DNA from: Chiloscyllium plagiosum
Taxonomy: Eukaryota
Direction of reading: 5' to 3'
Length of the DNA: 64,000 nt
NCBI RefSeq assembly: GCF_004010195.1
Contig: NC_057718.1
Coordinates: 52,824,498 to 52,888,497 of the forward strand
Below, in pieces: positions 1 through 64,000 of this stretch. Position 1 is the first letter of the stretch, and the number at the start of each line of letters is the position of its first letter. The notes beneath the pieces are model-generated. The model made no database searches and was not told the origin of the DNA. It was given only the letters and a program-made list of their open reading frames with translations. The position numbers and the translations under genes were made by a program.

Positions 1-129
1 GTCAAGTCCCACCTGCTTCAGAGGTTTGTAACAGCATCTCTGAGAAAGTCGATTTGAAAGATAGGTTAAATTAAAAGTAAATAACTAATTCAATTTCCTC
101 TTTTTGTGCTCCTCCATGATTCCTCATAC

Positions 130-440
130 AGATTTCCGCATGTCGGGCAATCTCAAATGAGATGTCATTACTTCAGGAGAGCAAATTTAAAACAGAGATG
201 AGGAGAAATTATTTCTTTCAAAGAGTTGTGAATCTGTGGTATTCGCCATCTCAGCATGTGGATGGATGTTGGAATAGTAAGGAGGAGGTAAATAGTTTTT
301 TTAAATAGTAATTGGTTGAAGGACTATGGACAGCAGGCAGGAAAGTGGAGTTGATGTCAAGAATGAGATCAGTCAGGTTTCATATTAAATGGTGGAGCAG
401 GCTTCCTGGGCTGAAATGCCTGCTCCTGCTCTCAGATCTT
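130..440 (+). mobile_element. CR1 LINE 3' fragment (end of ORF2 and 3' UTR)
   Basis: Reads like the CR1 C-terminus (FKTEMRRNYFFQRVVNLW) followed by the tail 'aatggtggagcaggc...gggctgaaatgcctgctcctgctc', as in other copies here. Confidence 0.75.
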
Positions 441-726
441 ATCTACAATGCCTGCTTGTTCAAGGACAAGTGTTTCTCTGGCACCCTTCACGTTACAGAT
501 TCATTTGTAGCACACATTTAATCTTGAAAATTGTCCCATTTAGACCTTGTAATCCCTTCCCTGTAGGTTGTAAATGCCAATTCTTTAGCCATGTTAAATA
601 ATCTGACAAAATTGACACACCACCTTGCATCAAGCCTTAAAATTAATCAGATATCCATTGGCATAAACAGTTCTGTCAAACTGAGTCAACTTGATCACCA
701 ATTTCCCCAAGGAATGAATTGCATAT

Positions 727-1556
727 TGTTATGATCTCACCTGATGTTACCACTGATCAAATCTGATTTCAAAATGAAAACCAGCCTAATACTATTGAAA
801 AAAAAAACACCTGGTGGTTTTTCATTGAAACATCAGCACACTGGGCTGCAGATTTGTTTTAACAATAAAACAAAATATTATCATATAAAAGAAACAATAA
901 AACAAAACAAATCAAACTATCTACATGTCGTAGTGTTTGAAAGATTTCAAAATATATGACAAAATAAAACCACATCCACAATATTTCAATAAATCATTAA
1001 TCCAAAGAAATTCCTTCTCTGCCAAACTGTTAGCTTTAAAATATGTTTTTGTAAACCCTGAGGCCTGTTTCCATGATTGCTCACACATCTGAGAGCTTAA
1101 GGCACTATGCATGACTTGTTTTTTAGACTTTTAATATTCTTTAGTGCTCTAACCAAACACTAGCCAAACTATTCTTTCACGAACGTAGCCTATTTGTTGG
1201 ACTGTTCTGAACAATCATATTTTCCTCAGAGAATCTATATTTGCATTTGACTTTAGCCAGGTCTCCTTCAAACTACCCAAAAGGTTTCTAGTCTCTTGGT
1301 TTAACCAAAAATTAATCTTTGCTATTTTGAATCCTAAAGCATGCAAATGTTTTCTCTCTCCTGTATTAAACCCCCATAATATACACATACTTCCATTAAT
1401 ATCCAGGAGGCACATACTGGTTTAAATTATTGTTTAAGAAAGTCTGATCAAATTCATTTTTAAACCTCTTTACTGAATAGACCAATACTCATATGTCATT
1501 ACGTTAAAATCCAAAGTTAAGGAATGGTGTTTATGTACATCATATACCTGTCATCA
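727..1556. mobile_element. Probable solo LTR (Gypsy-type), degenerate
   Basis: Starts TGTTATG; its first ~60 bp resemble the segment starting at 33237. Right end uncertain, no clean TSD. Confidence 0.4.
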
Positions 1557-1689
1557 TATGCAATGTTCGTGGCTCTACCACATTCACATCTATGTAGGAT
1601 TACTTCACTCTGGTTTTTGATTGCTGCTTAGCATGCAAGCAGTCTCTGACACAAAAATTTCGCCAGGTTGACAGCTCAATTTTTGGAAT

Positions 1690-2400
1690 GCTTGTTCATG
1701 TTCCAGGTATGTTCACCTGCAATCTTCATTGATCCACAATTGATTCCCTGGCCTGTTGTTAATGGTACAGTGGAGGATATGCTGTGTTATGAATTTACAG
1801 ATAGTGAATGAATACAATTCAGCTGCTAGTGGCCCGCAGTGCCTCATAGATAGCCAGGTCTTAGTTTTTTGATCTGTTTGGAAACTACCTCATTCAACAA
1901 AGAAATAGCGCCACATAATAAAATGAAGGGTCTCCTCAATAGAAAGTTGGTGACTTTCCATAAGAATTATGCTCTTGTTAATCCTGACATAGACTGTTTG
2001 CCACAAGTAGTTTGGTGACAACACGACCAGGAATGTCTTAGCTCTTGGTGGTTCCTTCATTACCTGATGCAGGCCCAGTCTAGCATCCAATTATTTAGGA
2101 CTTTAACAATTCAATCAGGAATAGGGCTCCTGTGCCACACTTTGAGATGGACATTGAGATAATCCAGCCAGAATACATTCTGTGTCCTTTCTACCCTGAG
2201 TGCATCCACTTTTAAACATCGAAGAGACTAAATCATCAAGTGACCAAGGAGGAGGGGGTTGCTGTAGTTGGGAGCAGCAAGAGGTTTCCTTGCTCATGTT
2301 GTACATGATGCCACATTGATGATCCCCAGGGCATCTCCCACCTGACTGCATACCTCCTAATCTTACCACACTACTGTGTCTGTCCTGTCAGTGGGACAAG
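1690..2400 (-). mobile_element. CR1/L2-group LINE fragment (APE endonuclease region)
   Basis: Collinear similarity to the minus-strand LINE near 21700-22310; the reverse strand near 2400 gives an LSHxQDR-type endonuclease motif. Confidence 0.6.
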
Positions 2401-3164
2401 TGTGATAAGGTTCTTAATACACAGAAAACTTTGTTTTAACTGACATGTTATGAATCATCTCTCTTTATAAACTGGCAAAAATTATATACCTCAAATACCG
2501 CGATGTTACTGTATTATCATGATCTCCACAATGTTTGAGTAGTCATTTGAGGGCATGATTAAGAAGGCTCTCTGCCAATAAAATTTTTTTAAGGTGAAGT
2601 TGCATTATTATTTTAGTAATTTATGCTGTAAATAATACTTAACAATAAAGTGTATACCCCCTGCATTATGTATCTATTAGTTAGCGTGTGTTTTAATCAG
2701 CTGGAATATTTGATCAACCAGCACACTCTTACGTAGGTTCCAATTAATAAAAGATTTGCTGTATTATAATTTGGGACTTTGGATGTGAGAGTCAAGAAAT
2801 ATAGATGTTAGTTGTTAGTTCTGTTCAGTAGTTTATTTATCAAAGGTCAGAAGTCATTTTTGAAGAGTGAATTTACATATAATTTCCAAGAAATTATATG
2901 ACATAAGTTAAGTGACTTGACAAGATACTTTGAGAATTAATTTCTGTGACACATTTATGACTAGCATCATAAAGTGATAAGAGATGCATAGCACAGAAAC
3001 AGACACTTTGGTCCAACTCATCCGTACTGATCAGATATCTGAAATTAAAAAACAATGGGATAATGAGCAGATGATTTATTTTTGTGATTTTGTTTGAATG
3101 ATTAGGCAGACAACAGGAATAATTCCCTCAATCCTTGCCTAAATTGTAACATAAGTTATTATTT

Positions 3165-3490
3165 TTCTAATTCATTTAGAAGAGTTGGTGTTGGTTGCTT
3201 GGTCAGCATCTATTGCCCTAATTGTCCTTTAAAGATGGTGGTATGTGCTCATCTTCACCAGCTGCAATTCTTGGATTGCACAAACACTCACAGTACTGTT
3301 CAGAAGGGAGTTCCAAGATCTGGACCCAGTGACAATGAGGGGAAACAATGATAAATTTCAAAGTCAGATGGTTTTCTGGCTCAGAGGAGATTTGCTGGAG
3401 ATGGTATTCTTATGCCAATCTATGCTGCTGTTGTTCTAGTTTGCAGAGGTTCTGGATTTGAAAGGTGCTGTTGAAGGAGACTTGTTAAGT
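3165..3490 (-). mobile_element. CR1/L2-group LINE 3' end
   Basis: Matches the starts of the copies at 9640 and 18905 (gggagttccaagat..gacccagtgaca...aagtcagatgg...ttgaaaggtgctg). Confidence 0.7.
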
Positions 3491-3491
3491 A

Positions 3492-3836
3492 GGAGGAGGT
3501 GGTTACTAACTGATAATGGCACCAGACTAATAATCCACAGGACTAGGTAAACCCTCTGGGGACATGTTTCAAATCCAACTATTTCAGATGGGGAAATTTG
3601 AATTCAATCAAAATAAGTTGAATAATTTTTAAAATGGCCTGATGACCTCAACTATGTAGCCACTACTGACTGACGCGCACAAAAAAAAATTAATTCATTG
3701 CCATTTTTTAGGAAGGAAAGCTATTGTTCTTATCTGGCCTAATTTACACATGACTACTGATCCATAGCAACATGATTGACTCTTAACTGGCCAATTAGGA
3801 ATGGCAATAAATCTGGCCTAGCCAGTCCTCAAATGA
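3492..3836 (+). mobile_element. tRNA-derived SINE with MetaSINE-like central domain
   Basis: B-box-like 'tttcaaatcc', core 'tttaggaaggaaa...tctggcct..acatgact...gactcttaact', tail 'ggcaataaat..ggcctagccag'. Sister copies at 21326 and 32801. Confidence 0.65.
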
Positions 3837-3849
3837 ACCTGTAACCTTA

Positions 3850-4390
3850 TCAGAGATGGAAGTATTTCAAATGAAAGTGTCATGATTGTGGACATCCACC
3901 TGAGTGTGGTCACACATTAACACTGCATTCAGCAAGTGTTAACCTTTGTGCCTGTGGTAAATGTGCTCATTACTGTACTTGGATACACCCCAAAATGTTG
4001 CATGTGTGCAACAAATATTTTGCACTGTGGAGACACTCAGTATCCTGGCAAAGCCACGTGCATGCTCTGTCTACTTCTCTCTTCACAGAGAAGATAATGA
4101 TCTCCCTTTCCTGATATAAAGACCATCTCTCTCTTCTCTGTTGCATGATGATTTTGAAGATGCTGCAGGTATCTCTTGCTCCACCCTAGGAGGATTCCAA
4201 CATCATGGAATTCTGGGTTACTGCCACCTTTATAGCCAGTGGCAGCACTAAGCTTCTGCTGTGACCTATGAATGGGGGAAAATGCTTTCTCCAAGATCCT
4301 TGCTTTTGTAGTTTCTCATGATTTCCCCAACATTATCCAACTCGGCAAATTTGCAAGCACTTCTATTAACCCAAACAGAACCAGTGAAAA
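3850..4390 (-). pseudogene. PIF/Harbinger (HARBI1-like DDE_Tnp_4) transposase remnant
   Basis: Minus-strand translation EHARGFARILSVSTVQNICCTHA...NEHIYHRHKG*HLLNAVLMCDHTQ...HDTFI matches the HARBI1-type motifs GFP.V.GAIDCTH / NRKG.HS.N.QLVCD / GS.HD; has stops and frameshifts. Confidence 0.7.
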
Positions 4391-4494
4391 TCAATTACCA
4401 ACAAATCTGAAAAAGTTGATGATACTTTTAAAGAGGACTACAGGGACTGGCTGTCAATCCTGTATTTGAACTCTATTCAGTTGTTTGTGTTTCA

Positions 4495-4655
4495 GGTCTG
4501 GCATTAGTGAGAATGGCAATGTTGATATCAATTCAATGTTTCATGTCGATTAATGTCACAATCTCTGTCTGTAGCTCCAACCCACACTGATATGACATTA
4601 ATCAACATGGAAGACTGAATTGATATCAGCATTACCATTCTCATTAATGACAACC
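4495..4655. repeat. Long imperfect inverted repeat (hairpin; ~65 bp arms, ~25 nt loop)
   Basis: Left arm cattagtgagaatggcaatgttgatatcaattcaatgtttcatgtcgattaatgtca is the near reverse complement of right arm tgacattaatcaacatggaagactgaattgatatcagcattaccattctcattaatg. Confidence 0.9.
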
Positions 4656-5380
4656 TTTGGCACAGGCTGTACTGTATACTGTGGATGCTACTTTGGTGTC
4701 AAAATGCACAGAAACTACATATATTTATGGTGAATTATAATTCTAGTCTGTTTTTTGGAGCAATCTCAGATTTGTTATACCACTGTAATGTCTCCTTACA
4801 GCATTAAGAGAAGGAAAGTACATCCTAAAAATCTTTAAATGGATCTGAAATACTGATTGATCTCTTTCCAAAGAAAAGGAGCCCACTGAGAGTATTTCTA
4901 AAATATATAAAGATGTATTAAACATCCAAATATGCAATTCCTTGAAGGTGAAGTTCTACGAAAGGGGAAAGAATACGATCATATTTCTAGCAGAGAATTT
5001 AGTTTTTGAATTATTTTTACGTTAACCCCCAAGTGAAGTTAAAGATCACTCTGTCCCAGTCAAGAAGAGAATTCTCATGGTCTTAACTTCCATAGCTGTC
5101 TCTTTACATTCAGAGATCTTCAAGTGAGTTAAGTGAATCTAAAATCATCCAAAGTGCACTTTGATTGCCAGTGTTTTTTGAATCTGAAATGTTATTATGA
5201 TTTTATACGTAATATTAGTACCTTAATTGGAATGAAGAACATCTTTGGTTCCAATGAAGTTGATGTAACTGTTATTTTAATGTAACAGTTTGAGCCTTAT
5301 TGGTTCATGGAAGTAAGCCGACTCCAGCAGGTCATTCTTTTCTTCATTAGTTATATGTCTGCATGTTAAGACTGCATTTA

Positions 5381-5665
5381 GGTGGCACAGTGGCTCAGTG
5401 GTTAGCACTGCTGCCTCACAGTGCCAGTGACCTGAGTTTAATGCCAGCCTTGGGTGACTGTGTGGAGTTTGTACATTATCCCTGTTTCTTCCCACAATCC
5501 AAAGATATGCAGGTCAGGTGAATTGACCATGCTAAATTGCCCATAGCATTCAGAGATGTGTGGGTTAAGTGCATTAGCCAGAGGTGAATATAGGGTCTGA
5601 GTGGGTTACTCTTTGGAGGGTTGGTGAGGGCCTGTTTCCACACTGTAGGAGTTCTAAAAAAAATC
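5381..5665 (+). mobile_element. HE1-type V-SINE (tRNA-derived)
   Basis: A box TGGCTCAGTGG, V-domain (gtgtggagtttg...cccacaatccaaagatatgcagg), CR1-derived tail 'gggcctgtttccacactgtag'. Confidence 0.9.
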
Positions 5666-7087
5666 ATATTTTGGCGTTGAGATGTAAAAATCCCAGTTGA
5701 CTGTAATTCAGAACCATCAGTATGTACTTGTCTTTTAAATGGTGCCTCTCTTGATAGTTTACAAACAAAATTTGTTACTCAGCAACTTTAGGTATGCATC
5801 ACTCTTATCAGGGATTTTCTTAATTCTGTAAAGAAGAGAGAGTGCATACCTATTATAGGCTATGGTCAGGCAAAGGGGATTTTATTTTATGTTTTTATAG
5901 AAATGAACCTTCATTTTTTTCCTTTAGTTTCATTTTATAGGAAAATAACCTTTCTTAACCCTTATAACTCTTTTTTATGGCCTTGTTTACACACCTTTGA
6001 ACTTAATTTTGGTACCAGTACTTTCAACTGAAAACTATGTTGTTACAAATTCTTCAAGAGGTACATCAACTTGACATTGCACCAGAGTTATACCCATGCT
6101 TTCGTCAAGATTAATAGAACAGAAGCCTGAATTACTTAGAAATGTATTGAACATGTAATTGCAACTGGGTTTTATAAAGCAGCATGCAGTCAAAATATGA
6201 TCACAGCTTTAAATTCAGTGGCTGTCCCAGTGTGAATAAAGTTTCTTTAGCATTAAAAAAGCTGGTTAATTCAGCTACTTTTAAAATGTAGGTACATTTG
6301 GATTAGGAAGGGATCTTTCTTAATTAACATTAAATGACTAACTGAGAGAAGGGCTGGATTAAGAAGGGGAGTCAGTTCATCTCTGCTCCTTTGGGAAATT
6401 AACCATTTGGATTTCCCTGGCTCAAAAATTGGAACAAATTGCAGATCTTTGGACAGAACGGATTGTCTTATTTTTTACAGTTCCGTTTTGCTTTCCTGTC
6501 AAGTTAAATTGCATTCTGATTCCTGATGTATTCCTTCATGAACCATGCTAAGTTAAAATTGCTTTGTGGCTGCAGTAGCTTTCAGTATGTAAATACATCC
6601 CATATCTGATCTTTCTCATCCTCAGGAAGAAGTCATCCAGAAACATCCCTGTCCTTTCAAGCTGTAAGCTCAGTTTTTCATTCACAGAATTTCACCAACT
6701 GACTTACCATTCTTACTGGATATTTCCACATTAGGGTTGTTTCCTTCCTGCCACATTGGAGAACTGAAAGGATTTTTGTTTTCATCTAAGCTTTGAGGAT
6801 GAATCATTTTTGACAAAGTTTAATTGATAATGTGTTGGATGGAGTGATTTTTGTTCTGAGGCTGATTGTGCTTCCTCACTGTATCTTACCAAACTTGCCA
6901 CATTAATTGCCGTGATGTGAATCACATCTGACCATGCATCACTTCTGGAGTGACTTGACACTCTCCGGAGATCTTCCTGAGACCAGCATCTCTTGGGACC
7001 ATGCCATCTTCCAAAGCCTGTTACAAACCTGCAGCAGTGATGCCACCTGGAAGCTGTGCTGCTTGGTTATAGAAAGAGTGAGGATAG

Positions 7088-7660
7088 ATGGTGGATAAGT
7101 GGAGGCTGGCACGCTGTTTCATTGAGAGGGAGCTGGAGGCCCTCAGGGACATGATGGTCAAGAGGAGAGGAGAGCTTTTTCCAGAGGAACAGTATGGGAG
7201 GCCATATCATCATGACATGCCAACTTATCTGAGATTGCCACTGGGCCAGTGCCATCCCCAGACTGAAGAGTTCTGGGCAGTAGTGCATGAAAAAGATCAA
7301 TGATCGTCTCTGCTCTATCAGAGTAAGTGCAATATTCCACTCTTTGCTGCCTCATACTTATATGTGTCATTGCATTAACTCCCACCAAAGCTTATGCTTT
7401 GACATTCTGTTACATGCAGCACCCTCCCTCACTCACTTCCATTCCCCCACCCTCCTCAATCGTCCCGCAGTAGCCTCCTCAATTCCTTCAAACAGATCAA
7501 CACCTTCTCACAACAGAAACTAACACCAACAGCTATCCCACTCACTTACCTCTGACTCATTCAGCCCCCTTTGGTCCTGAGAGGTGAAAACACCCCATAG
7601 CAAGGCTGCAATAATAGAGGACAGATGGTGGAGTGTTGGATATCCATGTCCTCTCTACCT
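7088..7660 (+). pseudogene. Harbinger Myb/SANT-like DNA-binding gene remnant (intron-split)
   Basis: ARCFIERELEALRDMMVKRRGELFP...KKINDRLCSIR is followed by a GTAAGT donor (~7323); a probable second exon at ~7580-7660 has a TGGG-like motif. This is the Myb_DNA-bind_5/MSANTD-type layout; frameshifted. Confidence 0.6.
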
Positions 7661-8149
7661 TCTCCGAGCAAGATAACCACCCCCAACCATCATTGTTTAT
7701 TGTTCAGTTGGCTGTGCGTGGGAATGCACAACTGAGAGAGCTCTCTGGCAGTGATGATGAAAGGGAAGTGAAACTGAGATGTTCAATGATGTAGGATGGC
7801 TAGGGTGTAAGGAGTCTGCATGCTCGTATTGTGAAGATAGACCCAGTAAAAACTCACTCCAGTTTCTTCCTGTTGGCTATTTATCTGGTGAGCTTGGAAG
7901 GTTATAAGCCATTGCAAGTTGGGCCGTTAACAAGGCCTTTAACAAACAACTAGGAAGTTGCCACTGCTCCTAGTGAGAATCTCACCACACTGTTTGAGAA
8001 AATGAACAAAAAGTGGTGAGATGATCTTCACGTCAATATAGGCCTCATTGAATAAGTTGCTGAATTCTAACATTCATCACACCATAACTCCTGCTGCTCA
8101 GAGCCTGGTAATATTCCACCATTGAACTTTAAATATTGCCAATTAAGAA

Positions 8150-8400
8150 TAATCGTAAAACCTTGCATTTAAGGAATATGTGGTGCAAATATCTACTGGT
8201 CGTTTTTCAGAAACAGAAAAAATAAGTTATTGCATTTTAGGTGCATACCCTTCATCAGGATAGTTCTGATAAATGCTACACTCCAAACATATCAATAATA
8301 CCTATTTTGTTTTTCTAAATGGTTAATGGCCTGTTCTATATTTCCAATGTATTCTGATTATATTATAGATTTCCAGTATTCGCGGTTTTCCATTTTTACC
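8150..8400. mobile_element. Old Penelope-derived inverted-repeat unit (degenerate hammerhead motifs)
   Basis: Central 'cccttcatcagga tagt tctgataaa' mirrors the inverted centre of the unit at 22026; the tail 'agatttccagtattcgcggtttt' resembles the family end. Confidence 0.45.
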
Positions 8401-8961
8401 TAAGATTAAGTCCAGTTCTCTTTCCTTTGAAAATAAACACCCAAATTCAGAATGTTAGATATCATCAAACACATATTGAAGGTATATTTGATTTTGTATT
8501 GGGAAGGCAAAAAATAAACACTATACATTGTTTTTCATAATGTAGGCACTTCTATATTCTTACCTACTGCCTTGAATATTCTAATTTTAGAACTATTGAA
8601 TGTGTTATCACTCTGGCTTCTGCCCTAATGCAGTTTTCTACGACACCGACCATATTCATTCAATACTTTTATCATTCATGTTCTTGTTTGCTATCAAAAA
8701 TGCCATTAAGCTAATCAATGTTTGTTCCAAATGATTTTTCTGCCTATCCTCAAAGGCCCAACTGCCAAATGTAGTGCTGTTTCTGGTGTTCCTTGATGGT
8801 GTATTTCATGTCATATTTATACCAAGACAATCCAGATTTAGATTCATAAAGGACATCTTCTGGATAGTTATCGGCAGATCACTTCAGAGACGGCTGAGTG
8901 ATGTTTTCTTCACCACTCTCAGCTTTTATTCTCAGCTAATGTTTCTCCAGGGAGCAATCCA

Positions 8962-9270
8962 GGGTGGCACGGTGGCTCAGTGGTTAGCACTGCTGCCTCA
9001 CAGCACCAGGGTCCCAGGTTTGATTCTGGTCTTGGGTGACTGTCTGTGTGGAGTTTGCACCTTCTCCCTGTGTCTACGTGGGTTTCCTCTGGTTTCCTCC
9101 CACAGTCCAAAGAGGTGCAGGTCAGGTGAATTGGCCATGCTAAATTGCCCATTGTGTTAGGTGCTTTAGTCAGAGGGAAATGGGTCTGGATGGGTTACTC
9201 TTTGGAGGGTTGGCGTGGACTTGTTCGGCCAAAGGGTTTGTTTCCACACTGTAGGGAATTTAATCAATCT
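8962..9270 (+). mobile_element. HE1-type V-SINE, near full length
   Basis: ggcacggtggctcagtggttagcactgctgcctcacag head, B box ggtttgattc, V domain and CR1 tail. Confidence 0.92.
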
Positions 9271-9639
9271 GATGGACCTATTCCTAATTTACTTTTTTTC
9301 CATACCTCTATGAAGTGTTCTGTTGAAGTAGAAGAGGTGCACATTATCAGATTAGCATTAGATGACTGGGGTGACATGATTCCAAATAGCATACATGTTT
9401 TTAAGGTTTTTTTTTATTCCAGTAAAAGGCCAATATTATAGAGATTCTGGATGGGCAGCAACAAGGTAATGGTGATTGTGTTGTGGTATGTTAAGGTGAT
9501 GATTTCAATTAGCACAATATGCTTCATCCATTTTGTAGATATGGGGCAAAGGAATTTTGCAGCTAAGAATATTTCATCTGACATTGGATCAAATTTTGTT
9601 TTTGGTTAAGTGTAAGGAAATAATGAAAGGTTAGTACTG

Positions 9640-11110
9640 TTCTTTCATGAGTTGTGGGCATTGCTGCTAGGTTAATGTTTATGGCACAACTTTAAATGAC
9701 TTAAGAAGTTGGCTTCAATAGCTGCAGTCCATATTGTCTAAAGACCAACCACATTGTGATTAGGAAGGGAGTTCTCAGGTTTTCACCAAGCAACAGTGAG
9801 GGAACAGTCATACAGTTCCAAATAAAGATGATATGTGGCTTAGAGGGGAACTTGTCAATGGTGGCATCATCTGCCATTGTCCTTCTAGATCCTACAGATC
9901 ATGACTTTACAAGATGCTGCCAGAATTTTGATGAATTGCTGCAATATATCACGTATATGGCACACATACATATATGCATACAAGTACTTCAACAATGGAG
10001 GGAGTGAATATTTCAGGGGATGGAAGGGGAGCCAGTCAAGCGGACTGATTAGTCCTTGCAAAATGTTGTATTTTTTGGAACATTGTTGGAACAGCAGTCA
10101 TTCAGACAAGTTGAGTCCACCACACTTTGAAATTGTACCTCGGATAGGAGGACAGGCTCTGGGGAGTCTGGAGCTGAGTTACACACTGCAGAAATCCCGG
10201 GCTCTGACTTGTTCTTGCAGCTACTTTATTTCCATCACTGGTCAATTCAGATGCTGTTCAATGGTAAGCCCAGTGGGATGTTGGGAGATGTAGTTATTGA
10301 AATGGTGTAATTTCTAGGGGAATAGTTAGCTTCTCTCCTGGTGGAGATGGATATTGTGTGATGCACATTTCATTTATTACCAGTCAGCCAATGCATGAAT
10401 GTTGCTCAGGGTTTGCCACAAAAATGGGCACAGACTGGTTCAGTACTAGTGGAATCAAGACTGATACTTCATATTGTGCAATCATCAGTGAACATTCTCA
10501 GTTCTGGTCTTTTAGTGGATGGAAGTTACTGATGAAGTAGTTGAAGGTGGTGAGTCCTAGGATACAACCTTAAAGAATATCTGCAGAGATTTCCTGGGAC
10601 TAAGATAATTGACCTTCTGGAATCACAGCATAGACTTTGCAGTAAGATTATACTCAACAAGGAGAAAGTGAGGACTGCAAATTCTGGCAATCATTTGACT
10701 CTGATCTCTAGCATCTGCAATTGTCACTTTCTCGTCATAGATTATAACCATACTGCGAAGCCTCTTCCAAGGATCCCCTCATTCCTGATGCAGGGCTTAT
10801 GCCCGAAACATCAATCCTTCTGCTCCTCGGATGCTGCCTGATTGGATGTGCTTTTCCAGCACCACACTCTTCGACTCTGATCTCCAACATCTGCAGTCCT
10901 CACTTTCTCCTCCTGGAATCACAGTCATCTTCCCTTGTGCCAGGTATCACTGCAACCAATGGAGAGCAACACTCCCCGCACCCAGCCCCTGTTGCCCATC
11001 CCACCAACCAATTCCCTTTGACTTAAGTTTTTCTCAGGTATATGGAGCATACTTTGTCAAACACTACCTTGATGTCAAGGGCAATCACTCTGATCTCATC
11101 TCTTGAGTTC
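9640..11110 (-). mobile_element. CR1/L2-group LINE 3' portion (RT C-terminal half), interrupted at ~10630-10912
   Basis: Collinear with 18905-20000 and 42450-43045; the 3' tail is shared with the MetaSINE-like SINE. Confidence 0.7.
10630..10912 (+). mobile_element. Penelope-derived short element with hammerhead-like core
   Basis: ctgatgc-a-gggc-ttat-gccc-gaaac-atc at 10785-10812; inverted copy of the terminus at 10661; flanking direct repeat ctggaatcacag (10617 and 10913). Confidence 0.75.
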
Positions 11111-11408
11111 TTTATTTTCTTAACATAATTAATCATTATGCCAGTGGCTTTTAATTGAAGCTGATAAACAAAATCAGATTGGGGCAAGAGAACAAAGAGC
11201 TAATAGAATGTTAGCTGCATAACTGGATGACTAGCACTTGGAGGGAAGGAAGATTTGTTATAGTAATACAAAACCCTAGTTAGACCGCATCCAGAGGGCT
11301 TTTTACAGTTCTGGACACTGCAAGAATCATAAGAATACAGCTTACATTCACTGGAATTGTACTCATGCTCCTGGGCTTAATTTGTTTTAAAAATTCTCTT
11401 CTGAGATG

Positions 11409-11848
11409 AACAAACACTACATCAGACAAACTAGCAGGAAACTTACCACCAGGATACATGAACATCAATTGGCCACCAAAAGACATGGCCCACTATCACT
11501 AGTTTCCACATATACAGACAAAGAAGGACACCACTTTGACTGAGACAACACACACATCCTAGGACAGGCAAAACAAAGACATATATGAGAATTCTTAGAG
11601 GCATGGTGGTCTAACCAGAACTCCATCCATAAACACATTGATTTAGATCCTATCTACATTCCCTTGAAAAAAAGAACCTGAAATGACATCACCCACCTTA
11701 AGAAACCAAGACCGATAAATAGAGAGGTGGGACATACCACCAATGAGACTGTCTTCACCAAAGACTCTCACTGAGGATGCCACCTAGTATGGTGAAGAAA
11801 TGTCTAAATACAAACCTTCAAGCTCAGTGAGCTAACTTACATACTTAT
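11409..11848 (+). mobile_element. Penelope-like element 3' end (GIY-YIG endonuclease and pLTR)
   Basis: Translates KHYIRQTSRKLTTRIHEHQLATKRH...GHHFD*DNTHILGQAKQRHI*EFLEAW (YIG half of GIY-YIG); hammerhead-like ctgagga-t-gccacc-tagtat-ggtgaa-gaaatgtc at 11771. Confidence 0.85.
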
Positions 11849-11855
11849 TGCTAGC

Positions 11856-12390
11856 TAGATTTAGCTTGAGATTTCGATTTTATTATCACATGTACTTAAC
11901 TATAGGAATACAGGAGCATGGTGAAAAGTGTACAAAGTCAACTTTCTCTCGTGCCATCTTGGTTACAAAAACCAGAATTTAAAAAAAACACAGAAATAAA
12001 AAAAAGAGCCCAAAGGCAAGAAAAGCATCCAGATCGAAACAAAAAATGTCCAGATGTTGAAGTCTAAATAAAGGTATTTAGAAAGCTCAGCCACTGATGC
12101 AGGTAGCTGGGCCTAGCCACGGCCTGGAGCCTTTTGCTGTCAGAACTTCCTCCGGTCTTTGGGAGGACCTTTGCTGCCACTGCCCCCGAAGGCTGGGGAG
12201 GAATCAGGACCGCTAGGAAGCTACTGATATTGCGCAAACAGCACAGGTCCACTCTTGTTGTCGTGCCGATGCTGATGACCCCACCACAAAAGGCTTTAAA
12301 GAAAAGAAAGTGAAAATTAAAGAAAAAGTGAAATAAAAGGAAAGCAGATGGGGCTTTGAACCCCAGACTTAGAAGCCTGAATGCAGCCAT
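11856..12390 (-). mobile_element. Non-coding retroposon with Rex1/Babar-like termini
   Basis: Minus-strand tail 'ttttcac...acatgtgataataaaa' plus short repeats; head 'aatggctgc'; internal caagatggc; same layout as 27634-28350. Confidence 0.5.
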
Positions 12391-12514
12391 TCATTGCTCA
12401 TCCCCATTTGCTGAATGCCGTTGAGCAGGCGGCAGTCTGTGTGCTGTCGGTAGACCCACAATGTCATGAAGGAGGAAGATTTCATAAACAGTGGTTATAT
12501 TCTGTTTTAATATA

Positions 12515-12895
12515 AGTTTAAGACATGAATTAATTGAGGGTTTTGAGATCTTGAAAGCAGGGAATAGAATGAATGGAGATCACTTTTTTTTCTGTGGTTA
12601 GGAGAGTTTAGGGTAATAAAGCATAACATTAAAATCACAGCCAGGTCTAGTCGGAGAGAAGTTAAGAGCTACTTCTTCATGCAAGATCCAGAGGAAGTGT
12701 GGGACTCTTCCTTTGAAAAGGGAGTGGATGTAACCAAAACTTAAAATGTGCATAGCTGTAATTTAAAATCTGACATTAATTTTTTTTCTAGACAAAGATA
12801 CTAAATGTTATAGATCCGAGTCAGGTGACTAGGACTCAGCCATGATCTCACCGAATGTCAGAGCAGGTCCAAGGGCTAAATGACCTTCACCGATG
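12515..12895 (+). mobile_element. CR1 LINE 3' fragment
   Basis: LIEGFEILK-like segment, WDSLP-like segment and tail 'cagccatgatctcaccgaatg..gagcagg...gggctaaatgacct'. Confidence 0.7.
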
Positions 12896-13486
12896 TTGCA
12901 AGCAGAGGATCTGATGACTGTTCCAATCCTTGTTAGAAATGGGAGCTGTGCCAAAAAGCTTCACGGTCGCCAATGCACATTGTTATTATTCCTGATAGCC
13001 TCCTGAGAAAGGCATATTCACAGGGTGATAAAGGTTTTTTTTTTCCCTTGTGTACTTTGCATGCTGTAATATTTGCTTTTGTCAAACTTTAAATTTTCGC
13101 TGCTATTTTGGTTATATACAAATAACTACCCCAAAATACAATCAAATGCGTAACAATAAACTGCATGATACAATAAAAAGTGAGAAGTTTGTGTACCCAA
13201 AATATTACAAGTAGGAAATAAAACTCACTTCCAAGCTTAGTGTTGTCAAGAACTTGAGGCAACAATACTCAAAATGTATGTCAATGGGTGACAGTGTAAC
13301 AAGATTCCTGAAAAGCTTTCAAGCCATAGGTAACTGGTAGCTGCTCTTTGAAGAAAATTGCAGCTTGACTGCAAATGCTTATTTACCATCTTTTTCATTC
13401 TGTATTCCATTCTGTAAGATGGTTCGGAAATGCAATGCCTACCCAGAGTGGGAGTAGCAGTAAGTGTCATTCAAATGGAGGCACAT

Positions 13487-14114
13487 TGTTATAGACTAGG
13501 CCAGATCACTCAAAACATTCTTAAGCAAGCAGCCCAGACCATAACTTTGCAATTTGTTTCGGTAAGTGTACAGTGAAAATTATCTGGATTAAGTTAGCAA
13601 GGTTGACTATCAGGTTTAAAGCAGACAAAAAATTTATTCACGCAATTACACAATGAAACACGAATAACAGAATTAAAAAAACCCGTACAGAACTCAGTCT
13701 ATCCAAGCTAGACTTAGATATGCTGTTCCAAATATACACAACAATCCCAATAAGCAAATCCCCTTTAGAACACAGTACAAAAAAGGGTCAGATGCTTACA
13801 GGTTGAAGTTAGAAGGGCAGAAGACCGAGTTTCCACACAGCTCACTGTTAAACTCCCAACCAGTTCTGGACTGAACTAAACTGCGCAGCTAGAGAGCTGA
13901 CCATTCCCCTTTCATTATACAGATCACTTCTAAAACATGACCACTTTAGCCTGAAGTCTCATCTGTTTACATATAAACAAAAAGGCCTCTCAATACCTTT
14001 TAATCTCTGTACCAAACCAGAGTAATCAACACCGAGAGTAGTTTATTACCCCTTTGACACAGTATCCTTGAGAAAAGGCACAGCTTTTTGATAAAATAAA
14101 CCAATTTTGTGACA
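13487..14114 (-). repeat. 3' LTR (628 bp, TG...CA)
   Basis: tgttat...tgtgaca; direct repeat of 17846-18355; adjacent polypurine tract (minus strand aaggagggagg, 14115-14125). Confidence 0.9.
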
Positions 14115-14332
14115 CCTCCCTCCTTAAAAGAATGAACCATCAATATCAAAAGATAGCTTCATTTTTAACCCTTCAAAAACCTGGTTAGTAGTCTAAACAC
14201 ACTTATACATTCTACTAACTATAAACATGCAAACATGCACAACCTCATGTAAATTCACGCCATGTTACACCCATCACCGAACACCTCCATATCGCATTTG
14301 AGTCTTCATAATAAATTGGCTATCACATTTTC

Positions 14333-15550
14333 TCATCCTGCCACTTGCACAATTGTCAAATTGAATGGCTGTAACAACAAGCTCCATATAAACAATCTGG
14401 TATTTTTGTCCTTAAATGTTTCCACATATGTCAATGCGCTGTGATCAGTGTATACAGTTGTGTCAGATGCATTGCTGGTAATATAAACACTGAAATGTTG
14501 TAATGCCAACACCACGCTTAAAGTCTCTTTCACCACCATTGCATATTTCTGTTGATGAATGTTCAACTCCCTGGAAAAATACTCGATGGGTCTTTCTATC
14601 CCTTCATCATCCTCCTGTAGGAGCACTGCTCAGACACCCAGATCACCGGCATTAATAGCCACTTTGAAAGGCTTCATGTTACCTGGTGTGGCTAATACAT
14701 GGACAGTGATTAACACAGTTTTTAGGCTGTCGAATGACTTTTGACAGTCTGCTGTCCACTGAAACATCTTGCCTTTTTTTAACAATTCAGTGAGTGGAGC
14801 AGCCATACTGCTAAAGTTCCACACAAAGTTTTGGTAAAATCCATTCAATCCCAGGAACAGTAATACTGCTCTTGTTTTTGTCGATGGTGTGGAAATTCCC
14901 TAATTACTTTGGTTCTTGTATCACGTGGGGCAATTTGCCCATGTCCAATAACATGGCCCAGGAAGGTGACTTGGGCTTTGGCAAATTCACTTTGAGCTAG
15001 GTTTACCACCGAGCCTGCCTTCCAAAGTCGATCAAACAAGCCCGATAAATGCTGTAAATGTTCCTTCCACAAGTGACTAAAAATCACCAGGTCATAACAT
15101 ACACCATACAGTTGGCTAATCCTGCACTGACCTTATTAGTCAGTCCCTGAAATGTGGCTGGAGTGTTTTTTTATAGCAAATGACATGACTTTGAACTGAT
15201 ATAGTCCATTTGGTGTTACGAAAGCTGAAATTGCATTTGCACTCTCTGTCAAAGGTACTTGCCAGTAGCTGATGAGCAGGTCCGACTTAGAAATGTAAGT
15301 TGCTTGTCTACTTTTTAACTCAATCCTCCAACTGTGGAATTGGATATGAATCAGTCTTTGTAACAGTATTGACGTTGCGATAGCCCACACATAACCGTTG
15401 GGCACCATCTGGCTTTGACACCATGACTATGGGTGCGCTCCAGTCACTGTAACTTACTTCAATTATGCCATCTTAGACCATGCACTTCTATCTCCTTCTG
15501 AACCTGAGCCAACTTTAGAGGGTTATGCCTGTAAGGATGCTGCTTCATCA
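14333..15550 (-). pseudogene. Gypsy reverse transcriptase and RNase H (frameshifted)
   Basis: Fragments WSAPIVMVSKPDG, DLLISYWQVPLT..SAFVTPNGLYQFKVMSF, disrupted YVDD, VTFLGHVIG, KPFKVAINAGDLGV, ERPIEYFSREL..KYA..KETL, VYTDHSAL. Confidence 0.9.
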
Positions 15551-15770
15551 GAACAGCATCTCCCATCTCTACATCATGAACAATTGGGTAAATACTTCCC
15601 AGTATATTTCCGCATATCTCCCCATGGGATCATAATAACTTTTCAACATCATTTCAATTTTCTTGAGGAAGATAACTCAATAATTTATCCCAATTTTTGA
15701 CAACTTCCTCATGATTCAATTTGATTTGAGGAATGTCCAATTCAGAATCCTCTGAACTTGGTTCTTCCTT

Positions 15771-16030
15771 CTATTCTGTAATCATTAACTCCTCCTCCTC
15801 TTGTTTTCCTTTCCTATTAAAATATTTTTTGAGAAAATGCACATTACACACTCTGTAACATTTCTTCCTGTCTGGAGTCCTTATCAAGTAGTTCAACTCA
15901 CTCAATTTCCTCTTGGTTTGATAAGGTCCACTAAACCTGGCTTTTAAAGACTCACCTGTCACTGGAAGTCACACCAATACCTTATCCCCAATTGCAAAAT
16001 TGCGAACTTCTTACCTGCTTCCTGTTTCAT
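15771..16030 (-). pseudogene. Integrase C-terminal GPY/F module
   Basis: LKARFSGPYQTKRKLSELNYLIRTPDRKKCYRVCNVHFLKKY; lies 5' of RT on the coding strand. Confidence 0.85.
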
Positions 16031-16034
16031 TGTA

Positions 16035-16534
16035 NNNNNNNNNNNNNNNNNNNNNNNNNNNNNNNNNNNNNNNNNNNNNNNNNNNNNNNNNNNNNNNNNN
16101 NNNNNNNNNNNNNNNNNNNNNNNNNNNNNNNNNNNNNNNNNNNNNNNNNNNNNNNNNNNNNNNNNNNNNNNNNNNNNNNNNNNNNNNNNNNNNNNNNNNN
16201 NNNNNNNNNNNNNNNNNNNNNNNNNNNNNNNNNNNNNNNNNNNNNNNNNNNNNNNNNNNNNNNNNNNNNNNNNNNNNNNNNNNNNNNNNNNNNNNNNNNN
16301 NNNNNNNNNNNNNNNNNNNNNNNNNNNNNNNNNNNNNNNNNNNNNNNNNNNNNNNNNNNNNNNNNNNNNNNNNNNNNNNNNNNNNNNNNNNNNNNNNNNN
16401 NNNNNNNNNNNNNNNNNNNNNNNNNNNNNNNNNNNNNNNNNNNNNNNNNNNNNNNNNNNNNNNNNNNNNNNNNNNNNNNNNNNNNNNNNNNNNNNNNNNN
16501 NNNNNNNNNNNNNNNNNNNNNNNNNNNNNNNNNN
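16035..16534. other. Assembly gap (500 N)
   Basis: Run of exactly 500 N, likely a nominal scaffold gap size. Confidence 0.99.
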
Positions 16535-16694
16535 CCAACAAAACTTCCAGGCTTGTCTGGTTTTTTTGACAACTGGCTTTCTCCTAGCCCACCAACACTG
16601 TCAGTTTGTGTGGCCCACTTTAATACAATGAAAACACCAGAGCTTTTTAACTTCTTTGTCCCCCTCAAGGGTTTCTTTTTTACCCTGTGGTAAG

Positions 16695-17767
16695 TTATCC
16701 TTCATTGTGGGAAGTGATCTTCACTACATCTACCTTTCCCTTTCCATGTGAGGATTCCTCTTTGGCCCAATTTCTATCCCTTATGGGCTGAAATTGATTC
16801 TGGAAGCCAAACCATGTTTTATGGACCAGTTCATAATCATCAGCCACTTCAGCTGCTAACCTTGCTGTTTTAACTCTCTGCTCTTCCACATGAGTTCGCA
16901 CTATTTCAGGCACTGAATTTTTGAAATCCTCCAAAGTAATTACCTCTCTCATGGCATCATAGGTTTTTAAAGCTCTTATCCATCTATCAAAATTACTCTG
17001 CTTGATCCTTTCAAACTCAATATATATTTGACCAGGGTCCATCCTTAGATTCCAGAAACATTGTCGAAAGGCTTCTGGGACAAGCTCATGTGCACTTAAA
17101 ATGGCTTTTTTCACGTCCTCATACTCCCCAAATGCCTCCTCTGATAGTGATGTGAATACCTCGCTAGACCTACGTACAAGTTTCATTTGGATCAACAAAA
17201 CCCACATTGCCACTGGCCACTGCATTTGTTTCAAATAAGATGAAAAAGGCTTCCACATCCTTCTCATCAAATTTAGGCAATGTTTGAACATACTTAAACA
17301 GTTTCTCACTCGGCTTCTGACTAACAGTGGCTTGCTTTTCCTCACTAAACCTACCCTCAGCCTTTATCTCCAGCCTTTTAAGCTGACTTTCCTTTTTAAG
17401 TGTCAGTTTTTGAAGTTTAAAATCTGTCTCTTTTTCTTTCTCTGCTCTCTCTTTTTCTCTCTCTTCTGCTTTAAATCGTAACTCAAACTGTTTCATTTCT
17501 GCTGCCCTTTCCTTATCTCTCACCTCTAACTCAAGCTGCTTCATTTGCAATTGAATTCTTGCCATCCCTACAGATTCTGATGGTTTCTCCAGCAAGTTTA
17601 AATGCAGAGCTACAGCTGTAATTATCTCTCCTTTCCTCACAGAAAAAGGCAGACCCACTTCCAGTTTCCAGCTTGATCTTATTGACTTTTTGCAAAATGT
17701 CCAAAGTCACCACAATTACATCCAGAAAACTTTTGGTGACTGAACGAGCCATTACTCTCCCAAGCAT
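16695..17767 (-). pseudogene. Gag with coiled-coil and SCAN-like capsid domain (frameshifted)
   Basis: LPKFDEKDVEAFFILFE...YEDVKKAIL...ELVPEAFRQCFWNL...DRW...LEDFKNSVPEIVRTHVEEQRVKTARLAAEVADDY. Confidence 0.88.
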
Positions 17768-17825
17768 TGTCTATCTAACCAAACCAAAATAAAGACACTA
17801 ACGTCTACCACTCATTGTTTAAAAT

Positions 17826-17842
17826 CCAGCAAAGTGCCCCCA
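17826..17842 (-). promoter_or_regulatory. Primer-binding site, tRNA-Pro-like (degenerate)
   Basis: Minus strand TGGGGGCACTTTGCTGG starts 3 nt after the 5' LTR end and resembles the tRNA-Pro PBS TGGGGGCTCGTCCGGGAT. Confidence 0.6.
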
Positions 17843-17845
17843 GTC

Positions 17846-18355
17846 TGTTATGGACAAGGCCAGACCACACAAATCATTCTTAAGCAGGCAGCCCAGATCA
17901 TAACTTTGTAATTTGTTTCAGTAAGTGTATAGTATAAATTAGCCAGATTAAGTTATTGAGGTTGAATACGGGGTTTCAAGCAGTCAAAAAATTTATTCAC
18001 ACAATTACACAATGAAACACAAAGAACAGAATAAAGAACTCCTGCAGATCTCCGTCTATCCAAACTAGACTTAAGTATGCTATTCTGAATATATACAACA
18101 GTCCCAATAAGCAAACCCCCTTTAAAACACATTACAAAAAAGGGTCAGATGCTTACAGGTTGAAGTTAGAAGGGCAGAAGACAGAGTTTCCACACAGCCC
18201 ACTGTTGAACTTGCAACAAGTTCTGGACTGAATTGAACTGCCCAGCTAGAGAGCTGACCATTCCCCTTTCATTATACAGATCACTTCTAAAACACGACCA
18301 CTTTAGCCTGAAGTCTCATCTGTTTACATATAAACAAAAATGCCTTTCAATACCC
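17846..18355 (-). repeat. 5' LTR, truncated at its outer end
   Basis: Direct repeat of 13487-~13997; homology stops at 'caataccct', where a LINE fragment begins. Confidence 0.88.
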
Positions 18356-20004
18356 TGTTCCTTTGTTGCTGCTGGGCCAAGATTGTAGAATTCCTATTTG
18401 ACTGCATTGTAGGTGTACTTACACCATATGGACAATGGTTCAAGAAGGCAATCAATGTTGACCTTGCCAGCAACAATAGTTTTCAATGATTGAAAATAAA
18501 ATGTAATGAGTTTACTGAGACAGGTACAATTTCAATTCCTATTCAGATCAATAAATCCATTTCCAATGAGTAGCAGAATATTGCTTCAAAAATATGAAGG
18601 TACAAGGAAAGAAAATCATGTAAACAGTTCACTGCTTTAAGTTTATGACTTAAGTTGTATTATTCAGACTTTGTATTCTATTGTCTTCTGAGGAAGTAGA
18701 TGGACAGTTATAGATGCTTCCTTACTTTAGTAAGTTTCCTGTTGTGTATCAGCTAATTGCATGCTTTCCCAGACTAAAACCATGGCATTGATTTTAACCT
18801 GAAGTGGGTTTCCATTAAGCAAGAGTTGAGTGTTACATTGTTTATATTCTTATGCCATCCTTAAAGAACTCCAAACTAAATTATTAATTTCTTTGTTAAT
18901 TCTTTTCAGTCCTTTTATTCTTTCATTTGATGTGAGCATCACTGTTAAGGACAGAACATTTTGCCCAATCTTAATTCCTCTGGAGTAGGTGGTGAGCCAT
19001 CTTCATGAGTCATTACAAACAACTGGTTTGGGAATGCTTTGAGCAAGGGAGTACATGATTTTGATCCAGTAATAGTGAAGCAGGAGAGAGATGATTCTGA
19101 CTCCAGTATAGGGTTTACGGAGGAGCTTGCAGCGTAGTGGAATTCTCACATGTCCACTGCCCTTGATTTTCTGGAAGGTAAAGATCACAAATTTGGAAGA
19201 TGTTGTCTAAAGAGGCTTGATTAATTGCTATTGTGTAACTTGCATATTGTACATTTTTGTTGCTGTGTACTGGTGTTGAGAGGTGGAGGAATTTGTGATG
19301 GAGGAGTGAATTCTAATCAAGTGTTTTGCTTTACCCAATGTGTTAATGGCTTTCTTGAGTGCTGCTAAAGTTAAACCCATCCAAGCAAGTGGATAGTATT
19401 CCATTAGATTCTGGACTTGTGCCTTCTCGATGTTAATCAGGTGGATGCAGGAAATGACTTTCTTGCTGTCGAATTCTCCGCTACTGTATTTATATGACTA
19501 ATTTCTGGTCAACTATAAGTCTCAATATATTGATGTTGGTATTGGTAGATTCAGCAATAGCCACACTTAATGGATATAAATTAGAAAAGATTAGTATCTT
19601 CTTTGCCTGGTACTCTTGTAACATGACTTGTTACTTATCAGCCCATGGTGTCTGGGTCTTGCTACACACAGGTATGACTGATGCAGTATGTAAGGAATGA
19701 AAATGAAACTGAGCAATGAACAATCATGAGTGAACATTCATGATTCTGATGTTATGATGAAGAGAAGGTCTTTGAAGAAGCAGCTGATAACTGTCTTTCT
19801 GAGAACACACCCTGTGGAGATCTCGCAACAATGATGCTGCATTGAGATCACTGACCCTCAACGACCAAAAGTACTTTCAATTGGATTGGCACGAATCCAA
19901 TTAGCATTTTCCACATGGTTTCATTGACTCCAGTTTTACTTGGATTTCTTGATGCTACACTTGGTCAAATGCTGATGTTATTGGTCATACTTACCACCTT
20001 TGCA

Positions 20005-20360
20005 AACATACGAACATACAACCCAGGTCCAGGAGTAAGATATTGACCTCCTTCAGCCTGCTCTACCATTAAATAAGATTATTATCTGATCTGATCTGAT
20101 TATAATCTCAAATTCTGACTTGCACCTAATAACCTTTAATCCCCTTGTTTACCAAAAATATTGCCTCTGCATTTAAAATATTCAATTATCTGTTTCCAAC
20201 ATCACGACCTTCCAAAACAAATCCACAGCATCTCTCTTTTCGATAGGCAGCCCTTGCTTTTTAAACAGTAGTCCTTAGCTCTAAGTTCTCCCATAAGAGG
20301 AAGCATCTTCTCTACATCTACCCGGTCATGGCATCTCAGGCCCCTGCATGTTCCAAGAGT
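20005..20360 (-). mobile_element. CR1 LINE 3' fragment
   Basis: Reverse CR1 tail 'aacatacgaacatac...ggagtaag..cagcctgctctaccatt..ataagat'. Confidence 0.65.
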
Positions 20361-20374
20361 TACGTTCTCATATA

Positions 20375-20618
20375 CAGTACACCCTTGATTATCCGAATAT
20401 TAGTTATCCCAATTTTGGATGATCCAAACAAGATCTCAAGGTCCCCTAAAAACGGCATGAGGCAAGTCAGCATTCAGTTATCAGTCATGGCGTGCATTGC
20501 TAGATAACTGAGGCATGTTTGATAATGGGCATTCAAATTACCATTTGTTTACAATCACATTCGTTATCTGAACAAAATACTCCCCGCCCGTCTCAGTTGG
20601 ATAATCGAAGTTGCACTG
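20375..20618. mobile_element. Tc1/mariner (Tigger-like) MITE
   Basis: TIRs cagtacacccttgattatccgaa ... ttggataatcgaagttgcactg, flanked by TA on both sides. Confidence 0.85.
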
Positions 20619-21325
20619 TACTTCTTTTTTATTTCATGAATTCATCCTTTTGTCTATGTACCAAGGCTGTAGCATTCGGCGCTGACAGAACAAGCTGAGT
20701 TGCAGTGAGCGTACAATTTCTGTGAGTATTACTCTGTTCAATATACCTTACAGCTCTTTGTCAATTATTGAGAACATAATTCTCATGGGATAGGGAGTGA
20801 CTGGTTTGCTTTGTTGTGGCCAGAACCTGGTTAGTTTTTGACAATGCTGTGGAGAGACCAGTGTTTTAACTTGACTGGAACAGCTTAATTTAGGAGTGTG
20901 GAGACATTTGGAGACAAGTCGTCAGATTTACTATTAGAATGTTGTCACACTCCATTGCTGTTGGTGTGTCCAATGCCTTCAGGTTTTTTTTGATATCTCA
21001 TGGAGTAGTTTGAATTTCCTGAAGACCAATGTCCATGGTGCTGGGAATACAAGACCAGGCTGAGATGGACCATTTAAGCAACACTTTTGTCAGAAGATGG
21101 TAGCAAGCTTATCTCCTTTGTCTTTGGTTGGGCTTGTTCCCCGTTATGTTTGGGGATGTTTGTGTAATCTGCTCTTCCAATTAGTTGTTTAATTGTCCAC
21201 CACTATTCATGACTGAATGTGGCAGGGTGACAAAACATTGATCAAGCCCTTGGGGTTTGGAGTCACTCAGCTCTATCTCCCGCTGCTTCCACTATTTAAC
21301 ATGCGTTGGCAGACAAAAGACTCTT

Positions 21326-21617
21326 AACCCAGAGACCCAGGTGATATTCTGGGAAAGTGGGTTTCAATTCTGTTGCAGCAGATGGTGGAATTTGAATTCA
21401 ATAAAAATCTGGAATCAAGAGCTTGTGGTGATCAGGAATTTATTGGCGATTGTTGAAAAAACCCATCTAGTTCATTAATGTTCTTTAGGGAAGGAAACTA
21501 CTGGCCTACATGTGACTCCAGACCCACAGCAATGTGGTTGTTCTTAACAGCCCACTGAGACAGGCAATAAATGCCAGTTATCTCATAATGCCCTCATCCC
21601 ATGAATGAGGAAAAATA
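21326..21617 (+). mobile_element. MetaSINE-like tRNA SINE
   Basis: Core 'aaaacccatctagttcattaatgttctttagggaaggaa...ctggcctacatgtgactccagacccacagcaatgtggttg'. Confidence 0.75.
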
Positions 21618-21736
21618 AATGTTGTCCTATTTTACCAGGATAGAACCTCAGTCTTAAATTATGTTTGGTGCCATTCCTAGCATGATATCCTGCACTTCTC
21701 ATAGAGCTATGGTTTGTTCCATGCTTGATTGCAATG

Positions 21737-21900
21737 ATAGAATAGAATAGAATAGATATTTATTGTCAAGAAAAATATACTGAAAAGTTTTGTACGTCAT
21801 CCCCACACAGCACCTACATCAATGACAAAAGTCACACGAATAATATTAAGACAAAGTTCATGACCGTTCAGATAACAGTTCCTGAGCTTAGGGAAGGCCA
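21737..21900 (-). mobile_element. Rex1-like retroposon 3' tail fragment
   Basis: (ATAGA)n followed by 'tttattgtca...tgaaaagttt', like 27634. Confidence 0.5.
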
Positions 21901-22025
21901 ATTAAAGAACAACGGAATATAGTGAGGATGCTGAAGAATGAGGAGTAGGTAACATTCTGTCATTATGAAACCTCCTAATGTGTGTGGATGCTCAACCTTG
22001 AGTTGCCAGATCTGTTGTGAATCTA

Positions 22026-22248
22026 GGAGAAAGTGAGGACTGCAGATGCTGCAGATCAATGTTGAGAGTTTGGTATTGGAAAATCACAGCAGGTCAGGCA
22101 GCATCTGAGGAGCAGGAGAATCAGCATTTTGGGGACAAACCCTTCATCAGGACTGGTTTGATGAAAGGCTTATGTCCAAAACCTCGATTCTCCTGCTCCT
22201 CAGATGCTGCCTGACCTGCTGTGCTTTTCCAGCACCACACTCTCAACC
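22026..22248. mobile_element. Penelope-derived inverted-repeat mini-element with TSD
   Basis: Two opposed copies of the hammerhead-bearing unit; 14 bp direct repeat ctgttgtgaatcta at 22012-22025 and 22249-22262. Confidence 0.88.
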
Positions 22249-22324
22249 CTGTTGTGAATCTATCCTGTCTCGCACAGTGGTAGTGGGCACAACATAATGG
22301 ACAGTAATTTTATGGTCCTCAGAG

Positions 22325-22520
22325 TTTTTTAAAAACATTTATAGCTCAAGTTGTGGGTGAGGTCATAGATTTGTTTGCCGAGCTGATGTGTTTTTCTGCA
22401 GACATTTCATTACCTTATTAAGCGACATCATCAGTGCACCTCCGGTGGAGCGTTAGAGGTCTGGCCTGCCTGGTATTTATGTGTCTCTGTTTTCTGGTAC
22501 TTCTGGTTTCTGTTTTATGG
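22325..22520 (-). mobile_element. Penelope pLTR fragment with hammerhead-like core
   Basis: Minus strand ctgatga-t-gtcgct-taataa-ggtaat-gaaatgtc; similar to 11700-11848 and 24570-24744. Confidence 0.7.
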
Positions 22521-23409
22521 TGCTTATAGAGACAAATACTTTTATTAAAAAAAAAGAAATCCTTACATCATCATGGAAACAAAACCTCTAAGATAATATT
22601 TCACTGCTTAAAACTGCTACTACAAACAATTCCATCACAATAAATAGAAATCAAACATTTACATTGAAGAGTATATATATCAAATATAAAGGTAAATTTT
22701 TCATTAAATAGTTGACACAACAAAAATATGGTTGGCATAGTTACAAGCACTCATTTTTTCAATTCAAATTTGACATTGCATTTAATCTCATTCCATTTTG
22801 TAGAATATGCCACTTCCTAGCTAATCATATCATCTGCTGATTCAGATTTACCAGGGGCTGTACTTCATCTGAAATACTGAAGCATAATTATCACCAACAA
22901 CCTGCATGGCTACAACACTTTCTCACTCAGATCAGGACAGTCCTGATGGCACAGAATCCTTGGAAGGTGTCTTCTCTGATTCCTTGAAGCTGTATGATGA
23001 GTTCTGACACTAATTCAACAGCAGCAATATGTATTGTACAATCTATAATCCCTTGCTTTTCCTTTCTTTGATGTTCTGTCCTTTTCAACTATATAACACA
23101 CAGTAACATTTGGTCTATTCTCAAAGCCCAGCACAGACTATGTTTGAAAAATACTAAAAGAAGAAAACTGCTCCACCTGGCCTGTTCTCTCTTTTCAACA
23201 GTTCCCAGTTTTCTGAACAGTCAAGCAGGTCTCAATCAAATTTCAATTTATCCTTTGTTTCTTAGCTGCTTATTCTCAGGATACAGCCAGACCACATTAG
23301 CATTTCTGAAATACAATGTTGTCATAACCCTCTTTTAAAACTTTCCCCGGCATATGTTGTTTGTAAAAGAACATCAAAATCTGTCCAAGGAACTTCTCCA
23401 TGGAGTCAG

Positions 23410-24345
23410 AGGAGAAGGAAACAAAGGGTGAAACAAAAGATAGAATGGGAAATTGGAAAAGTGACATAGAGTTCAAGTGGAAAATCATGTAAACAAGGTT
23501 AAAAATGTTACGATTCCAAGAATTAATGTTTTGTGTCTCAATGCACAGAGCATTCATAACAGAGAATTTCTAGAAACATGACAATCCAACCGGAACTCTA
23601 TCAACAAACACATTGACTTGGATCCGATTTACCAACCCCTGAGAAAAAGAACAAAAAATGACATCACCATGGGAAATGACATCACCAAAGGAAATGACAT
23701 CACCAACCCAAGGAAATCCAAACATAAAAATACAAAGCAGGCTACACCACCAGGGCTTCATCCGGAGGCTCACAGAAGATGTTGCCCAGTATGGTGACGA
23801 AATATCTGAAAGCGAGCAAGCCTACATCCATTATAAAAGATTCAATATCAAAGTATTTGGAAAACAATGACAGGATTGGATGGAGTCAGTATGGGTTTAC
23901 AAAAGGGAAATCAGGTTTGACAAATTCACTGGAATCTTTCAGGGATGTACCTAGTAGAGTGGAAAAGAGAGAACCAGTGGATGTGGCTTACTTGGTCTTT
24001 CAGAAAGCTTTTGATAAGGTCCTGCGTAAGAGATTAGCATGTAAAATGAAAGCATGTGGGATTGGAGACAGTGTACTGATATAAACAGAGAGCTGGCTGG
24101 CAGACAAGAAACAAAGAATAGGAAAAAACAGGCCATTTTCTAATGGGAGCTAGTGACTACTAGGATACTGCAGGACCAGTGCTTGGACCTAATTCTTGAC
24201 AATATGTCTTAATGATTTAGATGAGGGAATTGAACACAATATAAAGCAAGGGCAGGATACCGAGTTGGGTGATCAGCCATGATCATGTTGAATGGTAGAC
24301 TAAGCTCAAAGGGTCACTTAGCCTACTTCTGTCCTTCTTTTTCCT
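23410..24345 (+). mobile_element. Deleted CR1 ORF2 fragments
   Basis: NVLCLNAQSIHN (endonuclease start), SQYGFTKGKSGLTNSLESF..VDVAYLVFQKAFDKV (RT), CR1 tail. Confidence 0.8.
23560..23830 (+). mobile_element. Penelope-like 3' end nested in CR1
   Basis: REFLE...NSINKHIDLDPIYQPL; three ~16 bp aaatgacatcacc repeats; decayed hammerhead 'cagaagatgttgcccagtatggtgacgaaa'. Confidence 0.8.
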
Positions 24346-24469
24346 GGTTCTAAAAGAAAATAGAGGATTTTTCCTTCACTGGAGTTATTATGGCATTCCT
24401 ATGAAGATGGACTGTCGGTGAAACTAAGGCCTACTGAAGTCACCAGGAAGAAAGCACATAGTTCACCAT

Positions 24470-24744
24470 GCAAGCTTTGTGAAGGTTTGTAGCTCAGGTT
24501 GAGGTTTAGGGTGTGGGTTTGCTCGCTGAGTTGTAGGTTTGATATCCAGACATTTCATTACCCGTTCGAACAGGAAATGACATCACAACAAACCCCAGAA
24601 ACCCTATCCAGGACAGACATATAAATAGAAAGCAGGAGACAACAGCTTCGCTTCACTTGGAGGTCACCACTGATGATGTTACCTAGCCAGGTAATGAAAC
24701 ATCTGGATATCAAACCTACAGCTCAACAAGCAAACCTACACCCT
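24470..24744 (+). mobile_element. Penelope pLTR with 5' inverted partial copy and TSD
   Basis: Hammerhead-like cca-ctgatga-t-gttacc-tagcca-ggtaat-gaaac-atc-tgg at 24667-24706; 12 bp TSD atagttcaccat (24458-24469 and 24745-24756). Confidence 0.88.
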
Positions 24745-27633
24745 ATAGTTCACCATTTATAGAAAATAACCTTATGCTTCATTGAAGAACAAAGTTTGAT
24801 TTTTTTTTTACAACTGAATGAGTAAGGTCTTTTTTGAGACAGCTCTGCAAAATCTATGACACATGTTATTTGTCATTGTTTAAGTAATTACTTACTATTT
24901 TGCAATTAAAATAACTATTCATACAGATTAATGGAAGGAGAGACTGAGCAGATTGACTTAGTGACTCAGCTTCATATAGGCATCTTTTAAAAGGTCAAGC
25001 AGATGTATATTGTAGTGTAACTGAAAAACAAATTAACTCCCCCTGACTGCTATCATATGCCACTATTTTTGGATCTGATATTCTAGACTTTTATTTGAAT
25101 GACAAAATGTAACAAACTGTTGAAACCAATACAGTGGTACTTTTTTAATGTTATCATTCACTATGTGCATGAATAGCACTGTATTGCTTTTATGTTCTAA
25201 ATAAATCATTATGGATGATTTGAGTAGGAGGATAATTTTGCCATAAGTGCATAACTTCACATTTTGCTCCATTGAAAATTTCATGAAAAATGTGTATATT
25301 TTCAGAAGTACTTGCTGTTCTTAAGAATACAATAATCCTAATTAGCACAGCAGGTAAAATGGTGCAATGTCAAAAGTAAATTGGCTGAGCACAATTCGTT
25401 ACTAAACCTGATGATTAATTATTTTGGTAGATTGTAAAATGAATAGCAACGATTAATATACCATGTTAGAATGCATATTTAGTTTTCATATTTTTGCACT
25501 TATTCTGCATTAATCTCAATGTAAGATCCACTGAAGTCATACTTTATTTTATGGCTCAGGCTAAGAGCAAGCAATTGTTTATTTCTTGGAAGTAACCAAC
25601 ACTTTTCTCAACCAGCTGCTTGGAGCAGAGAATGTTATGAAATGTTTTTCCTGTTTTAATTGTTGGTTTTAATTTTCCCTCCTTTGTTTCTAGTGAATAA
25701 TTGAATAATCTTTATTCACCTTCCTCTGTGCCAGTAAAATCAGATTAACAATTGGACACTTGAAGAATTTCAAATTCACTTCACAGTCCTAGTACACAGC
25801 AGCTCTAGGCCTCCAAATGTCTGCACTACTGCTAAAAACAAAATCTTATTCAATAGCTGTACTAGATCTACAGCATGACAGGAACACTATGTTAAAAAGT
25901 GTCTTTAATAATACAATGATGGAATCCCTTAATGGCTGCCGAGGGGAGTACATCTTCTGGTATTGCTGGGATGCAGGGAACAGGAAGATCCTACATTTGG
26001 TCCTTAATCTATGCTGGATCATCTGTTTTCAGCTGGAGTGGTGACAGGTTACATATCATGCATAAGTTCTGGATACAGTCAACTTTGGTTTAATATATTC
26101 CTGGAAATTTGTGGAGGTACTCGTTATTTCCAGGGAATCTGATCATATGATCGAAAACCTGTTATATTTAATCACATGACATCTGTTTACATGACAACTC
26201 TATTTGCAAATTTGATCGTATTTATCTTAGTTGAGTGCCTGAGTATTACTAAGCACTGAATAAAAATATTAGACTTGCTTCAGTGTTGAGCTGAAATGCA
26301 AAATAAATGATAAATCAAAGAAGAAACATAAAGAATGTATCGACGTGAAGCTACATAATGTTTACATTTTTAAAAAGTGGCTATTTTCTATAAAATTGAC
26401 TTCAATAAGAAGCATGAAAGAAATATGACTGAATTAATAAAAATGTTATCAAGGAGATGAATCCTAACTAATTTCTTTTTGTTGAATTTGACTTCATGAA
26501 ATGGAGTTAAACATCAAAACTAGATCTGATGGAAGCCAATTCATTGACATTCATACCACACCATGGTAACCCAGCTTCAGGAAGCTGAAGATCAGTCCTC
26601 AGGAAAAGAACATTAAAGCTGCCGAACTTGCCAAAATAAAAAGATTGTACAGCAATGCGCAACATAGTCTGGCACAAAACGCCCCTTTCTCAGCAGTTAT
26701 GTTAGGTGTTTTATTTTGTTTATTTTTCATTGAAGGTTCATGTCAATTTCCATTGTTATACTTGTCACACAGTGGGACATGGCTGAACTTGCAGTTCAGC
26801 TGACCTTTTTGTCTTTGTGTTATTAAGGAGATTATCTGAGATCAGCTATTAGAAGGGATAATTGAAATATTCTTGGTGAACTCAAAGCACTGTAAGAACT
26901 CTGCCAGCCAATATTCTGAAGTGGATGCACACTTGGATAATCCTCATACCACCTTTTAGGATCCTCATTCTCTTACTACAACTGATTATTCATTATCCCA
27001 TTCCCATTCCCACCACTCCCAGTTTGCTACAGCCCATTCTCATTTCACTTCTCTGTGCCTTAACTATACCCTCTGTCCCCTCCTGGATCCATTTTGAACT
27101 CTTTCATTCCCCCAGCACAGTACACACCCTGCTCTCACAACTATGACAATCCTGCCAGTATCAAACCTCCATGCAACCTGCCATTTTCCTCTCCCTTGTA
27201 GAAATCATGGAATACTGTTAACCTGGCACACAATTGGACATAGCTGACTGAGGCATGCCACCTTTAAACAAATATGAACCGTGTGCATTGATATTCTTGC
27301 AATCTACAAGCTTCATTTTTGAAGTCACAAGTTTCATTTTGAATGTTTTTTAAGGTTGATGTGAGGATCATAATGCCACAAGTGTGCCTGAGATCTCTGC
27401 ATGTCAACCTGCATCAGTATTTCAAACTTTCACATCCAACCTCATTAAGTTAAACTGATGCCATGTTTTCTGTCCTTCTGGCCATCTTAAAACCATCCCC
27501 TGTACCCAGAAAATAGTGCATATTTTTGATCTCCTTATTTAAAAATCAGGTAGTTCAGATGGTTAAGTCTGTGGTAGTTAATAGTGTCGTGAGTGTTGGT
27601 TTAGATAGGTTGTTATTGATTCTGCTTGTTTTC

Positions 27634-28350
27634 AGAATTAGAATTAGTTTTATTGTCACATGCACTCAAATGAGAACTCAAATGAGTACAAGTGAAAAGT
27701 TTACAAGTCACTACTTATGGCGCCATTTTAGGAACAAAGGTACCGATTCTGAAGTACACATTCTTAAGAAAAAATCCGAAAAATAAAGAAATGAAAATTT
27801 CAGAGTAACAGTCCTTCCAACCAGTCCATGCTGGTATCTCACCTCTAGTCCTTGACTTCAGACCATGCCAGGCTTCACCTCAAGGCTTTCGAGGCCAGGA
27901 GACCTCTTGTAAATTATCTGAAAGTTGAATGTCCATGCTGCGACTACACAGGCCAACAAAACATCTTGCCGGCCTACCAAGAGACTGCCAGTCCAGGCTG
28001 CCATTTTGCGACACTGACAGACCGTTACGCCTGGCCAGAAGACCACCATGCCGAGCTGGGAGATCACCACGCCTGACTGAAAGGTCACCACAATAGGCTG
28101 GGAAGCCAACATGCTGAGCCAAGAGATTGTCACACCAGGCTGAGGGACCACTATGACAGGCCGAAAGATTACCATCCCAGGTCTTTGCTGAGGCCCAGAG
28201 TCTGAGTCTATGCTGAGGCTGGAAGTTCCAGACATTGCCGAGAAAACAAGAAAAGAAACACAATAAAGAGAAAAGAAGAGAAAACAAAGAAAATAAACAG
28301 ATGGAGTGGACAAACTCTAGCTGAGGAGTCGTGCTCTGCTGCCATCTTGG
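27634..28350 (-). mobile_element. Non-coding retroposon with Rex1/Babar-like termini and internal ~20 bp tandem repeats
   Basis: Minus-strand head caagatggcagc; tail 'ttttcact...catgtgacaataaaac(taattc)n'; degenerate ggctgggagaccaccacgcc-type array at ~27990-28180. Confidence 0.55.
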
Positions 28351-28469
28351 ATCAAGTTCCTTCTATTGCCCATTGTAATATCATTGCACCATTGAGTCTT
28401 GATCAGCAATGTTCAGATATAGAAGACTCTATTTGAAGACAGAGATGTAAGGATGATATATTGATATTT

Positions 28470-29280
28470 ACATTGGAGACAGGTCAAAATAAGTTTACTA
28501 GCTTAATTCCTGGAATGAAGGAACTGTCTTATGAGGAAACATCGAGCATGTTTGAGTGGTACTGATTAGAGTTTAGAAGGATGAGAAGTGACCTTATTGA
28601 AACATATACAATTCTCAGGGGACTTCACAGAGTAGACGACAATACCCTTCCTGGAGAGTCGAGAAGCCTGAGGCATAGTATCAGAACATGGGATTGTCTG
28701 TCAAAGAAGGAGGTGAAGATGAATTAGTTCTCTCAGAAGTTTATGAACATTTGGGCTTGTTTATACCAAAACTGTTAAGGTTATGTCACTGAATATATTC
28801 GTGGCTTAGTTAGACAGATACTTGAGCAATAGAGGGATTTGTCAAGGGTTTGTTAAACAGGCAGGAAAGTGAGGTTCAGATCAGCCATATCTTATAGAAT
28901 CGAAAAATGTGGCTCTGGAAAAGTACAGCAGGTCAGGCAGGATCAGAGAAGCAGGAGAGTCGATGTTTTGGGCATAAGAAGCCTCTTCCAAAGATGCCCA
29001 CCTTGAAGAAGTTGTCCTCCCTATTCCACAAGGATTTCAGTGAGTCTCTCTCTCTCATTGCAACCCCCAGTTCATTTCCTCTGCCTCATTCCTGATGAAG
29101 GGCTTATGCTTGAAACATCGACTATCCTGCTCCTCAGATGATCCCTGACCTGTTGTGTTTTTCTAGCGCTACGTTTTTCGACTTTGATCTCCAGCATCTG
29201 CAGTCCTAATTTTCTCCATATTTAACAGAATGCCAGAGGAGATTCAAGGGCATATATACTCTCCTCCCACTCTTCGTTTT
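28470..29280 (+). mobile_element. CR1 3' fragment split by a Penelope-derived unit
   Basis: KFTSLIPGMKELSYEE...LEFRRMRSDLIETYTILRG; the tail resumes after 29218. Confidence 0.8.
28900..29218. mobile_element. Penelope-derived inverted unit with hammerhead core
   Basis: ctgatga-a-gggc-ttat-gctt-gaaac-atc at 29092-29119; inverted partial copy at 28900-28978; imperfect TSD ccatatcttatagaat / ccatatttaacagaat. Confidence 0.82.
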
Positions 29281-29523
29281 TCTGGTTTCGGTTTTGTTGT
29301 TGCAGCTCATCTGAAGTCCAAAGTAATTCATTGCCTGAACCCCATCAATCTGTCATGCCCAGAAAGGACATCATATTCTGACTTTTTAAGAAATAGAATT
29401 CTGTCATTGTGGACTTTTTGAAATTTACATCAAATCGTAAATAATACTGAAAAGATGGTTGTCAAGAGTCAGGTGATATCTGCTGTTTCTGCACAGACAA
29501 AGCATTATCTAAGGTTTGAATAT

Positions 29524-30132
29524 TGTGGCTTTAAAAATTGTGTTTTGTCCTGGTTTCTTTTTAGAGAGAGGTTAGGGAACAGGTACCAAACAGTCTATGA
29601 GAAGATAAACAACTTGTGAGGCCTTTAGTTTTTATTAAAGTGGGAACAATTGAAGCAGCCTGAATGGGTATGGTCAGACTCGCACAGAAGCAGGATCTAT
29701 ATTCTTAGCTTTCACCAGTTGCCATTGGGATGTTGAAGAAATGAAAGTTTTTTTTTCCCTTTCTCTCAGTTACAGCCCAAAAGCTGATTATTCTCTTTCA
29801 GTCACGGGAGTTGCATGTGAGACAATCTGTGTTCTGAATTTGCCTTTCTCCAAGGATGTATTTATGGGATATTGCTACATTGGAACAGATAAATAATAAT
29901 AGTTACTGTATTTACTATTCTGTTAAATTTTCTAATTGAGTTAAGTTATTCCAATTCCTTCTTTCTTTTGTTGTATTTAACTATAGTGGATGAATTAAGT
30001 GTGTTTTGTTTTAAATCTGATAGTTTGATCAATCGAATTGCACCTGGAATGCAACACCTTACTTTTAGCTTTAAAATATGAAAACATTAGAGTCTAGACT
30101 ATCTTTGAGGGGGTTTGATCTGGTCCATAGCA
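29524..30132 (+). mobile_element. Solo LTR related to the Gmr1-like LTR
   Basis: TG...CA; the 3' end 'tttgagggggtttgatctggtccatagca' resembles the reverse complement of the LTR start at 13487; flanks atat / acat. Confidence 0.65.
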
Positions 30133-30189
30133 ACATGCTTCTGAAAACTTCTTCAGTTGCTGATGTCTGTGGGTGGCCTTCCTACCCCT

Positions 30190-31193
30190 ACCCCTTGAAT
30201 ATAAGAGACAAAACCACATGCAGAATTTAAAACTCCTTTGTATATGTATTTATCAAAACTCAAAATCACTAACCCACTACCCCAAGTAAAGCATCTGTGA
30301 GCTTGATGTTTAAAAAAGAGAGGTGCAGAGAATACTAAGCAGGTGTGAACAGCCAGCAATAAGTTCCTTCCAGAAAATAGTAGTATTATCTTCTACTCCA
30401 AAAACCAGGCAGAGAGGTAAGTCTGGAAAGTCAGAAGAAAGACCATTTGTCTAAGCAGAAGAACAGAACTCTACCAATTAACCAACCAACTGAAGCAGTA
30501 GAAATGTGATTAAGTTGTTTTCACCTGAGAGCCTCACCTTTATAGAAACATGATGATAAACCTGCAGTGATTGTAATGCGGTCAGCCATAGTAAATCAGT
30601 TCCCTGATTGAGGCTGTTACTCTGGTCCATTCATGGAGCCCTAGCTAACAGATTAGGAACAGGAGTGTAAGACATCCTGTTCACTCTGAAAGCTGGTTCT
30701 GAGGGAGCTGCATCAGTGCGAAGGAAATTCCACGTGTAAATAGGATATCAACCTCTGTGGAGTTATTTCAACCTCTCTGAACATCCAAAGACTTCCAGCT
30801 ACTTTTTTTCCAGAATATAGAACCCATCTTAGCCTGCAATTTATGCAGTTTCAGGAACTATTTAGCTCTGTGATATACTCCTTCTCAATCTGTTGATAAT
30901 CTAGCTGTGTGCTTTTTGCTCTGAGATCCATCTTTACTTGTGCATGTGCCTGCATGTGATGGAGTGAGGGTATTTGTCATATTTACATTCTACGGTATTG
31001 AGGGAATAAATGTTTGCTGTGTCTCCTGATTTTAAACTTGCCCAAAAGCCTTTCTCAACTCTATTATTAAAAATTGCAACTGCACAAAGGGATTTTAAAG
31101 AAGAAAGTCCTCTTTAAAGAAGTGTTGCAAACAACTGAGAGGTGAGTGAACTGGTGAGAAGATACCAACCACCATCTCTCTGCATTCATTACA
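30190..31193 (+). mobile_element. Probable solo LTR with a short LTR (~30563-30770) nested inside
   Basis: Ends ...cattaca; contains aataaa; the inner unit runs tgcagtgattgtaatg...gagttatttca. Boundaries approximate. Confidence 0.45.
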
Positions 31194-31679
31194 AAGGTAA
31201 ATAGCACTGTCAAGGCATTATAATAAACACACAGCACAAGTAGTATGAATGAACCCTTTCACACAAGCAGACAAGAAAGCAGCTATAAATATTCAGTCTT
31301 GACATGTTTCTCTTTCATGGTTTTGACCCCATGTATTTCCAATGACTTTTCGCCTTCTTTTCAATGACAAGTTCAAAACAATGGGTCAATTAATTAATGT
31401 AATTATTTGATATGTGAAAATATTTCAAATTTGAATGATTATCATTAATGATCAAATGCCAGATTTCCTGGGTTTTGAGAAACCTGAAAGCTGAAGGTTG
31501 ATTAGAATGGTCAAACTCAGCCTTTCCAGCAATGCTCACAGCAATGAGAAATATGACTGGTTCTCCCTCAACTGGGAGAATGCTAGCCAGCTTTCCTTTC
31601 TTTAATTGGTTAACTTTCCCAACCTACAACCCAAAGCTCTCCCCAGAATCTTTGCCCATTAAAATCCACTAAATAATAA

Positions 31680-32800
31680 CAGACTCAGTTGTCGGCCATT
31701 CAGCCCCTTGAACACGCTCCATTATTCAATAAGATAGTGGCTAAAGTATGCATTTCTAATGCACACTTATCCCCTATAACCTTAAGAATTTATCTACCTC
31801 TGGATTTAAAATATTCAAAAGATACCACCTCCCCCATCTTCTGAGACAAAGAGTACCAAAATCACGCATCTTTCTCAGAGAGAAGAAAATTTCCTCATCT
31901 CTGTTTTAAAATGACAGCATCTAATTATTAAATGGTGTCCCCTTGTTCTGGATTCACTTACAAGAGGAAACACGTTATTCACAAACATCTTGTCAAGACT
32001 GTTCTGGATCTTATACACATGAATCAAGGCACCCCTGAAACTTCTAAACTCCAGTGAAAACAAACCATTCCAGGTATTTATCTAGCAAACCTCCCTTAGA
32101 CTGCCTCCAATGCATTTACACCCTTTATAAATTAGAGACCAAAATTGCACACTGCATTTCAGATGTGATCTCGCCAATGCCTGATATAATTGAAGCATAA
32201 CATCCTTATTTATATCTTAAATTTCTCACATAATACAATGTAGCATTCCATTATCTTCTGAATTTCTCTTTGTACTTCTTGAGAGACAAATCCTTCTGAT
32301 TAAGACAGTCATAGAGTCAGAGAGTTGTACAGCATGGAAACAGACCCTTTGGTCCAACCCATCCATGACAACCAGATTATACAACTTAATCTAGTCTCAT
32401 TTACCAGCATTTGGTCCATTTCGTTTAAACCCTTCCTATTCATATTCCCATCCAGATACCTTTTAAATGTTGTTATTGTACCAGTCTCCACCACTTCCTG
32501 TGGCAACTCATTCCATACGCACAACACCCTCTGTGTTAAAAAGTTGCCATTTTCCCCTTTCACTTTAAACCTCTACTCTCTAGTTTTAGACTCCCATGCC
32601 AGAGGGAAAAAAGACCTTGGTTATTCACCTTATCCATGCCTATCATGATTTCATAAACCTTTATAAGGTCACCCCTCAGCCTCTGATGCTCCAGGGAAAA
32701 TAGCCCCAGCCTAGTCAGCCTCTTCCTATACACACACCCTCCAAACCTGGCAATATCCTTGTAAATCTTTTCTGAACCCTTTCTGGTTTCACAACGTCCT
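31680..32800 (-). mobile_element. Two CR1 3' fragments (31680-32290 and 32307-32800)
   Basis: FSLEFRSFRGALIHVYKI; LFSLEHQRLRGDLIKVYEIM; TQRVLCVWNELPQEVVE; (GACTCTAT)-type tail. Confidence 0.88.
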
Positions 32801-33140
32801 GAGGTAATGTTAGTATCATAATGATCCATCATCTCAGACTGATAGTTTTGGGACATGAGTTCATATCCCTCTGCTGCTGATGGTGAAATATGAATTCAAT
32901 AAAAAGCTGGAATTAAAATTAGATTAATGGTGACCATGTTACTACTGTCAATTGTCACTAAACAAAAATCTAGCTCTCCAATGATCTTTAGGGAATGAAA
33001 TCTTTCACTTTTGCCTGGTCTGGCCTACATGTCTCCCCAGACCCATAACAATGATTTAACTCAACTTCCCTCTAAACAAATTGGAATGGTCCATAAATGC
33101 TGGTCTTGTCACAATGCCCCCATGCCATGAATAAATTAGA
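32801..33140 (+). mobile_element. MetaSINE-like tRNA SINE
   Basis: Same core and tail as the 21326 copy. Confidence 0.7.
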
Positions 33141-34041
33141 GAAAAGCATCACTGCACCTTTAGCTTCTGCTGTCATTCCCTGTTTTGATTATACATTTTT
33201 AAAATTTTCTTTACAAAACATTTTCCTAAGTTATACTGTGATTATCCCATCTAGTGTTATTATTAGACAGATCAAATCCCAGACTGAAACCTGGGAGCAG
33301 CTCATATTTTTCTTATTAAACAAAGTGCTCTTTCACGGTAACATAAGCACACAATGCTGCAGGATTTTTTTACAATAAAAGAGAAGTTTATTTCACAAAA
33401 GAAATGAAGAAAAATTGGTAAAGAGCCAAGCTATTTTAATACAATACAATTTGAAAGATTTTGAAAACGTACAGTTATATTATTCTATCTGTCCCAACAG
33501 GATCCATTTATAGGGCTCAAACACTAGACAGAATTCCCTTCTCTATCACATCTAGAGGTTTGATTTACCTGTTACTTTCAGTTCCTGGTTTTGAGTCTGA
33601 CAATTTCTCCCTTGAGTATTCTTACAACTGAGCTCAGACCTCCCCAGCTTCAAATAAACCCTTCAGGTGCTAACCAACCACATCTATTGTGGAATTTCTT
33701 TTTCTGAAGTAACTCCTTGTTCTAGGAGAACTGTGTCCTTATACATAACTTCAACCAAATGTTGAATTGAATTGAATCCAACAGCTTTCCAAGCATTCCA
33801 TGTTTTTGTGTTTTCCCGAAGCAAAAACAATTCAATTCATGATCAACCAAACTGAAAGCAGACTGATGCTCTTCAATGTTTACTCTGTCCATTTGTAAAA
33901 CTCTCCAAATGCAAACAAATCCCTGTTACCTCTCCAGGAAGTCTGCCTCTCACACTGGTTTCAAAAAGCTGTGGCTCGAGAAATAATGAAGTTAATCATT
34001 AAAGTCCCTCATATGCACAAACCAAAATGCACATTCCCCTA

Positions 34042-34266
34042 CATGTTGTTCTGCTATAATATGCATTTTGTTAATGCAACTTCAATGTAATGCAATTGCA
34101 GAATTGGGGATTGGGACACTGTTTATAAAGCATGAACTTTTAAAATGTGTGTTGGCTGTAACATGATTACAACGGCAACACTTTAAATGCTGTTTCTAAA
34201 GCATGATTTTTTTATAATGCGGGATTGCACAAGAACGTAACCATTGTGTTGTAGAAGAACTACTTG
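34042..34266. mobile_element. Tc1/mariner (Tigger-like) MITE
   Basis: TIRs catgttgttctgctataa ... ttgtagaagaactacttg with TA on both sides. Confidence 0.78.
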
Positions 34267-34289
34267 TATTTAAAAATTGAAACTCTAGA

Positions 34290-34457
34290 ATAGATAGTTT
34301 ATCTCTCCACCCCCAACGCTCCAGCCTCATTCCTGATGACGGGCTTTTGCCTGAAAAGTCGATTCTCTGCTCCTCGGGTGCTGCCTGACCTGCTGTGATT
34401 TTCCAGCACCACATTCTCGACTCTAATCTCCAGTAATATGCAGTCCTCACTTTCACC
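34290..34457 (+). mobile_element. Penelope-derived unit with hammerhead core
   Basis: ctgatga-c-gggc-tttt-gcct-gaaa-agtc at 34333-34360, followed by the family tail. Confidence 0.82.
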
Positions 34458-35123
34458 TAGTGTAAATAACATACGTTACATCAGAAAATCCATTTGACAG
34501 ACAGAACTTTTTTTCCAAGGTACCAACTGAGAAATATTCTTATGTCCTATTCATAGCACACTTTCCCACCTGTCTTGTAGCATCCATAAATGGACCATGC
34601 ACTAAATGCAGAGTACCTACAAGCTCCACAAGGCAAGTTACTCCTTCAGACTACTTCACTTCAATTGTTAACTGTGACTTTCCTTTCAAAAGAACATGCT
34701 GATTCATCCTGATTACCTTGAGTTGTTGCAAATATGTATCTACAACCTTCTTATGTATAATTCCAGTGCCTTTCACATGGCAGATGTCAAGTTAACTGAC
34801 CTGTAGTTTCTTGTTTCTTCCTCCCTCCATTCTTGAACAGAAGAGTTATATTTGGTACTGGAAGAACTCTTCCAGAATCTAATGAATTTCAGAACATTTT
34901 CATTATTACTCTATTACTTCATTAACCAACTCATTTAATAAGCTAAGAAGACGTCAATTGGTTGAGGGGATGTACGGACTATAGTTCCATCATTTTGCTT
35001 AATATCATTTTCCTAGTGATTGTATTTCCACAAATGTTCTCTCTGCCTTCCACCTCCTGATTTACACCTATTTCTATAATATTTTTGTTTTATATCCTCT
35101 TTTGTGATGATAGAGCAAAATAT

Positions 35124-35223
35124 CTTTGAAGAAACATCATTGGACTCAAAATGTTAAATTTGTTTCTCTCTCCATAGATACTGCCAGATCTGCTGTGTTT
35201 CTCCAGCATTCTTTGTTTTCTTC
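35124..35223 (+). mobile_element. Short Penelope-derived unit (second subfamily) with TSD
   Basis: 12 bp direct repeat agagcaaaatat (35112 and 35224); decayed tgaaga...caaaatgtt core; reverse fragment of the same family at ~43060-43115. Confidence 0.65.
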
Positions 35224-35907
35224 AGAGCAAAATATTTATTCATTTCAAGAATAATTTCCTTACTATCTACTACCAATCCCATCCTTCAGAGGACCAAAAA
35301 TCGCTTTACTTTTATTATTTTAAAATATCTTTAGAATCTCTTTAAATTCATTTTTACATTTCTAATTTGCCTCCTCTCATTCTCTTATTTGTTTCTCCTG
35401 ATTAATCTTTTAGTCATTTTCCATCATTCTTTATATCTAATTATCCTGCCACTCACCTTTGTGCCACTAAATGCTTTTTAGATAATCTGAATAACTTCAT
35501 TTAACACTCAGTCCTGACGGTTGGTGCATTTTTCAGGTTTATTCTTTCTGTCCTCTCCTGACATTCTCGTCCTTCAATTTCCATATTTATATTCTGCTCT
35601 CCAACTTTACCGTTACCCCTACATTTGTTGAAGGTACTTAAGCTTTAATCCTCACTCGCATTGTTTAGTTTAAAGCCCTCTCTACTTCCTCAGAGATACT
35701 GTTTTTATGGACCAACACTTACAGCATGGCCCAAGTGAAGACATACTAATAATACCTAGTGCAGCCCTCATATTCCCCAGTAATGTGTTCTGTACTCTAT
35801 GAAATGGAACCATTGTCAATAGCTTTAAGTGTCCACCACAATTAGCATGTGCTTCAGTTACCCGTCAGGCCTTGCTCTCCAATTTAATGCCTGGCTCCTG
35901 ATACCGA

Positions 35908-36088
35908 CTAGAGACAAAAGAAATCTGCAAATGCTAGAATCCAAGGTAGACAGAAGGAGGCTGGAAGAACACAGCAAGCCAAGAAGTCAACATTCAGGTG
36001 TCCTGAAGAAGGGTTACACCTGAAACATTGACTTCTCCACTTCTTGACGCTGCCTGGCTTTCTCGGTCTTTCAGTCTCCTGCCTGTTT
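35908..36088. mobile_element. Penelope-derived inverted unit (third subfamily)
   Basis: ctgaaga-a-gggt-tac-acct-gaaac at 36003; left half is the reverse complement of the right half. Confidence 0.72.
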
Positions 36089-38415
36089 ACTCCTGGCACT
36101 ATCGAAGCAGAATCACTCTGCTTTACCTGTATCATTGATAGCAATATGGACCAAGACAATTGAATTCTTTCACTAATCCACCATCCTCTGCCCCCACCAT
36201 CTCCAGGTTCCTGTCCAATCCTGAACAGATATCCTGGCACTGGGTAAACAACAGACCCTTTTGAATTCACAGTCTTGCCTGCACGCTTTAGTTCTTTTTG
36301 CTGCCCCGACTTAAATGGTTTCCTGTACCACAGAGTCATGCTCAGTTAGCTCATCCAGCCTGCTGCCCCTACTCTCATCCAAACACACTGAAAGAACCTC
36401 AGATATGTTGAAAAATTGCAAAGGCTGAGACTGCTGTGCTCCTGCCTTTTGATCTCCTCACCTGCCATAATCAGCGGTGCCAGAACACTGATCCAGTCAA
36501 AAACATTGGTCTAAGGAATGTAACCTCCATCCAGCACAAAATAACCAGATCATCTACCCCCTCCTTGATGTGGCATAGTATCTATAGTGCAGTCTCTGGC
36601 TCATACTCTGAAACTCTGAACTGAAATTCCTCGAGCTCTAACTATTAAATGCTGACAACATTGCATCAAGGAGCTTCCACACACCACAACATATGATCTG
36701 TCCTGCTATCCTTCCAATTCCTTACAAATTAACTACATTAATAATTTATTCAATTAACTGTTTCAGTTTTTTATAAACCTTAGAACAGACCTTAACCAGT
36801 TACCAGTCGCTCACAGAACTTATTTCCTGTAGTAGTTTGAGAACCAATTCCAAACTGCTAGCACTCTGCTTCTGTATGCTTTTCATAACCCCACATCTGT
36901 CAGATGATTCCTCCCTCTGTCCCTCACTGCTTCTCTTCACTTCCCAATCATGGCCTTTCAACACAGAGTGTCAGATCCAGCAGCCATGCAGCCTCTCAAT
37001 TTGGCCAAGTGCCAGTGGGAAATGGAGAATAATATTTCAATTGAGGTCCTGCCATTCTGTTTGACAGGACTTCAACATTAGTCACACTGCCAGGCTCCTC
37101 AACCAGTAATAGTCATCCTTGTTCCCTCCTTACCTCCCCGTAAATATAAGATCCAAGACTCTGCAGATGGAAATCTGATTGCAAAGTTTTGCACCACAAA
37201 CAAAAGCAAAGATGGTATGAATCCAGCTAAATGTGACTCATCCAAATGAAGAACATGACATGCATTTGCCATACTGTGATATTGTCTGAAAGCTCTTAGA
37301 ATGATAATAATTCTGAAAAGATCACTTTGTATGATCTCATATTTAATACTCAAAAGTGTGAGGTTTTTTTTGTCTTACATTGCTGGTCTGAAATGGACCA
37401 CCATTTATCTGGAGAATGTTTTAATAGTAATTAATTGTGAATCTCATGGAGACTTTGCACCTTTAGATACTAAATGAAAGTAAAAATTATTTTTATTGAT
37501 AAATGTGTCTGATATCATCATTACAAGTTTCGAATAGTATCTATTCTAATCCTTTGCAGCACACATAAATTCAAGTTCAGGTAAAAAGAATTTGTTTATA
37601 AATTCAACACTGTCATGACCAATAATTTTCTCAGTCTATACATATCAATTCAGGAAAAGCTCCTGCTTTGATGTCTGTAATAACCTCTTTCACTTATTGT
37701 GCTCCAGACATGGTGTAATCATTCGTCTGAACAGGGTCGGAGACCCCATTTCTGACCTTGATTATAAGAAAAGCTACTTAATTACCACGAGGTGTTTTCT
37801 GTGCTGGAGATTTCTGGACAGAGACCTCCCTTATTGAGCCTGTCCAAAACTGCACAGATCCAGCAGTGAAGAAAATCCATAGAAATCAATTACCCCCTTT
37901 GCAGCAGTCAATGTGCCTTACTCTGTGATTTAAACATCCAACAGCACAGCCAGACACTTTTACAGCTCCATAAAAAAGGGTAAAGACGGAAGCAAAGTGT
38001 AGGGTTATAGTTGCAATAGGTTAAGTAGCCAAGGTACCAGGTCCACGAGGGGTGTTATGTGTCACGTGAAGGAGGGGAGGTTGTGCATACCAGGTGGGTG
38101 ATGTTGGTAGGGTGCTAGTAAGTAGGCTCCTAGATAGTTGAAGACAGCAACACTCCAGGTGGGTAGGAGGTGGATAGAGTAGGATGGCTTGGTGTAGGTC
38201 ACAGGCTGTGTGTAGGGTTAGTATTGAGTGTTGGCTCCATCAGCAGGCACTGTATTCTGGTGGCGCTCCAATGGGGTCAGACCAGTAGTTGGGGTGAGCA
38301 GTAGTTCGGTTGGATGGGCCGGCAGAGTTGGAGTGTGGGGTGTGTTAGAGGGAGAAAGTCGTGTCAAGCTGGGGTCAGATTGGGTGTGAGTGGAGTTCAG
38401 TCTGACAGGTAGAGT

Positions 38416-38545
38416 TCACACTTTATTAACAAGTCTACCATGTGGAACCTTGTTGAATGTTTTGCTAAAGTCCATATAGACAAATCCTACCTCTCTGCCT
38501 TCATCCATCTTTTTTGTCACCTCTTTGAAAAACTCAATTATTTGT
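38416..38545 (-). mobile_element. CR1 RT fragment
   Basis: IEFFKEVTKKMDEGREVGFVYMDFSKTFNKVPHGRL. Confidence 0.85.
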
Positions 38546-39467
38546 TTGATCAAAGGAGTCAGTTTCGGAGTGGTCAATGTGAAGTCAAAGTATGTGATTA
38601 TTGCTCCTTCATTTCCTGCAGTATAACCCAAGATCATGAAGGAAAAAGTGGAGAATTTTCACATGATGAATTGTATTACTTCACTGCCAACAGCTAAAAG
38701 TTACACTTGCTGATGGTTTTGAAAGTACCTGAGTATCTCCTACTTCACTTTATTTGTGCAACCCTTGAAATAGTCGCTGGAGTAAATCACATGTAAGATG
38801 GTGGAACTGCCAATAGACACATAGGAATTAGAGAACAGCTTTTGAAAACTTACTTCTGGCTCAGTCCTGCTGCATCAGTTTCACAGCAGCAACTAAGTAT
38901 ACTGGATGTCCTCAGCTACCTTGACTGCGTGACTCTATACATTTTCTAAAGTTTTTCCAGAAATCTCGTTAATAAACTTGACCTTCTCTTGGCTAATAAG
39001 ACAGGGCAACTGACTTTGGGTCTAGTGGCCATAATTCTATTTATATTAAAATAGCTATGGAAAAGGATAAGCCTTCCATAAAAATTAAAGGTTTTAATTG
39101 GAGTAAGGCAATTTTTAATGGTATAAGACAGGAATTTGAAAAGGTTGATTGGAGAAGGCTGTTTGCAGGTAAAGCAATGTCTGATAAGTGGGAGCCTTTC
39201 AAAATTGTGACAACATGAATTCAAAATCATTATGTTCCAGTTAGACTGAAGGGCAAGGCTGGTACTAGTGGATGAATAAAGATATTGAAGTTCAAGTCAA
39301 GGAATAAAAGCTTCGTATCAGGTGTCAATAACTGAGTATAACGAATGTAGGAGCATTTTTAAGAAGGAAATCAGCAAGGCAGAGAGGCGATATGTGATAG
39401 CATTGGCAAATAAGGTTAAAGATAATACAAAAAGATTCTACAAATACATTAATAGCAAAAGAGCAGC

Positions 39468-39510
39468 GAGAGAGAGAGAGAGAGAGAGGGAAAGAGAGAG
39501 AGGGAGAGAG
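39468..39510. repeat. (AG)n microsatellite inside CR1
   Basis: gagagagagagagagagagggaaagagagagggagagag. Confidence 0.9.
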
Positions 39511-40923
39511 TAAGACCCCTTAAAGATCAACGAGGCCAGCTTAATGTTGAACCTCAGGAGATGGGAGGGGTGTTAAATTAAATTTTCATGTCAGATTTTA
39601 TGTGGAGAAGGAAATGGAAGCTAGAGAACTCAGGGAAATAAATATTGGTGTTTTGAAAAAAGTTCACATTACAGAAGAGGACAGTCTTAGAGAATATAAA
39701 AGTAGATAAATCTCCAGGACCTGATCTAGTGTATCTCAGAATGTTGTGAGAAGTTAGGGAGGAAACTGCAGGGCCCCTTTCAGAAATATTTGAATTACCT
39801 ATAACTACAGGTGAGGATGACTGGAGAGTGTTAATGTTGTGCCTTTGTTTAAGAAATGATGCAAGGAGAAGCCTGGCAACTATAGCCCGGTGAGTCTGAC
39901 TTCAGTAATTGGTAAATTATTGGAGGTGATTCTGAAAGATAGGCTTTATATGTATTTAGCGAGGTAAGGAATGATTAGGGATAGTCAGCATTTTTTTTTT
40001 GTGAGAGAAATCATGTTTCACAAAATTCATTGAATTTTTTTGAGGAAGTAACCAAAAAGATTGATTAGGCAGAGTAGTAGACATTGTTAACTTGGACTTT
40101 AGTAAAGTCTTTTACAAGGTTCCATATGGTAGACCAATTAGTAAAGTTAAATCACATGGGATTCAGGATGAGCTTGCTAATTGGATACAAAATTGGCTTA
40201 ACGGCAGGAGACAAACAGTGATCGTAGAGGGTTATCTATCAGACTGGAGGCCTGTTATTCATAGTGTTCCACACGGATTGATGCCGGATCCACTTAAATT
40301 GTCATTTATGTAAATTATTTAGATGATAATAAAGGAGCCATGGCTAGTACATTTGTGGATGACACCAAAAGTGGTGGTGTAGTGACATTGATGATTACCT
40401 AAGATTACAAAAAACTCTTGATCAATTGGGTTGAGTGGCAGAGGAGTGGCAGATAGAGTTTAATTTGGATAAATGTGAAGTATTGCAATTTGGAAAAAAC
40501 AAACACAGTTAAAAGTAAGGCCTTGAGTAGTGTTGTAGAACAGAGCGACCTAAGAGTTCAGGTTTATAATTCTTTGAAGTTTTCATCACATGTAGATAGA
40601 GTGGTTAAGAAAGTATTTTATACACTTGCCTTTATTGCTCAGATCTTTGAGTATAGGAGTTAGGATGTCTTGTAGAGGTTGTACAAGGTGTTGGTGAGGC
40701 ATCTTCTGGAGTGCTGCATCCAGTTCTGGTCACCCTGGAATAGGAAAGATATTACTCAGCTGAAGAGGGTTCTGAAGAGATTTAACTAGATGTTGCTGGG
40801 TATGGAGGGTTTGAGTTATAAGGAAAGGATGGATAGACTGGGACATTTTTCATTGGAGTGTAGGAGGTTAAGGGGTGACCTTATAAAGGTTTATAAAATC
40901 ATGACAGGCATAGATAAGGTGAA

Positions 40924-41229
40924 TTAGATTAGATGCCTTACAGTATGGAAACAGGCCCTTTGGCCAGACAAGTCCATACCAACCCACTGAAGAACAACCT
41001 ACTCCCCCACCCTATATTTACCCATGTATCTAACACTATGGGCAATTTAGCTTGGCAATTCACATGAACTGCACGTTTTTAGATTGTGGGAGGAAACCAG
41101 AGCACCCAGAGGAAACCCACACAGACACTGGGAGAATGTGCAAAATCCACACAGTCACCTGAGGCAGGAATTGAGCCCAGGTCCCTGGCACTGTGAGGCA
41201 GCAGTGCTAACCACTGAGCCACCATGGGA
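40924..41229 (-). mobile_element. HE1-type V-SINE inserted antisense into CR1
   Basis: Reverse complement of the 8962 copy; (AATCT)n tail; CR1 resumes at ~41233. Confidence 0.92.
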
Positions 41230-42449
41230 CCCCGTGACAGATGTCTATTCCCTAGGGTGGGGAATTTCAAGACTCGGGGGCACAAGTAGAGGTGAGAGGA
41301 GAGACACTTAAAAACGGCATGAGAGGCAACGTTTTTTACACAGAGAATGGTTTGTGTGTGGAATGAATTTCCAGAGGAAGTGAAGGACGTGGGTAAAGTT
41401 ACAACATTGAAAAGGCATTTGGATAAGTACATGAATAAGAAATGTTTGAAAGGATATGGGCCAAGTGCAGGCAACTGGGACTAGTTTAGTTGGGATTATG
41501 GTTGGCATGGACTGGTTGGGCCGAAGGGTCTGTTTCTATGCTGTATGACTCTATAAGAAGAATTATACCAGGATCAGTGAGTACAGAAAACAAAGCAAGA
41601 GGACATGGAATATAAGCAAGAAAGAAGTGCTAACATTTTACAGACCTGCAAATGCCATTAAGGAAGCTGGTGTCAAGAAACATCAACTACTGAGTACCAA
41701 TGGAGGAAAACCACCTGACATGGTACATGTGCCATATCTAGTGAGAAGCACTGGTACTGCATGCTAGTTTTCACTCTAGAGCTATAGACAATGCTGTAAT
41801 AAGTGTAATGATCTCACCAGAATAGGCCAGGTGATCAGCAATATGTACCATTTTCTCTTTGACGTACTATGAGCACCAAAACATACTTTTAAAAAGTGCT
41901 GTTACAACACAGAGACAGACAGGCAAAATAATTCAGCCTTTCTGCCTCTACTTCATGACAGAGTAAAATTTAAACCTTTAAAGATCCTTAAAATGGGCCA
42001 CAATTGTTCCTAACCAGACTTTTTGAAGAACCATTTGGAGACTATATGTGAATAATCAATTCTAGACCCCGGGTCTGTAGCTTAAACAAAAGGATGCACA
42101 ATTTATTCGCAAGAAATTGTTTGCTATCTGTTTAAACACTGGAAACAAAGAGTCTGTAGAACCCTTTGATCAAGAACCAATGTGCAATTAAATTCCAGGG
42201 GATTAGCCTCACAAACAAACAACAGCTTACTTGTTCTCTCTTCCCTTTTTTTGTACAAGTTGCTGCCCAGTCCACATGTCATCTTCAGCTCACAGTTCTC
42301 AGCTCCAAACCAAGAAAAAGGATATCAATATCAAAATAATGAAAAACCAGTGAGTATTTTAACAATAACAGCAGCATAAATGCCTTTTTGATAAAGGGGC
42401 ACCACAGTCATTGAGTCATAGAGATGTACAGCACGGAAACAGAACCATG

Positions 42450-43045
42450 TGGAAGAGGTTCTGGGTTTGGAAGGTGCTGTTGAAGTTGCTGCAGTCTATT
42501 TTGTAAATGGTACATATTGCTGCCAATGTGCATCATCTGTAGAGACAGTCAATATTTAAATTAGTGGATGTGGTGTAATTCAAACAAACCATTTTATGTT
42601 AACTTAAATGTTGTTGAAGCTACACTCCTCCAAACAATGGAGAGAATTCCATTAGACTCCTGCTCTGTGCCTTGTAGAAAATGAACAGTCAATGGAGAAA
42701 CGGGAGCAGAATTGCTCATTGCAGATTGTTCCGAGTCAACCTGCTCGTGTAGCTACAATATTTCTATTGTTCGATTATCTGGTGCATGTTAATCTCAGGA
42801 TGTTGAAAGTGGAATAGCACAAATGTCATTGAATGTCAACTGAAGGTAGTTAGATATTTTCTTGTTTGAGATGGTCATTTCTGGGGATTCATGTGACTCA
42901 AATATTACTTGCCACCCATCAGCCTGGGTGTTGACCAGATCCAATAGATATGGTCTTAGTTAGTACTTGAATAGTTGCAAATAGTGCTGTACAATGTGCA
43001 ATCATTAGTGAACATCACTGTTTATAACCTCATGACAGAAGAAGG
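42450..43045 (-). mobile_element. CR1/L2-group LINE RT fragment
   Basis: Collinear with 9900-10540. Confidence 0.65.
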
Positions 43046-43114
43046 ATCACTGACTTTTGGAAAAACTCAGCATCTGTGGAGAAAGAAACAGAGTTAATGT
43101 TTTGAGTCTGGGAT

Positions 43115-44960
43115 GAGTCATAGAGTCATACTGCTTAGAAACAGGCTCTTCAGCCCCACCATGTCTCTGCCGACCAACAAATACAAAACTACACTCTTCC
43201 CATTTACCTGCGCTTAGCCCAGGGACTACCCTTGGCATTTTACATACTCATCCAGATGCTTCCTAAATATTTCAAGAATGTCTGCCTCCATCACCATCTC
43301 ATGTAGTACTTTCCATACATTTACTACCCTCCAGGTGAAAATACTCTTTCTCAGATCTCCTCACCATAAATGTATGCCCTCTGGTCTCACACATGTCAGT
43401 CATAGGGAAGAGATTCTCACTATCTGCTCTATCTCTGCCTCTCATAATTTTATGCACTTTGATCAGATTTTCCCTCAGCCTCCTCTGCTCCAAATCAAAC
43501 AAACCCAGCCTAGTCTGTCTCTCCTCATAACTGAAACTTTTCATCTCAAGTAATATCCTGATGAATCTCCTCTGCACCTTTTACAGTGCTATCTCATCCT
43601 CTAACAATGTGGTGGCCAGAACTGCACACAGTATTCCACCAGTGGCCTAACCAATGCTTTACAAAGTTACAACAAGACTTCCTTACTCCTATATTCCATG
43701 CCCCAGCTATTCTTCATTATTCTTGTGCTTCAGGGATCTATGGACGTGTATACTATGATCTCTTTGTTCCTCAGTACTCCCAAAGAACCTACCATTCATT
43801 GTGTATGTCCTTCCTTTATTAGACCTCCCAAAATGCATCACCTCACACTTATCAGGATTATGACTATTTATGCCTTCCAACTTCACATCAAAGTTTGTTA
43901 ATGTACAATATAAAAGCAAGGGTCTGAGCACTGACCCTGGTGGTACACCACTGGTCATAGGCTTCCAATTAAAGAAGCAATTCTCCACCATCACTCTTTG
44001 CCTCCTATTGGGATCCAGTTTGTCAAGTTGACTTCGATCCCATGGCTTTGCAAACTCTGGACAGCCTTCCACCTGGCATTTGTCAAAGGCCTGACTGAAC
44101 TCCATGTAAACCAGATCAACTGCACTACTCTCATCAATATATTTAATCACCATTTCAAAAATGCTCAATTCAATTAATCAGATGGATTAATGAATCTGTG
44201 TAATGAATCAATACTGGTTATCCCTGATCAACCCATGCCTTTCCAAATCATGCCCTCCCTCCTATAGCACTCCTTTAGCCCCACGTCCATCTGACCTATC
44301 TTCCTATTCCTATACTCAGTAATGAATGGTCTTTTTTATCCATGTTATTGATACAGTCATACATCACGACTGCTGACTGTTCACCCTCCCCTTTCAGAAT
44401 GCAGTTGCTTTGACACATCCCTGACCTTGGTACCAGAAGGCAACATACCATTCCAGAGTTTCATTTGCTGCTGCCTATCAGTTCCCTGTACAATCAAGTT
44501 CACAACCACTATGGTCTTTTACCTCCTCTGCTGTGCAGCAGCGGCAGCTATGTGCCTGAACCTGGCTGTTGCTGCTATCCCCTGAGAGGCCATCACCCCC
44601 CAACAGTTACAAAAATGTATATCATTTAAGAGGGGACTGGGAACTCCTGCACTGTCTACCTGTGCTTACTAGTCTTTCTAGTGGTCACCCAACTCATTTA
44701 TGCCTGTGTAGCCTTTACTTACAGTGCCACTAGCTCACTCAATGTGCATCCATGACATCCTCAGCATTATGGATGTTCCATAGTGAATCCATTTGCAGCT
44801 TCAGTCACACAATCAGGAACTGAACACATTTCTTACATATGCAGTCACCATGGACACTGGAAGTGTCCCTGATTTCCCATGTATTGCTGGAGGAACATTC
44901 TGCATTGCTGGGTTCTCCTGCCATTGTGAATCTTACCAACTACAAACAATAAACTATGAA
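43115..44960 (-). mobile_element. CR1 LINE (deleted): RT/3' end plus ORF1 fragment
   Basis: VDLVYMEFSQAFDK..TSGVPPGSVL; QRRFIRIL..SYEER; ORF1-like piece at 44250-44960. Confidence 0.85.
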
Positions 44961-46499
44961 TCAATTTCTCGGCCTTGCCCGTTACTCTTTCTCTCCCTGT
45001 CTCTATTCTTAACAAACTACAAATAAGAATTTCACGCTCTTTAGTTATCCACTCAGTCTCTAAAGCTAGTTCAGAAGCAATCTACTTGACCTATTTCACT
45101 TTTTTTGAATTGTGACTTCACCTCTGGAGTTCCTCCACTGGATTCTGCTCTGCTCTGCTCCGACTGATTTTTCTTCAGTACTAAAGAAGGTTTCAGTTGC
45201 TGGGTCTTGAGAATTTGATCAGATCTTCCTCAAGCCTTCTTATAAACAAGCTCAGACTTTCAAAGTATTTAAACTAAACACTTCTGATCTGGAACTTCCA
45301 AATCAAAATGTTTACACTGAGATAACCTGTTTCTTAACAATTCTAAACCATCTCCCTTTTTCTAAGGTATAGGTATAGGGTCTTTTTACCCTAAAAAGAA
45401 ATTTCCAATGTCTGATCTGGTAAAATGAAAGACCAGTGCACAACTGTTTATTTTATTCACTTGCAAAAACTCTCTCAAAGTGAACAAATTGCACTGATCC
45501 TCTATTTAAATCACCATGGCTACATAAATACTTAAAAGTTAGTCATAAACTCCATCCAGACAGAAAGAGCAAATACCACATGCCACTACCTCAAATCCAA
45601 ACTCTGAAATAAATTATAATAAAATATCCAGAAATCAAACAATTTATATTACACTCAAATATAAGAGGTGAAAATGTTACAATGTGATGAGGCAGTCTTT
45701 GGGATTGTGGGAGGGTTCCCCTTAGCATTTTAACCAAACTGGACCGGGGATTGTGATATACCATAATATCTAACCCAATATTTCAGTTAGGATTATTTAG
45801 TCTCAATGGTTTATAATGATCTTAAGTGCACGACAGGAGTGTTGGCATGGCACTCAAATAAATATAAATTGTCACACAAAATCCTATCAAATGTCTACTG
45901 GATACTCTAACCATAGCAAACAGGATATAACATTTATTTGTCATTGACAACAAAATCCAGACCATTGCTATTATGCTGGACAGTAAAATATGGGACTTGG
46001 AGTACTGAGTGATTTCAAAGAACTTATCAAATAAACCACTGAAAAAAAAACCTCTTAAATTCATTTTTGAGCATCTCAGAAAGAAATTTCAGCTTATTCC
46101 TTAATTTACAGGAATTCAGTCATTGCATGAATTGTAGAAATACAATTTAGTGGAACTTAATTATTCTGCAAATCAAGTAGCTAGACACATAATTTTTTTT
46201 AATGTATACTTGAAATTCTTTTGAAGGATAGACACTGGCTTTGAAGCTCAATGTGCCAAATAAAAGTGATTGACTGAGCAATGCCACTATGTACAGCTTA
46301 GAAATACAAAGGTAGGGGATAAACACACAAAGTGCTGATGAGGACTGGAAAAATACATCACTTATGTTTGTGCAATTTGATACAATTCCAGCCCACTATA
46401 GGCATCAGACAAATTCAATCCTCACCTGGCCCCAAGCACATTTAATTTAATTGATTTTTTTGATCAAAAACAAGCAGCTTTCTTCATGCTGCTCATCCT

Positions 46500-47460
46500 A
46501 ATGAGCGTTCAGGCTATGTTCCTGTGGTATATTTTATCTCCACTGCTGATCTATTGACCTATTTGGTATTTTTCTTCCCATTTGCTTTAGGCCAATCTCC
46601 TTTTATCTGAACTGAACATTGCACTTTACCAGTGCAGCTACCTTATCTTTGACCATTCATTATCCTTTATTGCTTTTACATGAAATCTAATTATGTTGTG
46701 GTCACTTTGTCCCAATCGTTCCCTTACTCTTACAACATCAATTGTCTCACATCATTTCCCAGAACTAAATAAAATAAAGTTTCTTTCCTTGTTTTCTGGA
46801 GGCCTACTGATCCAAGGACGAGTCCAGGAGCTGTGCTAAAACAAAATCCATTTTGAATCTGCACCGTAATTTTTTCTTTCTGTTTTGTAATAATTATTTT
46901 CGCTCAATGTTCTGTGGTTCTTATTTATCAATGGCTACCAATTTCAATCTTTTTTTCATTTTGATGGTTTCATGGCCAATATGCAATTTGAGGATTATGC
47001 AACATTTCCCTCATTTTGGTGCTATTGACAGAGATTATCTGTCATTAGAGCACATAGTAAATTCTACATTCTGGTGCTATGATCAAATTCTTCATCAATC
47101 TCTTCACTACTGATGTAGTTTGTTGGGTTAAAAACTACTGTGAGTATGATTTAGTTGGAGCATTTCTCTTTATGTTAGCTCATGTAACATATATCACAAT
47201 TGGATTTTTTTTTAGACAGATATCTTGCAGTTCATTAACAACTCTAACCATTTACACTGTATCACAAATGTTGGCATGTATATCACAAATATACATGGTC
47301 TGGATAGTGTACTTACCGATGTTACTGTACCTTATGTACTGACTGACTCAACACATGCTTTGACTCTGTTACACAGTGAGTGACTGAAAGCAAGGTGAGT
47401 ATTTTTATAGTGTAATGCCAACTGTTATGATGTCGTGTAACTGTCTTAAAGGTATAATTC
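46500..47460 (-). mobile_element. Old, highly decayed CR1-group endonuclease fragment
   Basis: Reverse strand shows an SDHNIIRF-like motif near 46680-46710 and a VALHYK-like motif near 47410. Confidence 0.45.
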
Positions 47461-47490
47461 ATTTGGAATCTATGCAATAACACGACAGAA

Positions 47491-50175
47491 AGTGGCATTT
47501 TTAATAAGAGATAACATTACAGCTGTACTGAGGGAGAATACGCCTGACAGTAAGTCCAGGGAAGTTATTTGGGTAGAACTGAGAAATACAAAAGGGACTA
47601 TTACTTTGTTGGGATTGTATTATAGATCCCTAAATAGTCAGTGGGAAATTGAGACACAAATTTATAAGGAGATCTCAGTTATCTCTATTCCTGATGAAGG
47701 GCTTTTCTCTATTTTCCTGCTCCTCGAATGCTGCCTGACCTGCTGTGCTTTTCCAGCACCACTATAATCTAGACTCTGATTTCCAGCATCTGCAGTCCTT
47801 GTTTTTACACTGTAAGAATAATAGGGTGGTTATGGGGCAGGAATTTCAACTTTCCAAACACAGACTGGGACTGCCATAGTGTTAAGGGTTTAGCTGGAGA
47901 GGAATTTGTTAAGTGCGTACGAGATAACTTTCTGATTCTGTATGTGGATGTAACTACAAGAGAAAGTGCAAAACTTGGCCTACTCTTGAGAAATAAGGTG
48001 GGGGCAAATGACTGACTGGTCAGTGGAGGAACACTTTGGGGCCAGCGAGCATAATTCTACTCGTTTTAAAATAGTGATGGAAAAAGATAGACAGAATCTA
48101 AAAGTTAAAGTTCTAAGTTGGAGGAAGGCCAATTTTGACAATATTAGGCAAGAACTTTCAAAAGTTGATTGGATGCGAATGTTCACAGGAATAGGGACTG
48201 CTGGAAAACTGTCTTCATAACAAGAGCCCAGAGACAGGATGTTCTTGTTATGGTGAAAGGCGAGGCTGGTAGGTGTAGTCAACGCTGGATGACTAGAGAA
48301 ATTGAGGTTTTGGTCAAGAGAAAGAAGGAAGCACATGTCAGCTACAGACAGCAGAGATCGAGTGAATCCTTAGAAGTGTATAAAGACAATTGGAGTGTAC
48401 TTAAGAGGTAAATCAGGAGGTCAAAAACTGGACATGAGACAGCTTTGGCAGATAGAGTTAAGGAGAATCCAAAGGGCTTTTATGAACACATTAAGAACAA
48501 AATGATAACCCAGAAGAGAACAGGTCCTCTCAAAGATCAGCAAGGCAGCCTATGTGTGGAGCCACAGGAGATGGGGTAGATACTAAATTAGTATTTTGCA
48601 TTGGTGTTTACTGTGGAGAAGAATGTGGAAGGTACAGAATTGGGGAAAAGGATGGTGACCTCTTGAAAAATGTCCATATTACAGAGGAGGTGGTGCTGGA
48701 TAAAGGTGGACAAATTCCCAGGACCTGATCAGATGTACCCTAGAACTCTGAAAAAAGTTAGGGAAGTGATTGCTAGGCCCCTTGCAGAGGTATTTGTGTC
48801 ATCAATAGTCACAGGTGAGGTGCTGGAAGACTGGAGGTTGGCTAATGTGGTACCACTATTTAAGAAAGGGGTTAAGAAAAAGCCAGACAACTGTAGACTG
48901 TTGAGCCTGACATTGGTGGTGGGCAAGTTGTTGGAGAGAATGCTGAGAGGGATTTACATGTATTTGGATAGGCAAGGAATGATGAGGGATAGTCAAAATG
49001 GCATGGGAAATCCTGTTGTACTAACTTGATTGAGTTTTTTTGAAGAAGATTTTGAGGGCAGAATGGTAGATATGTTCTATATGGACTTCAGTAAGGCATC
49101 CGAAAAGGTTCCTCACAGTAGATTGGTTAGCAGTTTTAACTCACATAGAATACAGGGAGAATTAGCCATTTGGATATAGAACTGGTTCGAAGGTAGAAGA
49201 CAGAGGGTAGTGGAAGAGGGTTGCTTTTCAGACTAGAGACCTGTGACCAATAATGTACCACAAGAATTGGTGCTGGAGCCACTTCTTTTCATCATTTATA
49301 TAAACAAGTTGGATATGAAAATAAGAGGTTTTGGTAGTAGGTTTGCAGATAGCACCAAAATTGGCACTGTAATGAACAGCAAAGAAGATTACCTGAGAGT
49401 ACAACTGGATCCTAACCAGATGGGCCAGTGGGCTGAGGAGTGGCAGATGGAGTCTAAGTTAGATAATTATGAGGTGCTGCATTTTGAAAAGGCCAATCAG
49501 GACACTTAATGGCAAAGTCCTGGGCAGTGTTGCTGAACAAAGAGACCTTGGAGTGCAGGTTCATAGTTCCTTGAAAGTGGAGAAAGTGCTTGGTATGCTT
49601 TCCTTTATTGATCCAAGCTTTGAGTATAGGAATTGAAAAGTCATGTTGTGGCTATACAGGATATTGGTTCAGCCACTTTTGGAATATTGTGTGCAGTTTT
49701 GGTCTCCCTCCTATTGGAAGGATGTTGTGAAACTTGAAAAGGTTCAGCAAAGATTTACATGGATGTTGCCAGGGTTGGAGGGTTTGAGTGATGGGGAGAG
49801 GCTGAACAGGCTGGGGCTGTTTTTCCTGGAACATCAAAGTCTGAAAGGTGACCTTATAGAGGTTTATAAAATCATGAGGGACATGGATAGGGTAGATAGA
49901 CAAAGTCTTTTCCCTGGGGTGGGGGAGTCCAGAAATAGAGGGCATAGGTTTAGGGTGAGAGGAAAAACATTTAAAAGGGACCTAAGGGACAGCTTTTTCA
50001 CTCAGAGGGTGGTGCGTGTATAGAATGAGCTGCCACAGGAAGTGGTAGAGGCTGGTACAATTACAACATTTAAAAGGATCTGGATGAGTATATGAATAGG
50101 AAGAGTTTAGAGAGATACTGGCAAATGGGACTAGATTAATTTAGGATATCTGTTCGGCATGGTCAAGTTGGACTG
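47491..50175 (+). mobile_element. CR1 LINE ORF2 pseudogene with 3' tail
   Basis: IWVELRN..GLYYRS, HFGASEHN, KFPGPDQMYPR..DWRLANVVPLFKKG, FADSTK, PLLEYCVQFWSP. Confidence 0.93.
47686..47808 (+). mobile_element. Penelope-derived unit nested in CR1 (hammerhead partly deleted)
   Basis: cctgatgaagggctttt followed by the family tail; GAAA half missing. Confidence 0.8.
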
Positions 50176-50866
50176 AGTGCTGAGTGCTATCAGCATACTT
50201 CTGGAACCTGCCCTCTGATGATGTCTCCAAGGGACAGTATGTACTTCAGAATAGATGCTATCAAAGATGGCTCCAGGGTTAATGCTGCAACATTGGATTA
50301 AAGAACGATTCTTGGTAGAGTTCTTGTGAAAAGATAGTGTGGTCATCATGTTAAAGTCTGCTGACAGTTTGAGAGGATGAAGAGGGATGGAACATACATG
50401 TACAGGGATTTTATCAGCGGTATTTGATGCCCAAAGTCATTGTTATGATGAGGTGAGAAGAAGGCATAAGCTCCACAGTTTTTAAACTCCTCTCGGCTGA
50501 TTACAGGTAGATGTACAATTATTAGAATTCAATTAAAATGTTATTTCCTAGTACATGTAGGAACAAATTACTAAGATTTCTTCAGTGAAACAAAGAAGAA
50601 TTTTATTATACACCAACCCTGTGAAAAACTAATGAAGTTGCATTATCAAACACACACACACACAAATGCAGGTAATAAGTTTAAAAGTAAGACTACCTGG
50701 TATAGGCAGGAAGAAATAAGGATACACAGTTTAATAGTCCTTGAAGTTTTGATGCGTTGGCTTTTAAACCTAAGGCTACAGATGATTAATTGTTGACCTG
50801 CATCTGCAGCAATAACAACAGGTTACTTTTTCACTGAGCACATTTTCCAAAATGATGAGAGAACCA

Positions 50867-53800
50867 GATAGGGCAAGAGAGAGAAATCCTGACGTCTTTG
50901 ATTGTGTTTTTGGGATCCCTGCAGGGGAGGGGGAGCAGCCCCAAGTCATGATCCACATAGGTACCAATGACATAGGTAGGAAGAGAGATGGGGATTTAAG
51001 GCAGAAATTCAGGGAGCTAGGGTGGAAACTTAGAGCTAGAACAAACAGAGTTGTTATATCTGGTTTGTTGCCAGTGCCATGTGCTAGCGAGGCGAGGAAC
51101 AGGGAGAGAGAGGAATTGAACACGTGGCTACAGTGATGATGCAGGAGGGAGGGTTTTGGATTCTTGGATATTTGGAGCTCTTTTTAGAGTAGATGGGACC
51201 TCTACAAATTGGATGATCTTCACCTGAACTAGAGGCGTACCAATATCGTGGGGAGGAAATTTGCTAATGCTCTTCAAGTGGGTTTAAACTAATTCAGCAG
51301 GGGGATAGGAACCAAAATTGTAGTTCCAGTTTCCAGGAGGTTGAGAATAGTGAAGTCAGAAATAATGTTTCTAGATCGCAAGAGTGCACCAGCAAGCAAA
51401 AGGTTGATTTGAACTGTGTCTATTTTAACACCAGGAGCATCCGGAATAAGGTAGGTGAATTTGCAGCATGGGTCGGTACCTGGGATTTAGATGGTATGGC
51501 CATTTCAGAGACATGGGTAGAGCAGGGGCAGGGATGGTTATTGCAGGTTCCGGGATTTAGATGTTTCAGTAAGAACAGAGAAGGTGGTAAAAGAGGTGGG
51601 AGTGTGGCATTGTTAGTCAAGGACAGTATTAACAGCTGCAAAAAGGACATTTGAGGACTCATCAACTGAGGTAGTATGGGCTGAGGTGAGAAACAGGAAA
51701 GGAGAGGTCACCCTGTTGGGAGTTTTCTGTAGGCCTCCAAATAGTTCCAAAGATTTAGAGGAAAGGCTAGCAAAGATGATTCGCGATAGGAGCGAGAGTG
51801 ACAGGGTAGTTGTTATGGAGGACTTGAACTTCCCAAATATTGATTGGAATACTATAGTTCAAGTAGTTTGGATGGGTCATCCTTTGTCCATTGTGTGCAG
51901 GAGGTTTTCTGACACAAGATGTAGACAGACCAACGAGGAGTGAGGCCACATTAGATTTGGTACTGGCTAATGAACCGGGTCAGGTGTTAAAATTGGAGGT
52001 AGGTGAGCACTTTGATGATAGTGACCACAATTCAGTTAGGTTTACTTTAGCGATGGAAAGGGATAGGTATATACTGCAGGGCAAGAGTTATAGTTGGGGG
52101 AAAGGTAATTATGGTGTGATTAGACAACATTTAGGATGCACAGGATGGGAAACAAAACTGCAGGAGATGGGCACAATAGAAATATGGAGCTTATTCAAGG
52201 AACAGCTACTGTGGATCCTTGATAAGTATATACCTGTCAAATAGGGAGGAACTTGTCAAGTGCAGGAGCCATGGTTTACGAAGGAAGTTGAAACTCTTGT
52301 CAAGAGGAGTAAGAAGGCTTATGTTAGGATGAGATGTGGAGGCTCAGTTAGGGCGATTGAGAGTTACAAGGTAGCCAGGAAAGACCTAAAGAGAGAGCTA
52401 AGATGAGCGAGGAAGGGACATGAGGGGACATGTTGGCAGATAGCATCAGTGAAAATTCGAAAGCTTCCTATAGGTATATAGGGATAAAAGAATGACTAGA
52501 GTAAGAGTAGGACCAATAAAGGACAGTCATGGGAAGTTGTGTATGGATTCAGAGGAGATAGGAGAAGTGCTAAATGAATATTTTTCATCAGTATTCACAC
52601 TGGAAAAAGACAATGTTGTCGAGGAGAATATTGAGAAACAGGCTAATAGACTAGATGGGATTGAGGTTCACAAAAAGGAGGTGTTAGAACTTCTGGAAAG
52701 TGTGAAAATAGATAAATCCCCTGGGCCAGATGGGATTTATCCAAAGATTCTCTGGGAAGCTAGGGAGGAGATTGCCGAGCCTTTGGCTTTGATCTTTATG
52801 TCATCATTGTCTGCAGAAATAATACCAGAAGACTGGAGGACAGCAAATGTTGTTCCCTTGTTCAGGAAAGAGAGTAGAGACACCTTGGTATTATAGACCA
52901 GTGAGCCTTACTTCGGTTGTGGATAAAGTGTTGGAAAAGGTTACAAGAGATAGGATTTATAATCATCTCGATAAGAATAAGTTGATTAGGCATCGTCGAC
53001 ATGGATTAGTGAGGGGTAGGTTGTCTCTCACAAACCTTACTAAGTTCTTTGAGAAGGTAACAAAACAGGCGGATGAGGATAAAGCCATTGATGAGGTGTA
53101 TATGGATATCAGTAAAGCGTTTGATAAGTGTCCCAAGGGAGGCGACAGCACAAAATACAGAGGCATGGGATTGAGGGTGATTTAGCGGTTTGGATCAGAA
53201 ATTGCCTAGCTGAAAGAAGATAGAGGGTGGTGGTTGATGGGAAATGTTCATCCTGGAGTTCAGTTACTAGTGGTGTACCGCAAAGATCTGTTTTGGTCCA
53301 CTGCTATTTGTCATTTTTATAAACAACCTGGGTGAGGGAATAGAAGGATGTGTTAGTCAATTAGCGGACAACACTACGGTCGGTACAGTTGTGGGTGGTG
53401 CCAAAGGATGTTGTAGGTTACCGAGGGATATGGAGTAGCAGCAGAGCTGGACTCAGAGGTGGCAAATGGAGTTTAATGCAGAAAAGTGTGAAATGATTCA
53501 CTCTGGAAGGAGTAACATGAATGTAGAGTACTGGGTGAATGGTAAGATTCTCGGTAGTATAGATGAGCAGAGAGATCTCGATGTCCATGTTCATAGATTC
53601 CTCAAAGTTGCCACCCAGGTTGATAGGGCTGTTAAGAACGCATAGTGTGTTAGCTTTTATTAGTAGAGGGATCGAGTTTCGAAATCATGAGGTCATGCTG
53701 CAGCTATACAAACCTCTGGTGTGGCTGCACTTGGAGTATTGTGCACAGTTCTGGTCACTGTGTTATAGGAAGAATGTGGAAGCTTTGGAAAGGGTGCAGA

Positions 53801-54242
53801 GGAGATTTACTCGGATGTTGCCTGGTATGGAGGGAAGGTCTCACAAGGAAAGGCTGAGGGACTTGAGGCTGTTTTCGTTCCAGAGAAGAAGGTTGAGACG
53901 TGACGTAATTGAAAGGGTTAGATCGAGTTGGCAGTGAGAGCCTTTTCCCTCAGATGGTATTTGCTAGCAGGAGGGGTCATAGCTTCAAATTGAGGGGTGA
54001 GATATAGGACAGATGTCAGAGGTAGTTTCTTTACTCAGAGTGTCGTAGGGGCATGGAACACACTGCCTGCAACAGTTGTAGACTTGCCAACTTTATGGGC
54101 ATTTAAATGGACATTGGATAGGCATATGAGCGAGAATGGAATAATGTAGCTTAGATGGGCGACAGATTGGTTTCACAGGGTGGTGCAACATCGAGGGCCA
54201 AGGGGCCTGTACTGCGTTGTAATGTTCTATGTTCTATGTTCT
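50867..54242 (+). mobile_element. CR1 LINE with SGNH-esterase ORF1 3' half and ORF2 (EN-RT), decayed
   Basis: HIGTNDIGR, YFNTRSIRNK, ISETW, DSDHNSV, KSPGPDGIYP, YMDISKAFDK; (GTTCTAT)n tail. Confidence 0.95.
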
Positions 54243-54289
54243 CATGCTCTCTCTCTTTTGCCATTTCCCATGCCATTAAAAATAAAATT

Positions 54290-56350
54290 CTAAGTGTTGG
54301 TGGTGTGCATGCAAAACACACTGATTCACCAATAGGGGAAGTTTCTTACTGCTGAACCCCGCCCCCCCCCCGCCTCCCCATCATCTAAATGGCAGAAATG
54401 AGCATGCAATAAATAAACAGGAAACTCTGCGCCAGGGTTGGCACATTCTTGCAAAACTCCAAGGCCATTAACATAAAACTTGAGAGCTCTAATATGGCAG
54501 ATTCAAATTTTTATTGAAAATAGTTCACATTACATTAGTTTCACTTTATTCATGTGTGTATCATCATCATTATTTGTTGAAGCTTTCTGAGTCATAGAGC
54601 TAAAAGCACTGTCATGCATCTTGGTTGACACTGATTGTTAGTTACAGGAGAGGTGTGGGCATGTGTAGAAGAAACAGTGTCTTTAAACATTTTTGTTCAC
54701 ATTATATTTATGTTTATGTTAGTGTTCAATATTGTATTCACCACTGGATGGATACGGATGAATTTGCAAACTCGGCTAACCCTCCCTTCTCTGCATAATA
54801 AAGGATATTTTCTGAGATCAGTCTCAGTGATGATAATTGAACACAAAACTGTATAAAGACTCTGCCAGCTAACAACCTGAGATGGACCCACATGTGGACA
54901 GTATTCACCCTAACTTTTCAGTCACTCATTTTCTGACCATGAATCAATAGCAACACCAGCAACCCTCATACACATGTGATATTAGGCCTTTTCCAATTTG
55001 CTCCTCTCTGTTCTTGGTCTCACATCACAAATTCCCTCACTACTTGTTTATACTTTTTGGTCCCACCAGCAAGCTGCTCCCTTCCTTTATTACACAGAGG
55101 AAAGCCTAAGACATTTGTCACAACGACACAAAGCTGACAGTTGCTGTCTTTGAATGATCATGAAATAAGTCCAATTTGATTTTTGTGCGCTGTTGACTTT
55201 TTTTAAAACCTAAATTCATTATTGGGAAATCAAAGTTTTGCATCAGCCCAGTTAAGTTACCTGCACATCATGTTTCTTGCCCTTCTGGGTTCCATGATAT
55301 TCCCTTCATGATCATAGTCATAGAGAATGTTGTGATTTGAGCAATTCCAGTATCATGGAAAGGGCACTTGGGACATTTAATCATAGAATTTCTGGGCAAG
55401 CTGTGCATACATTTGGGAAGCAACAACACATTCAAGGCCTTTGGAGAAGATCAGGGGGGTATTTCTTTAAAAAGAATCAATTGCATAAACAGTCAAACTA
55501 ACACTCTTGTCTGTGTTTGCCACTTATTCCTAACTCAATCAATATTTAGATAATTAATGACACCTATTAGAATGTCCTTGTTATTTTTCGGTTTTTCTCT
55601 GATTCTTCAGCACATTCTTTACTTAATTTCCTGTCCCCTGTTTGGCAGTTTACTGTTCTTGGAGGAAACGAGGTTACCGGACCCCACCAGCCTTGTATAT
55701 GGTTACCATCCTGTTCACAGTATGGTGAAATGCCCAGAGGTGCAGGCAGAAGGTGAATTGTTGCTACTTTGTCACAGTAAATGCCACCAGCTTCTTGCTG
55801 TTACCTCATGCTCACTCTATCTCTGTAACAGCACACATGTAACACCAAGGCTCATGCACTACTATTCTCACTATTACATGCAATATCTTCTCCAACTTGC
55901 TCTAACCTATGACAAACCCATTCCTCAGCCTATATGCTGTAACATTTCCGCCCCCTTGACTGCTGACTACTGACAACCATGCTGAGCAGTCTGGCTTCAT
56001 ACCAGTGCTGAATAACAAGGCAATGCACCATTAATGCAAGCCTTCACATTCTGACTGATGAGGCAAAAATGCAAAAAGGCCAGGCAAGGCAAGACAAGTG
56101 AAGGATGCTGGGAGCATTTAGGTAGATTAGAAGAGAATGAGCACCACGAGAACAAGTGAGCAGGCCTGAAATACAGCCTACTCCTATTAATGAACTGGCT
56201 GATTGTCCAAGCATTCAAAGTGTCCTTGCAGCAGCATTGCAATGAAAGGTGCTGGTACTCCAAAGTATGCCATTACCATGCATAACCATGTGACACCCCC
56301 AGATTTCTCACCATACCCCATGTTGTTCAGGGTCTGCTCAGATTCCACTC
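54290..56350 (+). mobile_element. Decayed PIF/Harbinger transposon
   Basis: Remnants TV*RLCQL, PSGxHD-like and MERALGTFNHR (cf. IERxxGxLKxRF); Myb-like QCRKKVN-type segment with a GTAAAT donor near 55780. Confidence 0.4.
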
Positions 56351-56519
56351 TGACTAACATTGTAAACTTCCTCTATGTTTTCTAAGTTTGTCCTTGCTAG
56401 GTATTTTGGACTCCAGAATGGTCATTCTACAGATCCGAAGAAATGGAGCTATTAATGCAATTATTGTATATCCTCCTCTCACCACACCACCAATTTGCAT
56501 CTCGAGCTCACTAATTTTG

Positions 56520-57015
56520 CTTTTTCTCCTCAGGAAAGATATTATTGCTATAGAGAGAGTGCAATAAAGTTTCACCAGACTAGATAGTGTGACTGTCCCA
56601 TGAAGGCAGGTTGGGAAAACTTGGCTTGTATTATCTGGAGTTGGAATGAATGAAAAGTGATCTCATTGAAACCTACAAAGTACTTAAAGGAATAGACAGG
56701 GTAGATGCAGCTAAGATGCTTTGCCTGATTGGGGAGACTAGAACGAGGGAACAAACTTTTAAAATAAGGGAGATGTCTTTTAGTGCAGAGGATTTCTTTC
56801 TTAATCAGAGGCTGTGAATCTTTGGAATTCTGTACCCCAGAGGGCTGTGGAAACTTAGTCTCTGAATATGATTAAAGTACAAACTGACGAATTTCTTAAT
56901 ATTAATGGTATAAAGGGTTATGGCTATAATATTGAAATGTTTGTTCAGCTATGATTGTGTTAAATGGTGGGGATAACTTGAAGGACTGAGTGGTTTAATC
57001 TTGCTCCTACTATGC
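56520..57015 (+). mobile_element. CR1 3' fragment
   Basis: KDIIAIERVQ..FTRL..SDLIETYKVLKGIDRV..NLWNS; CR1 tail. Confidence 0.85.
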
Positions 57016-57759
57016 TAACTAAAACAGCTTTTCATTATTAAGAAAGAAGACATAATCAAAATTGTGCAATATTTTATAAATGCACTGACATTTGATCAGT
57101 GAGAAACCAGGACCAGTTCTGCTTTAACGTTTTTAAAAAGCTGCATCTTCCCAAACACATTACGTAATTATTGTGATTACATTAGTGTCCTGGGCCAACC
57201 ACATATCATAAAACAGGATCAAAATAACATGATACTTTCCTTGCAATTGAAAGAGAGTGAGAAGAGCCCAGGTCAATGAGCAATGGAAAACAAATATTTT
57301 ATGCAGAAATCATTTTTAGCATTGCTTTTACAGTAGCATAGAAGCATTCGTTTTTATTAAATCACATCTATAACAGCAATTCTTTTTGTTTTCAGTTTAG
57401 TAATCACATCATTTTTGTATGAGTAATTGAAGTAATACATGTTCAAATTCCATGATAACAATCTGCAAATTTAAAATCAGTTTCAAAAATCTTTGGACTA
57501 AAGTGTTAGTGTAATAAGACTAATCAGGATGTTGTCAGACTGACACAAAGATTAAATTACTCTGTGAGGATCATTGTGGAAATAATACTGCTACCTAGTT
57601 TGCCCATGACTCTAATTCCAACCAATGTGGTTGGCTCTCAACTGCTCTCTGGAATGATCTGACAAGCAGTTCAGTGGCATCAAAGTAATAAGGCCTATTA
57701 TCACTACCTTGGTGAAGTGGATAAAGACTTTTTGGTGCTGTAATGTTTCTCTCATGGTG

Positions 57760-58115
57760 AAACAGTACATCAGAGTGTGGGTCCAGTTTTCGTTCAAAGA
57801 CTTGAGCATATAACACTGGCTCAGCCTCCACTGATGTACGAAAGGAGAAATGTTGGGTGTTTCAAGTTTTGGATGTGACACTGAACCAAGTCCCTGCCTG
57901 TTTTATCAGGCATTATTTTGATGAAGAGGATGGGAGTTTCATTTGGGGAGTTCTGCCCGATATTTATTTCTCAGCTCTCCCCCCCCCCCCCCCCCCCTCC
58001 CGCCAGCATCACTGTAACAGTTTATTTGATTATTATCAATTTACTCTTTTGAGGACCTACTGAACACAAGTTTGTTGCTGTATTTTCCATATTAGTACAG
58101 TGCCTAAGCTGCAAA
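57760..58115 (+). mobile_element. DeuSINE (SacSINE1-like) degenerate copy
   Basis: 'gacttgagca..tttggatgtgacactgaaccaag..gcattattttgatgaagag..atatttatttctca..catcact..aacag' follows the Deu-domain SINE layout as I recall it. Confidence 0.6.
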
Positions 58116-59959
58116 CATAGACAGATGTAAGACTTTTTTTATTTTATTCTCAATGGATGTTTTTATTAACAGATGCTTCTATACTAAAAATGCTTTATTT
58201 GAAGGGGAAACGAGCTTTTTTCAACTTTAGCATCATAATCAGAATCCCCTAGCATTCTGTCAGTTCTCATTTTGCAAGAGCCACAGTCCCTTTTTATGTT
58301 AACAATACAATCCTCCACTGTATTGTTCGTGTTTACTTTCAAAGAGATTCAGTAAGATGAGATGTTCTCCTATTTACTTGAATGAAACCTTCATTTTCAG
58401 ACAGTGACATTACAAAACTCTTCTCACACAATCAATTGTTTTGTTGAGTTTGCAGCTGTAAATTCACAATTGCTTAACTTTCCTATGGGGAAATCATGTG
58501 ATTTAGTTAAGTAATCATAATTAGATATGAATAGTTACGTCATGTAGCAGAGTAGATACCAGCTGTGGCACTGCATGCGCAGAATGTCAAGATATTTTTT
58601 CAACCATAATGCAGTGTTTGATTTGTTTATCACTAATGTCCATGACAAAAGAAACCTCATTTACTAACTTGAAAAATGCACACCTTTTGTAGATGCAATT
58701 TTGTAAGGCATTTCTGTCAGCTATAAAATGAAGAGGCTTAAAATTTTTTAACATTTCCTCCATCCCTATGGAACAGAAGGTTGCAGATGTTCCTTTGTAC
58801 AACAGAAAAACCTGTATTAAACATCTTTGTACTGTGCTTGCAAGAACATTTCAATCTTCAGTGCAAGAAACCCTTAGGGAGTGAAGTAGCCCAGCTGTAT
58901 ACCCTGGTTAGCTGTTATATTGTAGCAAATTCCATCTCCTGCATTCAATCCAATGACAATGAACAAACTAATTTTAGTTGTTTATTGTCAAGAATGGCTG
59001 CTTGACAGCAAGTGAAGTAAAAATTGATTCTGAAAACTGTGAAGTGAAAAATGGAAATCAGATAGGGCCACAAGCTTTTGTCTAATAATTTTACTGGAAA
59101 AAGTAGTCATGAGCACAAAGGAGCTTAATGCCAGTAGAGAGTGTTAAAAGAGTACTTATCCATGTTTGGCACTGCTTTGGTCATTGTTCACTTTCCAAAA
59201 TGCTCTGATGAGCTCTTTAAACTTTTCCCCCAACTTGAAAAGCAGTCTCGGAGTTCAAGGGAGGAGGGTCACACATAGTTACTGTACCTCCACTACAAAG
59301 GTTATGTCATGTTCTTGATAGATTCCCCTCCACCAGATTTAAACAGATCATCTATATTGTACAATGTCTCCATTATATGGGGACATTAAGGTCTGGCACG
59401 TGAAGGCTTGCTACTTGTTTCTTCAGTCTGACTATTCTCTCAGTGTCTATCTCTTGTATTGTTGTCACTTCCTCCTTTGCAGAACTTTTCACACATTTCT
59501 ACTGCACTTAGCTTCCTTCTCTCTTTCTATTTTTTTCTGTCCAATTTGCATTCGCACCCAATCTTCCCAATTTACTGGCATTTCACACCTCACATATCAC
59601 CACTGCATCTCACTACAAATATCTCATTTATTTCATTTGAGACCTACTACCCATGTACTAATTTCTACCTCAATTCTTAAAGTATCTGTGATTTGAATAC
59701 TGTATTTACACATTTTATCTGGCTGTATGTAAATTGGCAGATTCTACTATCTGTAATGGGTTCAGTGGTACTCCCTGAAATTCTGCTTCCAGCTCCAGTA
59801 GTTTAATATCACTGCGAAAATTTCAGTGCTAGCTTTCTAGCATTTTAAAATAGGAATATAGGTCACATTAAAATTTGCACATCACAAATGGAGCTCTATT
59901 CAATAACCTTACGAGGTAGCAAACCTAAGATTTCTTCCTTGTTTCCATTGGTTCAAGAA

Positions 59960-60250
59960 TTAGATCCTTATTTGCAGACAGAGGAATTTAACCATTGTGA
60001 GTAGGCATGGAATGTTTCTCAATGTACACCAAAGAACTTGTACTACACAACTTGTCATCACATCATATGTACTGCAAAACTGCTGGAAGAGGATGATCAA
60101 GTTGAGGAAGATTATTATAATGAAGAAGAGAATGAGGAGAAGGAGAGATGGAGTGTTTATCTTGTGGATAATGACAATGATGAATGCAAAGTGAATGATG
60201 ATATGAAAGGGAAAGTCAGGATGAAACCCATAGATGAGTCCCTGCTCTAA
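59960..60250 (+). pseudogene. Possible HARBI1-like transposase C-terminal remnant
   Basis: QLVITSYVLQN resembles the I.ACC.LHN motif and is followed by an acidic E/D tract in another frame. Confidence 0.35.
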
Positions 60251-60409
60251 CATCCTGCTTCTTGTTCTCTTATTGTTATGTCTTCAATGTGACCTCCTTC
60301 AACAATTGTTTTTTCGTCTACATGATTCAGATCAGATATTCTTTCCCTTGAAGAAAATAGAATATCCTTACTAAAGATGATACATATAAAGCCAAAGGAA
60401 TATAGGGTA

Positions 60410-60920
60410 TAAATAGTCATTTGACAGTGTAGAATCTAAATAGTGCTGAGAAAACACACATTTTGTTGATGGTTTTCATCTTGCAAACATCAGGACAAGA
60501 ATACCAATAATGAATAAATAAATAAACAAGCAAACATGTAATTATATAAATATATACCCAAGAATACCAATAAAAGCAGATAAAGATCAACATTTATATA
60601 AAATGAGATGAAAGTACTGATTGGTTGGCAATTAGTCATGGCATTGCCCTTAGAAATGAACCAGTGAATGGCCATCACTGGCTTTGTTGATTTGGAAAAT
60701 GTTCAACGTGTGCATATGTTCAATCAGTCTGCAAGGAACAGGGCCTTTTGTATTAATAAGCGTAACTTCCAGGACTCGCAGGTAAGCCACATGACCAACC
60801 CATTGAACAACACTAAATTGGTTGTCGGTGTAATTGTTTACATAGTCAGGATTATCCAGTAAGTGTTGTCCAATTGCAGAACCATATCTAATATTGGGCA
60901 TTGTAGGCTGACAGCCCAGT
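60410..60920 (-). mobile_element. Penelope-like element 3' end (second family)
   Basis: SAIGQHLLDNP...FSVV..LRVLEVTLINTKGP (GIY-YIG C-terminus); decayed hammerhead-like ctgatgt-ttgcaagat-gaaa on the minus strand at ~60475-60494. Confidence 0.7.
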
Positions 60921-61709
60921 GTAATTTTGAAGTATTTCAAAAGACAGTATTATGGACAGATTTGTATGCAGTTTAAAACAGAAGGTGTTCACAGAAAGTT
61001 GACAGTGCCCAAAGTTAAGCTCATTATCATATCAGTAACTGGAATTACTAAAGAATATAAATTCTTATGTTTGTACCTGCGTAATAATTCTGAAGAGGAT
61101 TCACACCCAATGTGTCTGTCTCGATAAACAAGATTTTACAATTGCAAGCATGTAAGAGGAGAAAGCGAAATGGAAAGAAAAAACTAAATTTAAACTATCA
61201 GCTTCAAAATATAACACTTCAATGGCCTGATCATGTGAATAAGGCTTATATGACCTTAAAGACAGCAGAGGTTTCTGGCCTGACCAGACTCTGTAGTTCT
61301 GAACAATAATTGCAGTATAAATAGATATTGTGCCTTTTTTGCATCACAACTGGTAGACAGTAATGGTTCAGAGGTGATTGCTTTTGGAAAACCTAATCAT
61401 GAGAAAGATTAGGTGGAAACAACATTTTTTGAACATTTATATTATTTTTCTCCTCCTCCCTCAAGAAGCCATTACTTTCTGAAAAATGACCAAATGTGAA
61501 GCTTATCTTCTCCATTTAACTGTCTGCCTTTGTCACCATTGCTATAATTCCAATCTCGTAAAATATGAGTTCCAATCTAAATCTTTTCATTCAAAACAGA
61601 CCTCTTCATTTCTGTAATTCACTGCATGCACCAACAATAATTAAATATGCTTTTCATGTCTGGACATGGCTTATATATATTTTTTTTTCTTCTTGTGTTA
61701 TATGCAAAC

Positions 61710-62177
61710 TGAGACCCAGTATAACATATGAGGAATGTTTGAGGACTCTGAGTCTATACTCAATGGAGATTAAAAGGATAAGGGGAGATCGAATTGAAAT
61801 TTACTGAATACTGAATAGCCTGGACAGAGTGGATGCTGGAAAAATGTTTCCATTGGTAGGAGATGCTAAGACCCATGGACCCAGCCTTAGAGTAAAGGGA
61901 AGACCTTTTAGAAGAGATAAGGAAAAAGGTCTTCAGCCAGAGAGTGGTGAATCTATGGAACTCATTGCCACAGAAAGTTGTGGAAACCAGGTCATTTAGT
62001 GTACTTAAGACAAAGATAGATAGATCAATTGTCAAGGGGATCAAGGGTTATGTGGAGAAAGCGGAAGAATAGGGTTGAGAAACCTATCCGCCATGATTGA
62101 AGGTGGAGCAGACTCGATAGGCATGAACGGCTTAACTTCTGCTCCAAAGTCTTAAGTTCTGATGGTCTTATGGTCTG
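61710..62177 (+). mobile_element. CR1 3' fragment
   Basis: TYEECLRTLSLYSMEIKRIRGDRIEIY; QRVVNLWNSLP; tail tcttatggtct. Confidence 0.88.
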
Positions 62178-62179
62178 AT

Positions 62180-64000
62180 CCCCTGTTGCCATTCCCTTCA
62201 ACAATAAGTATACCATTTTGGATACTGTTGGGGGGACGACTTACCAGGGGAAAGCAGTGGGGCACAGGGCTCTGGCACAGAGTCTGTCCCTGCTGCTCAG
62301 AAGGGAAGGGGGAAGAGGAGCAGAGCAGAAGTCTTTGGGGACTCCATAGTTCGGGGGACAGATAGGAGGTTCTGTGGGGACGAGAGAGACTCACGGTTGG
62401 TGTGTTGCCTCCCAGGTGTCAGGATTCGTGATGTCTCTGATCGTGTTTTTGGGATCCTTAAGGGGGAGGGGGAGCAGCCCCAAGTCGTGGTCCACATAGG
62501 CACCAAAGACATAGGTAGGAAGAGAGATGGGGATTTAAGGCAGAAATTCAGAGAGCTAGGATGGAAGCTGAGAGCTAGGACGAACAGAGTTGTTGTCTCT
62601 GGTTTGTTGCTAGTGAGGCAAGGAAAAAGAAGAGAGAGGAGTTGAACACATGGCTATAGGTGTGGTGCAGGAGGGAGTGTTTTGGATTCTTGGATACTTG
62701 GGGCTCTTTCTGGAGTAGATGGGACCTCTACAAGCAGGATGGTCTTCATCTGAACCAGCGGGGTACCAATATCCTGGGGGGGATATTTGCTAAGGCTATT
62801 GGGGTTGGTTTAAACTAATACAGCAGGGGGATGGGAACCAAAACTGAAGTTCGAGTATAGAAAAGGTTGAGAATACAGAGGTCTGAAATCAGGTTTCAGG
62901 GACGCAAGTTAGCACCGGCTAGCAAGAAGTTGGTTTGAAGTGTGACTACTTCAATGCCAGGAGCATCCAGAATAAGGTGGGTGAACTTGCAGCATGGGTT
63001 GGTGCCTGGACAGGGACAGGAATGGTTATTGCAGGTTCCAGGATTTAGATATTTCAGTAAGAACAGAGAAGATGGTAAAAGAGGGGGAGGTGTGGCATTG
63101 TTGGTCAAGGATAGTATTACAGTTGCAGAAAGGATGTTTGGGCCTATAGGCCTCTGAATAGTTCCAGAGGTGTAGAGGAAAGGATAGCAAAGATGATTCT
63201 CGATAGGAGTGAGAGAGACAGGGTAGTTGTCATGGGGGACTTCTACTTTCCAAATATCGACTGGGAACACTACAGTGCGAGTACTATAGATGGGTCAGTT
63301 TTTGTTCAGTGTGTGCAGGAGGGCTTTCTGACACAGTATGTAGACAGGCCAACAAGGGGCGAAGCCACATTAGATTTGGTACTGGATAATGAGCCCGGCC
63401 AGGTGTTAGCCTTGGAAGTAGGTGAGCACTTTGGTGATAGCGATCACAATTCTGTTATGTTTACTTTAGTGATAGAAAGGGATAGGTGTATACTACTTGG
63501 GCAAGATTTACAGCTGGGAGAAAGGCAATTACGATGCAATTAGGCAAGATTTAGGAAGCATAGGATGGGGAAGGAAACTGCAGGGGATGGACACATTAGA
63601 AATATGGAGCTTATTCAAGGAAAAGCTACTGTGTGTCCTAGATAAGTATGTACCTTAGATAAGTATGTACCTGTCAGGCAGGGAGGAAGCTGTAGAGCGT
63701 GGGAGCCGTGGTTTACGAAGAAAGTCGAATCTCTGGCTAAGAGGAAGAAGAAGGCTTATGTTAGGATGAGATGTGAAGGCTCAGTTAGGGCACTTGAGGG
63801 TTACATGGTAGCCAGGAAAGACCTAAAGAGAGAGCTCAGGAGAGCCAGGAGGAGATATGAGAAGTTGTTGGCGGATAGGATCAGGGTAAACCCTAAGGCT
63901 TTCTATAGGTATTTAAGGAATAAAAGAATGACAAGAATAAGATTAGGGCCAATCAAGGATAGTAGTGGGAAGTTGTGTGTAGAGTCAGAGGAGATAGGGG
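62180..64000 (+). mobile_element. CR1 LINE ORF1 (SGNH/GDSL esterase) and ORF2 endonuclease, runs off the window
   Basis: GDSIVR (block I), CLPG, HIGTKD, DGLHLN (DxxH), VMGDFYFP, GDSDHNSV; same subfamily as the 50867 copy. Confidence 0.93.

What the first reader, a model, noticed from the sequence alone, without database searches (positions are those of the whole stretch)
10630..47808. Dispersed short Penelope-derived elements carrying minimal hammerhead ribozyme cores
Seen: at least ten sites share CTGANGA-N-stem II-GAAA(C)-NTC, in several distinct families with different stem II sequences: gggc/ttat/gccc (10785, 29092, 34333, 22159, 47690), gttacc/tagcca/ggtaat (24670, 11771, 22400 minus, 23770) and gggt/tac/acct (36003). 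Core positions are mostly kept while the stems differ but still pair. Established: Penelope-like elements carry minimal type I hammerheads with a very short palindromic stem III, thought to cleave as dimers. Inference: 100-300 bp non-coding units, several with their own TSDs, behave like SINE- or retrozyme-like mobile ribozyme RNAs at high density in this shark genome. Most copies carry ACATC rather than ACGTC (CpG decay) and may be inactive.
Basis: partly seen in the sequence, partly recalled or inferred. Interest (0 to 1): 0.72.

Follow-up and report, generated by a model that had tools for sequence, protein, structure and literature searches.

The report
Penelope retroelement ends with hammerhead ribozymes
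The ribozyme-like motifs are real, but they sit in old, decayed end-pieces of Penelope-like jumping genes, laid down in the short and mirror-image pattern already described for this class, and are likely inactive leftovers rather than a separate family of mobile ribozyme RNAs.

Summary
Observation partly confirmed. All 10 sites are dispersed repeats with hammerhead-type boxes; 5 of 10 pass a strict minimal-hammerhead descriptor (500 shuffles: mean 0.06, maximum 1). None of 10 arms keeps the ACGT palindrome, although the family-A majority does. Rfam models miss them. The SINE/retrozyme reading is not supported. A shark RT/GIY-YIG protein aligns to all four family-B sites, and two carry the endonuclease end. 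Five of 14 loci are head-to-head pairs; in four, the arms differ by a 31-38 nt tail, and 5 of 13 loci tested have clear target duplications. This is the published Penelope insertion signature. No locus is a head-to-tail tandem and none starts at the cut site. Two insertions are shared with related species. One RNA run shows family reads on both strands, no end pile-up and no reads on this locus's unique flanks. Most family A/C/D copies start 2-9 nt before the core, probably the RNA's 5' end (inferred). The scan noted the same thing many times elsewhere in this genome (156 notes match).

The parts
10617..10924 (+). Family A complex insertion: TSD 10617-10628 / 10913-10924; inverted arm 10629-10693 (minus); forward piece 10694-10777 running about 45 nt past the usual 3' end; main arm 10777-10912 with hammerhead boxes at 10785-10812 (A9>C, CpG>CA)
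   Evidence: present at the same place in organism B (record 9)
11418..11850 (+). Family B 5'-truncated Penelope-like copy: C-terminal part of GIY-YIG endonuclease frame (11418-11681, two internal stops), 3' repeat region with AT-rich box 56 nt before the core, hammerhead at 11771-11804 with damaged stems
   Evidence: 5' junction bridged in organism C (record 17)
22012..22262 (.). Family A head-to-head pair in a 14-bp TSD (22012-22025 / 22249-22262): long arm 22026-22157 (minus, core at 22150), short arm 22158-22248 (plus); arms differ by a 34-nt tail; both cores mutated
22308..22521 (-). Family B copy (divergent subfamily) 22325-22512 with long tail, hammerhead core intact at 22434-22401 (CpG>TG), 9-bp TSD 22308-22316 / 22513-22521
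23561..23830 (+). Family B 5'-truncated copy with the last 34 codons of the endonuclease frame, 18-bp internal tandem, hammerhead at 23773 (U4>A, CpG>TA); no TSD found
24458..24756 (+). Family B head-to-head pair in a 12-bp TSD (24458-24469 / 24745-24756): inverted arm 24470-24566 with 38-nt tail, main arm 24567-24744 with the best-kept hammerhead (24670-24703, CpG>CA)
28885..29231 (+). Family A pair in a degenerate 16-bp TSD: inverted short arm 28901-28978, forward piece 28979-29083 holding a 30-codon open frame from ATG 28994 (likely the start of the parent element's ORF; unconfirmed), main arm 29083-29217 with intact boxes at 29092 (CpG>CA); arms differ by 37 nt
34299..34460 (+). Family A single copy, the only one reaching about 34 nt upstream of the core; boxes intact at 34333 (C15.2>A); no TSD found
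35112..35235 (+).
35909..36098 (+). Family C head-to-head pair: inverted arm 35909-36000, main arm from about 36000 with intact boxes at 36003; no clear TSD
43050..43125 (-).
47685..47812 (+). Family A single copy inside LINE-like sequence; first box at 47691, GAAA box lost in a 9-nt deletion; no TSD found
60430..60900 (-).
8200..8262 (-).
   Evidence: nhmmer E 0.05

Best explanation
These are old, mutated end-pieces of several Penelope-like retrotransposon families, each holding the minimal hammerhead motif of its parent's terminal repeat, likely written into the genome by the parent's own reverse transcriptase/endonuclease from uncleaved RNA and likely unable to cleave or move again. Steps: (1) shown: the motif lies about 75-135 nt upstream of sharp 3' ends, and in families B and E it is joined to the end of a GIY-YIG frame. 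(2) Inferred from the Anolis element PAc: the enzyme cuts AT-rich DNA on both strands and starts copying inside the RNA at one of two sites a tail-length apart, so even the shortest product includes the hammerhead. (3) Inferred: priming at the 3' repeat gives variably truncated copies (B, E), while the ~135-nt A/C/D units are run-off copies ending at or near the RNA's 5' end, 2-9 nt before the core. (4) Inferred: each cut strand primes its own cDNA and the two are joined head to head, giving the inverted pairs with unequal tails inside a 12-16 bp TSD. (5) Shown in part: the core was kept in the parent lineages, while inserted copies decay about like the sequence around them.
For: P0002 (RT + GIY-YIG, Stegostoma) aligns by tblastn to all 4 family-B sites, strongly at 11406-11726 (E 1e-39) and 23543-23761 (3e-18), and across the hammerhead at 24555-24740 (1e-6), 22495-22358 (0.008). 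Family E frame: 100 relatives at E<=0.001; 11 of 18 scanned match GIY-YIG at E<0.1, 4 above the Pfam cut-off. Five of 14 loci are head-to-head pairs; arm ends differ by 31, 34, 37, 38 nt in four, matching the 30-40 bp tail and inverted 5'-truncated copy described in PMC8557442 and PMC3846280. Genome-wide contigs end sharply at 10910/10911 into unrelated AT-rich DNA (924 + 1364 contigs in X1, agreement 0.34-0.35), and 33-39 nt tail duplications occur. Family-B ORF bins are at least as deep as the hammerhead bin (89,000-195,000 vs 46,000 in X1). All arms read through the cut site. Decay: 0 of 10 arms keep ACGT; family A core changes 5 of 60 vs 94 of 788 elsewhere; family B core 1 of 48 vs 151 of 592 between subfamilies. 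In 4 of 5 pairs the inverted arm is predicted to pair with most of the GAAA-to-cut-site stretch. De novo PLE insertions in Chlamydomonas have a median of 128 bp (PMC9977147).
Against: Families A, C and D were not tied to an RT or endonuclease by any database hit; the 30-codon frame at 28994 gave nothing informative, so their class rests on architecture. Six of 7 A/C/D main arms with a core start 2-9 nt before it, which random truncation does not predict and a discrete non-autonomous RNA would. Head-to-tail joints of the 135-nt unit exist in the genome (3 contigs in X1, 6 in X13, 0 in X18). The tail at 36003 was unresolved (17 nt by automatic alignment), and 10785 uses a third 3' register. No TSD was found at 7 of 13 loci tested. 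The PAc mechanism comes from one lizard element of the Poseidon clade.
Confidence: 0.8

Rival explanations
1. The ~135-nt family A (and C, D) unit is a discrete non-autonomous element, a SINE-like or retrozyme-like RNA with its own life cycle: tandem dimers self-cleave, circularise and are copied in trans by a Penelope enzyme.
For: Sharp 5' and 3' limits; summed depth about 1.5-2.5 million against 5-12 on unique flanks in X1 (not a copy number); family majority keeps A9 and the ACGTC box; rare head-to-tail joints 10911>10777; retrozymes are reported as PLE terminal-repeat derivatives, including in one chondrichthyan (bioRxiv 10.64898/2026.07.22.740005).
Against: No tandem unit among 14 window loci; unit limits do not fall at the cut site; loci 10785 and 29092 include sequence from 45-140 nt downstream of the unit's end; head-to-tail joints carry depth 16 and 101 against about a million; no RNA read shows that joint and no end pile-up was listed in X21 (a fragmented poly(A) single-cell library, 2% read, is a weak test); classical retrozymes carry canonical hammerheads in tandem (PMC7229834).
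Confidence: 0.12
2. The clustered 5' ends are strong reverse-transcription stops or template-switch points at the folded hammerhead (or at a splice acceptor just before it) in a long RNA, not the RNA's start; everything else as in the best explanation.
For: Inverted arms begin inside stem II at 24566, 28978 and 36000; the one longer A copy shows a pyrimidine run and CAG just before the common start (34333); in D. virilis an intron ends at helix I (PMC4209133).
Against: Family B and E copies were copied straight through their hammerheads (5' ends 78, 103, about 210, 353 and about 460 nt upstream); no shared 5' exon precedes the A copies.
Confidence: 0.3
3. Some copies are host-kept functional ribozymes or regulatory RNA elements.
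For: Two insertions are shared with relatives 3-6% diverged at this locus; five sites keep both boxes and pairable stems.
Against: No copy keeps the palindrome needed for the dimer; the hammerhead-shaped fold is 1.5-7.4 kcal/mol above the minimum in the 4 family-B copies tested; unique flanks at 10500-11950 have zero RNA depth in X21; sharing reflects age.
Confidence: 0.03
4. The motifs are chance matches to a short pattern.
For: Rfam hammerhead models give no match; covariation in the 4 family-B copies does not exceed shuffles (57 of 500 reach the paired fraction).
Against: 5 strict hits vs mean 0.06; all five lie at the same position in repeat families; three different pairs at stem I position 3 (UA, CG, GC) and 82.5% paired cells vs 22-45% for slid controls.
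Confidence: 0.01

Closest known systems
Minimal hammerheads (min-HHR) in the pseudo-LTRs of metazoan Penelope-like elements (Cervera and De la Pena 2014, PMC4209133)
   Same: Type I core without a real helix III, palindromic 15.2-16.2, an extra base before stem II, G-C at the base of stem II, several families per genome, mostly single motifs of truncated elements, and pairs on opposite strands 100-700 bp apart.
   Different: That paper's parts I read name fishes, coelacanth, Xenopus and reptiles, not sharks; density here is 14 loci and about 5% of 63.5 kb; family A has a 4-bp stem II and only a 2-bp stem I.
Insertion architecture of EN+ Penelope-like elements: 5' truncation, adjacent inverted copy, 30-40 bp tail, 8-10 bp TSD (Arkhipova et al. 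2013, PMC3846280; Craig et al. 2021, PMC8557442)
   Same: Head-to-head arms, tail on one arm (31-38 nt in 4 of 5 pairs), TSDs, ORF end in longer copies.
   Different: Clear TSDs here are 9-14 bp; most inserts are stubs without ORF; two loci carry an internal piece from downstream of the tail, and 10785 shows a third 3' register.
PAc, Poseidon element of Anolis carolinensis (Frangieh et al. 2024, PMC11167929)
   Same: Uncleaved RNA is the template; two internal start sites define the tail; AT-rich targets; no RNA-seq ends at the cut site; the hammerhead lies just upstream of the start sites.
   Different: No intact element or activity here; clade of families A, C, D and E not determined.
Metazoan non-LTR retrozymes (PMC7229834; bioRxiv 10.64898/2026.07.22.740005)
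   Same: Short non-coding repeats with type I hammerheads, related to PLE terminal repeats; monomers dispersed.
   Different: Retrozymes are head-to-tail tandems with a hammerhead in each unit and give circular RNA; no window locus is tandem, and such joints are rare in the contigs.

Membership tests
EN+ Penelope-like element (families B, E) | Joined to a reading frame of the RT + C-terminal GIY-YIG type | tested here: met
   B: 65-80% identity to 7 proteins, six named from carpet sharks, three with RVT_1 and weak GIY-YIG matches. E: 11 of 18 relatives match GIY-YIG. Only the C-terminal part is in the window.
EN+ Penelope-like element (families A, C, D) | Joined to a reading frame of the RT + GIY-YIG type | tested here: inconclusive
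   Only a 30-codon frame at 28994; no informative hit; no genome held.
EN+ Penelope-like element | Adjacent inverted 5'-truncated copy with a 30-40 bp tail on one arm | tested here: met
   5 of 14 loci have inverted arms; overhang 31, 34, 37, 38 nt in four, unresolved in one; 33-39 nt tail repeats in contigs.
EN+ Penelope-like element | Target-site duplication on insertion | tested here: met
   Clear at 5 of 13 loci tested (p<=0.006 against 2957 random flank pairs), degenerate at 1, none at 7.
EN+ Penelope-like element | Full-length element with pseudo-LTRs in partial tandem; RT phylogeny placing the clade | not testable with these tools
   No genome held; no relatives in metagenome or genome collections.
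Minimal type I hammerhead (min-HHR) | CUGANGA and GAAA boxes with stems I and II | tested here: met
   5 of 10 listed sites strict; mean 0.06 in 500 shuffles.
Minimal type I hammerhead (min-HHR) | Palindromic 15.1-16.1 stretch allowing a dimeric helix III | tested here: met
   Met in the family-A majority in three DNA runs; lost in all 10 window arms scored.
Minimal type I hammerhead (min-HHR) | Covariation of stems | tested here: inconclusive
   4 family-B copies: 82.5% paired, 2 pairs with two-sided change, not above shuffles.
Minimal type I hammerhead (min-HHR) | Self-cleavage | not testable with these tools
   Needs in vitro assay; no RNA end pile-up in one unsuited library.
Rfam Hammerhead families | Score at the gathering threshold | tested here: not met
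   No match at gathering or at E<=10.
Non-LTR retrozyme | Head-to-tail tandem units each with a complete hammerhead | tested here: not met
   0 of 14 window loci; rare joints elsewhere in the genome, content between not known.
Non-LTR retrozyme | Unit-length linear and circular RNAs bounded by the cleavage site | tested here: inconclusive
   No such ends or joints in X21, but it is a poly(A) single-cell library of which about 2% was read.
SINE | Pol III (tRNA, 5S or 7SL) head and fixed non-coding unit | tested here: not met
   No tRNA gene in the window and no Rfam match at these sites; family B 5' ends vary and include coding sequence.

The most novel reading that the evidence does not exclude
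The shark stubs are a mass record of the Penelope integration reaction. The ~135-nt units are complete run-off cDNAs from a start site just before the hammerhead, primed at the 5'-proximal tail of an ordinary parent mRNA. The head-to-head pairs show both strands of one staggered cut priming separate cDNAs at start registers about 31-38 nt apart (three registers in family A). The rare head-to-tail 135-nt dimers are retrozymes being born. This would let the PLE mechanism, and the hammerhead's role in it, be read from very large numbers of natural insertions.
Probability: 0.3. Interest if true: 0.55.

Novelty: new member of a known kind. Interest (0 to 1): 0.22.

Why it matters
As found, it is a further case of a described phenomenon: minimal hammerheads on truncated Penelope-like insertions, here in a shark. 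It matters for annotation, since these stubs make up about 5% of this window, are missed by Rfam, and form long fold-back hairpins when transcribed. If the run-off and two-strand priming reading holds, the very abundant shark families would give a large natural test set for two open questions: how Penelope-like elements make inverted ends with tails, and what the hammerhead does in their cycle.

Tried and rejected
Rfam scans: no hammerhead at gathering or E<=10; five unrelated weak matches are chance. No genome is held, so no census, copy number or parent element. Exact-pattern scans for the family-A tail found nothing in viral, genome or metagenome collections; a 16-base pattern gave 122 viral loci whose best matches were 24-37 nt and are treated as chance. 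The search for related loci with the family-B alignment confirmed no locus. Pfam did not recognise the window's own fragments; word-based searches with a 42-aa piece and with the family-E frame found nothing; Atlas searches were uninformative; family E does not align to the family-B profile (probability 0.8%). No RNA holder was listed for 22000-24800; this is no evidence either way. Empty-site search for 47690 and 23773 among the window's other LINE copies found none. Monomer folding: only 1 of 8 motifs reached z below -2, and none folded as an open three-way junction. In one search the row for 8259 was off by one base and was dropped; the printed total (13 of 132) includes it, the 6 of 120 used here does not. 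Total loss of the ACGT CpG was considered as selection against activity and not accepted: A-CG-T is a fast-decaying methylation context (recalled, not tested). An upstream promoter was only looked at by eye: an AT-rich box lies 46-56 nt before the core in 4 of 4 B copies and a weaker one 35 nt before it in 34333; this is no proof.
Full report
CHECK OF THE OBSERVATION. All ten sites are in the sequence and fall into repeat families. A strict minimal-hammerhead descriptor finds 5 sites in the window: 24670, 29092, 34333, 36003 and 22434 minus. In 500 dinucleotide shuffles the mean is 0.06 and the maximum 1. The other five listed sites are damaged: A9>C at 10785, C3>T and G12>A at 22159, U4>A at 23773, loss of the GAAA box at 47690, broken stems at 11771. 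Rfam has no hammerhead match at gathering or at E<=10. None of 10 arms scored keeps the CG of the ACGT palindrome: CA 4, TG 3, TA 1, CC 1, AG 1 (the row for 8259 was mis-registered and dropped). Profile searches extend the list to 14 loci covering 3182 of 63,500 bases, about 5% (boundaries set by hand; 8259 is weak).

WHAT THE FAMILIES ARE. Family B (11771, 22434, 23773, 24670). The DNA upstream of 11771 reads as the C-terminal part of a GIY-YIG endonuclease with two stops. It is 65-80% identical to 7 proteins among 14 candidates, six of them named from Stegostoma, Chiloscyllium or Hemiscyllium, so the host is likely a carpet shark or close relative (inference). Three of six scanned carry RVT_1 and weak GIY-YIG matches. 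One of them, P0002, aligns to all four B sites, including across the hammerhead. B copies start 78, 103, about 210 and 353 nt before the core. In DNA run X1 the ORF bins are deeper than the hammerhead bin (89,000-195,000 vs 46,000), with the caveat that coding sequence collects more subfamilies at an 80% cut. Families A (5 loci), C (1) and D (2) share tail sequence but were not tied to a protein. At 10694-10777 the A tail runs on about 45 nt past its usual end and overlaps 28979-29000 at 19 of 21 bases; the latter leads into a 30-codon frame from ATG 28994, which had no informative hit. The templates of these two insertions were therefore longer than the 135-nt unit.

INSERTION ANATOMY. Five loci are head-to-head pairs (10785, 22159, 24670, 29092, 36003). 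One arm is longer at its 3' end by 31, 34, 38 and 37 nt in four; 36003 is unresolved. Target duplications are clear at 5 of 13 loci tested (9-14 bp; p<=0.006 against 2957 random flank pairs), degenerate at 29092 (16 bp, p 0.07) and not found at 7. Laying three DNA runs at 80% likeness on 10500-11950 shows family-A contigs ending sharply at 10910/10911 into unrelated AT-rich DNA (924 and 1364 contigs in X1), duplications of the last 33-39 nt, and a few head-to-tail joints of the whole unit (3 contigs in X1, 6 in X13, 0 in X18; only the best-supported rows were shown). The family majority has A9 (1,051,685 of 1,063,012 summed depth) and the intact ACGTC box in all three DNA runs. Summed depth on family A is 1.5-2.5 million against 5-12 on unique bins; this shows great abundance but is not a copy number. 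Six of 7 A/C/D main arms that hold a core start 2-9 nt before it; 34333 reaches about 34 nt further. Every arm that covers the cut site reads through it, and none starts there.

AGE, DECAY AND RNA. The 10785 insertion is bridged in organism B (9 differences in 270 bases) and the 11771 insertion in organism C (35 in 580). Family-A core positions changed at 5 of 60 against 94 of 788 elsewhere, so there is no sign of selection after insertion; family-B cores changed at 1 of 48 while subfamilies differ at 151 of 592, which points to selection in the parent lineages. Stem pairing in four B copies is 82.5% against 22-45% for slid controls, but 57 of 500 shuffles reach it. The hammerhead-shaped fold lies 1.5-7.4 kcal/mol above the minimum in those four. 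In 4 of 5 pairs the inverted arm is predicted to pair with most of the GAAA-to-cut-site stretch. RNA run X21 (poly(A), single cell, about 2% read) gave 2529 reads, 34 of them 99% alike or more, on both strands, with zero depth on most unique bins and no place where many molecules begin or end. This library is a weak test of cleavage.

HOW IT MOST LIKELY WORKS. Shown: motif, families, link to the endonuclease frame (B, E), inverted arms, tails, duplications, decay, shared insertions. Inferred from PAc (PMC11167929): the enzyme cuts and extends both strands at AT-rich sites, starts inside uncleaved RNA at two sites that define the tail, needs sequence downstream of them, and its hammerhead cleaves only with protein and is dispensable for insertion in vitro. 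On that model every short product carries the hammerhead because it lies just upstream of the start sites, and a stub lacking the downstream sequence could not be copied again. My further inferences are that the A/C/D stubs are run-off copies to the RNA's 5' end (a reading I took from earlier notes of this scan and checked only on 7 window arms) and that each cut strand primes one arm of a pair. PMC3846280 proposes self-priming on an antisense template for such pairs instead; my data do not separate the two. A retrozyme-like life for family A remains possible at low odds.

COMPARISON AND VERDICT. PMC4209133 already reports thousands of mostly single minimal hammerheads of truncated PLEs per genome, with pairs on opposite strands. 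PMC8557442 and PMC3846280 describe the inverted copy, tail and TSD. PMC9977147 gives a median of 128 bp for new PLE insertions in an alga. The 2026 preprint derives retrozymes from PLE repeats and includes one chondrichthyan. Three searches listed no paper on these shark families, but the library lacks most subscription journals and I could not consult Repbase or Dfam. The scan has noted the same thing in this genome many times (156 of 266 notes match the words). Verdict: real, a new member of a known kind, interest 0.22.

PAPERS, WHAT I SAW. PMC4209133: parts 1-2 of 4 (abstract, results, discussion, part of methods). PMC11167929: parts 1-2 of 4 (main text, start of methods). bioRxiv 10.64898/2026.07.22.740005: parts 1-3 of 5; its supplementary tables, which may list the shark families, were not available. 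PMC3846280, PMC8557442, PMC2377424, PMC7229834, PMC9977147, PMC6155905: passages only. No supplements were read. The family letters A-E are my labels. Context dependence of CpG decay and the look of promoter and splice motifs are recalled, from no call.

Noticed in passing
window 13487-18332: Decayed LTR retrotransposon on the minus strand: repeat pair 13487-13975 / 17846-18332 (85-91% alike), RT and RNase H pieces at 14336-15426, SCAN-domain frame at 16698-17363; an assembly gap of 500 N lies inside it at 16035-16534.
   Followed up: partly
window 50800-53900 and 62200-64000; also 39000-41200, 43200-44200, 47450-50170: Several decayed LINE-like copies with endonuclease and RT pieces; the two largest are 82-91% alike and have an upstream frame with a weak OSK (esterase-like) match.
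   Followed up: partly
window 5381-5489, 8962-9133, 41056-41232: Dispersed SINE-like repeat in both orientations, 80-88% alike; ARAGORN finds no tRNA.
   Followed up: no
window 10629-10777: Locus 10785 has three pieces and a third 3' register about 31 nt beyond the usual end; both here and at 29083 the junction to the hammerhead arm falls on a short shared GCC/CCT stretch, as a template jump would.
   Followed up: partly
window 34299-34333: The only longer family-A copy has a pyrimidine run and CAG directly before the point where the other copies start; could be a splice acceptor or a transcription start.
   Followed up: no
window 10777-10911, in runs X1 and X13: Rare head-to-tail joints of the 135-nt unit in genome contigs (3 and 6 contigs): candidate retrozyme-like dimers elsewhere in the genome.
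   Followed up: no
proteins P0002-P0004, P0006: Shark gene models read through the family-B endonuclease end, and two are named as host proteins (CUE domain protein 2; a CDP-alcohol phosphatidyltransferase match): exonised or mis-annotated PLE pieces.
   Followed up: no
window 4499-4652: Inverted repeat of 60-nt arms, 87% complementary, 34 nt apart, unrelated to the Penelope families.
   Followed up: no
window 60100-60250: Acidic, exon-like stretch on the plus strand next to the family-E copy; no Pfam match for the opposite-strand frame tested.
   Followed up: no
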